Positions 1 through 64,000 of a stretch of 64,000 bases of DNA are shown here, one piece after another. Source of the stretch: Anthoceros angustus (taxonomy: Eukaryota; Plantae; Anthocerotophyta); contig VJWM01000107.1 in the NCBI GenBank assembly GCA_010909165.1, forward strand, positions 1,000,708 to 1,064,707. Reading direction: 5' to 3'. The notes under the pieces were generated by a model. The model worked only from the letters and a program-made list of their open reading frames with translations. It was not told where the DNA came from and made no database searches. The position numbers and the translations under genes are program-made. The first letter of the stretch is position 1. Each line of letters starts with the position of its first letter.

Positions 1-579
1 TCTCCTCTTCCGGTCTCCCATACACACTAATGCTTCTGATTTGCCCAACAGGACTGGCCATTCATTTGGCCTTGTTCATTTATTGTTAGAGTGCATTTAT
101 ATACATTCTAGATTTTTGTAGTAAATTTTCTATAAATTGCCGATCGGCGATTGTCCTAGGGTATTTCCATCAATCTTTCCGAAAACATCCGATGTAAGCA
201 CGCTAGAACTACTACCTCGATCGCTAATTTCTATAGAAAAGCAGAAAACAATACAAAACATTTTCTTGATGTATATATTGTGTTCTTGATTTAATTAGTA
301 TTTCTAATCAAGAAACAGAAAAACATATACAAAATGCACATTTTCGACAAGAATTTTATGTGCATCCCTAGGATGCAACCTACATCGAAATGCTCGATAC
401 CATAACAAATGTAAGGTTGATGTAGATCAATTACCATTTAGTAATTACATATTTCATTGAGTATCAAGAAAAGAACTTAAAGTGCTTATCTTTGAAAAGA
501 CACTATCTGAAACTTAAAAGACATAATCACAGGCGGGTCGTAACCCCATTGAACGGGTACTTCTAATATATTTATTTCA
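1..579 (-). mobile_element. Possible 5' end (leader, PBS, short LTR) of an LTR retrotransposon running off the left edge
   Basis: GCTCGATACCA at 392-402, the same tRNA-iMet PBS-like word found next to the other LTRs. It is followed by TG(410)...CA(579), which contains TTTCATTGAG like the copia LTR at 4785-5030. No second LTR is in the window. Confidence 0.4.
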
Positions 580-642
580 GCCACCCTTATAATAGCATAT
601 AACACAATCTAATTCACGGATATGCTCAACACTATCCTTAAG

Positions 643-805
643 TAGGCGGGTAGGCGGGTAGGCGGGTAGGCGGGTAGGCGGCAGGCGGCAGGCGGCAGGC
701 GGTAGGCGGGTGGCGGATGGGCGGATGGGCGGATGGGCGGATGGGCTGCGGATGGGCGGATGGGCGGATGGGCGGATGGGCGGATGGGCGGATGGGCGGA
801 TGGGC
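643..805 (+). repeat. Compound G-rich microsatellite (TAGGCGGG)n-(CAGGCGG)n-(GGCGGATG)n
   Basis: Directly visible tandem 7-8-mers. They produce the PPIRPSAH pseudo-ORFs 577..978 and 609..899. Confidence 0.95.
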
Positions 806-1545
806 GAGAGGTAAATAGGAGATGGAAGTCCAAGCATAAACTCACACGCAGCCGCCAAGCACGTCGAGTTCGCAAATACGAGGTAGGTAGGTAGATCATG
901 AAATCGGCTCATAATCATGAAAGGATTGTACGATTGAGACCGCATTGAGGCGGCATCTGCACTGCGATAGGAGGTCAAATGTCCATGGCGCGAGGGACTC
1001 TATGTAGGGCAAGGTCACCAAAAGCGTGGGTAGGCACCGCGATATTCCTCTTCACCCTACACGGTGGCCTCGGATTTATGGGCATTGCCAAGAAGCGCCG
1101 TGCAGGTTAAAAACAAGCGGATGAGGGAGATGGGATGCTTGTGTTTCCCCTTAGAGTCGGCAAAGAGATGCTGCAGGGATGTCTCAACACCTCTCCACTC
1201 GTACGTGGGATACCTTTTCTTACAAATAGAGCGAGAAGTGGAGAAGCAGATCCGAACCTCAACCAACCAACCAAGAGACAGCTTGTTGGAACAAAGAGCC
1301 ATAGCTCCATACAAGAACCAGGCTTAGGGGTACAATTAAAGGCTGCTTTCTTATAGAAAGGCCTGCTTAAACCTCAAAAGTACATTGCTAATGCTATGTC
1401 CTCGTCAATTGCCAAGGTCTGCTACTGCTGGCCAAAAAGTGCATTGCATGCCCGTCAGCTACTATCTTTAGCAACCTGCCTCCATAGCGTGTACACCAAG
1501 GCCCAGGTTGAAAGGTTTAAATAGACAGCAACAATAGCATTGGAG

Positions 1546-2442
1546 CTAAAGCACATTCACGACCATATACCCAGTGATGGGGGCTCTGCAAATAGGACAC
1601 AGAGGATCCCAACTCCGTTTGTGCTGCTGAATGCACAAGTTGCAAAACATAAAATGCAAGCAAGGAAGGACGACGGTGTTCCTAGGCTTCACATAGCAGA
1701 TCAAGCACGCATTTTCTCCCGCCTCGCCTGTGTTCGACGCAACGTGTTTCCTTCGCACTCCAATCCCCAAGCCGCATCTTCCAGAGTCTTCTTGTCAACT
1801 GCAAGTTTAGATAATGCATTGTCTAGCTCATCGTCATTGTCCCTTCAATTCGCTCACTTTGTATAGCCGCTTTGCAAGTTGGTATTCTCCTCCTCCAACC
1901 TTTGCAATCTCGAAGCAAGTCTCTCCGCACGCCTCCTCCTCCCGCTCAATCGCTCCCGTTGTGCTCACGCCTTCTCCGCTCTTCTGGATTGCTTTGAGCT
2001 TACCGAGGCCCCGCTTCTTCCTTGATGTGGCACTCCCCTTTGTCTCTTTTTCTTTTCGTAACACCGCTCCTTATAGTTTCTTCAGATCTAAATACAATTT
2101 CTTTTTGCTCCGCAAGGGCATTCATCAGCTCATCGTTGGACAGATCGCCAAGTCCGCGATTCTCTCACTGCGTTCACGCCCTATGCGCTCGTTGCGAATG
2201 ATTTGGAGCGAGTCCTTGCACCTCCTCAATGTGAACTCTTGATCAACGAGCCCATCCAACCGCTTATGCCTCTCGGCATGTGGCAATTCACCGATCTCCC
2301 TCTTCCTCTTTTGGTTCGCCATATCCGCCAACCTGACAACGTTTTCCTGCTCCTCGAGCCTCTCTTCCAGCTCTTTGTCGGGCAACACCTTCAAGTCCAT
2401 AACTAGCCTGGCCTCCGGATCCCTACACTTCCTCTTTGCCAT
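1546..2442 (-). CDS. Coiled-coil protein with C-terminal RING-HC (C3HC4) finger, putative E3 ubiquitin ligase; frameshifted in this consensus
   Basis: ATG at 2442 (MAKRKCRDPEARL...). ORF pieces 2125..2451, 1834..2064 and 1546..1770 are collinear. The C-terminus CLICYVKPRNTVVLPCLHFMFCNLC...CPICRAPI is a canonical C3HC4 RING of the IAP/LOG2-like type. TATATA lies ~130 bp upstream on the - strand. Confidence 0.75.
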
Positions 2443-2564
2443 TAGTGGCAACTCTGATGACCGAGGTAAGTACCAAATCTAGGCACGAGGCCTAAGGAAG
2501 GCTGAAGAGGATATCGATGCTAACGCAGATTGAATACGCAAGACGGAAAATGGAACAGGATGCT

Positions 2565-2580
2565 AACCCATATATAGGCA
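2565..2580 (-). promoter_or_regulatory. TATA-box candidate for the RING-HC gene
   Basis: Minus strand TGCCTATATATGGG ~130 bp upstream of ATG 2442. It is retained in the copies at ~3778 and ~19150. Confidence 0.4.
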
Positions 2581-2694
2581 AGAGGGAACTAAGATACAAG
2601 AGGATACATAAATTGGTGTGTACGACCCTGCATATATAGTATCGACTTTACATATTCTCGGAAATCATTAACTCGGGCCTTGGGGGATGTGGAG

Positions 2695-2875
2695 ATTGCT
2701 GGAACTTGGGGGCAACTGTACATGTTACGAGATGACGGGATGAAGCCATCAGTGCGATTGTGATTGGTTGCCCCGGCCTCAAAGCCTTGAATTAGAACAA
2801 TCTGAATGTCCTCATAGCTATGCATCTCTGGAAACTTATGGTGAACAAGGGAGCAAGCTTTGAGATCGGAAATTA
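2695..2875 (+). pseudogene. Possible Cys-containing LRR (FBXL-type) gene remnant, divergent from the RING-HC gene
   Basis: Manual translation across one frameshift gives LLELGGNCTCYEMT/DEAISAIVIGCPGLKALN, matching LxLxxCxxxTDxxLxxIxxxCPxLxxLxL. Confidence 0.3.
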
Positions 2876-2879
2876 TATG

Positions 2880-4784
2880 ACATGACTCACGCAGCTTTGG
2901 CGCATCCTTCCCAATGGAAGTGCTCCTTGACTTTGGCATATGTCTTGTCAATGCCCTGGTGACCCGAAATGGGTGAATCATGCATGTCATGCAGGATGGC
3001 CTGTTCACCTCAAGTGTTGAAGGGATGACCGTCTCCTTCGATACACACAAATCACGGAGGGAATCGCTAGGTAAGTCTTTGTAGGGACCCCTGTCTGTCA
3101 CATCGTCAATACTGTATCTGATTAACAAGAGGCCCAGGTCATGGGGAATTCCATCCGGACTAACTAGATTGTTTGGGACTGCATTCTCATGAGGGTGCAG
3201 GCACGCCGACTCAAGGCATCTGCAACCACATTAGTTGAGCCTGACACATACTGGATCTCCAGGTGGTAGTCTGAGCCGCCATTCATCGCCGAGCATTCAA
3301 GTTGGTGAGAAGAAATCTTTGCGAGGGTGGTGACATGTGTGACACACCACTTTCTGTCCCAGGAGGTAATGTCGCCATACTTTCAGGGCATGTGTAATGG
3401 CCGCATTTCCTTATCATGTATCGGATAGTTTAGTGTCCTTGCACCTCCTCAATGTGAACTCTTGATCAACGAGCCCATCCAACCGCTTATGCCTCTCGGC
3501 ATGTGGCAATTCACCGATCTCCCTCTTCCTCTTTTGGTTCGCCATATCCGCCAACGACAACGTCCGCCTCGAGCCTCTCTTGACTCTTAGTGGCAACACT
3601 TCAAGTCCATAACTAGCCCGGCCTCCGGATCCCTACACTTCCTCTTTGCCATTAGTGGCAACTCGATGGCAGTGAAGTACCAAATCTAGGCACGAGGCCT
3701 AAGGAAGGTCAAGAGGATATCGATGCTAACGCAGATTGAATACGCAAGGCGGAAAATGGAGCAGGATGCTAACCCATATATAGGCAAGAGGGAACTAAGA
3801 TACAAGAGGATACATAAATTGGTGTGTGCATATATAGTATCGACTTTACATATTCTAAATCATTAACTTTCGGGCCTTGGGGATGTGGAGATTGGTCGGA
3901 ACTTGGGGCAAACATGTTACATATTACGAGATGACGGGATGAAGCCATCAGTCACATTGTGATTGGTTGCCCGGCCTCAAAGCCTTGAATTAGAACAATC
4001 AATGTCCTCATAGCTATGCATCTCAAAACTTATGGTGAACAAGGGAGCAAGCTTTGAGATCTATATCTGACTCACATGGCTAGCGCATCCTTCCCAATGG
4101 AAGTGCTCCTTGACTTTGGCATATGTCTTGTCAATGCCCTGGTGACCCGAAATGGGTGAATCATGCATGTCATGCAGGATGGCCTGTTTCACCTCCGTGA
4201 GCTGTGAAGGGATGACCAGTCTCCCCTTTCGATACACACAACCGTCCTGGAGGGAATACTGCTAGGTAAGTGCTGTAGGGACCCCTGTCTGTGCATCTGT
4301 CAATAGCTGTCTGTACAGTTGCAACAAGACTGGGTCATGGGGAATTCCATCCCGGACTAACTAGATTGTTTGGCGCATTCTCAGAGGGTGCGTCACGCCC
4401 GACTCAAGGCATCTGCAACCACATTAGTTGAGCCGACACATACCGGATCTCCAGTGGTAGTCGCGAGCTTGACCATCGTCATGCCGAGCATTCAAGTTGA
4501 GAGAGAAGAATCGCGGTGGTGACATGTGTGACACACCACTTCTGTCGAGAGGTAATGTCGCCATACTTTCGTGGCATGTGTAATGGCCAGCATTTCCTTA
4601 TCATGTCGGATAGTTTAGCTCCTTGCAACCCCTTTCGTGGCGATTGCCCTCCCTTCTTTGGGACAAAGCCTCCCTATGGCATATCCGATGCATCCTGTGG
4701 ATGGTGTATGGCATGTGAGGATGCCACCGGCGATCGGAGCCGAGCCAAGGGGCCGTGCTCAAAAGTTGCTGACGGCCTCGGCTC
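2880..4784 (-). pseudogene. pol: Gypsy A RNase H and N-terminal integrase (partly duplicated, frameshifted)
   Basis: The reading frame IQLGA|EAVSNF continues across the copia insertion into RNase H motifs. The His-His part of the integrase zinc finger is at ~2950 and ~4150. Confidence 0.8.
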
Positions 4785-5030
4785 AAGGATCGTATGGCGA
4801 CCCATGATGGTGGAAAGAGGAGAGGAGGAGGCAAGTGTAACTCTCTCATTGAGATGAGGCTTGGAGGGTATTTATACCCTCCGCTCCTAGGAAGCTCCAC
4901 AAGAAGCCCCTAGGAAGGAGCACAAGAAGCTTCCTAGTGATTAGCTTCACCTAAACTAATGATACTTAATCGACACCTAACTTAGACTAAGTGTATTAGT
5001 CTAAGTACATTGAGCTTTAATACCCTTACA
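4785..5030 (-). repeat. 3' LTR of copia 1
   Basis: Direct repeat of 11275-11523; adjacent PPT AGTGGGAGGT. Confidence 0.9.
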
Positions 5031-5089
5031 ACCTCCCACTTAAAGGCCAATTTACCTTCGTAGAAGAATGGACTACCTCATGCCCATCG

Positions 5090-8000
5090 ATGTCCGAGCT
5101 TGTGCAAATTGCTCGTAGAGTCCCTTGGTAAGAATATCTGCGGGGTTCGGTGTGAACCTTGACAAGTTGTACCCTCTTGTCATCCAACACCTCTCGAATG
5201 AAGTGATACTTCACATCCACATGTTTAGTCTTAGCATGAAACACTGGATTCTTTGCCAATTGGATAGCACTGGCTATCACAATGCAACAAGCGACTCAAC
5301 CTTGATCCCCAAGTCTCCCACTAAGCAGCAAGCCATATGGCTTCCTTGCAAGCCTCGATTCTTTGCAACATACTCGGCCTCTGTGGTAGATAGCGTAATG
5401 CACGCAAACGAGATCGCCATGAGATCGCCCTCCAAAGGCACGTGAAGACATAACGATGTGGACCTCCTTTTGTCCATATCCCGCATAATCATCATGTACC
5501 CAACCACATGCATCTTCACTACCAAAACATATGCACAAAGCTTTTGTACCATTCGGATACCTCATAACTCCTTTTCGCCTCCCAATGCTTCTTGCGGGGT
5601 TTGACATAAACACGCTAACCACTCCGCAAAGGCAATGTCGGGGCGTGTAGCAATCATTGCATACATCAAACTCCCTACGGTGATGAGTATGGGACCTTCT
5701 CCATTTCGACTTTGTCCTCCTCGAGCTTGGGCAATCCGGCAGAAAGTTTCACATATGGAGGCAATGGGTACCCAATGGCTTCCCTTCTCCATGTTGAAGC
5801 GTTGAAGCACCACGTTAATGTATTGCGAGACAAATAAAGCGACGCTTATGTCATTACGAATCGCATGCCAAGTATATGGCTCGCCTCTCCCAAGTCTGTC
5901 ATTTCAAAGTGAGCATTCAACTTTGACTTCAACGAAATCTCATCGATCTGTTCCAATTAGCATATCATCCACATAGAGGATCAAAATGAGCAAGCTTTGA
6001 TCCTTAGCTTGCTTTATAGAGGCAATGATCCTCATCGCTTCGTTTGTAGCCTTGAGAAAGCATAAATGAGTGGAACTTGTGATACCACTCTCTGGTGCTG
6101 TTTCAAACCATAAAGGCTCTTCCTCAACACTGCACGATGCTCTTTGCCCTTCTCAACAAAACCTTTGGTTCTTTGCATGTAGACGTCCTCTTGAAGGTCA
6201 CCATGCAAGAATGCCGTCTTGACATCCATCATACAAGTTCCATATCATTCCCGCAACCAAAGCAAGAACACATCGCAAAGTTGTCATTTTGACTACCGGT
6301 GAGAAAATCTCATCAAAGTCAATGCCTGGTTGTTGCTTGAAACCCTTAGCAACCAATCGTGCCTTGTACTTTGGTTTGCCATCAAGCGGTATGACCTTCA
6401 TCTTGTACACCCATTTGCGGTAGTGCCTTCTTATCCTAAACAGCAACCAACTCCCAAGTTTGGTTCTTATGCAATTCATTGCATGGCCTTCTCCCACTTC
6501 TCTTTGTTACTCATTGACATGGCCTCTTTGTAAGAAGAGGGTTCCCCACAATCTGTCGGTAACATAATCCGAGATGGATCATACATCGAGGTCGTGTAAT
6601 CTGCGACCTCGACCCACGAGCACCTCTATAGGTGCTTGTTCGACTCTTGGTTCATCTACGGTGGAGGAATGTGCTCTGCACATTACCACGGTTATCAACG
6701 CCCATGATGATCATGTCCATCTTCTTGGAAGATCACCCTTCGCACCTCCACGGTTGGAGTAGGCTTCCTGTGCATCTTGTTCTCATTGAAGAACACGTCG
6801 TTAGTCTGAACAACCTTTCTAGCTTGGATCCCACAAAGCGGTATCCCATCTCACGGAATCACCATAGCCAAGAAAAATACATTTCTTGGACTTAGGTGCC
6901 AACTTGTCCCGAAACTCTTTTGGAACATGGCGGTATGCCTCACGGCCAAACACTCGCAGATGCTTGTAGGATGGTTTCTTTCGGACCATAGCTCCTCTGG
7001 AACTGCTCATCAATGACCTTATTAGGAGATCATTAATAAGATGAATGAGATGCTTACGCCCAAAACCCATTAGGCAATCGAGTTTGACAACAAACTCGCA
7101 TCCTCTCGAATGGTTACATTCATCCGCTCACACCATTTTGTGGAGGAGTATCTGGTGATCAATTCTCTTTTGATTCCTTGGAATCACAGAATGACGAAAG
7201 CTTTGAAACATACTCTCCACCATTATCGTCCTTAGACACTTCAATCGGTGGATGATTCTCTACAAGGGTGACAAATTTACGAAACCGTCGAACTTCATCC
7301 TTTTTCCTCAAAGGATAAACCCACACCTTGCGTGAGAAATCATCTATGAAAGTGACAAAATAGGAGGCACCGCCTAATGATGCGATGCATAGGTCCACAT
7401 ACATCACGTGAACCAACTCAAGAGGTTTACTCCTACTTTTACCTCTTGTTCGATGTGATGATTTTGTCATTTCCCATATAAAGTGCTCACACATCGAGAT
7501 CGAGAAGTTAAACAGGATATAACGAGCGAGATAAAACCTTCATTCCCTTGAGACATATGTCCTAAGCAATGCCACAAGGAAACATTTGGTCTGTCACGAT
7601 CACATGATCTTTGGATGTTTACAAGTGAGTACAAAGTGCCACACTTGATCCACGAGCTAACACAAGAGAACCTTTGGAGATCTTCCAAGAGTGATCCCCA
7701 AAACCGGTGGTAACGGCGTCATGCATCACGCCTAACGTCCTTGATGAATGAAGATCCGTTGTCAAACTTGAGTTGCACATCACCTCGCTGCGATCGGCAT
7801 GCATAGTTATTTCCAAGCCTAACGCATCCTTTCCTTGTAGCATCATACGTGCTAAACCACTCTCTATGAGGAGTAACATGGAAAGATGCACCAGAATCAA
7901 TTATCCAATTGCAGAATAAATGACTATCCACTACTAATTGTGCAAGATTCAAGTAAGAAGAGATAAGGACATCTCCGTCCTCACGAGTTTAACTCTTCCA

Positions 8001-9745
8001 ACTTGAGAAGTCGCCTTCTTGTCGTCTGCTTCTTCTCTTTTCCTTGGTCCTTTTGAACTTCTCGCACTCTCTTTTGAAGTGACCCCTTTTGTGACAATAG
8101 TGACACTCCACATTCTTATTACGACTACGAGATTTGCTACGAGAAAAGCTTCTCCGGTTGCTTCCCCTTGGAATCACGGAATGGCTGAAAGCTTTAAACA
8201 TACTCCACCATTATCGTCCTTAGACACTTCAATCGGTGGATTCTCTACAAGGGTGACAAATTTACGAAACTCGAACTTCATCCTTTTTCCTCAAAGGATA
8301 AACCCACACCTTGCGTGAGAAATCATCTATGAAAGTGACAAAATAGGAGGCACCGCCTAATGATGCGGTAAGGCATAGGTCCACATACATCACTGTGAAC
8401 CAACTCAAGAGGTTTACTCCTACTTTTACCTCTTGTTCGATGTGATGATTTTGTCTGTTTCCCATATAAACAGTGCTCACACATCGAGAGATCAGAGAAG
8501 TTAAACAGGATATAACCAGACTGAGATAAAACCTTCATTCCCTTGAGACATATGTCCTAAGCAATGCCACAAGGAAACATTTGGTGCTCTGTCACACGAT
8601 CACATGATCTTTGGATGTTTACAGAAGTGAGTACAAAGTGCCACACTTGATCCACGAGCTAACACAAGAGAACCTTTGGAGATCTTCCAAGAGTGATCCC
8701 CAAAACCGGTGGTAAGATCATCTGTATCATGCTAACGTCCTTGACATGAATGAAGATCCGTTGTCAAACTTGAGTTGCACATCACCTCGCTGCGATCGCA
8801 TGCGTAGTTATTTCCAAGCCTAACGCATCCTTTCCTTGTAGCATCATACGTGCTAAACCACTCTATGAGGAGTAACATGGAAAGATGCACGAGTCAATTA
8901 TCCAATTGCAGAATAAATGACTATCCACTTGTGCGGATTCAAGTAAGAAGAGATAAGGACATCTCCGTCCTCAGCAGTTTAACTCTTCCAACTGACAGTC
9001 GCCTTCTTGTCGTCTGCTTCTTCTCTTTTCCTTGGTCCTTTTGAACTTCTCACTCTCTTTTGAAGTGACCCCTTTTGTGACAATAGTGACACTCCACATT
9101 CTTATTACGAGATTTGCTACGAGAAAAGCTTCTGTCCGGTTGCTTCCCCTTCGCAGTGGACCTCCCTCTCACTATGAGGGCACTTTGGAACCTTTGGAAG
9201 GTTCCATGTTTTTCCTGTTCACCTCCTCAGTTAACAGGCTACCTTCTACATTTACAATGGTAAGACCACTAGGAGTACTCGAGTCTGCGAAGGTGTCCCA
9301 ACTCTCGTAATGTGACCAACAAAACATAGCTCTCACGGAATCAGAATGTGATACCTTGAGATGAGATGGCTGAAAATGGTATTGAAATCATTCGGATGAT
9401 CGGACATCCTCGTCCCTTCCTTCATCTTCAAGTCCACCAAGTTTCAACCAATACACGAAGCCGCACTTTGCTTCTCATCTGAGTCACACCACCCCATCCG
9501 TAACTCGTGGTCTTATCTTTCACATTGAAGTACACTTTTTGACAATGTTAGCATGATAGTAGATCTAGCAAGCTCATCCAGTCCGCCACTCATCACATGT
9601 GTCATACTATACGGTTTGGCCTAACAACTTTATGGGCTTGATCCGCTCGCACTAGAACATTATACACTTGTTCTTTCCGAGCGGAAGTTAGTACCATCTA
9701 ACTTCTCGATATTGAACATGACGTTTTCGATGATGAAGACATCAT
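5090..9745 (-). pseudogene. pol: Copia 1 gag-pol polyprotein (frameshifted)
   Basis: MFNIEKLDGTN (gag start ~9720), CHYCHKRGHFKREC knuckle, WIIDSGASFHVTP protease, GASYFVTFIDDFSRKVWVY integrase, YKARLVAKGFKQ, LYGLKQ, LYVDDMLI (~5960), NPVFHAKTKHVDVKYHFIRE RNase H. Confidence 0.92.
7176..9150. repeat. ~1-kb tandem duplication inside copia 1 (IN core to gag knuckle)
   Basis: 7176-8169 is similar to 8165-9150; the junction runs through CCTT. Confidence 0.85.
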
Positions 9746-9944
9746 GACTCAAAAATCGATCTGAGAGAAAACACTCGACTCGCCTTGTCGGAAAAGTCAA
9801 AGAAGAAAATCACCGTGCGGCCCGTGTATTTTGCGTTATTTCCACCGATATTCGAATATTTCGGCAAATTTTACGCTTGTCGTGACGACCGCGCTGCGCT
9901 CGCGATGCTGGCAGCGTCACGGCGATCTTTGCGCTGCGGCTGCG

Positions 9945-11095
9945 GCTGCCAGCCACCCGCGCGCGCCACGCCGCGCCACCGCGCCAGCGCCACCGCCGCG
10001 CCCGCAGCGCCGCCGCGCGCACGGCCACGCCACGCGCGCACGCGCGTCTGCAACCACGGCCGCGCCCGCCCAGCGCACCGCGCTGCAACCCACAGCCGCG
10101 CCACCGGCGCACCGCGTGCCGCAGCCCGCAACCCGCGCCACCTTGGCGCTGCCGCCACGGCTGCAACCACAGCCGCGCTGCGCAGCGCCCGCGCCCGCGT
10201 GCAACGCCACGCGCCCGCCAGCGCCACCGCCCGTCTGCAGCCACACCACGCTGCGCAGCGGCGCACCGCTGCAGCCACGGCCGCGCCCGCGCGGCGCACC
10301 GCGCGCTGCAACCCACCAGCCGCGCGCACCGCGCACCGCGCGCGCACGCGGCCGCGCCACGCGGCGCACCGCGCTGCGCCACGGCCGCGCGCACCGCGCC
10401 ACGCGGCGCACAGCATGCAACGCTACCGCGCCACGCGGCGCACAGCTGGCAGCCCACGCGCCCGCGCCACGCGGCGCACCGCGCGCGCCGCCACGGCCGC
10501 CAGCGGCGCCGCCGCGCGTGCAGCCGCGCCACGCCACGCGCGCACCGCGTGCTGCAGCCGGCCGCGCAGCAGCGCACCGCTGCGTGCAGCCCGGCCGCGC
10601 CACGCGCGCACCGCTGCGTGCAGCCACAGCCGCGCCCACAGCGCCGCGCCCGCAGCGCCGCGCCGCAGCGCCACCGCGCCCGCAGCCGCGCGCCCGCAGC
10701 GCCGCCGCGCCACGGCCGCGCGCCAGCGCCACCGCGCCACAGCCGCGCCACAGCCGCGCCACGGCCCGCGCCACCGCGCCACAGCCGCGCGCCCGCGCCA
10801 CCGCCGCGCGCCACGCCGCGCCACCGCGCCACAGCCGCGCCACAGCCGCGCCTGCAGCCACGGCCGCGCGCTGCAGCCCGCAGCGCCGCGCGCTGCGCCA
10901 CGCGCCCGCGCACCGCGCGCCACGCGGCGCCGCGCCACGCGGCGCGCGCCGCGCGGCGCCGCGCCCGCGCGGCGCCGCCGCGCGCCCGCGCGCGCGCGCC
11001 ACGCGGCCGCGCGCTGCAGCCGCGCCACCGCGCGGCGCCGCGCGCCACGCGGCGCCGCGCCCGCGCCACCCGCGGCGCGCGTCCGCCGGCCTCCA
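9945..11095. repeat. Extremely GC-rich low-complexity tandem region in the 5' leader of copia 1
   Basis: ~1.15 kb of GCGCCAC/GCAGCC/CACGGCC words with almost no T on +. It lies between the PBS and the gag start. Confidence 0.9.
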
Positions 11096-11274
11096 CGGCC
11101 AGGCCTACATGACGGCGGCTACGTTGTGCCGAGCTTGCGGCTCGCCCGCTCACGGCTGCTGCGGCGTTCGCAGCCCTCGCGCGATGTGGATCACCGCAAA
11201 TTAACCGCGCTCGCCATCCACTGCAACTAGAAAATTCTAGCATCACAACACAACTGGACCAAGGCTCGATGCGG

Positions 11275-11523
11275 TTGAAGGATCGATGTGGCACCCATGA
11301 TGGTGGAAAGAGGAGAGGAGGAGGAGGCAAGTAACTCTCTCATTGAGATGAGGCTTTGAGGTATTTATACCCTCCAGGCTCCCTAAGCTCCACAAGAAGC
11401 CCCTAGGAAGGAGCATAAGAAGCTCCTAGTGATTAGCTTAAGTACAAACTAATGATACTTAACTGACACCTAACTTAGACTAAGTGTATTAGTCTAAGTA
11501 CATTGGGCTTTAGTACCCTTACA
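11275..11523 (-). repeat. 5' LTR of copia 1
   Basis: Direct repeat of 4785-5030, followed by TSD GGCTC. Confidence 0.9.
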
Positions 11524-12950
11524 GGCTCCCAGCTGGATGGGCTTGTTTGTGGAATGCTTAAGGGCATCCGTCAGGGGTACAGCGATCCTGCTGAATCCCT
11601 TGATAAGGCGCCTGTAGAAGCCGGCCATACCCAGGAACCCTCTGAGCTGGGTTATGTCCTGTGGTAAGGGCCAGTTCGTCACTGCGCTGACCTTGCGTGT
11701 CAACCTTGATGCCCTCTGCACTGATCACATGGCCCAGGTATTCATCTCTCATGAAGACGCACTTGCTTCTCTTGGCTAACAGTTTGTTGGCTCGCAGCAA
11801 GTCCAACACCTTCCTAACCAGCTGGAGATGTGTTTCAGGGTCAGGGGTGTAGATGAGAATGTCATCTAGGAAGACTTCAACGCCATGTCCCAGCAAGGGC
11901 CGCAGCACTTCCTGCATGAGACACTGGAAGGTGGCAGGAGCATTGGTAAGACCAAACGGCATTACCCTGAATTCGAAATGTCCATGTCGAGTTCGAAAGG
12001 CTGTCTTGTGTTCATCTCCTGACCTAATTCGGATCTGGTGGAAACCAGATCTGAGATCAATCTTGATGAACAGCTTGGCTCCATGCAGCTGGTCGAGGAT
12101 CTCGTCAATCCTTGGCATCTGGTAGACATTCCTCACGGTGGCTCGATTGAGCCCTCGATAATTTATGCACAGTCGCCATCCTCCATGTGGCTTGGCAACT
12201 AAGAGGACTGGAGCACCAAAGGGGGACAAAGAAGGTTGTACAAAACCTTTTTGTAAGAACTCATCGACCTGTTTCTTGATCTCCTCGTTTTCCATTGTAG
12301 ATGTCCTGTAGGGCTGGATACTAACCGGTTTGTGGCCTAGTAGCAGCTCAATGGCATGGTCCACGGGTCTTTGAGGGGGGAGCTCTGTGAGTTCAACAAA
12401 CACGTCCTGGTACTCCCGGAGCAGTTCCTTCATAGACTGTGGTAACTGGTCCTCGTGGGCCTTGTCAGGCCCTTGACTCAAAAGGTTTCTAAGGAAGCAC
12501 CTTCTTGAGCTTTGCTATATGTGAATCGCCCATGGCGCTGTTGCTTTATTAAGCGAGACAACAAAGCTGTTGCTTGTCGAGGTATTGCTCTCGCATGACG
12601 AGAGGTCTTGTGGTCTTGCAAGAGGTGGATGATGTTCTTCTTCCAGTCTACCTCCAGCTGATCCGAGTGACTGGCTAACCAAGGCTTGCCTATGATCAGG
12701 TCATGGCGGGCGAGGCATCACCCGCCTTGAGAACCTCCTTGAACCCACCTGGAAAGGTAAGCTCTGCTTTCGTCCACTGTTCTCTACTTGTCTCCTTCTC
12801 GCCTAGGGCTGTGATCACTGTGGAGACGACTGTGTCTGATCGAGCCAGCTCTTTCTACAGCTTTGACACATAATGATGACTGGCCCCAAAGTCAAGCAAC
12901 CCTGTGGCCCGGACTCCGGCTAATGACACCTCAAGTTTGATAGGTATGTG
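11524..12950 (-). pseudogene. pol: Gypsy A protease and reverse transcriptase
   Basis: ORF 11558..12481: SPFGAPVLLV, WRLCINYRGLN, KIDLRSGFHQIRI, KTAFRTRHGHFEFRVMPFGLTNAPATFQ, VFLDDILIY; then LRGFLGMAGFYRR. Confidence 0.95.
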
Positions 12951-13039
12951 AGCTAGCTAGCATGCAGCAACTGATCCGGGTTTACATGCAGGATCAAGGA
13001 TGGCAGCAGCTAGAGTGGGTTCACTAACCTCTGTGAGGA

Positions 13040-14314
13040 TTATGGCGTGTCCGCTCTTGACAGGGGCTGGGAGGCGCCGCTCCTAGTGGACTTGCCTGTC
13101 TCCTTCAGCCAGCTTATGAAGTCCCTCCTGAAAGGGCAGGATTTCGAGCCATGACCGGACGCTGAGCAGGTAAAGCATTTCCTGGCCTTCTTGTAGTCCT
13201 CCTTCTCTTCCTCCGTGAGGATTCTGAAGGTTGGCTTCTTCTCTGTGGCGTTGGCAGACTTGCTCCACTTGGGCTTGGGAGGGACTGTTGAGGAGAGATG
13301 CTTGTACTTGTTGGTGCCATAGTTGATGGCCGCCTTCATGGCCTCCACCAGGGTTGTAGGGTTCGTCTGGTTCACGTCTGCCCTCATCTCGAACTTCAAC
13401 CCATCTATGAACTTCTCGATTTTCTGCTCCTCATCCAACCTAGGCATGTCAAGTGTAAGTTGTAAGAACTTGTCAAAGATTTTGAATTGTGCCTTGTTGG
13501 AAAATCTTCGGCGGCCGACACAGTCCTGCGGTGGTTCACCGCAAGGTGAAGATCTGTCGAAGGCGGCCAAGAGATCGGGGACTCCATGCCGAGGTCGACT
13601 TGCTTCTCCCGCTGGCGCCACCATCGGTAAGCATACCCCTCCAGTGACATGACGCAGAACTGGATCTTCTGCAAATCACCTTTGTCAGAAGCAGCAAGAT
13701 ACTTGTGAATCTTGTCTAACCAGTCGTGGACGCTCTGGGCATCCTTGGCTCCTCCATCGAAGGTAGTTGTCTTGATTTTCGGTGGAGCTCCTTGTCCACC
13801 GGGGTTGTAGGGTTCGTCTGGGTTCACGTCGCCTCATCTCGAACTTCAACCCATCTATGAACTTCTCGATTCGCTCCTCATCCAACTAGGCATGTCAAGT
13901 GTAAGTTGTAAGAACTTGTCACAGTACTCTTGAATTGTGCCTTGTTGGAAAATCTTCACGGCGTCTGGTCCTTGCGGTGGTTCCTTGGCGAGCTCAAGGA
14001 AGATCTCTGTCGAAGGCTGGCCAAGAGTAGAGGGGACTCCATGCCGAGGTCGACTTGCTTCTCCGGGCGCCACCATCGGTAAGCATACCTCCGATGACAT
14101 GGCCTTGAGCTGGATCTTCGCAAATCACCTTTGTCGAGCGAAGAAGATACTTGTGAATCTTGTCTAACCGATCGTGGGGCCTGGCATCCTTGGCTCCTCC
14201 ATCGAAGGTAGTTGTCTTGATTTTCGGTGGAGCTCCTTGTCCAAGGGGCTGGGTTTGAACTAGTATTCTCACCTTCTTGAGCTTATTTGTTGGATTTTCC
14301 CCTGGTTCTCCCAA
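13040..14314 (-). pseudogene. gag: Gypsy A gag (internal ~450-bp duplication)
   Basis: FDGGAKDAQSVHDWL, LEGYAYRWW, KIEKFIDGLKFEMR, CX2CX4HX4C knuckle. 13348-13800 is repeated at 13801-14245. Confidence 0.85.
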
Positions 14315-15501
14315 AGGCTCGACCTCATCACCGCAGCGCTGACCATGGCCTTGAGATCTTTGTTGTCCTTCTCGCTAGGTAAGAGTTCCACGACCAGCCT
14401 TTTCGGTTCCTCGCTCACATGCTCAAGTCACGTTCGCTAGGAAGCGTGCCCCACTTCCTTCCCCCCTCCGGCTGACCCGGGGTGCCAAGGGGGTCGATGG
14501 TGCGTGCCCTCGGTGACTCTGTGGGCTGGATGTTTTGGCGGTGAGGGAGGTAAAGGCCACAGGGTGATGATCGCTCCGGATCCGGAGCACACACCCTCCG
14601 GTACCCAGCACGATCCCCCTCCCCACTTGGGCTTGAGCTTGATGGACCTCGACCTTCCGAGTTCTTGGCGTTGGCGGAGAGGAGTTGCGCAACTCCTCAC
14701 AGTGAGTTCCACCCGTGGGTCCTCCCTCCAGCCGCAGAGGCATTCTCCGCTAACTCCTCCTCTGGCGGGTCCTGGCCTCCTGTGGATGCAGGTGGTTGGG
14801 GCCCGCTCATTCCACCTCTCGGTCGCCTCGCCCGGATTCGGGCGAGTTTTCGGCGGCAGCTGCGGTTCAGTCCGATTGCCCCTACCACCGGCGGAACTTC
14901 CGCCTCCAGCTGGGCTTGGAGAAGGTGCAGGAGTTCCCGGCGTCGCCTCCTTGCCCCTTCCGTCTTCGTGGGCTCCTCGACTCGCGCCTGGGTTGAAGTG
15001 AGGCGCCCGTCCTGGGAATTTCGGGAAAGATGGCGCGCCCGTCGGCGGACCCGATCTCCGATTCCCTCAAGTGGGTGCTCCTCTTCGCTTCCACTGGAAA
15101 TCTGCCGGTCCACCTCCGAAGACAAGAGGTAATCGCTCATGCTGCTGGCTAGTCTGTGCGTGAATTTCAGGTGTCCTATCCCTTGGGGACGTCGCTAACC
15201 ACCTGATTGTGTGTTGTCTCAGGTTTCCCCAACCGTTGGCGTCTCCGATCCTACCCAGCGCGGTTGGTCAGCCACGCCAGTGGATGCACCTGCCTCCCTG
15301 CACACAATCGGCCGGGGCGCCGGCCTGATTGCTCCTTGGCGACCCGATCTTGGTCGGGATTCGTCCCCTCCGCTGCGCCAGGGGCTCCTGAATCGTGGGA
15401 GCCTCCTTCCTGTCATACGGCTGAGCCTAGCCTCAGCGATCCTGTCCGCCGATCCCAGATCCGGTGCGGGGCCCGGAATCGCGATGGCTCGATACCACAG
15501 A

Positions 15502-15895
15502 TGCTAAGACCGTACAAGCTAGCTTAGTGGAGATAGGATGGTTTTCATTCATTGTGATCGGGTTTTTATACATGTGCTAGGGACTGGCCAAGAAGTAGGC
15601 GTCCCTGCCCAACAACTAGGGTTGTCGGGCCGTTAAAGGTTTGTTAAAGTTAGTTTTCCCTAAGTAAAATACTTAATCCCTGTTTAGCGGCTACTTAATC
15701 TAGGGTTATTTACCGATTCGACTTAACGTCTACACAAAGTTAGGTTCGTCCAAAAGTCGTCTTCAACCTTTGTTATACTTTGCTGCGATTTTCGTTAGGT
15801 ACCTTCTGGGTCGGTTCCTACCGCCTCGTCCGGCTATGGCCGGAGGCGCTTTTCCGATAGCTACACACAGATCGGCCATTGTTGTGCGTGTGTCA
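15502..15895 (-). repeat. 5' LTR of gypsy A
   Basis: TG...CA termini; PBS GCTCGATACCA at 15487-15497. The right flank is array-unit sequence (AAGTTCCTCCTCCGTGAAG). Confidence 0.85.
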
Positions 15896-17239
15896 AGGGT
15901 AAGTTCCTCCTCCGTGAAGTCGAAAACCTCTAAGGACTCGGTTAGTAGAGAGCATTTCATTTCCCAAGAAGCAACCTTCTAAATCAAGAGAATTTGTGTG
16001 CCCGGCTTGTTAGGCAAACAGGAGCTATGAAGGAAAGCTTAGCGAATGATGAGTCGGATGACAAGCCGCCTTAGGTTAGGACATCAAGCCTTTTGCACTT
16101 GAATGTGCGAGGTCCGAGGGTGCCACTTTGTTAGATATACCTATGCACATGTGTAACATATAGTTATAGGCAATATAGTATGGGAACACATACACACGGG
16201 CAGCAAATGTATGAGCTCTTTCTCACTATCATTCGTCAAAGGATTCCACCAACCAGTTTGCCTCAAGCTTGAGGGCTTTATGTGATGCCGTTCTGCAATG
16301 TATTACGGCTTTGTGTCACGACACGGTGGTAATCCACTACCGCAAGGGCTGCAAGAAGCGCAAGTTGGCTCTTCCTAACCCCATGAGACCGGAAAAGCGA
16401 TATATTGGTCGAATCTTGCACAACCTAGGGCCTTAATAGGCTTACCTAGGCTCACACCATGTGAGACTTTCAAGACGCTTTTACACTCTCAATTCATACA
16501 CATTTCAATTTTTCCCCATCACTCGTAGTGGCATACAAGGGCCATATGGACATGCATTCACGTATGGTAGGGCCCCTAGACCATGGCGGAAAATGCGCCG
16601 CTGTAGCTAGGTCCTACACAGACACAAGTCACATATCTTGCTCTTTAGTGATGTAGAGGCGCAAGTCCGAGCATTGCACGGTGGAGAGCTCCTCCAGCTA
16701 TCGCCACCATGCTTAAACAAAAGACACTTTCAAAAAGCGAGCCAGCGTGGGAAGAAATGCCACCATTTCTTAAGCCAAATAGACAACATTTATAAGAACG
16801 TGGTTACTAAGCATCTTGTGCTTGATCGATACTTAGATGGGGTGTCTAGAGGAGTGGATACCCTTGGTGCGAATAGCTGAGGCACACTATAGTACAAGTT
16901 GTTAAGAACCAAGTCCTATTATAGGAAAATTCAATCAAGTGGACTATAATAGACAAAAGCTAGGTAAAGATTTAGAATCACCCACCTTAGTAGAAAAAGG
17001 GACCCACACTCATCCATGCCTCGTCTCATCATCACTAACCACATCATTTATGTGCGGAAAATGCTCAGTTATGTGTGTGAGAATCACATTTATTTCATAA
17101 ATAATGTCAATCCCATTTATTGTTGCAATCATTTCATTCCGCATTTCATTGAGGATTTCATCTAGTCTTGTGCAGATTGTAAGAAGCTCATCTATGTTTA
17201 TCTCATCATCATGAAGATTTTATTATTATAATCTAATTT

Positions 17240-20200
17240 ATTTGCAATTGGGAAATTATCTTCATATGATTATAAAATGGAGCAAGAATCGCTTTAGTGA
17301 AAGGAATGAGAAGATGCGATTTTGTGTGATTTCTTGATGTTTTTAATTTCATCTTGATGAAAATGGTGCAATTTGAATGAGATTATACATCCTTGTTCTA
17401 CCTTGAATGTTCTTCTAATTGAATAAGTATGCTCCATCGATTTCCTTAAATGAATCCTTGCCTTTTGGAATAAAATAATGTGGTATTCTGATGCAAAGAT
17501 ATGCATATCGGTTGACAAACATATATAGTTGGGGGCGTAACTAGGTATTATCAGTAAAACAAGTTTTTCTCGATAACAAAATTTAATAATAATTACAAAT
17601 TGGTCTTTTATTTTAAATATTAGATAAAAATTATAAGATCTAATATATGGTATCTATGTATGGAGTTGTGTTCATCATACTTAAAGATCATAGATTTAAA
17701 GTTTAGGGTTTATAGGTAGATATCTGCCAGGCAACATCAGGCGGAGTATGCAAAACATTCAGGCATGTAGGCGGATCATGACATCATGGGCTTATGGAGA
17801 GGTAACAAATGGGAAGTCCAAGACAAATAACATGAGAAAGATGAGTAAACGTAGGTAGGTATAGATCAAATGCGGCCTCTAATCATGAAAAATTGCACAT
17901 TGAGACCGCATTGAGACAATGAATGTATAGGAGGTCAAATGTCCATGACTAATATGAGGTCTCACCAAACGATAGGCATAAATTTTCCTCTCACCCGGGT
18001 ATTGGCTCTGACATAACATTGCCAAGAATTTCATTAAAAAATGCATGAGGGGAGATGGGATGCTTGTGTTTGCCTTAGAGTCGGCAAAGAGATGTCAGGG
18101 ATGTCTAACATATATATCGTATACCTTTCTTACAAAATAGAGCGAGAAGTGAGTACAGCCAACCTCAACCAACCAACCAAGAGATGTTAACAAAGAGCCA
18201 TAGCTCCAAGAACCAGTAGGGTACATATGCTTTTCTTATAGAAAGGCTCGCTTAAACCTCAAGAGTACATTACAAAAGTGTGCCACCAAGGTCTATACAA
18301 AATGTGCATGCGCTACATTATCTTGAGCCGATAGCGAGTGACCAAGGCCCATTGAAAGGTTTAAATAGACAGAAATAAAAGGGAGCTAGCACATCAAGAC
18401 CATATATATGATGGGGCTCAAATAGACGAGGATCATGTCAGGTCAGGATGCCAAGTTGCAAAACATAAAATGCAAGGAAGGACGACTTCTGGTGTTACAT
18501 AAAATGATCAAGCACGATTTTTCTCCGCTTGCCTCCTGTTAGCAACGCTTTTTTAGATGAGCCCAAGCCGCATTTGAGTCTTTTGTCATCTTTTAGATAA
18601 TGCAATCTAGCTCATTATTGTTATTTACTTTATATTGGTTGGTATTCTTCTATTTTGCATAGATAAGTCATCTGAATTAAATTTACGCATGATTTTAGAT
18701 TTTCCTTGATCACTCTCTTTTTCTTCGAATAAGTAGTCTTCACTATACTTTTGCTCCAAGCATCATCACCTCATCGTTGGACAGATCAAAGTCCGCAGCC
18801 GCCTTCTCTGCCTGCTCACGCCTCTATGCGGCATAATGATTTGGAGCGAGTCCTAACCTCAATGTGAACTCTGATAACGAGCCCATCCAACCGCATGCCT
18901 GACGTGGCACCACCGATCTCCTCTTCCTCTTGGTTCGCCATATCCGCCAACCTCGACAACGTCGCTCCCAGCCTCTCTTCCAATCTTTGTCAACACCTCA
19001 AGTCCATAACCAGCTCGGCCTCCCATCCCTACTCCTCTTGCCATTAGTGGCAACTCGATGACCGAGTACCAAATCAGGCACGAGGCCCAAGGAATCAAGA
19101 GGATATCGATGACCAGATTGAATAAAGACGGAAAATGGAACAGATGCTAAATATATAGGCAAGAAAACTAAGATGCAAGAGGATACATAAATTGGTGTGA
19201 CAAACTATATATAGTATCAACTCATATTCAAATCATTAACTTGGGCCTTGGGGATAGATTGCTAGAACTTGGGGGAATGTACATGTTACTTAGAATGGAT
19301 GAAGCCATCAAGGATTGCAGGATTGGTTGCTCGGGCCTCAAAGCCTTGAATTAGAACAATCAATGTCCTCAGCTATGCATCTCCTCGAAACTACGGTGAA
19401 CAAGGAGCAAGCTTTGAGATCTGAGAGCTATATCGATGCACCATGACCGATTGAGGCCACTCATCGGAAGCCACGGAGGCGATCGATTAACGCCAACACA
19501 AAGAGTTGCAATGGACATACATGCATGGTTAGACATTCCATAGCCCTTTGACAAAGAAATAGGTGGTCTTGATCATGCACCGTGCCACCCCAACAGGAGA
19601 TCGCGCCAATGAGAACAATAGCCTCGGGTTTGGACGGGACATCCACATGCATAAACATGATATGCCCCATTCTCTTGCCCTATGCTTAACCATGGCAACG
19701 AAAGCCAACATAGGTATGAACAGCAGTGGAGGATGCATTCGTGGAGTAGGCCCAAGGAGAATTGCAACGCTGTATTCAATCTGTGCATCTGACTCCAACA
19801 AGAAGCTAGTGTAAGTCGAGCTGCAAAATGTGGAGCTAGAGTCACTTCCGAGGAATCCAAAGGGAAGGCCACGAGCGAGGAGAAGTGATAGGAGCGATTT
19901 CGAGTCTCGCTTTGATCTAAGCCGCCTCACCCGTGACTGGGCGCTGAGGTTTGTCAACACATCGATCACCCATTGTCTTGAATATGGCAGTCCTATGCAC
20001 CAAAGTGTTGAGGCATTATATGGTAGGCCCCTAGATTTCATGGAGCGTGATTCCAAATTGTTCGATATTTCATAGGATGACTTCGTGCTATTCATGGCCA
20101 TGTCGATGTAAGCATCCGGAGACCGGCCACGCCGAGCTCGCCAACCGCTTTGTTTACCGCTGAAAAAAAGCACTTTCCGATCGCATCCAAAGAGTAAGGT

Positions 20201-20560
20201 GCCACCATGCCAACCTTTCGATCTCCTTGAGGGTGCGCATTGTGGGTTAACTGCATGAACATGGTGCTTGTACGATTGATGGAGTGTTGTAGGAAGCATG
20301 CTTGAGTCGACTGCTCGAGCATAGGATGTCAATTTTGGAATCAAGTGGCTTGTAATTTCAAAAGATGAGGCTTTGGTTTTTGTCACTTCCTTAGATGGCA
20401 ACCTCAAACAACTCTTTAAATTAGGAAGGCTGGGGACGACTCTTTAAATTTGTAGGCCCTTGCCTCACACTACAAAAACTCGCTGGAAGAGCTGGGTATG
20501 TCTTGGAGTCAAGCATGACGGATGAATGCCTAGTCTTGTAATTCAATACCGACAAACCTC
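17240..20560. other. ~3.3-kb module inserted in the array: degraded second copy of the 580-2875 region (RING-HC gene) plus ~1.1 kb of further sequence
   Basis: ~17800-19420 aligns by eye to ~805-2870, e.g. RING-HC remnant 18380-18560 and coiled-coil 18760-19060. Unit sequence resumes at ~20560. Confidence 0.7.
18380..19043 (-). pseudogene. Degraded copy of the coiled-coil/RING-HC gene
   Basis: Shared strings CAAGTTGCAAAACATAAAATGCAAG and CTCTTGCCATTAGTGGCAACTC. Heavily indel-ridden and partly blended with unit sequence. Confidence 0.6.
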
Positions 20561-20699
20561 ATCATGAAGATTTTGTGTCTTTATCAAATCCAATGCCAAA
20601 TTAGTTTTAATTATAATTTATTGGGAGATTATTTAACTTGGCCTTGATATAAAGACCATTTTCATGCTATAACACTTAACTTACTTAATGACCTTAGAG

Positions 20700-21030
20700 A
20701 TAGAGAGGATCTACATATGTTTATCAAAATGAAGAAGCCGATGATTCAAGTGACTGCAGCTTGCCTTGATAAACTTGAGGTGGGCCAAGAGATTACTAAA
20801 ATAAACATATGTGCTCATTTGTATCACAAAAATGTTTGATCCATGGTTGCATATGTGTGTGGCGTGACGTACATGCCCACTATGTAGACGTGAAGTATAC
20901 TTTAGAGAAGAGAATACAAATAGTGGTTTATCATCTCAAGACCTGGTTTACCCTGGTTTTCACCTAACCTCATGCCCGCCTCATGGCCTTGTTACGCCCA
21001 TGTATTAGCATCCTTGGCTATGCAATCAGA
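20700..21030 (+). pseudogene. RING-H2 finger cassette a, unit 1
   Basis: STYVYQNEEADD..VT(C)AACLDKLEVGQEITKINICAHLYHKKC.DPWLHMC...TCPLCRRE (frameshifted). Confidence 0.75.
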
Positions 21031-21209
21031 AGTTGTCATGCACAACATTAGTTGTAGTTTTGTTAGGATTTAGGATTATCGTTGTTTTCTTTTCCACAAA
21101 AATCATTCAATTTTTTTTAACAATATGCTTTTCAAAAGAATATCTGCCTTTAAATCTGTCTATGTGAGATGTACGTGTTCTTCAAACATATCTTCGAAAG
21201 AGTTCACAT

Positions 21210-21392
21210 GGGCAAAATCCAAGGACAAAATAAAAAATGACACATGGGCCAAATCGAAGTACAAAATAAAAACCGAAACATGATCGAAATCCAAGGACAA
21301 AATTGAAAATGACAGCCTAAATAAACAAAAGTAGGTCAAAGTTTAGATGCACAAAATCCAAGGTCATTATAAAAAATGATGGCCTATATATG
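21210..21392 (+). promoter_or_regulatory. A-rich ~35-bp degenerate repeats (AAATCCAAGGACAAAAT...) ending in a TATA-like CCTATATA upstream of RING cassette b
   Basis: 4-5 copies of the motif in each unit (also ~25210, 29175, 46905). TATA at ~21383. Confidence 0.35.
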
Positions 21393-21549
21393 CGAAGGTA
21401 TATGCTTCTTTCACATACTTTAGAAAAGAGGGTATTTTTCATAACCTTTGAAGAGGTTTTTCTCATAACATTTACTATTCTTCGTGCATTACGGTTATAC
21501 TAGCCTACATAACATCTCAGAATATTGCGTTAGAAATCATGAACACGCC

Positions 21550-22045
21550 TTCAATTTACAATGTATCTACAAATGTTTATCAAAATGAAGAAGCCGATGA
21601 TTCGTAAGTGACTTGTCTTTGCCTTGATAGTCTTGAGGTGGGCCAGGAGATTACTAAAATAAATATATGTGCTCATTTGTATCATAAAAAATGTTTAGAT
21701 CCATGGTTACATATGTGCCGGGCGCTGCGTACATGCCCATTATGTAGACGTGAAATACACTTTAGAGAAGAGATTACAGAAAAAGGTTTACCATCTCAAG
21801 ACGAAAGTCATCTTCCACATCAATTTCGAATGACCTCATTTCCATCCGAAGAGGACATTCAAATGATAAGAGATATTGTGAGTGGGAGAGTAGAGATGGA
21901 TATAATGTCGTATGGATTGAACAAAGCTTCCGACAAGATGGAGAAAATGCAATCCAAAGTAACGACGAAGATGAAAGGCTTTTCTTGTATGTTGAATTGC
22001 AATGGTGTCTTGCTATATATGAACAGAGGCATCCGGATCAAGTAG
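21550..22045 (+). CDS. RING-H2 (C3H2C3) finger protein, cassette b, unit 1; putative E3 ligase
   Basis: ORF 21608..22045 CLCLDSLEVGQEITKINICAHLYHKKCLDPWLHMCRALRTCPLCRRE has the ATL-type spacing C-x-H-x2-H-x2-C-x3-W...CPLCR. The first two Cys are spaced C-x-C here but C-x2-C in cassette a of unit 2. Confidence 0.8.
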
Positions 22046-22685
22046 CTTTGGCACTATCCTATGGTGGATAGGGCCATCCCATCTAGTGAGTACACACACC
22101 TATTATAGATGGAGCCACCCTTTCCAACGAGTACACCTAGATGATTTAGATCATCTCATTTATATTGAGAAGAAAGTATTAAATAATCATTTGAATTAAT
22201 TTGATTATTTTAGTTATTTATTTAATAATTATCATATAACTATCTTCTATTTTTGTATAGATAAGTCATTTTTCTGATTAAATTTACATGAATATTTATG
22301 GGTTTTTCAAAACAATTCTGGTTTTGTTGAAAATATACACCAAAATAGGACAAAGCCCTCCAAAGAGACCTTCACATCTCGAGACCGAATACACCTCCAG
22401 GACAAGTGGACAATGTTGAATAAGAACACCTACACACGAACCTAAACACCGACTACCTCCGAACTCCCAATCCACTCAAAGCTTGAGACTCATAACGAAG
22501 TAAACCTCAAACGACACCATCCAACCAGCCAAGCCCGATAACATGGCCAATGTTGGATCAAAAGCTCCAAATCATACACGATACATGAGCCGCCAGCGCC
22601 ACCTAATCTTTTGAATGTGCTTGGATGAGGATGACACGTATTCACCTCACCAAAGCACATTGATAAGAGCGCTCCCAAAATCCCA

Positions 22686-22930
22686 AAGAACGTAAGAAAC
22701 CAGCCTATTGTCACTAAACCACTTTAAAACTCTTAAGAATTGGACCCCAAAGAACGAAGAAACCAGCCTATTGTCAATAAACCACTTTAAAACTCTTAAG
22801 AATTGGACCTCAAGAACGTAAGAAATCAACCTATCCTCAATAAATCACTCTAAAACTCTTAAGAATTGGACCTCAAGAACGAAGAAACCCTCCTATGGTC
22901 AATAAACCACTTTAAAACTCTAAAGAATTA
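22686..22930 (+). repeat. 4x ~63-64-bp minisatellite, unit 1
   Basis: AAGAACGTAAGAAACCAGCCTATTGTCACTAAACCACTTTAAAACTCTTAAGAATTGGACCCC x4. Confidence 0.95.
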
Positions 22931-22939
22931 GGACGCAAT

Positions 22940-24181
22940 GTTTTTGTGGACGAACTTTCCATGGATGGATGATCACGGACCTTGTTAGAAGACTCGAGCC
23001 TAAGAAGTTCAACATCGCAACAATAGTGTGGGATGAGGAAGACCCAAAGAACAATTGCCCGACGGTGCTTGGAAGACTTGGATCTAATGATCAAGCACAA
23101 ACATGAGGGTATACACTTTGGTGTTGACAAGCCCCATGGGAACTACTATTGGGACTATTTCTGGAATTTTTATTCCGACGGAAGTCGAGGCAAGTTCCTC
23201 CTCCGTGAAGTCGAAAACCTCTAAGGACTCCTGCTAGAGAGCATTTCATTTCCCAAGAAGCAACCTTCTAAATCAAGAGATCGACGGATTTGTGTGCACG
23301 GCTTGTTAGGCAAACAGGAGCCGTGAAGGAAAGCTTAGCGAATGATGAGTCGATGACAAGCCACTTAGGTTAGGACATCAAGCCTTTTGCACTTGAATGT
23401 GGTGAGGTCCCGAGGGTGCCACTTTGTTAGATATACCTATGCACATGTGTAACATATAGTTATAGGCAGTAGTAGTATGGGAACACATACACACGGGCAG
23501 CAAATGTATGAGCTCTTTCTCACTATCATTCGTCAAAGGATTCCACCAACCTTTGCCTCAAGCTTGAGGGCTTTATGTGATGCCCGCAATGTTCGCTTTG
23601 TGTCACGACCGGTGGTAATCCACTACCGCAAGGGCTGCAAGAGAACGCAAGTTGGCTCTTCCTAACCCCATGAGACCAGGAAAACGATATATTGGTCGAA
23701 TACTGCACAACCTAGGGCCTTAATAGGCTTACCTATAGGCTCACACCATGTGAGACTTTCAAGACGTTTTTACACTCTCAATTCATACACATTTCAATTT
23801 TTCCCCATCACTCGTAGTGGCATACCCTGAAGGGCCATATGGACATGCATTCACGTATGGTAGGGCCCCTAGACCATGGCGGAAACGTCGTACGACGCTC
23901 AGGTAGCTAGGTCCTACACACAGACACAAGTCACATATGCTGCTCTTTAGTGATGTAGAGGCGCAAGTCTCGAGGTCGGCACGGTGGAGAGCTCCTCCAG
24001 CGCTATCGCCACCATGCTTAAACAAAAGACACTTTCAAAACGAGCTCAGAGGAAGAAATGCCACCATTTCTTAAGCCAAATAGACAACATTTATAAGAAC
24101 GTGGTTACTAAGCATCTTGTGCTTGATCGATACTTAGATGGGGTGTCTAGAGGAGTGGATACCCTTGGTGCGAATAGCTGA
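22940..24181 (+). pseudogene. Unidentified coding-like segment of the array unit
   Basis: Recurring protein-like pieces EPKKFNIATIVWDEEDP..IARRCLEDLDLMIKHKHEGIHFRGVDKPHGNYYWDYFWNFY and MLKQKTLSK...KKCHHFLSQIDNIYKNVVTKHLVLDRYLDGVSRGVDTLGANS*. No family recognised. Confidence 0.4.
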
Positions 24182-24699
24182 GGCACACTATAGTACAAGT
24201 TGTTAAGAACCAAGTCCTATTATAGGAAAATTCAATCAAGTGGACTATAATAGACAAAGAGCTAGGTAAAGATTTAGAATCACCCACCTTAGTAGAAAAA
24301 GGGACCCACACTCATCCATGCCTCGTCTCATCATCACTAACCACATCATTTATGTGGAAAATGCTCGATTATGTGTGTGAGAATCACATTCCTCAGCATT
24401 TATTTAAATAATGTCAATCCCATTTATTGTTGCAATCATTTCATTCCGCATTTCATTGAGGATTTCATCTAGTCTTGTGCAGATTGTAAGAAGCTCATCC
24501 GTGTTTATCTCATCATCATGAAGATTTTATTATTATAATCTAATTATATGATGTTTAAATTAGTTTATTATTAAAAATATAATAAAATATAAAATAAGGA
24601 GATGAATATTTAGTATCCGTGCGAATAGACATAACGATTTTCATAGCGACTATAACGACTTAACTTACTTAATGAGAAACTCTATTGAGAGAGTAGAGA

Positions 24700-25080
24700 T
24701 AGAGAGGATCTACATATGTTTATCAAAATGACGAAGCCGATGATTCAGAAGTGACCTGTGCAGCTTGCCTTGATAAAGTTGAGGTGGGCCAAGAGATTAC
24801 TAAAATAAACATATGTGCTCATTTGTATCACAAAAAATGTTTGATCCATGGTTGCATATGTGTGTGGCGTGACGTACATGCCCACTATGTAGACGTGAAG
24901 TATACTTTAGAGAAGAGAATACAAATAGTGGTTTATCATCTCAAGACCCCGGTTTACCCTGGTTTTTCACCTAACCTCATGCCCCGCCTCATGGCCTTGT
25001 TAGCCCATGTATTAGCATCCTTGGCTATGCTAATCAGAGTTGTCATGCACAACATTAGTTGTAGTTTTGTTAGGATTTAG
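24700..25080 (+). pseudogene. RING-H2 finger cassette a, unit 2
   Basis: ORF 24751..25080 starts TCAACLDKVEVGQEITKINICAHLYHKKCL, then frameshifts. Confidence 0.8.
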
Positions 25081-25539
25081 GATTATCGTTGTTTTCTTTT
25101 CCACAAAAATCATTCAATTTTTTTAACAATATGCTTTTCAAAAGAATATCCGCCTTTAAATCTATGTGAGATGTACGTGTTCTTCAAACATATCTTCGAA
25201 AGAGTTCACATAAATCCAAGGACAAAATAAAAATGACACATGGGCCAAATCAAGTACAAAATAAAACCAAACATGATCGAAATCCAAGGACAAAATAGAA
25301 AATGACAGCCTAAATAAACAAAAGTAGGTCAAAGTTTAGATGCACAAAATCCAAGGTCATTATAAAAAATGATGGCCTATATATGAAGGTATATGCTTCT
25401 TTCACATACTTTAGAAAAGAGGGTATTTTCATAACCTTTTGAAGAGGTTTTCTCATAACATTTACTATTCTTCGTGCATTACGGTTATACTAGCCTACAT
25501 AACATCTCAGAATATTGCGTTAGAAATCATGAACACGCC

Positions 25540-26026
25540 TTCAATTTACAATGTATCTACAAATGTTTATCAAAATGAAGAAGCCGATGATTCAAGTGAC
25601 TTGTCTTTGCCTTGATAGTCTTGAGGTGGGCCAGAGATTACTAAAATAAATATATGTGCTCATTTGTATCATAAAAATGTTTAGATCCATGGTTACATAT
25701 GTGCGGCTGCGTACATGCCCATTATGTAGACGTGAAATACACTTTAGAGAAGAGATTAGAAAAAGGTTTACCATCTCAAGACGAAAGTCATCTTCCACAT
25801 CAATTTCGAATGACCTCATTTCCATCCAAGAGGACATTCAAATGATAAGAGATATTGTGAGTGGAGAGTAGAGATGGATATAATGTCGTATGCGCGGATT
25901 GAACAAAGCTTCCGACAAGATGGAGAAAATGCAATCCAAAGTAACATTTAAGATGAAAGGCTTTTCTTGTATGTTGAATTGCAATGGTGTCTTGCTATAT
26001 ATGAACAGAGGCATCCGGATCAAGTA
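25540..26026 (+). pseudogene. RING-H2 finger cassette b, unit 2
   Basis: LRTCPLCRREIHFREE in ORF 25656..25871; homologous to 21550-22045. Confidence 0.8.
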
Positions 26027-26656
26027 GCTTTGGCACTATCCTATGGTGGATAGGGCCATCCCATCTAGTGAGTACACACACCTATTATAGATGGAGCCAC
26101 CCTATCCAACGAGTACACCTAGATGATTTAGATCATCTCATTTATATTGAGAAGAAAGTATTAAATAATCATTTGAATTAATTTGATTATTTTAGTTATT
26201 TATTTAATAATTATCATATAACTATCTTCTATTTTGTATAGATAAGTCATTTTTCTGATTAAATTTACATGAATATTTATGGGTTTTTCAAAACAATTCT
26301 GGTTTTGTTGAAAATATACACCAAAATAGGACAAAGCCCTCCAAAGAGACCTTCACATGTGAGACCGAATACCAAAGAACAAGTGGACAATGTTGAATAA
26401 GAACACCTACACACGAACCTAAACACCGACTACCCAACTCCCAATCCACTCAAAGCTTGAGACTCATAACGTAAACCTCAAACGACACCATCCAACCAGC
26501 CAAGCCTCGATAACATGGCCAATGTGTCAAAAGCTCCAAATCATACACGATACATGAGCCGCCTAAATCGCCACCTAACCGCTTGAATGTGCTTGGATGA
26601 GGATGACACGATTCACCTCACCAAAGCACATTGATAAGAGCGCTCCCAAAATCCCA

Positions 26657-26896
26657 AAGAACGAAGAAACCAGCCTATTGTCACTAAACCACTTTAAAAC
26701 TCTTAAGAATTGGACCCCAAAGAACGAAGAAACCAGCCTATTGTCACTAAACCACTTTAAAACTCTTAAGAATTGGACCTCAAGAACGTAAGAAATCAAC
26801 CTATCCTCAATAAATCACTCTAAAACTCTTAAGAATTGGACAACGTAAGAAACCAGCCTATGGTCAATAAACCACTTTAAAACTCTAAAGAATTAG
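26657..26896 (+). repeat. 4x ~63-bp minisatellite, unit 2
   Basis: Same motif; reads ETSLLSLNHFKTLKNWTPKN in frame. Confidence 0.95.
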
Positions 26897-28669
26897 ACCG
26901 AATGTTTTTGTGGACGAACTTTCATGGATGGATGATCACGGACCTTGTTAGAAGACTCGAGCCTAAGAAGTTCAACATCGCAACAATAGTGTGGGATGAG
27001 GAAGACCCAAAGAACAATTGCCCGACGGTGCTTGGAAGACTTGGATCTAATGATCAAGCACAAACATGAGGGTATACACTTTCGGGGTGTTCACAAGCCC
27101 CATGGGAACTACTATTGGGACTATTTCTGGAATTTTTTATTCGGCACGGAAGCTGAGGCAGCAAGTTCCTCCTCTGTGAAGCTGAAAACCTCTAAGGACT
27201 CCGGTTAGTAGAGAGCATTTCATTTCCCAAGAAGCAACCTTCTAAATCAAGAGACTGACGGATTTGTGTGCCTGGCTTGTTAGGCAAACAGGGAGCTGTG
27301 AAGGAAAGCTTAGCGAATGATGAGTCAGATGACAAGCCAGCCTTAGGTTAGGACATCAAGCCTTTTGCACTTGAATGTGGTGAGGTGAGGGTGCCACTTT
27401 GTTAGATATACCTATGCACATGTGTAACATATAGTTATAGACAGTTAGTATGGGAACACATACACACGGGCAGCAAATGTATGAGCTCTTTCTCACTATC
27501 ATTCGTCAAAGGATTCCACCAACCGCTTGCCTCAAGCTTGAGGGCTTTATGTGATGCCATTCTCGCAATGTTCGCTTTGTGTCACGACCGGTGGTAATCC
27601 ACTACCGCAAGGGCTGCAAGAGAACGCAAGTTGGCTCTTCCTAACCCCATGAGACCAGGAAAACGATATATTGGTCGACATCGCACAACCTAGGGCCTTA
27701 ATAGGCTTACCTGTGCTCACACCATGTGAGACTTTCAAGACGCTTTTACACTCTCAATTCATACACATTTCAATTTTTCCCCATCACTCGTAGTGGCATA
27801 CTCAAGGGCCATATGGACATGCATTCACGTATGGTAGGGCCCCTAGACCATGGCGGAAACGCTGCACGACGCCTGTAGCTAGGTCCTACACATGACACAA
27901 GTCACATATGCCGCCTTTAGTGATGTAGAGGCGCAAGTCTCGAATAGCTTCGGCACGGTGGAGAGCTCCTCCAGCGCTATCGCCACCATGCTTAAACAAA
28001 AGACACTTTCAAAACGAGCCCAGGGAAGAAATGCCACCATTTCTTAAGCCAAATAGACAACATTTATAAGAACGTGGTTACTAAGCATCTTGTGCTTGAT
28101 CGATACTTAGATGGGGTGTCTAGAGGAGTGGATACCCTTGGTGCGAATAGCTGAGGCACACTATAGTACAAGTTGTTAAGAACCAAGTCCTATTATAGGA
28201 AAATTCAATCAAGTGGACTATAATAGACAAAGAGCTAGGTAAAGATTTAGAATCACCCACCTTAGTAGAAAAAGGGACCCACACTCATCCATGCCTCGTC
28301 TCATCATCACTAACCACATCATTTATATGGAAAATGCTCGCTTATGTGTGTGAGAATCACATTCCTCAACATTTATTTCATAAATAATGTCAATCCCATT
28401 TATTGTTGCAATCATTTCATTCCGCATTTCATTGAGGATTTCATCTAGTCTTGTGCAGATTGTAAGAAGCTCATCTATGTTTATCTCATCATCATGAAGA
28501 TTTTATTATTATAATCTAATTATATGATGTTTAAATTAATTTATTATCAAAAGTCTAATAAAATATAAAATAAGGAGATGAATATTTAGTATCCGTGCGA
28601 ATAGACATAACGCTTTTCATAGCGACTATAACGACTTAACTTACTTAATGAGAAACTCTATTGAGAGAG

Positions 28670-29000
28670 TAGAGATAGAGAGGATCTACATATGTTTATC
28701 AAAATGAAGAAGCCGATGATTGAAGTGACTGCACTTGCCTTGATAAACTTGAGGTGGGCCAAGAGATTACTAAAATAAACATATGTGCTCATTTGTATCA
28801 CAAAAATGTTTGATCCATGGTTGCATATGTGTGTGGCGTGACGTACATGCCCACTATGTAGACGTGAAGTATACTTTAGAGAAGAGAATACAAATAGTGG
28901 TTTATCATCTCAAGACCCGGTTTACCCTGGTTTTCACCTAACCTCATGCCCGCCTCATGGCCTTGTTCCATGTATTAGCATCCTTGGCTATGCATCGAAG
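28670..29000 (+). pseudogene. RING-H2 finger cassette a, unit 3
   Basis: Homologous to 24700-25080. Confidence 0.75.
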
Positions 29001-29499
29001 TTGTCATGCACAACATTAGTTGTAGTTTTGTTAGGATTTAGGATTATCGTTGTTTTCTTTCCACAAAAATCATTCAATTTTTTAACAATATGCTTTTCAA
29101 AAGAATATCCGCCTTTAAATCTGTCTATGTGAGATGTACGTGTTCTTCAAACATATCTTGAAAGAGTTCACATGGCTAAATCCAAGGACAAAATAAAAAT
29201 GACACATGGGCCAAATCAAGTACAAAATAAAACCAAACATGATCGAAATCCAAGGACAAAATAGAAAATGACAGCCTAAATAAACAAAAGTAGGTCAAAT
29301 TTTAGATGTACAAAATCCAAGGTCATTATCAAAATGATGGCCTATATATGCAAGGTATATGCTTCTTTCACATACTTTAGAAAAGAGGGTATTTTTCATA
29401 ACCTTTGAAGAGGTTTTTCTCATAACATTTACTATTCTTCGTGCATTACTTTATACTAGCCTACATAACATCTCAGAATATTATGTTAGAAATCATGAA

Positions 29500-29994
29500 C
29501 ACGTCTTCAATTTACAATGTATCTACAAATGTTTATCAAAATGAAGAAGCCGATGATTCGAAGTGACTTGTCTTTGCCTTGATAGTCTTGAGGTGGGCCA
29601 GAGATTACTAAAATAAATATATGTGCTCATTTGTATCATAAAAATGTTTAGATCCATGGTTACATATGTGCGGGCGCGACATGCCCATTATGTAGACGTG
29701 AAATACACTTTAGAGAAGAGATTACGTAAAAGGTTTACCATCTCAAGACGAAAGTCACCTTCCACATCAATTTCGAATGACCTCATTTCCATCCAAGAGG
29801 ACATTCAAATGATAAGAGATATTGTGAGTGGGAGAGTAGAGATGGATATAATGTCGTATGCTGGATTGAACAAAGCTTCCGACAAGATGGAGAAAATGCA
29901 ATCCAAAGTAACGACGAAGATGAAAGGCTTTTCTTGTATGTTGAATTGCAATGGTGTCTTGCTATATATGAACAGAGGCATCCGGATCAAGTAG
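29500..29994 (+). pseudogene. RING-H2 finger cassette b, unit 3
   Basis: Homologous to 21550-22045; same C-terminus ...GVLLYMNRGIRIK*. Confidence 0.8.
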
Positions 29995-30494
29995 CTTTGG
30001 CACTATCCTATGGTGGATAGGGCCATCCCATCTAGTGAGTACACCTATTATAGATGGAGCCACCCTTTCCAACGAGTACACCTAGATGATTTAGATCATC
30101 TCATTTATATTGAGAAGAAAGTATTAAATAATCATTTGAATTAATTTGATTATTTTAGTTATTTATTTAATAATTATCATATAACTATCTTCTATTTTTG
30201 TATAGATAAGTCATTTTTCTGATTAAATTTACATGAATATTTATGGGTTTTTCAAAACAATTCTGGTTTTGTTGAAAATATACACCAAAATAGGACAAAG
30301 CCCTCCAAAGAGACCTTCACATCCGAGATCAATACCTCCAGCAAAGACAAGTGGACAATGTTGAATAAGAACACCTACACACGAACCCTAAACACCGACT
30401 ACCTCCGAACTCCCAATCCACTCAAAGCTTGAGACTCATAACGGTAAACCTCAAACGACACCATCCAACCAATAAGCGATAACATGGCCAATGT

Positions 30495-30941
30495 TGTAAC
30501 GGCCTCGAATTCACGCCCACCTGTGAATTCTAGGATCGCCACTGCTAGGTGAGCTCAATGTGGTCGGCTCTATTCTTTGATGGTCTTGTTTACATAGCCG
30601 CCGCCCTGAACGATTAAATTCATGTTAAGATAGTCACGTTTCTTGTTCTTAACCTACTGCTAGTACCAACTTGGGTTTTTAACTACGGTTTATCACTAAC
30701 TAAGGTCACGGTTCGTTAAGTTCTAACCTCTCGTTAGTATTCGCTTTCTCGACGTTTCTATCGCTAAGTTTCTATCGCTAATCGAGTTTCTTTGGCAAAC
30801 GCGACTCAATTCGTATTCGCTGCCCCGGTCTAAGTCTGCCGCCACCACAAGGCCCGCCGGGCTCCCCCGTGACCGAGCATAGCATGCTTCAGGCCCTCGT
30901 TCAGATAGGCACGGGCGTTTTCCGCTCCTGCTGGTGTAACA
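30495..30941 (-). repeat. 3' LTR of gypsy B (447 bp)
   Basis: Direct repeat of 43805-44251. Confidence 0.93.
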
Positions 30942-30954
30942 TCCTCCCCCACTT

Positions 30955-33900
30955 AAGAGGCCTGGTCCTCCAGGCCCTCGATCTGCTGGTTGAGGTGAGG
31001 AAACAGTTTGCAAAAGGCTTCTGGCTCCCAAGTGGCAGAAGTATCAGGTTCCTGGCTCCACCCAACTAGGTAATCTCGGACAGTCCTATTCCTGAGCTTG
31101 CGAACTCGTTGTTGAAGGATTCATGCGGTTGGGAAAGAGGGAGGCTTGCAGTCTTTCAGTCAAGCTACAAGGAGATGAGATAGGAACCGATCGGAGAGGT
31201 AGGGATTGTGGTGCAGGAGGTCTCATGAAGGAGGAGACGGGTAGGAGAGTCAGAGAAGATGGCAGCCGGGAATGACGGGTTTCAAGATAATCGACATGAA
31301 AAGTCCGCATGCCACAAGGGAAGATCAAGGGTGAGGCTACTCACTCACCGCTAATGGTAAAGGGTCCGCAAAAGCGGTATGCGAGCTTGGGATGGGGTTG
31401 GATCGGGTTTGGGTACTGGGGAGGACAGAACTGTGACTTGTCCCGCCAGTATAGGTGACCTCACGGCGTTGCTTGTTTTTGATCTTGCGCCGCCTGCCTT
31501 GTGAGGTTTTTTTAGCTTGGCTGACCTCATGGTATACATCTTCCGCCACTGCAAAGCACTTCTCCACTTCCTGGGCTGGCCATAATCCAGGGTGGTGGAT
31601 TGGCTCCATAGAGTAGTTTGAAGGTGAGGCACTGCTCCAAAGATGCTTGGATGTGTTATACGAACTCCAAAGATAGGTAACAAGTCCTCCCATAATCCTT
31701 GCTTCTCCTGCATAGTGACGTAGTATATCTTCTAACACTTGTATTTGCTTCTCGGATTGACCATCCGATTCGGGATGGCGGTGGTAGACAAACTCGATGA
31801 ATGCCAAGGGTTTACGTGAATGTTTTCCGAACCCTCGTCAGAAATTCGGATCCCCGTCTCAAACGATGTCTGTGGGCATCCATGCAACTGAAAATCTCGC
31901 GGATGAAGATGGCCACTTCGCCAGTGGACCTTTGGAGTGAACGGGAATGAAGTGACACAACTTCGATAGCCTGCATAACCACCGGATGGCATCCTTGCCG
32001 CCTCGCCCCGGCAGAGCAGTAATAAAGTCCATGGAGATGGATGGAACCTTCTTTATGTGTAAGGGCAACAACAACCCCCGCGATGGCCTGCTTTGCTCGC
32101 GGGAGAACACGAACCCACCGGATGCAATCTTGCCTCTCATGGTAGTCCAAGAGAAGTGCGTCTTCACACGCTCGTAAGTCTTATCCACACCTAGATGCCC
32201 GAGATGGGAGAATCGTGCAAGTCGTGCATGATACTCCGTTTGAGTTCCGCCATGTGACGGGAATGAATACCGCCTTACGGTAAACACATGCGTCCTTCAA
32301 TTGATACGTTTGCATCGTGTTGGAACCCCTGCCGCATCCTCGAGTAATCGCTCATAGATGGCTTGCGTGGTCGGATCCTCCGGGATGGCGGTGGTAGACA
32401 AACTCGATGAATGCCAAGGGTTTTTAAATGTTTCGAACCTGCTGTAAATTCGGATCCACAATCAAAGCGATGTCTGTGGGCATCCATGCAACTCAATCTC
32501 GCGGATGAAGATGGCTGACACGGTGACTTGGAGTGAGCAGGAATGAAGTGACAACACTTCATAGCCTCATAACCACCGGATGGCATCCTTGCCGCCCGTC
32601 CTCGGCGGTAAACAAGTCCATGGAGATGGAGTGGGCAATCCTTCTTGTATGTAAGGGCAACAACCTGGCGATGATGGTCGGTTTTGCTTTACAGCGAGGA
32701 GACACATCTGAACCCGGATGCAATCTTGCCTCATGGTAGTCCAAGAGAAGTGCGTCTTCACGTTCGTAAGTCTTATCCACACCTAGATGCCCGAGATGGG
32801 AGAATCGTGCAAGTCGTGCATGATACTCCGTTTGAGTTCCATCATGTGACGGGAATGAATACCGCCTTACGGTAAACACATGCGTCCTTCAATTGATACG
32901 TTTGCATCGTGTTGGAACCCCTGCCGCATCCTCGAGTAATCGCTCATAGATGGCTTGCGTGGTCGGATCCTCCGGGATGGCCTCACATACTTTGATGGTG
33001 TCGATCGCCGACATCAAAGTTTGGGCCTGCTCGCTCAAAGCGTCTGCAGCAGTGTTAGCCGGGCCTGCCAGGTATTTAATCTCCATGTCAAAGTCAGCTA
33101 AATACTCCATCTGCTACCGCCTGCATTGAGATTCCTGTTTGAAAAAGTTGAATGGTGATCCGTGGTTGTCCCAGGAGATAGTGGCGCCACACCTTCAAAG
33201 CATGTACGATGGCGAACATTTCCTTATCATGTACCGTAATTTAGCTTGAGCCCTTGAAGCTTGTGGGATTCATATGCTATCACCCTTCCTTGCCGAGATA
33301 ACACCGCTTAGGGCGCCATCCCGATGCGCCAAGATGCACGTGTAGGTGCTCGTACGCCCACCGCCAAGACGGTCCACCGCTCAACGCACGTGGCCTCAAG
33401 GCCCGGATACCGTGATCACAACCGAAATGGCTTCGAGGTGGATTGTTTGAGAGCCTCCGCTGGGCAAGGGCGATTTGGTCAAGCCCTTGATGAACCGCGG
33501 TAGAAGCCATAATCCCGTGAATCCCTCGGTTGGGTGATATCGTGGGAGGGGCCACTCAACCACCGCCGCACCTTATGCGAGGATCCATGCCGATGCCCTT
33601 TGCACTCACGATATGACCAAGGTATTCTACCTCGTCCTTCATAAAGGTACACTTACTCCTCTTGGCCAAGAAATGATGTTCCTGTAAGAGTGTGAATACC
33701 TTCCCGACAAGACCGATGTGCTGGCTCGTCCGGGCAGAGTGGATAAGTATGTCATCTAAGAAGACTTGACTCCCTTGCCCAACAAGGGTCGAAGGATGTC
33801 CCATAAGACATTGGAATGTCGCAGGGCATTCGTAAGCCCAAGCGGCATGACTACGACCAGAGGGGCTGGCCCCCGAACGCGGTTTTGGCTCATCCCTTCT

Positions 33901-34984
33901 TGAGCCGGATCCGTGGAAACCGGACCGCAAATCAATTTTGGTAAACCATCACGACCTGCAACCGGTCCAAAATTTCATCTATGCGCATTTGGTAGACATT
34001 TCGGATGGTGGCGCGTCCCTCCTCAGAGTCGATGCAGCCTCCAACTACCATCAGCCGAACCAACAGCACCGCGCCCATAAGGTGAGGTACTTGGTCTTAC
34101 AAACTTTGTCCAGAATTCGTCCACTTGCCGCTTAATTTCTTCATTCTCCATCACCGACGTGGGGTGGCTGACCACCGGCCCGTGCCCGGGACTAATTCAA
34201 TCTTGTGGTCTATGGCAGCGAGTGGGCGGGTGGTGGGCTCGCAAACAAGCCGGCAAACTCCTCGGCGAGCCTTGAAATCTGCAGGTAAGAGGGCTTGGTT
34301 TGTTTTGAGAGCCCGTGATTCGGTGCCCTCGAGCCACTCGCTTGACTTGGCTATATCGAAACCACCCTTGGCGGTGGACTTAGGTAAGGCGGATACAAGA
34401 AAAGATGTTTGTCCCAGGTATGTCTCTCCTTCCAAAGCACATAGGCCTTGCCCGCTACTTCTAGGGTTACTAAATTCCTTTTCCAATCAATCAATGGTGT
34501 GAGTGGGCGGCCACGCCACGGCTTCCCCACAATCACATCATGAGCTGTGGTGGCAAAACGATGCACTTCAAGACCTCTCCAAAACCTCCGGGAAGGTAAG
34601 TGGTGCATCCACCCATCGCCTCACCGACGTCCTTATTTCCCAGCCGCCACTACGGTGGATGTCCGACCCGAGTTGTAGATGCAGCGGGCCCGCGTATGGC
34701 GGATGCCGATATGTAGTGGTGACTAGCACCGGAGTCTAAGAGAGCCGTAGCCACATGCCCCGCTAACTGAACCTTCAGCTTGATGGGGACATGGGTCTTG
34801 CTGCAAGCATTCAGGACACAACACCCAGTGCAAGACCTAGGATTCTGGTTGTTGTCCGGTTCAAGTACCTCTTCCAAGACAACTGAATGGTTACTTTTGC
34901 TGGCAGGTGTTTGAGCAGAAGATCCAGCTCGGGTGGAGTTCCCTGTCTCCTTCAGCCAGGAGATGAAATCCTTCCTGTGAGGAC
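30955..34984 (-). pseudogene. pol: Gypsy B pol: protease, RT, RNase H, integrase, chromodomain (frameshifted; ~600-bp duplication in IN)
   Basis: ALLDSGASHHYIS, VFLDDILIHS, EYLADFDMEIKYLAGPANTAADALS, GHLGVDKTYERVK, ISMDFITALP, HPESDGQSEK. Chromodomain ILQQRVRKLRNRTVRDYLVGWSQEPDTSATWEPE at ~31020-31120. Confidence 0.92.
31771..32981. repeat. ~600-bp tandem duplication in gypsy B integrase
   Basis: Junction microhomology CGGGATGGC at 31771, 32381 and 32973. Confidence 0.85.
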
Positions 34985-35401
34985 TGACAATATTCTAGAG
35001 ATGCTAGAAGATGCAGACAAGAGCAAACTTGTCATAGAGAAAACAAGACAATATATTAAGTGATCAAAAGAGTGTCTTATATACATAAGTTGTTTAACTC
35101 TAAGTGACCTTTCATTATACAACCCTAATTACTTAACCCGTGACCGTGGTTATATATATACAACCCCAATGGGTCATCCCTCGGGGTTAACACACCCCTT
35201 AACCACGCCGGTTAGAAGTTGTAGGCGTTGCGCGAATCTTCGTGGTGATGAAGAGCTGCGGGGTCGTCGGAAAGGACGGCCAAAGCAAAGTTGCAGTGAG
35301 GTGAGCGATTAGATCATGCACTAAGCTTCATCCGCTCGGTCCCCTCACGTGATGTGAGCAATTGTCCATCAATGCTTTGTAGAGAAGGGTAGATAGGAGA
35401 G

Positions 35402-38400
35402 TCAACCAAACCTGAGCTTCCTTGTGGAAATTGTGCTTCCGTGTGTTGACAAACACTTGGTCAACAAGTCGGCAGTGTTCAGCTCCGTTGGCACATGTTC
35501 AATCTGTATCACCTTCCGCTCAGCAGTCTTGGACAGTGGTCTTTGAATTTCAATGTCATTGTCCAGCATGAAAACGAGGGTTCCCAACCAAAGCAATTGT
35601 AGACATGTTGTCGCAATATAAAGTTGTAGGAATCTTGTTGAAGTTCAGCCAAGAATGATTCCACTCACTTCTTTGGTGACTCCAAAGCCTTGTACTCACT
35701 TGTGGATGATAGAGCCACAAGCCTTCTTCGAGCTCCAGTTCACGGCTCCCACAAGAGAAAGCAATAGGCACACACTCCCACTCTCGCTCACGGATGGTTC
35801 CCGGTCAGACATATCCAACCAAGGTGATATTCGATCCATGCCTTGAAAGCATAGTCCATGTGTTGAAGTGCCCTTCAAGTAGCGGAGGATCCTTTGACGG
35901 CAATCCAATGCTCGACCGCTTCTCCAAAATTGGGAAGCTCGACATCGGGATATCTGGTCTTGTCCGGCCGGTGATAGTTCAAGCACCCTCTACGGCATGA
36001 CGATATGGCACTTGGCTCATGAGTTCTGATCGGTGTCATCCCGTGGAGATTGGAGGAAGTGAGCTTGACCCCAACACAACCAAAAGTGTCTTGTGGGCTT
36101 TGCATCTTGCAGTTGAAAAGCGAATGGTCTCGTTGATATACTTGGTCCGTGAAGGACAAGAGTGTGGTTATCCCTAAGGAGCTGAACCCCAAGAACAAAG
36201 GTGAGTTCTCCAATGTCCTTCATGTCATATAAACATGCGTATGGCCTTCACCCAATCCAGGATCCCTATTATTTGGCGAGTTAAGTGTCAACATACAAAG
36301 CCAATATCACAAGATATCCTCCTTTGCAATATATGTAGACGTTGGCGTCTGGAGTTCTGGATGAAACCAATGGACTTGAGGTACTTGTCGATACACTTGT
36401 ACCACTCTCGAGCACTTTGCTTGAGTCCATATAAGGTCTTCTTCAATTTGCACACCCAACTGGATGTTAGGATCGACAAAGCCCTCGTGGTCCATATAGA
36501 TATCTTCCTCTAATTCTCCATAGAGGAAGGCTGAGACATCCATTTGCTCCGCATCCCGCCTCTGCAGTGCAAGGGCTAGGATCATCGATGGATTGTGTCT
36601 TGACGATGTGAAAGTTTCGTTGAAGTCCACACCACTTGTGAGCGCGAGCAACAAGACGTGATTTGTAACGTATGTCCCCTTGTGCGTTCAGCTTATGTTT
36701 GAACACCCACTTGCAGCTCACCGTTTTCCTTCCAGCAGGTAAGGGGCAAAGTTCCCATGTTCCATTCTTCATCAAGGAGTCATACTCATCTTGAATTGAT
36801 GGAAGCCAATGGTGTTTGTGTGCACCTTTTATAGCCTCCTTGTAAGTTTGAGGTTCTGCTGGGTGAGGTGTGCTAGTGGAGGAGGCTTCACATAGCCTAG
36901 CAGATCGTGGGAGACGGAAGTCCTCTGACTCATAGGGTCTGGAGATCCAGCTATCTCGAGATGGACGAGACCGGCTTGGATATCTCCTTTCCTCAACAAT
37001 AGGTTCAACTTTGAATGGAGCACCATGTGGTTCTCGCATTGACAACATCATCGGTCAAGTCAAGAACCCGGTCATCCCGTCACGTGCACTGTGGTCCTCA
37101 TCGAAGAGGATCCGCTTCAAGTTGCTCAAGTGTGTCTTGCTCAAGTGGGTCATCGGGAACATGATATGCTTCATGCTCTTCAACATCGTAGGGCGGCGTG
37201 GAACAATAGTAGGTTGGGAGGGCTGCAACGTAGGTCTCAATGGTACTATAGATCTGGAAATCCACCCCCGCTAGCGCCGGAGAAGACACGGTTCGCCATA
37301 GATGCATCTTGTGGGTACACCGGAGGGGAGTCATCAAAACCAAGGTCGGTGCGGTGAATCGGTGCGGGTGGAAAAGTAAGAACTCGTAATCCAAAGCGAA
37401 GTCATGAGGCTTGACAAGCTCTTTGAAGGTGACGCCCGAGCAAAAATCAAGCGATCGAGTAGGAGGGTCATAGAGTTTATACGCCTTGGTTTCTTCTCCA
37501 TAACCAATGAAAACCAAAGGTCTTGCCCTATCCTCGAGCTTCCCTACTGCTCAATGGATATAGGCGTGGTGAGCCAAATACCGAGGTGAAGCGGACTTGG
37601 TTTCTTCCATATCACTTCAAACGGAGTGCGATCGTGCCACGGTTGTTGGAAGCGATTCAAGATATGTGGCAATAATCGCCCGCCTAAGAGGCTTTCTGAG
37701 GCTCACCAAGCTAGCATGGCACGTGTCATGTTGAGTGGTCGTCGGCCACTACTCCATTTTGTTGTTGAGTATATGGGATACTTAGGCATGTGATCCCTTG
37801 AGCTGCAAGGTAATCATTAAATGGAGAGTTAACAAACTCACTACCATTATCTCGACCTCAAGCATCGGAGGTAACATCCTCGCTTGCCTTTGAACCATGA
37901 TGATCCATTCTTTGAAGAAGGTCTCGATTTCCTCTTCATTGGGTATGTCCAAGAGTAGCGGTGAAGTCATCATTTGTTAAATAATAGAGGGAGCCACCAA
38001 GAGGGAACATGTATCTTGCCGGATATATCAAAGATGGACAAGATCTAGGATGTTAATGACCTAAAAGCGACATTGGTAGGAAAGGGTAACTCCTTTTGCT
38101 TTGCAACTATGCAAGAGTCGCACAAAGGAAGTTCCTTAAAGCACCTAGGTAAGGGCTCTATAGCATTCTAACTTAGACATCTTAAGGAGCTTGTCCTTGT
38201 TAGCATGTCCTAGTCTAGCATGCCAAAGTGAGCTAGGTGGGCTTGTGATCTGAAGCAACATGAGCACTTCTAGCAGCGCACATGAAAGGTCTAACCAGAG
38301 ATCATGCTCTAATAGGCCTCACGCCACCACGGAACTAGTTGGGCCCCCGTGGTTAGTGCGGCTAGAAGGCGTAAAGGTTAGATCAAAAATACTTCATGTG

Positions 38401-39400
38401 CATAAGTTGACTAACATAACAAGTGCTTGGCCATGTTAGGAACATACAAAACGTCATCAAGCCGAATGAGGCTACCATCCGCTTAAGAAATGACAAGTAC
38501 CCTTCCCAAAATCTTCAGCTGACGAGTGAGCTCGTCACCTAACAAAAGACCTTCTCGGATGTATTTATGGAGTAAAATTACTCATCAAATTGTTGCAGAT
38601 GTGAGATGTAGCCCCTGTAATCCAAGTACCAAGCATCATGTGTCTTGGGGGCTTGGATGTGGACAAGCAAGTCGTCATCACTGGCGCTTGCCTTGTCTTC
38701 TTGTCCTTGAAACCGTGTTGGCCTCACTCTATGAGTCTTCTCGGCCTTCTTAGGTTCTCCATTTTTCTTTTACGACACTCCGCTCCCAATGGCCGGGAGA
38801 GCCGCCATGATTGCTCCAACCTCTCTTGGTTTGACCCTTGGTGTTTCCTTAGATGTGCTAGGTGTAGAAAAGTTTCTACCCTTGTATTGTGAGCGGTTTA
38901 GAGGTAAAAGGACTTTATCTATTTTAGCCCAAAAGAGAATGAGAACCACTACGTGATTGCTCTTCTTGGAACAAGGCTCCTACAACATCGGTAAAGCTAA
39001 TCGCACTTTTGTCCTGCAGCAACCTGCTGCACCATCTCTAAGTGAGGCTGTAACTAGAGACAAAAGGTCGATAGCTTGAAGGAAGACTTGTAAGGAGTTA
39101 AGATCTAAGTCCGACATAGTAGACCCTAATGAAATCTGTGATCTAAGGTGCCTAAACTTCCCCACAAAACTACTGCCTTCTCATTGTCACGCATACTAAG
39201 AGAGAAAAGCTCACTTACAAAGACATAAGGTTAGTATATTATCATATTCACATCATAAATTTGGTTCCATATATCCTCGCCTTTTAGCTCTGGAACTAGT
39301 ACCTCGTCAAGGCCGCTTATTAGGAGGGCTCGAGCCACATTGTTGGCGTTGTCCCATCTATCCTTATCGAATTGATTTGCGGTAGCTCCGGGTTGTTGGA
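35402..39400 (-). pseudogene. pol: Copia C gag-pol (frameshifted)
   Basis: gag DRWDNANNVARALLISGL, IN MVFIGYGEETKAYKLYDP, RT TWELCPLPAGRKTVSCKWVFK, YKSRLVAR, KLKKTLYGLKQSAREW, RH VPTELNTADLLTKCL. Confidence 0.9.
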
Positions 39401-39559
39401 AGTGTCGCCACCATCGCCTAGCATCGCGTCTTTGCTTGCATGCGGACGCCGCATCACACGGGTATTTGTTTCCGCGTGAACCTATCCCGCTCCTTGAACT
39501 CAAGCATCGCTGATGGGCAGGTGTGTGTGCCTAGGAAAATTAAAGCCCGCCTCCCGATC

Positions 39560-40378
39560 CGGTGGCGGAGGAGGCTGTAGGTCCCGCCCAAGGGATTTCC
39601 ATATCCAGCTCCAAGGTTCGGCACGGGTTGGCGAATCCAGCCTCGTGGGCAAAGGATTCCGCAACCGACTCCGTGGCTCGGAGGGTTGAAAAATCCCGCT
39701 CGGTGAAAACCTCGCATAAAGGAGGGAAAGTGGGAACGGCGCAGTGGAGAAGACTCGGATGGAGAGGCGGCCGAGGAATTGTGGTCGTGGATGCGGCAGG
39801 TGTACTGAGGAGGCCGCCGCCCAGGTCAGACCCGCCGGTGGCTAGGATGCCACTGAGCCTGGAGCCACATGGAGTCTAGGCCGGCGAGGTATGGCAACCT
39901 CCACTCCGAGAAAACAGCCGCCTAGTGCAGGTTCGTGCGGCATGCAAAAACGCCGGCAAAGGCGGTAGGAGGCCTTGTAAATAGGTCCCGGCCTGCAAGG
40001 GATTTCCATATCCAGCTCCAAGGTTGTGGCAACGGGTTGGCGAATCCGCTCCCCGTAGGCAAAGGATTCCTGCAACCAGCTCCGTAGCTGGTAGGGTTGA
40101 AAATCCCGCCCCGCGCTGAAAACCTCGCATAAAGGAGGGAAAGTGGGAAGCAGGCGTTGTGGAGAGACTCGAGATGGAGGAGGCGGGGAATTGTGGTCGT
40201 GGATGCAAAGTGGTGTGCACGAGGAGGCCTGCCGTACCGACCGGTAACCCAGCCAGTCAGGCTAGGATGCCCGAGGCCTGGAGCCGGCCATGGAGTCTAG
40301 GCAGAGTGGTATGGCAACCTCCACTCCGAGAAAACAAAAGAACCTAGCCGCAGTTCTGCACGCACGGCATGCAAAGGC
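39560..40378. repeat. ~400-bp tandem duplication upstream of copia C gag core
   Basis: 39560-39955 is similar to 39960-40378 (AAGGGATTTCCATATCCAGCTCCAAGGTT...CCACTCCGAGAAAACA). Confidence 0.85.
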
Positions 40379-42001
40379 GCTAAGGGTTGAGGGAGCTCAT
40401 GTGTCGCATCGCCATCTCGGTGTCGTCCGCGGGTCTACGGAGAGGCCCCTCTGAGAGGATGAGCTTCAAGCCTGCCGCGCTCCAGCCGAGGATCTCCAGA
40501 TCTGAGGGACTTGTGCTTGGGCTGCAGCCGCTACGCTTGCGCCAATACTGTGGCGGCTTCCTCCTCCTCCTCCGTGAGAGGCGGGCGGCGCTATGTCCGA
40601 CCGGGTTCTCCGAGTCCACAGTGTCGGTCGATAGGTGCACCACAGTAGCGGTAGCGGGTTTAGGGCCATGGCCGCTTCATGCCTCAGGCCCGCTCTCGCT
40701 CAGTGGCGCTCTCTCGTGCGAGGTGTCCGTGTGCAAGTTGTTGATCTCGGTTCCGTGAGCTCAAGATGGGCACTGTTAATGCTCTTCCAGTGTCAGGTGC
40801 GGGCCGAGGGCTCCACCGGCCAGGTGTCGACGAGCACGCTCGCGATGTGTGTTCGAGATCGACGCGCTTGGCCGAGGATCTGTTCGCGCGTTCGGCCTAC
40901 TCGCATCGCCCAAGGTTGCGTGTTGATTGCAAGGCATCGGCATGATTCGTGAGCTCCTTCCACAAGCTTGCGCCGCTTGAAAAACAAGTGCCATTTGAGA
41001 TCTCCCGTTTCTATGCATGGTGAGGTGGGGCCGAGGTACATGGCCTCGTAATAAGGTGTGACGACCCTTTTGCTGGCTTCCGATCCTCTTGCATCAAAGC
41101 TTCCAAATTGCTGTATCAAAATGGATATTTGGGCTTTGAGCAGAGATTTGAGAGAATCATCTGTGAGGGCCTCGATTCCGCCGCTTGAACATGAGCATCA
41201 ACGGATCCACAGTTGGAGGATGATGGTGGTGTTGGTGTCTTAGCGAGGCGGTGGATTGAATTCCTTTTATGTCGCCTATGATTATGTAAGCGGTCCTAGA
41301 GCACATAAACGCAAACCCGCGTTTGGATGTAGGGGTGGCCGAGGAAGGCTGATGTTGTGGGACCCCGACCCGGAAAGCCTTGATCTGCCTTCCACAGCCG
41401 GGCATTTGCGGCCAAGCTAAAGTAGCTTCTCGTTCGAGCTCTCGATTTGCTGTTAGGCATTTTCAAATGCCGTTGTCTGCATAGTTTATCTAGCGATGCA
41501 GCGGAAAATTAGGTTGATCTAGCATCATTAGGAACAATTTTTCAGAGGGCCTGCTAGACTAAATCGTGTGATGCAGGCAGTGGATGTTTTAGAACACACT
41601 GGCCAGCATCCATATTCGGTAGTGGGTGCCGGACGCTGTGTTTGTAAAACATTTCAGCGTCAGCATCATTACCATAAAATAAATTTTTCGGACTAAAAAT
41701 ATATAAGGAGGAGTATAATATCTAAGCAAAAATGCAAGAGCATTTCTTAGATGCTATACCCCTCTCCTGTTGCTCTAAGGACAAAATATTGACTCGATAC
41801 CATGACAATATTCTAGAGATGCTAGAAGATGCATAAGAGCAAACTTGTCATAGAGAAAACAAGACAATATATTAAGTGATCAAAAGAGTGTCTTATATAC
41901 ATAAGTTGTTTAACTCTAAGTGACCTTTCATTATACAACCCTAATTACTTAACCCGTGACCGGTTATATATATACAACCCTAATGGGTCATCTCATCACA
42001 C

Positions 42002-42830
42002 AGGACAACACGGAGCTATGGTGAGTCGACGTAAAACATTTCCGCTTCTCCTCAGACTTTCTCATCTTCCGTGAGGATTTTGAAGGAAGGTTTTCTCCCA
42101 CCGCACTTGCCGACTTGCCCCATTTCGACTTGCTAGGAGGGTTGGAGGAGCCAAGATGCTTGTACTTGTTCGCCATAATTCATGGCGGCCTTCATGGCGC
42201 CGACAAGAGTGCTGGGGTTGGTCTGATTAACGTCCGCACGGAGCTCAAATCAAGGCCATCTATGAATTTCTCAACCTTTTGTTCTTCATCAAGGCGCTGG
42301 AGGTCCAAGGTAAGTCAGAAAACTTGTCACAGATTCCCGCATGCAGCCTTGTTGGTAGATTTTGCTAAACCGCTGATACAAGTCTCGCTAGGTTTGCGTG
42401 AAGGAAATGTTCCAGAATACCGCCTCAACACGCCCAAGTGTATATGGCGGTGTTCCATACCCAAGTCTACCCGCCGCTCGTTGCCTCCACTCAAATATAA
42501 AGCGTAGCCCCGAGTGACATCACATGTAATTGTATGCTCAAGGTCATCCTTTCACCGCCAGTATTTCTCCATTTTATCTAGCCACCATACACGGCTTGAG
42601 CCTCCTTAGTCAGTCCCGGCCGAAAGTGGTCGCCTTGATCTTCCGTTGTAACTCCTTGTCCAAATTGCAGGGCGAGGCTTGAAATGTTGCTCGTCCCCTT
42701 CCAACAATTCCGACCTCCTTTGCCTTGGCTTGCTCCCACCTCGATCGCGATGAGTTGGAGGCGCCTAGCCGTGGCCTTGATATCTTTGTTCTCCTTTCCT
42801 GGCCGGCAGCAGCCTCCACCACCCCTCAAT
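42002..42830 (-). pseudogene. gag: Gypsy B gag
   Basis: KIKATTF, NKYKHLGSSNPPSKSKWGKSA, KRKCFT; clearly homologous to gypsy A gag. Confidence 0.8.
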
Positions 42831-43804
42831 GACTCTTCTCGAATTCTCCAATGGATTCGCAGACAGGAGCCTCGACCTTCCTCTTCCTCTCGCCTCCATC
42901 CGCTTATGGGTGTGGGGCGGTACGTCCTGCCTCTCGTACTGTGAACAACGGGAGGAGAGGATTGTGGTGGGTCGGCCGGTCCTCCGACCGGTGCTCGCTG
43001 GCGTGGTCCGATCCCGACTCAAGAGACTGCCTAGGCACTGCAAGACGCCATAGCCTTCCAATTTGCTTTTGGTTGGCCCGACAACGTGTCGAGTTCGCAG
43101 TTAATTTCGACCCACACATCAATAACTCAGTAGCCTTGCCCGAGGTGTCGCCAAAGAAGATTTCGAGGTGAGAGATCCTCCGATCCATGTCCGCCGGGCC
43201 GTTTGTCTCCGTAGAAAGTGTTTCCCACCATTTCGCCGTGGTCGCGCTGCTGTGTTCCCACGGAGCCGGGAGGGCGTCGTTCGCACGACTCGCTTCCTGG
43301 GCCGGTCGCATATTTCGATCACTGCAAGATGTGGCGGCCGAGAGTCTTCTCGCTCGACTCAGATCGGGTCTGTGGCTTCCCCGAGTCGCTCTTCGCCCGA
43401 CGCCGCCTCACTGTCCTTCGGTGGCCGGTCGGGAGCTTGACCGAGCACCTGGATCTCGCGCCTTCCCCGATTCGCCTCACCGGTGGCCTCCTCGACCAGA
43501 CTGACCGCCGATGCTTCCGACACTGATCCTCGCCGGCTGTGAGTTCCCGCCTCCATCTCGTTGTGCTTGTCGTTTCCCATGTCCGCCGACGAGAGCCTTG
43601 TTGGGTGCATCTAGCCACCTCCCGCCGAGAATGGAAATACAATGAAGCATTTACTTCGAGGTATGTCCGATCTTGACTACCCGGGAGTCCGCCTTCTTGT
43701 CTCGCTTCAGACACGCCTCGATGCAGCCGGATCTGCCGCCACCGACCTCCATTTTATTTCCGGATCTTGTACCTCTGCAGGTGATTCACTTGCTCGATAC
43801 CAAA

Positions 43805-44251
43805 TGTAACTAGTCGGCCTCAATTCTACGCCGCCAGAATTCTAGGACGCACCGCCACCGCTAGGTGAGCCTGCTGCACGTGGCTGCATTCTTTCACCGT
43901 TGTTTACTTTACATAGCCGCATCGCCCCGAACGCAAGACCCGCTACGCAACTATTAGTCACGCTTTCGTTTTAACCTACTGCTAGTACCAACTTGGGTTT
44001 TCGTTAACTACGGTTTATCACTAACTAAGGTCACCGGTTCGTTAAGTTCTAACCTCCAGTTAGTATTCGCTTCTGACGTTTATCGCCTAAGTTTCTATCG
44101 CAGTTTCTTTGGCAACGCGATTCGGTCGGCATTCGCTGCCCCTTAAGTCTGCCGGCCGGTCGCGTCCGCGGCCGGGCTCCCTGCACTGATAGCATGCTTC
44201 AGGCCCTCGTTCAGATAGGCACGGGCGTTTTCCGCTCCTGCTGGTGTAACA
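43805..44251 (-). repeat. 5' LTR of gypsy B
   Basis: Direct repeat of 30495-30941; PBS adjacent; TSD follows. Confidence 0.93.
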
Positions 44252-44393
44252 AATGTTGGATCAAAAAGCTCCAAATCATACACGATACATGAGCCGCCCA
44301 AACTGCCACCTAACCACCTTGAATGTGCTTGGATGAGGATGACACGTATTCACCTCACCAAAGCACATTGATAAGAGCGCTCCCAAAATCCCA

Positions 44394-44643
44394 AAGAACG
44401 TAAGAAACCAGCCTATTGTCACTAAACCACTTTAAAACTCTTAAGAATTGGACCCCAAAGAACGTAAGAAACCAGCCTATTGTCAATAAACCACTTTAAA
44501 ACTCTTAAGAATTGGACCCTGAAGAACGTAAGAAATCAACCTATCCTCAATAAATCACTCTAAAACTCTTAAGAATTGGACCCCGACGAACGTAAGAAAC
44601 CAGCCTATGGTCAATAAACCACTTTAAAACTCTAAAGAATTAG
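44394..44643 (+). repeat. 4x ~63-bp minisatellite, unit 3
   Basis: Same motif as 22686-22930. Confidence 0.95.
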
Positions 44644-46399
44644 ACTGACGCAATGTTTTTTGTGGACGAACTTTCGCTGGCGGATGGACGGATCACGGAC
44701 CTTGTTAGAAGACTCGGAGCCTAAGAAGTTCAACATCGCAACAATAGTGTGGGATGAGGAAGACCCAGCAACAATTGCCCGACGGTGCTTGGAAGACTTG
44801 GATCTAATGATCAAGCACAAACATGGGGGTATACACTTTCGGGGTGTTGACAAGCCCCATGGGAACTACTATTGGGACTATTTCTGGAATTTTTATTCCG
44901 CACGGAGGTGCAAGTTCCTCCTCCGTGAAGCTGAAACTCTAAGGACTCGGTTAGAGAGCATTTCATTTCCTGAAGCAACCTTCTAAATCAAGAGATCGTT
45001 TGTGTGCACGGCTTGTTAGGCAAACAGGAGCCGTGAAGGAAAGCTTAGCGAATGATGAGTCGATGACAAGCCTTAGGTTAGGACATCAAGCCTTTTGCAC
45101 TTGAATGTGGTGAGGTCCGAGGTGCCACTTTGTTAGATATACCTATGCACATGTGTAACATATAGTTATAGGCGTATTAGTATGGGAACACATACACACG
45201 GGCAGCAAATGTATGAGCTCTTTCTCACTATCATTCGTCAAAGGATTCCACCAACCAGTTTGCCTCAAGCTTGAGGGCTTTATGTGATGCCATTCCGCAA
45301 TGTTCGCTTTGTGTCACGACCGGTGGTAATCCACTACCGCAAGGGCTGCAAGAGAACTGCAAGTTGGCTCTTCCTAACCCCATGAGACCAGGAAAACGAT
45401 ATATTGGTCGAATCGCACAACCTAGGGCCTTAATAGGCTTACCTACGTGCTCACACCATGTGAGACTTTCAAGACGCTTTTACACTCTCAATTCATACAC
45501 ATTTCAATTTTTCCCCATCACTCGTAGTGGCATACTCACAAGGGCCATATGGACATGCATTCACGTATGGTAGGGCCCCTAGACCATGGCGGAAACGTCT
45601 GCGCCTCTCGTAGCTGGGTCCTACACAGGACACAAGTCACATATCGCTCTTTAGTGATGTAGAGGCGCAAGTGCTGATTCTTGGCACGGTGGAGAGCTCC
45701 TCCAGCTATCGCCACCATGCTTAAACAAAAGACACTTTCAAAAAGCAGCTCACGTAGGAAGAAATGCCACCATTTCTTAAGCCAAATAGACAACATTTAT
45801 AAGAACGTGGTTACTAAGCATCTTGTGCTTGATCGATACTTAGATGGGGTGTCTAGAGTGGATACCCTTGGTGCGAATAATGAGGCACACTATAGTACAA
45901 GTTGTTAAGAACCAAGTCCTATTATAGGAAAATTCAATCAAGTGGACTATAATAGACAAAGAGCTAGGTAAAGATTTAGAATCACCCACCTTAGTAGAAA
46001 AAGGGACCCACACTCATCCATGCCTCGTCTCATCATCACTAACCACATCATTTATGTGCGGAAAATGCTCAGCTTATGTGTGTGAATCACATTCCTCAGC
46101 ATTTATTTCGTAAATAATGTCAATCCCATTTATTGTTGCAATCATTTCATTCCGCATTTCATTGAGGATTTCATCTAGTCTTGTGCATTGTAAGAAGCTC
46201 ATCCGTGTTTATCTCATCATCATGAAGATTTTATTATTATAATCTAATTATATGATGTTTAAATTAGTTTATTATTAAAAATATAATAAAATATAAAATA
46301 AGGAGATGAATATTTAGTATCCGTGCGAATAGACATAACGATTTTCATAGCGACTATAACGACTTAACTTACTTAATGAGAAACTCTATTGAGAGAGTA

Positions 46400-46750
46400 G
46401 AGATGAGAGGATCTACATATGTTTATCAAAATGAAGAAGCCGATGATTCAAGTGACTGCAAATTTTGCCTTGATAAACTTGAGGTGGGCCAAGAGATTAC
46501 TAAAATAAACATATGTGCTCATTTGTATCACAAAAATGTTTGATCCATGGTTGCATATGTGTGGCGTGACGACATGCCCACTATATGTAGACGTGAAGTA
46601 TACTTTAGAGAAGAGAATACAAATAGTGGTTTATCATCTCAAGACCGGTTTACCCTGGTTTTCACCTAACCTCATGCCCCGCCTCATGGCCTTGTTGTTC
46701 CATGTTTTAGCATCCTTGGCTAATCGTAGTTGTCATGCACAACATTAGTT
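46400..46750 (+). pseudogene. RING-H2 finger cassette a, unit 4
   Basis: FDPWLHMCGVTTCPL in ORF 46515..46748; homologous to the other a cassettes. Confidence 0.75.
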
Positions 46751-47229
46751 GTAGTTTTGTTAGGATTTAGGATTATCGTTGTTTTCTTTCCACAAAAATC
46801 ATTCAATTTTTTTAACAATATGCTTTTCAAAAGAATATCCGCCTTTAAATCATTATGTGAGATGTACGTGTTCTTCAAACATATCTTGAAAGAGTTCACA
46901 TGGGCGAAATCCAAGGACAAAATAAAAATGACACATGGGCCAAATCAAGTACAAAATAAAAACCGAAACATGATCGAAATCCAAGGACAAAATAGAAAAT
47001 GACAGCCTAAATAAACAAAAGTAGGTCAAATTTTAGATGTACAAAATCCAAGGTCATTATCAAAATGATGGCCTATATATGAAGGTATATGCTTCTTTCA
47101 CATACTTTAGAAAAGAGGGTATTTTCATAACCTTTTGAAGAGGTTTTTCTCATAACATTTACTATTCTTCGTGCATTACGGTTATACTAGCCTACATAAC
47201 ATTCAGAATATTGTTAGAAATCATGAACA

Positions 47230-47712
47230 CGTCTTCAATTTACAATGTATCTACAAATGTTTATCAAAATGAAGAAGCGATGATTCAAGTGACTTGTCTT
47301 TTTGCCTTGATAGTCTTGAGGTGGGCCAGGATTACTAAAATAAATATATGCTCATTTGTATCATAAAAATGTTTAGATCCATGGTTACATATGTGCGGGC
47401 GTAGACATGCCCATTATGTAGACGTGAAATACACTTTAGAGAAGAGATTAGAAAAAGGTTTACCATCTCAAGACGAAAGTCATCTTCCACATCAATTTCG
47501 AATGACCTCATTTCCATCCAAGAGGACATTCAAATGATAAGAGATATTGTGAGGGAGAGTAGAGATGGATATAATGTCGCAGCGGATTGAACAAAGCTTC
47601 CGACAAGATGGAGAAAATGCAATCCAAAGTAACGTAAGATGAAAGGCTTTTCTTGTATGTTGAATTGCAATGGTGTCTTGCTATATATGAACAGGCATCC
47701 GGATCAAGTAGC
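47230..47712 (+). pseudogene. RING-H2 finger cassette b, unit 4
   Basis: Homologous to 21550-22045. Confidence 0.75.
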
Positions 47713-48353
47713 TTTGGCACTATCCTATGGTGGATAGGGCCATCCCATCTAGTGAGTACACACACCTATTATAGATGGAGCCACCCTTTCCAACGAGTAC
47801 ACCTAGATGATTTAGATCATCTCATTTATATTGAGAAGAAAGTATTAAATAATCATTTGAATTAATTTTGATTATTTTAGTTATTTATTTAATAATTATC
47901 ATATAACTATCTTCTATTTTTGTATAGATAAGTCATTTTTCTGATTAAATTTACATGAATATTTATGGGTTTTCAAAACAATTCTGGTTTTGTTGAAAAT
48001 ATACATAAAAAATAGGACAAAGCCCTCCAAAGAGACCTTCACATGTGAGACAATATGACCCTCCAGCAAAGACAAGTGGACAATGTTGAATAAGAACACC
48101 TACACACGAACCTAAAACACCGACTACCTCCGAACTCCCAATCCACTCAAAGCTTGAGACTCATAAGTAAACCTCAAACGACACCATCCAACCAGCCAAG
48201 CTGATAACATGGCCAATGTAGGATCAAAAAGCTCCAAATCATACACGATACATGAGCCGCCCAAAGCGCCACCTAACGCTTGAATGTGCTTGGATGAGGA
48301 TGACACGTATTCACCTCACCAAAGCACATTGATAAGAGCGCTCCCAAAATCCA

Positions 48354-48595
48354 AAGAACGTAAGAAACCAGCCTATTGTCACTAAACCACTTTAAAACTC
48401 TTAAGAATTGGACCCCAAAGAACGTAAGAAACCAGCCTATTGTCAATAAACCACTTTAAAACTCTTAAGAATTGGACAAGAACGTAAGAAATCAACCTAT
48501 CCTCAATAAATCACTCTAAAACTCTTAAGAATTGGACACGAACGTAAGAAACCAGCCTATGGTCAATAAACCACTTTAAAACTCTAAAGAATTAG
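48354..48595 (+). repeat. 4x ~63-bp minisatellite, unit 4
   Basis: Same motif. Confidence 0.95.
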
Positions 48596-49509
48596 TGACG
48601 CAATGTTTTTGTGGACGAACTCGGATGGATGATCACGGACCTTGTTAGAAGACTCGAGCCTAAGAAGTTCAACATCGCAACAATAGTGTGGGATGAGGAA
48701 GACCCAAAGAACAATTGCCGGTGCTTGGAAGACTTGGATCTAATGATCAAGCACAAACATGAGGGTATACACTTTGGTGTTGACAAGCCCCATGGGAACT
48801 ACTATTGGGACTATTTCTGGAATTTTTATTCCGGACGGTCGAGGCAGCAAGTTCCTCCTCTGAAGTCGAAAACCTCTAAGGACTCGGTTAGTAGAGCATT
48901 TCATTTCCCAAGAAGCAACCTTCTAAATCAAGAGATCGATTTGTGTGCACGGCTTGTTAGGCAAACAGGAGCCGTGAAGGAAAGCTTAGCGAATGATGAG
49001 TCGGACAAGCGCCTTAGGTTAGGACATCAAGCCTTTTGCACTTGAATGTGGTGAGGTCCGAGGGTGCCACTTTGTTAGATATACCTATGCACATGTGTAA
49101 CATATAGTTATAGGCAGTACATAGTATGGGAACACATACACACGGGCAGCAAATGTATGAGCTCTTTCTCACTATCATTCCAAAGGATTCCACCAACCAG
49201 TTTGCCTCAAGCTTGAGGGCTTTATGTGATGCCGTTCACGCAATGTTCGGCTTTGTGTCACGACACGGTGGTAATCCACTACCCGCAAGGGCTGCAAGGG
49301 AACTGCAAGTTGGCTCTTCCTAACCCCATGAGACCAGGAAACGATATATTGGTCGAATCGCACAACCTAGGGCCTTAATAGCTTACCTGCTCACACCATG
49401 TGAGACTTTCAAGACGCTTTTACACTCTCAATTCATACACATTTCAATTTTTCCCCATCACCGTAGTGGCATACCGGCGGCCATATGGACATGCATTCAC
49501 GATGGTAGT

Positions 49510-52500
49510 TGTAGACGCATCCGACTTGGAAACTGCTGGGACGCGCCCTAAGTGTTTTTTTTTGTTTTGGGATCCGTGTGAAATAAGTCGGGTTGGTAGT
49601 AGGCAGGTATTTATAGAAGAAATGCCCTTGGCCTATGGATTCTTTTCTTGTTTTGATTTTTAAGTTAGAAAATAAATGGTCCGGAATTTGGTGTTCCTTG
49701 GCCCATGGACTCGGAATGTTCCTAAAAAGTCTATATATGTGAGATAGGGGGTTTGGAATAATTAGAGTGTGATAGGTCTATAAGTGACGCGCCAGAGTGA
49801 ATGAGTGGGGTTGTGGATTGGGATGTGGAAGCAGAGAGGTAACAGAGTAGGGGAACCGGGAAACTTAACCCTAGGAATGATGTAATCCTGCTCAAACAAC
49901 GGAGCGCCGACGGAGCGACCGGAGCGCGACGAAGCGGGAGTCGGTCCGGGGCACCGTGATCGCAGGAGGGCGAGGCGCAACGACGGGAAGGAGCCCAACC
50001 CCGTCCGATATCGCGAGGCGCGACGCAGAGGAGGAAGGCGACCGCGCCCTTGCCGAGGAGGTAGGAACCCCGAGACCGACCTCCGTGAAATTCGCAGAGG
50101 TGGCGCTGGTTTGAGACCAGAAGACTGGAGAGGGATGGCGCCCAAGGTCACCACCGAATTGTGCTTGCCCAATGGCCGAACATGGATCATTGGAAAGTTC
50201 GAGCTGAGGGTGAAGGAGTCAAGCCGGGTTTCATGGAAGAGCGGTGGAATTACATGAACTCGGACAGGAGGTGCGCGCCACCGGGACAAAACCAAAGCGG
50301 GGATTTAGAGGCCGCAGGATTGGGACCGGAGTTGGTTAGAAGGGTGTGGCGGGCGGAGGAGGCGGGCGGTTGGTGATGGAGCCGCCCAGAAAAGAAGCAC
50401 AAGAGCAGCACCGCCCGTTAAAGCGGGCGACGCGAACCCAACGGGCCGGGTTGACGAGGGATTTGGCTGCTTGATGGGTCCGCCAGTGGCTCCTATGTTT
50501 CGCAGACAAGAAGCGTGATTATTTGTGTCACCACTTGCCGCTTCATGAAGTGGTCAAGGGGCGAAGATCGAGAATTCTCTCGACAAGTTGTGTGAAGAGA
50601 GGTTGAACTTGATTTCCTCCGCCTCGGCCTCTAATCTCACCATTTCGTCCATCTTTATGTTTACGCTAACCGCCCCGCTGAGGTGGAGATTGTAGCCTCC
50701 TCCACATGTGGAAGCCGCTAGGGAGGTGAAATGGAAGGCGGAGGAGCCCAAGGAGGAAAAATCGGATAGCCGGGAGCACAGGCCTGGAGGAGGAGAAGGA
50801 AATTCCACCAAAGAAAAGGAGGAAGACCGGGGTGAAAGGCGGCATCAAAAAAGGTGAGAGCGGATGCGCGTCACTGTGTCGAAAAACGGGCGCTACAGAA
50901 AATGAAAGCCAAACGGGCTTGGAGGTGGCGAAGAGGAGGCGCGATCCGAGGACAATTTTGCCGACTGGATGCGATGATGAATCAACGGAGGGTTTAGGCT
51001 GACCTCGGACCCTCCTCAAAGATGGGAAGAGATTTTCAAGGGACTCCACCGCAACAGAGGTGGATGCAACCGAATTGGTGAGGGTGCGCACTGGGAGGAA
51101 AGTTCTCGAGGGATGGCGTCTGGGCCGCCACAACAAGTGGACTTGTGAGCCGACCACGCCGATGATCCGCCCCAAGCGATTTGTTGGATCAAGCGGCTTT
51201 AGCTCACCGCCTGTGCAGGGCGACGGAGGAAGTGGTGAAGGCCAGTTTGACGAAGAGGAGGCCAAGCGCAAGCAATCGGAGGAAGACAAGCGGAACCTAG
51301 AGGAAATAAGGGCCAAGATTCAAGAAGATTTGTGCAGGCCTGTGAGAAGTTGCAAGCCATGACGAGCCAGGAAGCACTCATGGCTCAAATTAAGGATGCC
51401 CAGAGACGAACCAGAGATGCAGGGGAGTTGTTGCAGCCCAGAGCGTGAAGCGGCCTCGTGGAAAAGGCCCATAAGCTAGCGGAGCGATATAAGCGGAGCG
51501 GATGAGGCACGTGGGCCGTAAAAGACAAAGGGAAGGGGAAGCGGGTAGCAGGACCACGATCGAGTAGCGGAAGGCCTACCGAGGAAGGAAGCAAGAACCG
51601 AGGTAGCCGAAACCTCACCTACCGCGGGTTGTCGAACAACGACGGCCGTGGAGTCCACTACCGCGTAGTCGAAACCGCCACCGACATTGGCGCAACCAAC
51701 CCAAGCGTGCGTGGCGGATGCGACGTGGCGCCTCGCGAGGACATAGGCCAGCAACTGTGTAGCCTACGGGAGGAGGGGTAAGCTCAAGGGGGTCCTATAT
51801 TACGGCACATGGATGAGGAAACTTATGGTCTATATGTGAATGGAGAACGCGTGCTTAACCTCACCGCCCATGTGCGTGTGGAAATAGGAGGGATCGTGGC
51901 CTACCATCGCAAGTGAGGACCAAGTACTTCTACCATCGCCCGGTGTGGGGGTCCTATTATGCGGAGGCGACTTTGGAGGAGTTGAGCGAGGAGGAGGTCC
52001 AGCTTGGGTGGACGAGGAGCCGAATAATCCTCAAGAATAGGCGGCCGGAAGATGCGAAGCCCAGGTGGTACACCTCAAATTCGACGCCCAGGGATGAGGT
52101 GGAAGTAGTGTGGGAGAACCCGTCCACCAGCGCGTGGCAAGGAGAGCTCGTGGCGGCAGCAATGGAGGACGAGGCCGACGCCAAGTCGAGGTAGGGCAGA
52201 CAGCGAGGGTGAGGTGGTAGCAACCTAAAGATAATTTGGTTAGGATGCTGACCTAGGATCGCCCGACCAGGCCCTTCGCGATAGCCATCTTAGGACCTAA
52301 AATCAGGTGCCCCACCGATGTATAAGAGGGGCGAATTAGGTCCCTCACGATAATTCCCCGGTTGAGATCCCCACGCCTGTGGCTGGTTGGAGACGTCCGA
52401 CACAGAGGCGGTGGTGGCGCAGACGCCCTAGGGGTGGTCGAGAGCTTGCTCGCACTGGGAGGAGGGGTGATAAAGCAATCTTGGCCGACAAAGGAGGAGG

Positions 52501-53247
52501 AAACCAAGGGATTGGCGCGGTCCGGAGCTTGCTGTAACGCCTGTGACGCCTGGGGTTCTTTCCTTCACACTTGTCCCGCTAGTTGTGTTCAATTGAGAAG
52601 TGTTGAGTGGATGGTTGGAAGCCCGGGCAATTGAGGGAGAGAGAGAGAGAGGAGAAGATTGGGTGAAGGAGTGACTAAACAATCAGACGCGATGCGAGGT
52701 GAGAGGGGTTGAGAAGGGAACTAATTGAGAGGCTAAAGGAGATTTGTGTGAATCCAAAGAAACCAAACCGGTGGAAGGCGCAAGGGGAACAGGCCTTGTA
52801 AAGTTGTGTGAGTGTGGCGCCTTTGTGTGTGTGTGTGAGCGTGAGGATTTGTGGAATTTAGGTCCCTAGGAATCGGTGTGTGTGTGTGTGTGTGTGGAGC
52901 GATCCGTGCGCGCCGTGGACGCCTGCGGGATCCGCGGCCGGCCGAAATAAGTCGCTAGGGTTTGGGTGTGGGACCCACCTCGTGGTCGAAGCAACCACGG
53001 TGAGAGAGCCACCGCCGTGGAATGAGATTTGGTCGTGGAATAAGAGCCGTGGTAGCTAGACAAGTCGGGGGTAGTGGTTGAGTAGATAGGTAAGAGGAGT
53101 AATAGCAAGTAAGTCTTGACTTAGGTGAAGGTGAGCGATAGAAGTTAGCGCCTCACAAACCATTCACAAACCATTGGGAGCGAATCCTAAGCCTACAACG
53201 ACATTGAGGGTGAATGTGGACCTCCATCGGACACAATCCACTCCACA
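49510..53247 (+). repeat. 5' LTR of gypsy D (~3.74 kb)
   Basis: TG...CA bounded and followed by a PBS. 49510-51140 is repeated at 58173-59753 and 52126-53103 at 60513-61503. Contains (GA)n/(GT)n runs at 52635-52895. Confidence 0.8.
49823..52194 (+). pseudogene. LTR-embedded long coding-like frame, unknown protein (frameshifted)
   Basis: Downstream of TATATAT/TATAAG (49732, 49778). Pieces: MGKARGRRVGEPGKLNPRNDVILLKQ (3' copy), KPGFMEERWNYMN, MFRRQEADYLSDHLPLLHEVVKG, coiled-coil DEEEAKRKQSEEDKRNLEEIRAKIQED, YFYHRPVWGSYYAEATLEELSEEEVQLGW...DAKSR*. Confidence 0.55.
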
Positions 53248-53329
53248 TTTTGGCGCTGTCGGGAATGAAATCACAAGGACGAGGTAGAACTAACCATAGC
53301 TTAAGTAGAGTCTAGCATTAGATTGATAG

Positions 53330-56300
53330 ATGGATGCCTCGTGGAGACAAGCGATTCGATCCGACCGGGGAAACGCTCGCAAGACGGCAAGCAATGGAAA
53401 GATTGCAGAGTTACGAGGAGAGCACGGAGATCACACTTGGACGAGGAAGAGGCAGAGTCGGAGAATCGATCTTATCGGATTCGATTCCCAACCTCGACTA
53501 TGAAGCGTACAGGCCGTGTACCCGATTCCACCTTGTCTTTTGATCTCGCCCAGTTGCCTAGACCACCGGTCCAACTGGAATGTAGAGGTCCCGCACGTAG
53601 TGGCCGCCAACTACCGCAGCGTTGAAAGTACTACCCCAGAAGGCGGCTGCGATTCGTGCATTACTAAGCAATCTTACCTGTAAGAAAAGAAGGGCCATGA
53701 GGATCCCGACGAGTTTGTCGAGCTTTTGAGCACTGACGCCAACCGTGAGGATGCGATCGTGCCCCACTGCTTTATGGAGTCTTACGCGAGCGGCGCCAAG
53801 TGGTACAAGCGGAGTACATAGCTTCCACACCCCCGCCTACTTTGGGGCCTTGAAGAGAGCTTTTGTGAAAGGTTCAGAGGGGTCGATGTGGAAGGATATG
53901 TCTTGTCCAAACTCGAGGAGGAGAGGAAGAAGGAGACACAGCTTATGTGGAAAGGTTCCACACGGATCGGGCCGGTCCGCACTGAGCTAATGGCCATTCG
54001 CGGTTTGCAAGAGGATTGGGCGCGAGATGGGAAGGCACGTGCCTCCACGAGAAAGATTTGGATCGACAAAAGCCTCGAACTATGAGGAGTCCAACGCGAA
54101 GAGAAGAAGAACTCGAACAAGGGCGCACGGAAGGACAAAAAGAAATACAAAAAGAAGAAGAAGTACTATTCGCCCTCCTCGATAGCCATGGAGGAGGAAG
54201 AGGCGCTTCATCAAAGCGGGAAGGAAGAGAAGTCCAACCACAAAACGACGAGGGACTCGATGGAGTCGAAAAAAGGGCATGCGAATCCAAATGGACGGGA
54301 GCAAGGCACGCCACACTTAACGCGAGGGTTGCGATTTCGGATGGCATCACTGTGTAACTCCCTTAGCAGCCGAGACCGGATTCGAGGGTGAAGTGCAAAC
54401 GAGGACATGGACGGTGGGACTCGAGTCGACACATGGGCGAAAACCCGCAAGAGGAAAAAAGGATGAGTCGCTCCCGGCGTCGTGGGAAGGTTATGGATAT
54501 GATCCGACAAGAATCGAACAGACCCCGTATTTTGGCCACATGACCCACCCACCGCCACCTGTTTCAACGACCGCAACATCTCAAACAGCCATCATGCTGC
54601 GAAATGACGGTGGGGTTGGCAAGGAGAAACAGAAGCACACAGTGTTCCTTTCAATTTGACGCTATCATGGACCAAAAGTTCATGATAACGCTCGGACAGC
54701 TTCTCGTGGACAATCCTGCACCGCCAAAGAACTGGGGCATTGAAGGCGGCACAACCCAAGAAGAGAGAACCTTTCCACCCCAAGGCCGAAACCCTTTGTG
54801 AATATGGTGGCCATGATGGACTGAGACTGGAGCTATAGAAATTGGGATGTGTAATCAAGAAGGTGCCGCTAGATTCCGGTCGAGTCAACATCATGACAGA
54901 GGAGACCGCCTAAGCTTGGGTTGAGATAGAACATACATCAAAGGTGTTCCGGACATGTCCAAAATGGCGCCGTAGGGGAGTTGACGGAGTCCTAACCCAT
55001 ATTGGTACCATTCACTCATGGACTACGTGGTCATTAAACAAAAAGCGCCTGTGGTATGAGGTTCTCATTGACGAACATGGATGTATGGGGCACGTTGCAC
55101 CTTCAAATGGGAGAAGGAAGTGGGATTCAAACCGGACGGGACCCCAAAATTAAGGAGGAAGGATATGTTTGACTTGGAGCAGATAATGAGACACCCACAA
55201 ACGGAGGGATACACCTCAAGATACCTGGGGAGAGGATGAGAAGGAGAAATTCCCATTCGCATATATTTCGTGGTCGATGAAGAGGACGAGAGAGATATTC
55301 CCATTCCATCAACCTATTAGGGTGCTATGGAGTCACAATTGACAACCCGGTTGGACCGAGGAGACCGACGAGGTCGAGGAACAAGAAGTAGAGGTGAGCC
55401 GGGAGCGACGATCCGGACAAACTTCGGAGGGTGCGAGGAGGGTGTCTCACGTTTTACCTCGACGACCTATTCCGGAATGGGGAATGCGAAGGAGAACCAA
55501 GACATGGAGGAAGGGTTGCATCACATCCGCGGTGGAGAGAGAGGGGTGCATGATGAGGTCAAGGATGTGGAAGTGTTGCCCGGCAAGGTCCTTAAGTTTT
55601 CGAAGGATGAATGCAGACTTGGAAAGGGGTATGAAACAAATTGCGGAATTTATCCACGTTTTGCTTTTGACGTTACATATGAAGGGTATACCGAGGGAGT
55701 GGGGAGCACAAGATTGATCTCGAGCCGGTGTGCACAACCGGATACCGCAATACAAGCTAAATCCAAAGTATTCAAGGTAAAGGAACAATTGAGCTTTACT
55801 CACAGACGTCATATATCCTATTGTGACATCGGAGGGTAGCCCCAATTGTGGTGGTCCCAAGGGAAGATACGGGTCCCAGATTGGAGGAAGTTAAACAAGG
55901 TGACCAAAAAGACCATTACCCGCTTCCATTCATAGACAACATAATCGGACTTAGTTGCGTGGAGAATGGTCTACCTGCTCGGATGGGTATTCGGTATAAT
56001 ATCTCGTGGAGAGTGATTGGCCACTTTCTTCACTACAGATCGGGAACCTATGCCTACAAACGGAGCGCTCGGATTAACAGGGCACCGTGATCCTTCATGC
56101 GATGTTGTCAAGATTTTCAAGGAATACCTTAGGGACTTCATGGAGGTCTTCCGGATGACTTCGTGTTTGAGCAGCGAAAGATCACCTCAACCACCTTCGC
56201 AAATGTCCGAACGGTGTCAACAGACAATTGTGTCTACATCCCGAGAAAATGTTATTTCGGCATGAGGGTATTTTTGTTGGGGCACCGTGATTGCTGGGGA

Positions 56301-58140
56301 TAGAGGTCGACCCGGATAAGGTCAAAATCATTACCGCCTCAAGCCACCTACCACATCAAGGAGCTTAGGGATTCTGAATGGTAGGCTATTATCAAGGTTT
56401 GTGAAGAATTTCTCCGTAAGGCCCGCTACGTAATTGCTTCGCAAGGACCAGGAGTGGAATGGACGCAAAACGAGAGGAGGCCTTCAATGATCTTCGACCA
56501 CCGATCACAAAGACCCACGCTGCGGGCCGATCGAACAAGAAGTTCCACGTGTTTGTAGACGTTTCGCCTATGCAATCGGTACCATTCTAAGCCAAAGGGA
56601 TGACAAGAAGCACGATTATCCAATCTATTATGCAGGAGGCACCACCGACGCAGAAGAAAGTATACCACCACCGAGAGGGAGGCGCTAGGGATGGTGTACT
56701 CGGTTCGCAAGTTTCGGCCACTATTTGCTATCCTACGAGTTCGTCTTCCATGTGGACCACCTCAAACACCGGTAAACAAACCGACTTGTCCGGACGCAGC
56801 AAGATGGATCCTACTGCAAGAATTCACGCTCACGGTGGAGACCAGAGGAGGGAGTAAACATGTGAATGCAGATTACATTTCGAGGAAAACAGAGGAGGTT
56901 ACACAGACCAAAACGACGATTTTCCGATGAAGCTCGTCATGAAAGTTAGAGGGGGGAAGTCAACCATAAGGCGAGGGTAAATGGTGGCTCGGCAGAAATG
57001 AGAAGGGGAGAACGGATACACAAGGCCCACTCGAGGAGATGATGGAATTCGAAACGGGAAAATACCATCGGATCTTTCAAACCCCAGCAAAAGCGCTAGG
57101 CACTATTCGCGTCCGCTTGTACGACGCAAAGACAATCATAAATCGGGACCGGATGGGAGGTTATGGGTAACAAGGAGCAGTTATCCGAGGCCGAGAGATG
57201 CAGAGGGGAAGCGGAGGACATTTTGCGCACATATCACGTGCAAGAAGGTGCTTGAAACATCGGTGGCAAACCATGCATCGTGATGCTAGGGAGTTTGTTA
57301 AACGCGATGCTCGCCGAGGGTTGGGAAACCGTCAAACCACTCAATGGCCAATGGTTCCGATATTGGCCCCGCGCCATTCGAGAAAATGGGGAATAGACTT
57401 TGTTGGTCCCATACCCAAAAACGAGGACGCGACAAAACCAATACATCCTCGTGGCTGCACATTGCACGCGATGGTGGAAGCCCAAGCACCGCAGTAGACA
57501 TGCCATGTATGTTCCTCTATGAATGATTATCACTGATATGTCCCCTTGAGCTTGTCACGATGAGGGTCACATTTCTCAACGGTTATATCTCATATGACGA
57601 TCTACTTCAACGTCACAGAAAACGACTCCTTATAATCCCAAGGCAAATGGCTTAACGGAAAAGGCGAATGGGCTCAGTGATCCTCAACAAGCTAACGGTG
57701 GAATACGCTGACGATCGGGATCTTAAGCTTCACCCGCCTGGGCATACAGGATCGCAGAGAAAATAACAACGCAACAAACACCGTACTACCTACGCCATTC
57801 TCCTAATGCCTATTGAGTTTGAAATTCCATGAAACTAACCGCATGGCGAGAGGAAAGTCACCGAACGCCTGTCGCTAAACATACAGAGGATAGGGAACAG
57901 TGAGCGTCATGCGTGATATTCAAAGCGAAACGGAAAATATGGCATGACAAGGCGGAAGCAAGAGTGATTCTGTGACTTGGCCTCACGACAATAGGTACAT
58001 GCACTTTCCGCAAGCTCCACCTTCATGGATGGGGCTATAGGGTTCTCAAGTCTTCAAATGGCGATAACCGCAAGAGTTAGGTGGCTCCACTACCAACCCG
58101 AGTCAATGGGTGGAGGGTCAAGAAGTATTATACATAAGTT
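53330..58140 (+). pseudogene. pol: Gypsy D gag-pol (heavily frameshifted)
   Basis: Protease VPLDSG (~54865), RT KKDHYPLPFIDNI, IFKEYLRDFMEVF, RH EREALGMVYSVRKFR, ARWILLQEFTL, HVNADYISR, IN GGHFA, KWGIDFVGPIP, ANGLTEKANG, TRVNGWRVKKYY. No chromodomain. Confidence 0.88.
56996..57010 (+). other. Exact internal copy of the 3' polypurine tract (candidate central PPT)
   Basis: AAATGAGAAGGGGAG at 56996-57010 is identical to 58156-58170. Confidence 0.5.
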
Positions 58141-58172
58141 GGCGAGGACGCCAACAAATGAGAAGGGGAGTA

Positions 58173-59753
58173 TGTAAACGATCTAGTCACGGAAACCCTA
58201 AAATGTGCCCAAGTGTTTTTTTTTGGGTGTGAAAATAAGTCGTAGTTGGAGGTATATTATAGAAAATGTCCTTGGCCTATGGACTTTTCTTTGTTTTATT
58301 TAGGTTAGAAAATAAATGGTCCGGAATTTGGTGTTCCTTGGCCCATGGACTGGAATGTTCCTAAAAAGTCTATATATGTGAGATAGGGGGTTTGGAATAA
58401 TTAGAGTCTAGTCTATAAGTTGGGGTCGACTGACGGTAGCGAATGAGTGTGGTGGATTGGGATGGGGAAAGCAAGAGGTCGCAGAGTAGGGGAACCCGGG
58501 AAACTTAACCCTAGGAATGATGTAATCCTGCTCAAACAACGGAGCGCAACGACGGCAAGCGCCGACGCGAGAGGTCGCGGTCGGGGCACCGTGATCGCAG
58601 GAGGCGCGAGGCGCAACGACGAAGGGAAGGAGCTCAACCCGCCGATATCGCGAGGCGACGCAGAGGAGGAAGGCGCGACAGCAGCGCCCTTGCCGAGGAG
58701 GTAGGAACCCCGAGACCGACCTCCGAAATTCGCAGCGAGGTGGTGGCGCGAGACCGAAGACCGTGAGAGGATGGCGCCCAAGGTCACCACCGAAGCTTGC
58801 CCAATGGCAACATGGATCATTGGAAAGTTCGAGCTGAGTCGTGAAGGAGCCGGGTTTCATGGAAGAGCGGTGGAATTACATGAACTGGACCGGTGCAGGA
58901 GGCCACACGGCGATGACAGCGGGATTTAGAGCCGCAGGATTGGGACCGGAGTGGTTAGAAGGGTGCGGGGCAAGGAGGAGGCGGGCGGTTGGTGATGGAG
59001 CCGCAAAAAAGAAGCACGGCAAAAGCAGCTTAAAGCGGGCGATCATGAACCCAACGGCCGTTGAGGGACGGCAATGCAGCTTGATGGGTCCGCCGGGTTT
59101 TATGTTTCGCAGACAAGAAGCGGATTATTTGTCCGACCACTTGCCGCTCCTTCATGAAGTGGTCAAGGGGCAAGATCGAAGCGACCTCTTCGGTTGTGTG
59201 AAGAGAGGTTGAACTTGATTTCTCCGCCTCCTCTCTAATCTCACCATTTCGTCCATCTTTATGTTTACGCTAACTGCCCGCTGAGGTGGAGATTGTAGCC
59301 TCCCTCCACATGTGGAAGCCGGTTAGGGAGGTGAAATGGAAGGCGGAGGAGCCCAAGGAGGAAAAATCGGATAGCCGGGGAGTCGGTGGACAGCGCCTGG
59401 AGGAGGAGAAGGAAAATTCCCACCAAAGAAAAGGAGGAAGACCGGGGTGAAAGGGCATCAAAAAAGGTGAAGGCGGCCACTGTCGAAAAAGGCCAAGGCA
59501 GAAATGAAAGCCAAACGGCTTGGAGGTGGCAAGAGGAGGCGCGATCCGAGGACAATTTTGCCGACTGGATGCGATGATGAATCAACCTGAGGGTTTAGGC
59601 GACCTCGAGGCGGACCCTCCTCAAAGATGGGAAGAGATTTTCAAGGGGACTCCACCGCAACAGAGGTGGATGCAACCAATTGGTGAGGGTGCGCACTGCC
59701 GGGGAGGAAAGTTCTCGAGGGATGGCGTCGCGGGGCCGCCACAACAAGTGGAC
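58173..59753 (+). repeat. 3' LTR of gypsy D, first 1.6 kb
   Basis: Copy of 49510-51140; switches to array-unit sequence at the microhomology CAAGTGGAC. Confidence 0.85.
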
Positions 59754-60016
59754 AATGTTGAATAAGAACACCTACACACGAACCTAAACACCGACTACCG
59801 AACTCCCAATCCACTCAAAGCTTGAGACTCATAAGTAAACCTCAAACGACACCATCCAACCAGCCAAGCCTCGATAACATGGCCAATGTTGGATCAAAAG
59901 CTCCAAATCATACACGATACATGAGCCTAAGCGCCACCTAATCTTGAATGTGCTTGGATGAGGATGACACGTATTCACCTCACCAAAGCACATTGATAAG
60001 AGCTCCCAAAATCCCA

Positions 60017-60256
60017 AAGAACGAAGAAACCAGCCTATTGTCACTAAACCACTTTAAAACTCTTAAGAATTGGACCCCAAAGAACGTAAGAAACCAGCCT
60101 ATTGTCAATAAACCACTTTAAAACTCTTAAGAATTGGACCTCAAGAACGTAAGAAATCAACCTATCCTCAATAAATCACTCTAAAACTCTTAAGAATTGG
60201 ACAACGAAGAAACCAGCCTATGGTCAATAAACCACTTTAAAACTCTAAAGAATTAG
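60017..60256 (+). repeat. 4x ~63-bp minisatellite (fifth copy of the block)
   Basis: Same motif. Confidence 0.9.
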
Positions 60257-60512
60257 ACACAATGTTTTTGTGGACGAACTTTGGCGGATGGACGATCACG
60301 GACCTTGTTAGAAGACTGGAGCCTAAGAAGTTCAACATCGCAACAATAGTGTGGGATGAGGAAGACCCAGAACAATTGCCCGACGGTGCTTGGAAGACTT
60401 GGATCTAATGATCAAGCACAAACATGAGGGTATACACTTTGGGTGTTGACAAGCCCCATGGGAACTACTATTGGGACTATTTCTGGAATTTTTATTCCAG
60501 ACGGAAGTCGAG

Positions 60513-61503
60513 GTAGGGCGCGCAGATAGCGAGGCCGAGGTGGTAGCAACCTAAAGATAATTAGATGTCGACGACCTAGGATCGCCCGAATTGTGGCGCG
60601 CCCTTCGAGCATAGCCATCTTAGGACCTAAAATCCGGGGTGGTGCCCCACCGATGTATAAGAGGGGCGACTAGGTCCCTCACGCCGATAACCCCTGCTGA
60701 GATCCCCACGCCGCGTGGGTCGGGGAGACGTCCGATCGATGAGGCGGTGCGCGAGACGCCCTAGGTGGTCGAGCTTGCTCCGCACCGGGGAGGAGGGGTG
60801 ATAAAGCAATCTTGGCCGACAAAGGAGGAGGAAACCAAGGGATTGGCGCGGGTCCGGAGCTTGCTTCAGCCCGCTGTGACGCCTGGGGTTCTTCTTCCTT
60901 CACACTTGTCCCTCGCTAGTTACCAAGAGAAGTGTTGAGTGGATGGCTGAAGCTGCGACTGAGGGAGAGAGAGAGAGGGAGAAGATTGGGTGAAGGAGTG
61001 ACTAAACACCCAGACGCGAGGTGTGAGAGGGTTGAGAAGGGAACTAATTGAGAGGCTAGTAAAGGAGATTGTGTGAATCCAAAAGAAACCAAACCGGTGG
61101 AGAAGGTATGGAAGGGAACAGCTCCCTTGTAAAGTTGTGTGAGTGTGGCGCCTTGTGTGTGTGTGAGCGGTGAGGATTTGTGGAACTAGGTCCCTAGGAA
61201 TCGTGTGTGTGTGTGCATGAAGTGTGGAGTGCAGAATAAAGCGGATCCGCGTACGCCGTGGACGCCCGTGGTGGATCCGCGCATCTAGAAATAAGTCGCT
61301 AGGGTTTGGTGTGGACCCACCCTTGGTTGAAGCAACTACCAGTGAGAGCCACCGCCGTGGAATAAGATTTGGTCGTGGAATAAGAGCCGTGGTAGGGACA
61401 AATGGGGGTAGTAGTGGTTGAGTAGATAGGTAAGAGGAGTAATACCAGCGGCAAGGTGAGAGCTCGGGCGGCAGCAATGGAGGACGAGGACGCCAAGTCG
61501 AGG
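60513..61503 (+). mobile_element. Displaced, circularly permuted fragment of the gypsy D LTR within unit sequence
   Basis: Equals 52192-53103 followed by 52126-52191; both ends carry AAGTCGAGG, which is shared with the unit. Confidence 0.75.
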
Positions 61504-63000
61504 CAGCAAGTTCCTCCTCCGTGAAGTCGAAAACCTCTAAGGACTCGGTTAGTAGAGAGCATTTCATTTCCCAAGAAGCAACCTTCTAAATCAAGAGATA
61601 GATTTGTGTGCACGGCTTGTTAGGCAAACAGAGCCGTGAAGGAAAGCTTAGCGAATGATGAGTCGATGACAAGCCAGCCTTAGGTTAGGACATCAAGCCT
61701 TTTGCACTTGAATGTGGTGAGGTCCCGAGGGTGCCACTTTGTTAGATATACCTATGCACATGTGTAACATATAGTTATAGGCAGCATTAGTATGGGAACA
61801 CATACACACGGGCAGCAAATGTATGAGCTCTTTCTCACTATCATTCGTCAAAGGATTCCACCAACCAGCCTCAAGCTTGAGGGCTTTATGTGATGCCGTT
61901 CTCGCAATGTTCCGTCACGACCGGTGGTAATCCACTACCGCAAGGGCTGCAAGAGAACGCAAGTTGGCTCTTCCTAACCCCATGAGACCGGAAAACGATA
62001 TATTGGTCGAATGCACAACCTAGGGCCTTAATAGGCTTACCCACAGGCTCACACCATGTGAGACTTTCAAGACGTTTTACACTCTCAATTCATACACATT
62101 TCAATTTTTCCCCATCACTGTAGTGGCATACCAAGAAGGCCATATGGACATGCATTCACGTATGGTAGGGCCCCTAGACCATGGCGGAAACGCTCTCGTA
62201 GCTAGGTCCTACACACGACACAAGTCACATATCTTGCTCTTTAGTGATGTAGAGGCGCAAGTCGAATTCCGCACGGTGGAGAGCTCCTCCAGCGCTATCG
62301 CCACCATGCTTAAACAAAAAGACACTTTCAAAAACGAGCCGCGTGAGGAAGAAATGCCACCATTTCTTAAGCCAAATAGACAACATTTATAAGAACGTGG
62401 TTACTAAGCATCTTGTGCTTGATCGATACTTAGATGGGGTGTCTAGAGGAGTGGATACCCTTGGTGCGAATAGAGGCACACTATAGTACAAGTTGTTAAG
62501 AACCAAGTCCTATTATAGGAAAATTCAATCAAGTGGACTATAATAGACAAAGAGCTAGGTAAAGATTTAGAATCACCCACCTTAGTAGAAAAAGGGACCC
62601 ACACTCATCCATGCCTCGCCTCATCATCACTAACCACATCATTTATGTGCGGAAAATGCTCGATTATGTGTGTGAGAATCACATTCCTCTAGCATTTATT
62701 TGTAAATAATGTCAATCCCATTTATTGTTGCAATCATTTCATTCCGCATTTCATTGAGGATTTCATCTAGTCTTGTCAGTGATTGTAAGAAGCTCATCGT
62801 GTTTATCTCATCATCATGAAGATTTTATTATTATAATCTAATTATATGATGTTTAAATTAGTTTATTATTAAAAATATAATAAAATATAAAATAAGGAGA
62901 TGAATATTTAGTATCCGTAAATAGACATAACGATTTTCATAGCGACTATAACGACTTAACTTACTTAATGAGAAACTCTATTGAGAGAGTAGAGATAGAG

Positions 63001-64000
63001 ACATTAAGGCTCACATAGGTAGAATTTGCTAGAATAGAATTTCACCCAAGATGCTTGGATGTCGAACTTAAAATCAGGATACACTAAAATAAGGAGTGAG
63101 GCAAAGGCTGGAGGCGCGCTGTGGAGGTCAGTGAGGACCTCCTACAAAAGGAGGGAGCTTGTGAAGTAAAATCATCGGTTCTCCCTACCTTGAGTCCTTT
63201 GCTCCTTGTGAAGGAAGTTCGTGCCGCAAGCCAACGAAGGCCCGGGTAGAGAGGGAGTTTCACGGCGGAGTGCTTGGCGGAGGGCCCTCCCGCAGTGTCT
63301 CGCGAGTTGCTCCCTTGTGAATGGTTGTGGTGAATTGCTTTGCTTTGAGTGTGTGGCGATGCTCAAGGAACTCGGCTTGAGGGTCAGGGAAAGACTGGAG
63401 GTTCTCGCCCCGTGTAAACTACAAAGAACCGCCCAAGGAAAACTTGTTGTTTCAGACGGACCCTGACAGCTGTAAGGGCGAGTTGGAAACAATAAGCTAG
63501 AGGTGGTATTAGAGTAGGAGGTCATGGAAGGAGAGTAAGTAGGTGTGTAGGGCTAAGAAAAGCGTTGATGATGGTAGAGGAACTGAATATTGAGGAGGGA
63601 CTTAGCGTAGATCATAGCCGAAGGCCCAAGGCGAGCCTAAGGGAGGTGTCCCAAATCGCGCAGAACGTGCTCCAGCAGGAGCTAGCCCGGGCTGGAGGAT
63701 AACATTGCGGCGGATCGTGGGGTCCCGGTGCCCAGTGATTCCACGCCGAGGCATGGCCTATAGTGTCGTGTAGGCCAGAATTGGTGAATTTTCAGGCAAG
63801 TAGTGTAGCCGCTGCTGAGGGAAGTAGGATGATGCCTTGCTTGTTGAGGGGCCGTTGTAAATAAATGTGTGCATGGGTTGAACCTTCAGCCACGGCCAAC
63901 CAAGATCTCATGGGACGAAACCCAACGCAAGTAGCGGCTGGGATAAGTGTGACTGGGGTGAATCTGGAAGCCGGATACGCCCACAGAGGCCCGGCAAGGC
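63001..64000 (-). mobile_element. Non-unit insertion at the right edge; possibly the 3' part of a Penelope-like retroelement
   Basis: Unit sequence stops at GAGAGTAGAGATAGAG (63000). Minus-strand pieces YPASRFT and STHAHIYLQRPLNKQGII resemble the PLE RT thumb (HP.I.FT; KPTHT..YL..S.HP...K.GII). VVYTGR...EFLEH weakly resembles GIY-YIG. Confidence 0.3.

Follow-up and report, generated by a model that had tools for sequence, protein, structure and literature searches.

The DNA analysed here, a window of 64,000 nucleotides, contains a tandem array of near-identical ~4-kb units that has been interrupted by transposons. With moderate confidence, we consider the array to be a young or strongly homogenised macrosatellite, in which a monomer of ~4.0 kb carries a possibly intact RING-H2 gene (cassette b), situated in transposon-rich, probably heavily cytosine-methylated chromatin of a plant-like (Viridiplantae-type) genome. 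Its overall class, the gene-bearing macrosatellite, is of a known kind, and the array resembles known examples.

Self-BLAST of the window, and a BLAST search of it with a unit consensus, confirmed a head-to-tail repeat at 15898-63001, amounting to ~4.7 unit-equivalents. The period is 3963-3999 bp as read, with offsets of 3999, 3976 and 3963 bp. The array DNA sums to ~18.7 kb within 47 kb and consists of two complete and six partial units, which show 95.3-97.5% identity to the consensus as read. The preliminary description is supported in its claim of a near-identical ~4-kb tandem array with RING-H2 coding sequence. At the three intact unit junctions (B/C, C/D and E1/E2), the units abut directly, head to tail and in constant phase. 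Four transposon insertions break up the array, and the fifth break is the array end at 63002. The array copies, located by both searches except for G1 and G2 as indicated, are as follows.

15898-17241, plus strand: copy A, partial, unit positions 2495-3849; its left edge adjoins transposon-like DNA
20695-24693, plus strand: unit B, complete, 3999 bp as read
24694-28669, plus strand: unit C, complete, 3976 bp as read
28670-30496, plus strand: copy D, unit positions 1-1854
44252-46397, plus strand: copy E1, unit positions 1848-3993
46398-49508, plus strand: copy E2, unit positions 1-3165
59744-60513, plus strand: copy G1, unit positions 1704-2490 (consensus BLAST)
61495-63001, plus strand: copy G2, unit positions 2482-3993 (consensus BLAST); unrelated DNA follows from 63002 on
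22682-22934, plus strand: minisatellite of 63 bp x 4 within unit B, recurring at 26653-26899, 44390-44645, 48354-48593 and 60013-60258

As read, the repeat copies appear to diverge by 4-15%. Among the differences between them, 65-77% contain indels and 55-75% are found no more than 2 nt from a CpG, compared with 17-43% of the alignment columns. After CG, CHG, homopolymer and gap-adjacent columns were masked, LTR pairs differed by 0-0.64% and units by 0-0.55%. Being longer than 1 kb, arranged head to tail in the same phase, and this little diverged outside error-prone contexts, the units are those of a macrosatellite, and the residual divergence indicates that the array is young or homogenised. 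The 4-15% divergence and most of the frameshifts look like base-calling noise at methylated C, and the array is probably methylated at cytosines, to judge from the error pattern. Most frameshifts fall at CpG/CHG or homopolymer sites, and the earlier caution that polishing is needed was apt; with this assembly, ages based on LTR divergence would be badly off, and so would pseudogene calls.

The array had also been described as homogeneous and repeatedly hit by LTR elements, and this agrees with what was found, one insertion having TG..CA ends together with a 5-bp target duplication. The four insertions are listed below, with the strand where one was assigned.

17242-20640: insertion 1, a ~3.4-kb non-autonomous repeat that partly resembles 2103-4062 and replaces ~75 bp of the unit
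30497-44251, minus strand: insertion 2, a 13.75-kb nested LTR-retrotransposon block with TG..CA ends and the 5-bp target duplication AATGT
49509-59743: insertion 3, a 10.2-kb LTR element whose LTRs span 49596-51142 and 58242-59753
60514-61494: insertion 4, ~0.98 kb, with a 9-bp flanking duplication (AAGTCGAGG), related to 52183-53104

No Pfam domain was found in insertion 1. Insertion 2 carries RVT_1 (33556-33927) and, at 36307-37514, RVT_2 together with an SH3-like domain. At insertion 3, unit position 3165 is joined to 1704 and there is no target duplication, which means that array sequence has been lost there. From the target-site duplications, the array is older than the insertions.

Two RING-H2-like segments, a and b, are present in all four units that cover the region, as located by tblastn and by motif positions. 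The preliminary description had spoken of two RING-H2 E3-ligase cassettes per unit; the presence of two segments stands in four of four units, while a lacks a start and has a fixed frameshift and stop.

20709-20978, plus strand: cassette a of unit B, a dead RING-H2 fragment without an in-frame ATG, with a 1-bp deletion at ~20838 and a TGA at ~20865

The three other copies, which begin at ~24708, 28684 and 46411, share these lesions, and cassette a as it stands certainly cannot encode a protein. One copy of a matches zf-RING_11 of Pfam (4.7e-7), and the first ligand pair of copy C is C-A-A-C as read, the segment being broken further downstream. The shared block of a and b, which had been noticed together with their differing C-termini, spans 235 bp at ~88% identity, from just 5' of the YQNEEADD motif to 13 codons beyond the RING, and 3' of it no resemblance is left. 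The fixed differences between a and b comprise seven synonymous and four non-synonymous ones in the RING core (pS 0.26, pN 0.037, binomial P=0.002), and none and eight, respectively, in the 15 codons past it. From these fixed differences, purifying selection acted on the RING core in the past.

Cassette b is preceded by promoter-like features that were recognised in the preliminary description and are indeed found upstream of its ATG at 21539.

21205-21303, plus strand: A-rich direct repeats of ~36 bp, three copies, upstream of b
21386-21392, plus strand: TATA-like box TATATAT, ~150 bp 5' of the ATG of b, with the same surroundings in four of four units
21539-22045, plus strand: cassette b of unit B, ATG to TAG, 169 codons, with a single TAA (21605-21607) on a CpG
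25529-26027, plus strand: cassette b of unit C; relative to copy B it shows 8 frame-changing differences, every one at a CG, CHG or homopolymer site
29495-29994, plus strand: cassette b of unit D, with 7 such differences, all at sites of these kinds
47223-47711, plus strand: cassette b of unit E2, with 11 such differences, 10 of them at sites of these kinds

The TATA context motif starts at 21381, 25374, 29339 and 47070. In each of the four units, b has a promoter-like box, an ATG, ~168 codons (162-168 as read) and a stop; the layout of b also includes an AT-rich 3' flank. In unit B, 145 codons are open from 21608, and the RING-H2 lies at ~21614-21748.

Whether b is a gene or a relic separates our reading from its strongest rival, according to which the amplified 4-kb segment held nothing but RING-H2 remains, with all copies of a and b dead and the array being ordinary heterochromatic repeat DNA. 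This is possible but, in our judgement, unlikely. The death of a in all its copies is consistent with it, as are the transposon-filled, apparently heavily methylated surroundings and the non-canonical first ligand pair of b described below. In addition, none of the four b copies in this assembly is open from ATG to stop as read (copy B has its TAA as codon 23, and every other copy shows 7-11 frame changes), each carrying at least one lesion, nearly always at an error-prone site. The majority consensus of four to six copies is still frameshifted, and therefore the intactness of b depends on assuming systematic errors; lesions are no less dense in b than in the remainder of the unit, and 6% of simulated units contain an open stretch of 145 codons by chance. 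Against decay, however, 25 of the 26 frame-changing differences among the b copies lie at CG, CHG or homopolymer sites, and copy B stays in frame across 13 CpGs, its reading holding the RING and the 145 codons in frame at ~six sites at which a deletion is common to the other copies. The true divergence of the units, at most 0.55%, leaves too little time for b to have decayed since amplification. Past selection on the RING core and the retention of the promoter-like and 3' features of b argue in the same direction. We conclude that many units in the real genome probably have an open b.

The b protein as read from copy B matches Pfam PF13639 (zf-RING_2) with E=1.6e-8 and 35.1 bits, above the gathering cut-off of 27.3. 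Its nearest solved structures are the RING-H2 ligases RNF13, RNF165/Arkadia, EL5 and RNF38 (E=3e-8 to 1e-5), with which b is in register at zinc ligands 2-8 and at the E2-contact Trp. The full eight-ligand spacing C-x2-C ... C-x-H-x2-H-x2-C ... C-x2-C is absent from b, whose first pair is C-x-C: it reads C-L-C in three of four copies, in a clean, CpG-free context. Because C-x-C replaces the first C-x2-C zinc-ligand pair, the predicted ligase activity of b is doubtful. Like small plant RING-H2 proteins (PF13639; ATL/EL5, BRH1/RHA-like and NIP-like) and the animal RNF13, RNF165/Arkadia and RNF38, b has the RING-H2 ligand pattern C-x-H-x2-H-x2-C...C-P-x-C and the conserved Trp after ligand 6; identity to these plant and animal proteins is 40-51%, over the RING only. 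Unlike small RING-H2 proteins, b has the C-x-C pair, an N-terminally placed RING and a C-terminal part of 90 residues that is without relatives in a library of 1.84 billion representative proteins. Among these proteins, no similarity to b was found outside the RING, the best match (E-value 1.4e-16) covering the RING only, and a word search with b gave no match. The AlphaFold model is uninformative (pLDDT 36). The ATL-type identity proposed in the preliminary description was rejected, since b has ~24 polar or acidic residues before the RING, with no N-terminal hydrophobic or transmembrane segment and no GLD motif, unlike the ATL family.

From animal sex chromosomes, gene-bearing macrosatellites and ampliconic gene families are well known, whereas very few such cases are known in plants, ORF162 of Marchantia being the classic one. 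Among gene-bearing macrosatellites, the human D4Z4 has a 3.3-kb unit with the intronless DUX4 ORF, RS447 holds the USP17 deubiquitinase ORF in a unit of 4.7 kb, and TSPY/DYZ5 is a further such array. These arrays share with the present one a head-to-tail monomer of several kb, near-identical units, in each unit one small intronless ORF that has a promoter-like region to itself, and a methylated heterochromatic setting, which is here inferred from the error pattern. In contrast to them, the present array lies in a plant-like genome and has a RING-H2 gene with an unmatched C-terminus and a dead paralogue fragment in each unit.

The V (Y) chromosome of Marchantia polymorpha carries the ORF162 RING-finger family in a few hundred copies inside V-specific repeats (YR1; Okada et al. 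2001, as summarised in bioRxiv 10.1101/2021.02.08.430207). As far as that summary goes, the two cases are alike in having a small RING-finger ORF of ~160-170 codons amplified with repeats, those of ORF162 being chromosome-specific, and in having short sub-repeats inside larger units. Meanwhile, the E3900 repeat of the rye B chromosome is a 3.9-kb transcribed unit associated with the drive-control region; it is described as gag-derived, with a RING unmentioned, and some E3900-like transcripts reportedly encode an unknown protein of ~160 aa (PMC11549084). It is similar to our array in unit length (~3.9-4.0 kb) and in its tandem arrangement in repeat-rich DNA. However, the identity of the two repeats was rejected: the published sgRNA target, designed on AF222021, has no occurrence in the window at up to three mismatches or at up to four edits with indels, and its matches at five edits are at chance level, and the transposon proteins of the window are distant from any Triticeae protein.

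The comparison with Marchantia bears on the earlier proposal that the array is an ampliconic ubiquitin-ligase family on a sex-limited or B chromosome or on another that does not recombine, either homologous to ORF162 or an independent parallel, with a role in gametogenesis, dosage or genetic conflict. We regard this as quite unlikely. The anatomy fits ORF162 as far as it is described in bioRxiv 10.1101/2021.02.08.430207, the b ORF of 162-168 codons as read is of a suitable size, and near-identical units, dense young insertions and apparent methylation are typical of low recombination. Moreover, the transposon proteins of the window are equally distant from ferns, seed plants and green algae, as they could be in a non-seed plant with little annotation. 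However, a close relative of ORF162 in public databases should score far better than the RING-only match obtained with b; no public protein resembles b beyond this domain, which speaks indirectly against a close kinship of b with any deposited protein. The transposon proteins have no close match in any annotated plant, with at most 59-68% identity to anything annotated, and M. polymorpha itself is therefore an unlikely source. Also quite unlikely is a fuller version, in which most units would hold an intact, transcribed b and form a lineage-specific RING-H2 family, dozens to hundreds of copies strong, on a sex-limited, B or other non-recombining chromosome of a poorly sampled, probably non-seed plant; such a family would be an independent parallel to ORF162 and to animal Y ampliconic genes, with a role in gametogenesis or genetic conflict and a unique C-terminal domain that picks the substrate.

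That the repeat is a gene-capturing mobile element (Pack-MULE, Helitron or LTR-element interior) or an assembly artefact is very improbable: fragment a does lie beside gene b as in capture events and the assembly is visibly noisy, but the B/C, C/D and E1/E2 junctions are in the same phase without terminal repeats or target duplications, the unit ORFs contain no Pfam domain other than the RING and hence neither transposase nor reverse transcriptase, no transposase or helicase remnants were found that would make the unit part of a known transposon, as the preliminary description had allowed for, and the units differ in insertions and positions, each with its own junctions and duplications, and so are not the product of a collapsed or duplicated assembly.

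In the macrosatellite reading that we favour, the monomer is a mosaic of the dead, 5'-truncated RING-H2 fragment a, the complete-looking intronless b, the minisatellite, and ~2 kb of anonymous DNA. Two RING-H2 paralogues may have diverged with the RING under purifying selection, after which a piece of one would have been placed 0.85 kb upstream of the other. The resulting 4-kb segment would then have been amplified head to tail, unequal exchange or gene conversion may have kept the units near-identical, and LTR elements would have inserted into the array afterwards. Transcription, if it occurs, would make the array a high-dose source of a small RING-H2 protein, a potential E3 ubiquitin ligase. 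A second, unrelated RING-H2 array would open a test of whether non-recombining or heterochromatic regions repeatedly retain or exploit genes by amplifying one of the ubiquitin-ligase type, and it would also let one ask whether such an array is expressed despite methylation.

Self-comparison of the window and BLAST of the unit consensus against it (the unit being the ~4-kb monomer) both showed the unit repeating head-to-tail at offsets of 3999, 3976 and 3963 bp, confirming the tandem array proposed in the preliminary description. The array totals ~18.7 kb, equal to 4.7 unit-equivalents; with four blocks of foreign DNA lying between its parts, it extends over 47 kb.

Array copies and insertions in the window
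15898-17241, copy A, unit positions 2495-3849
~17242-20640, insertion 1, replacing ~75 bp of the unit
20695-24693, copy B, complete unit
24694-28669, copy C, complete unit
28670-30496, copy D, unit positions 1-1854
30497-44251, insertion 2, TG..CA ends and a 5-bp target duplication, nested
44252-46397, copy E1, unit positions 1848-3993
46398-49508, copy E2, unit positions 1-3165
49509-59743, insertion 3, 1.5-kb LTRs, unit position 3165 joined to 1704, no target duplication
59744-60513, copy G1, unit positions 1704-2490
60514-61494, insertion 4, 0.98 kb, 9-bp duplication on the flanks
61495-63001, copy G2, unit positions 2482-3993

The three unit junctions (B/C, C/D and E1/E2) are all intact and identical in phase, and short diagnostic motifs repeat at the expected spacing across units. 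Sequence from 63002 onward is unrelated to the array. Two RING-like segments, cassette a and, downstream of it, cassette b, were found by tblastn with one long ORF as query in all four units covering that part.

Insertion 2 contains remnants of gypsy-type and copia-type reverse transcriptases (RT) on the minus strand. At insertion 3, the joining of 3165 to 1704 without a duplication implies that array DNA was lost, and suggests that either two elements recombined or a deletion took out part of the array. An internal stretch of insertion 3 (52183-53104) is related to insertion 4. Since each insertion has its own distinct junctions, the array is older than the insertions, and assembly duplication is ruled out as its source. 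The left edge of the array (15898) and insertion 4 (60514) fall within ~5 bp of one unit position (~2485-2490). The two lie in separate units and differ in what was inserted; the position may be a hotspot of insertion or breakage, or the agreement may be a coincidence.

Transposon-like DNA to the left of the array is itself tandemly duplicated at 2212-4627 (1.2 kb x 2), 7176-9151 (1.0 kb x 2) and 13344-14243 (448 bp x 2), the last overlapping an ORF that resembles a Ty3 capsid (13040-13621, minus strand). This ORF and a gypsy RT ORF (11558-12478, minus strand) adjoin a 1.4-kb degenerate minisatellite of 71% GC (9785-11330; TRF periods 40, 66 and 92), which takes the place expected for RNase H and integrase and is open in several frames because it lacks A/T. 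The gypsy RT ORF shows 50-59% identity to proteins of ferns, conifers, angiosperms and Volvox alike, and the best match of the copia ORF has 68% identity over one third of its length. The search of Rfam gave no match, and neither did a look-up of identical proteins. The source of the DNA is plant-like but distant from every annotated genome in the library; it is no cereal and is unlikely to be Marchantia polymorpha itself, and the window contains nothing human-looking.

Between any pair of repeat copies in the window, the differences are mainly short indels. Units B and C, for instance, are separated by 74 gap openings and 60 mismatches, and one LTR pair by 109 and 63, respectively. Moreover, 55-75% of the difference events lie no more than 2 nt from a CpG, against 17-43% of the columns. 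Methylated CpG that decays naturally gives rise to transitions rather than indels; what nanopore-type base-calling yields on methylated DNA, if left uncorrected, is indels concentrated at CG/CHG sites and in homopolymers. As it is indels and not transitions that cluster at such sites here, the differences between copies look like uncorrected long-read or nanopore-type base-calling errors at methylated cytosines, from which we infer that the array region is heavily methylated. With the columns at CG, CHG and homopolymer sites and next to gaps masked, divergence fell to 0-0.55% among the array units, 0-0.64% for two LTR pairs and 0-0.19% for the tandem transposon duplications at 2212-4627 and 7176-9151. 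Over the whole window, repeat pairs with error-prone contexts excluded diverge by 0-0.96% (including 20695-30496 and 49596-51142 vs 58242-59753, besides the two duplications). Therefore, the array units are nearly identical and the insertions young, and most of the raw divergence of 4-15% is an artefact. Together with the LTR-bearing insertions in the array, this agrees with the earlier view of near-identical units hit by LTR elements. Because of noise of this apparent origin, dating by LTRs and the calling of pseudogenes would both mislead in this assembly.

The cassettes share a 235-bp block of ~88% identity, which extends from ~20 nt ahead of the YQNEEADD codons to 13 codons past the RING; outside it their sequences are unrelated.

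Features of the unit
unit positions 15-249, shared block of cassette a, RING-H2-like
unit positions 869-1098, shared block of cassette b, RING-H2-like
21205-21303, three A-rich repeats of ~36 bp each, upstream of b in unit B
21386-21392, TATATAT box, upstream of b in unit B
within the unit, minisatellite of 63 bp x 4

The common YQNEEADD-RING block with differing C-termini, as well as the A-rich repeats and TATA-like box ahead of b, were thus correctly read in the preliminary description. Its claim of two ligase cassettes per unit holds for the presence of two RING-like segments, but only b is a candidate gene. Cassette a is a dead fragment, since it has no in-frame ATG, with stops just upstream, and carries two lesions that are identical in all four copies, namely a TGA and the loss of 1 bp between ligands 6 and 7, the latter in a clean context. 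The ATG of b in unit B, at 21539, is the first in frame downstream of a stop; ~168 codons lead from it to a TAG at 22043-22045, with an AT-rich flank beyond. Cassette b matches Pfam zf-RING_2 above the curated cut-off (E=1.6e-8), and the solved RING-H2 ligases RNF13, RNF165/Arkadia, EL5 and RNF38 align to residues 3-51 of its 145-residue ORF. The first ligand pair is C-L-C, vs the usual C-x2-C of RINGs, in three of the four copies and in a CpG-free context. The b product is a putative ligase whose activity as such is uncertain. A GTGAGT resembling a consensus splice donor lies inside the ORF at 21877-21882, in codons for I-V-S-G; if it were used as a donor, the C-terminus of the protein would differ from that of the intronless reading. 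In the remaining ~2 kb of the unit, ten further ORFs have no match in Pfam.

As read, b in copy B has an open stretch of 145 codons that begins at 21608, a length reached by chance in 6% of simulated units. Just ahead of this stretch, at codon 23, is one TAA that falls on a CpG; at this position the readings of the other b copies and of cassette a are compatible with GAA. Copies C, D and E2 show eight, seven and 11 frame-changing differences from B, and 25 of these 26 are at CG, CHG or homopolymer sites. At about six sites a deletion is common to the three other copies and absent from B. At those sites it is the reading of B that leaves every RING ligand and the long frame in place, which suggests systematic errors and a better read in B. 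Three points speak against an intact b: the C-L-C pair, the 6% chance frequency of so long an open stretch, and the frameshifts that persist even in a majority consensus of the unit built to restore open frames, because the errors recur at identical sites. On balance, we regard it as rather probable that many units in the real genome carry an intact b.

A word-index protein search with the 145-residue ORF found no match. An exhaustive HMMER search of 1.84 billion representatives gave 1295 matches at E<=1e-3, none below 1e-30, and the best 150 of the 1295 align to the RING only. The C-terminal 90 residues have no relative at E<1e-5 in those representatives, as judged from these best 150 matches, below which weaker ones are possible. 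Ordinary RING-H2 proteins of plants rank best, several of them with duplicated RINGs; one top match is a low-complexity artefact. The best matches include predicted plant proteins with 2-8 tandem whole RING-H2 modules (Daucus, Nymphaea and others), so that in plants small RING-H2 genes seem to be recurrently duplicated in local tandem, or merged in gene models. A metagenome scan with b recovered only generic marine RINGs, and the AlphaFold model of the ORF is uninformative (pLDDT 36).

By analogy of function and structure, the closest kind of system is the gene-bearing macrosatellite or ampliconic array, such as D4Z4/DUX4, RS447/USP17 and TSPY. The ORF162 repeats of Marchantia, to which the array had been likened, are another gene-bearing array (bioRxiv 10.1101/2021.02.08.430207); kinship of b with ORF162 itself is unlikely, since the protein searches with b drew a blank. 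The array may be sex-linked or on a B chromosome, as the preliminary description suggested, or else autosomal. Nor did the ATL-type label stand: b lacks both a transmembrane segment and the GLD motif, and so falls outside that family. The rye B-chromosome repeat E3900 was compared because its units are equally long, and for it a ~160-aa protein has been reported (PMC11549084); identity with E3900 was rejected, as the published sgRNA target is absent from the window, E3900 is gag-derived (PMC11549084), and the transposon proteins of the window are not Triticeae-like.

Fixed differences between a and b, defined as shared by at least three of four copies on each side and read in the frame of b, comprise seven synonymous and four non-synonymous changes in the RING core (pS 0.26, pN 0.037; binomial P=0.002), and zero and eight, respectively, in the 15 codons after it. 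The synonymous excess in the RING core indicates that a and b diverged as coding genes, with purifying selection on the RING. Following this divergence of RING-H2 paralogues, a fragment of one was apparently set next to the other before the whole 4-kb segment was amplified; amplification was the last step, because the differences between a and b are common to all units.
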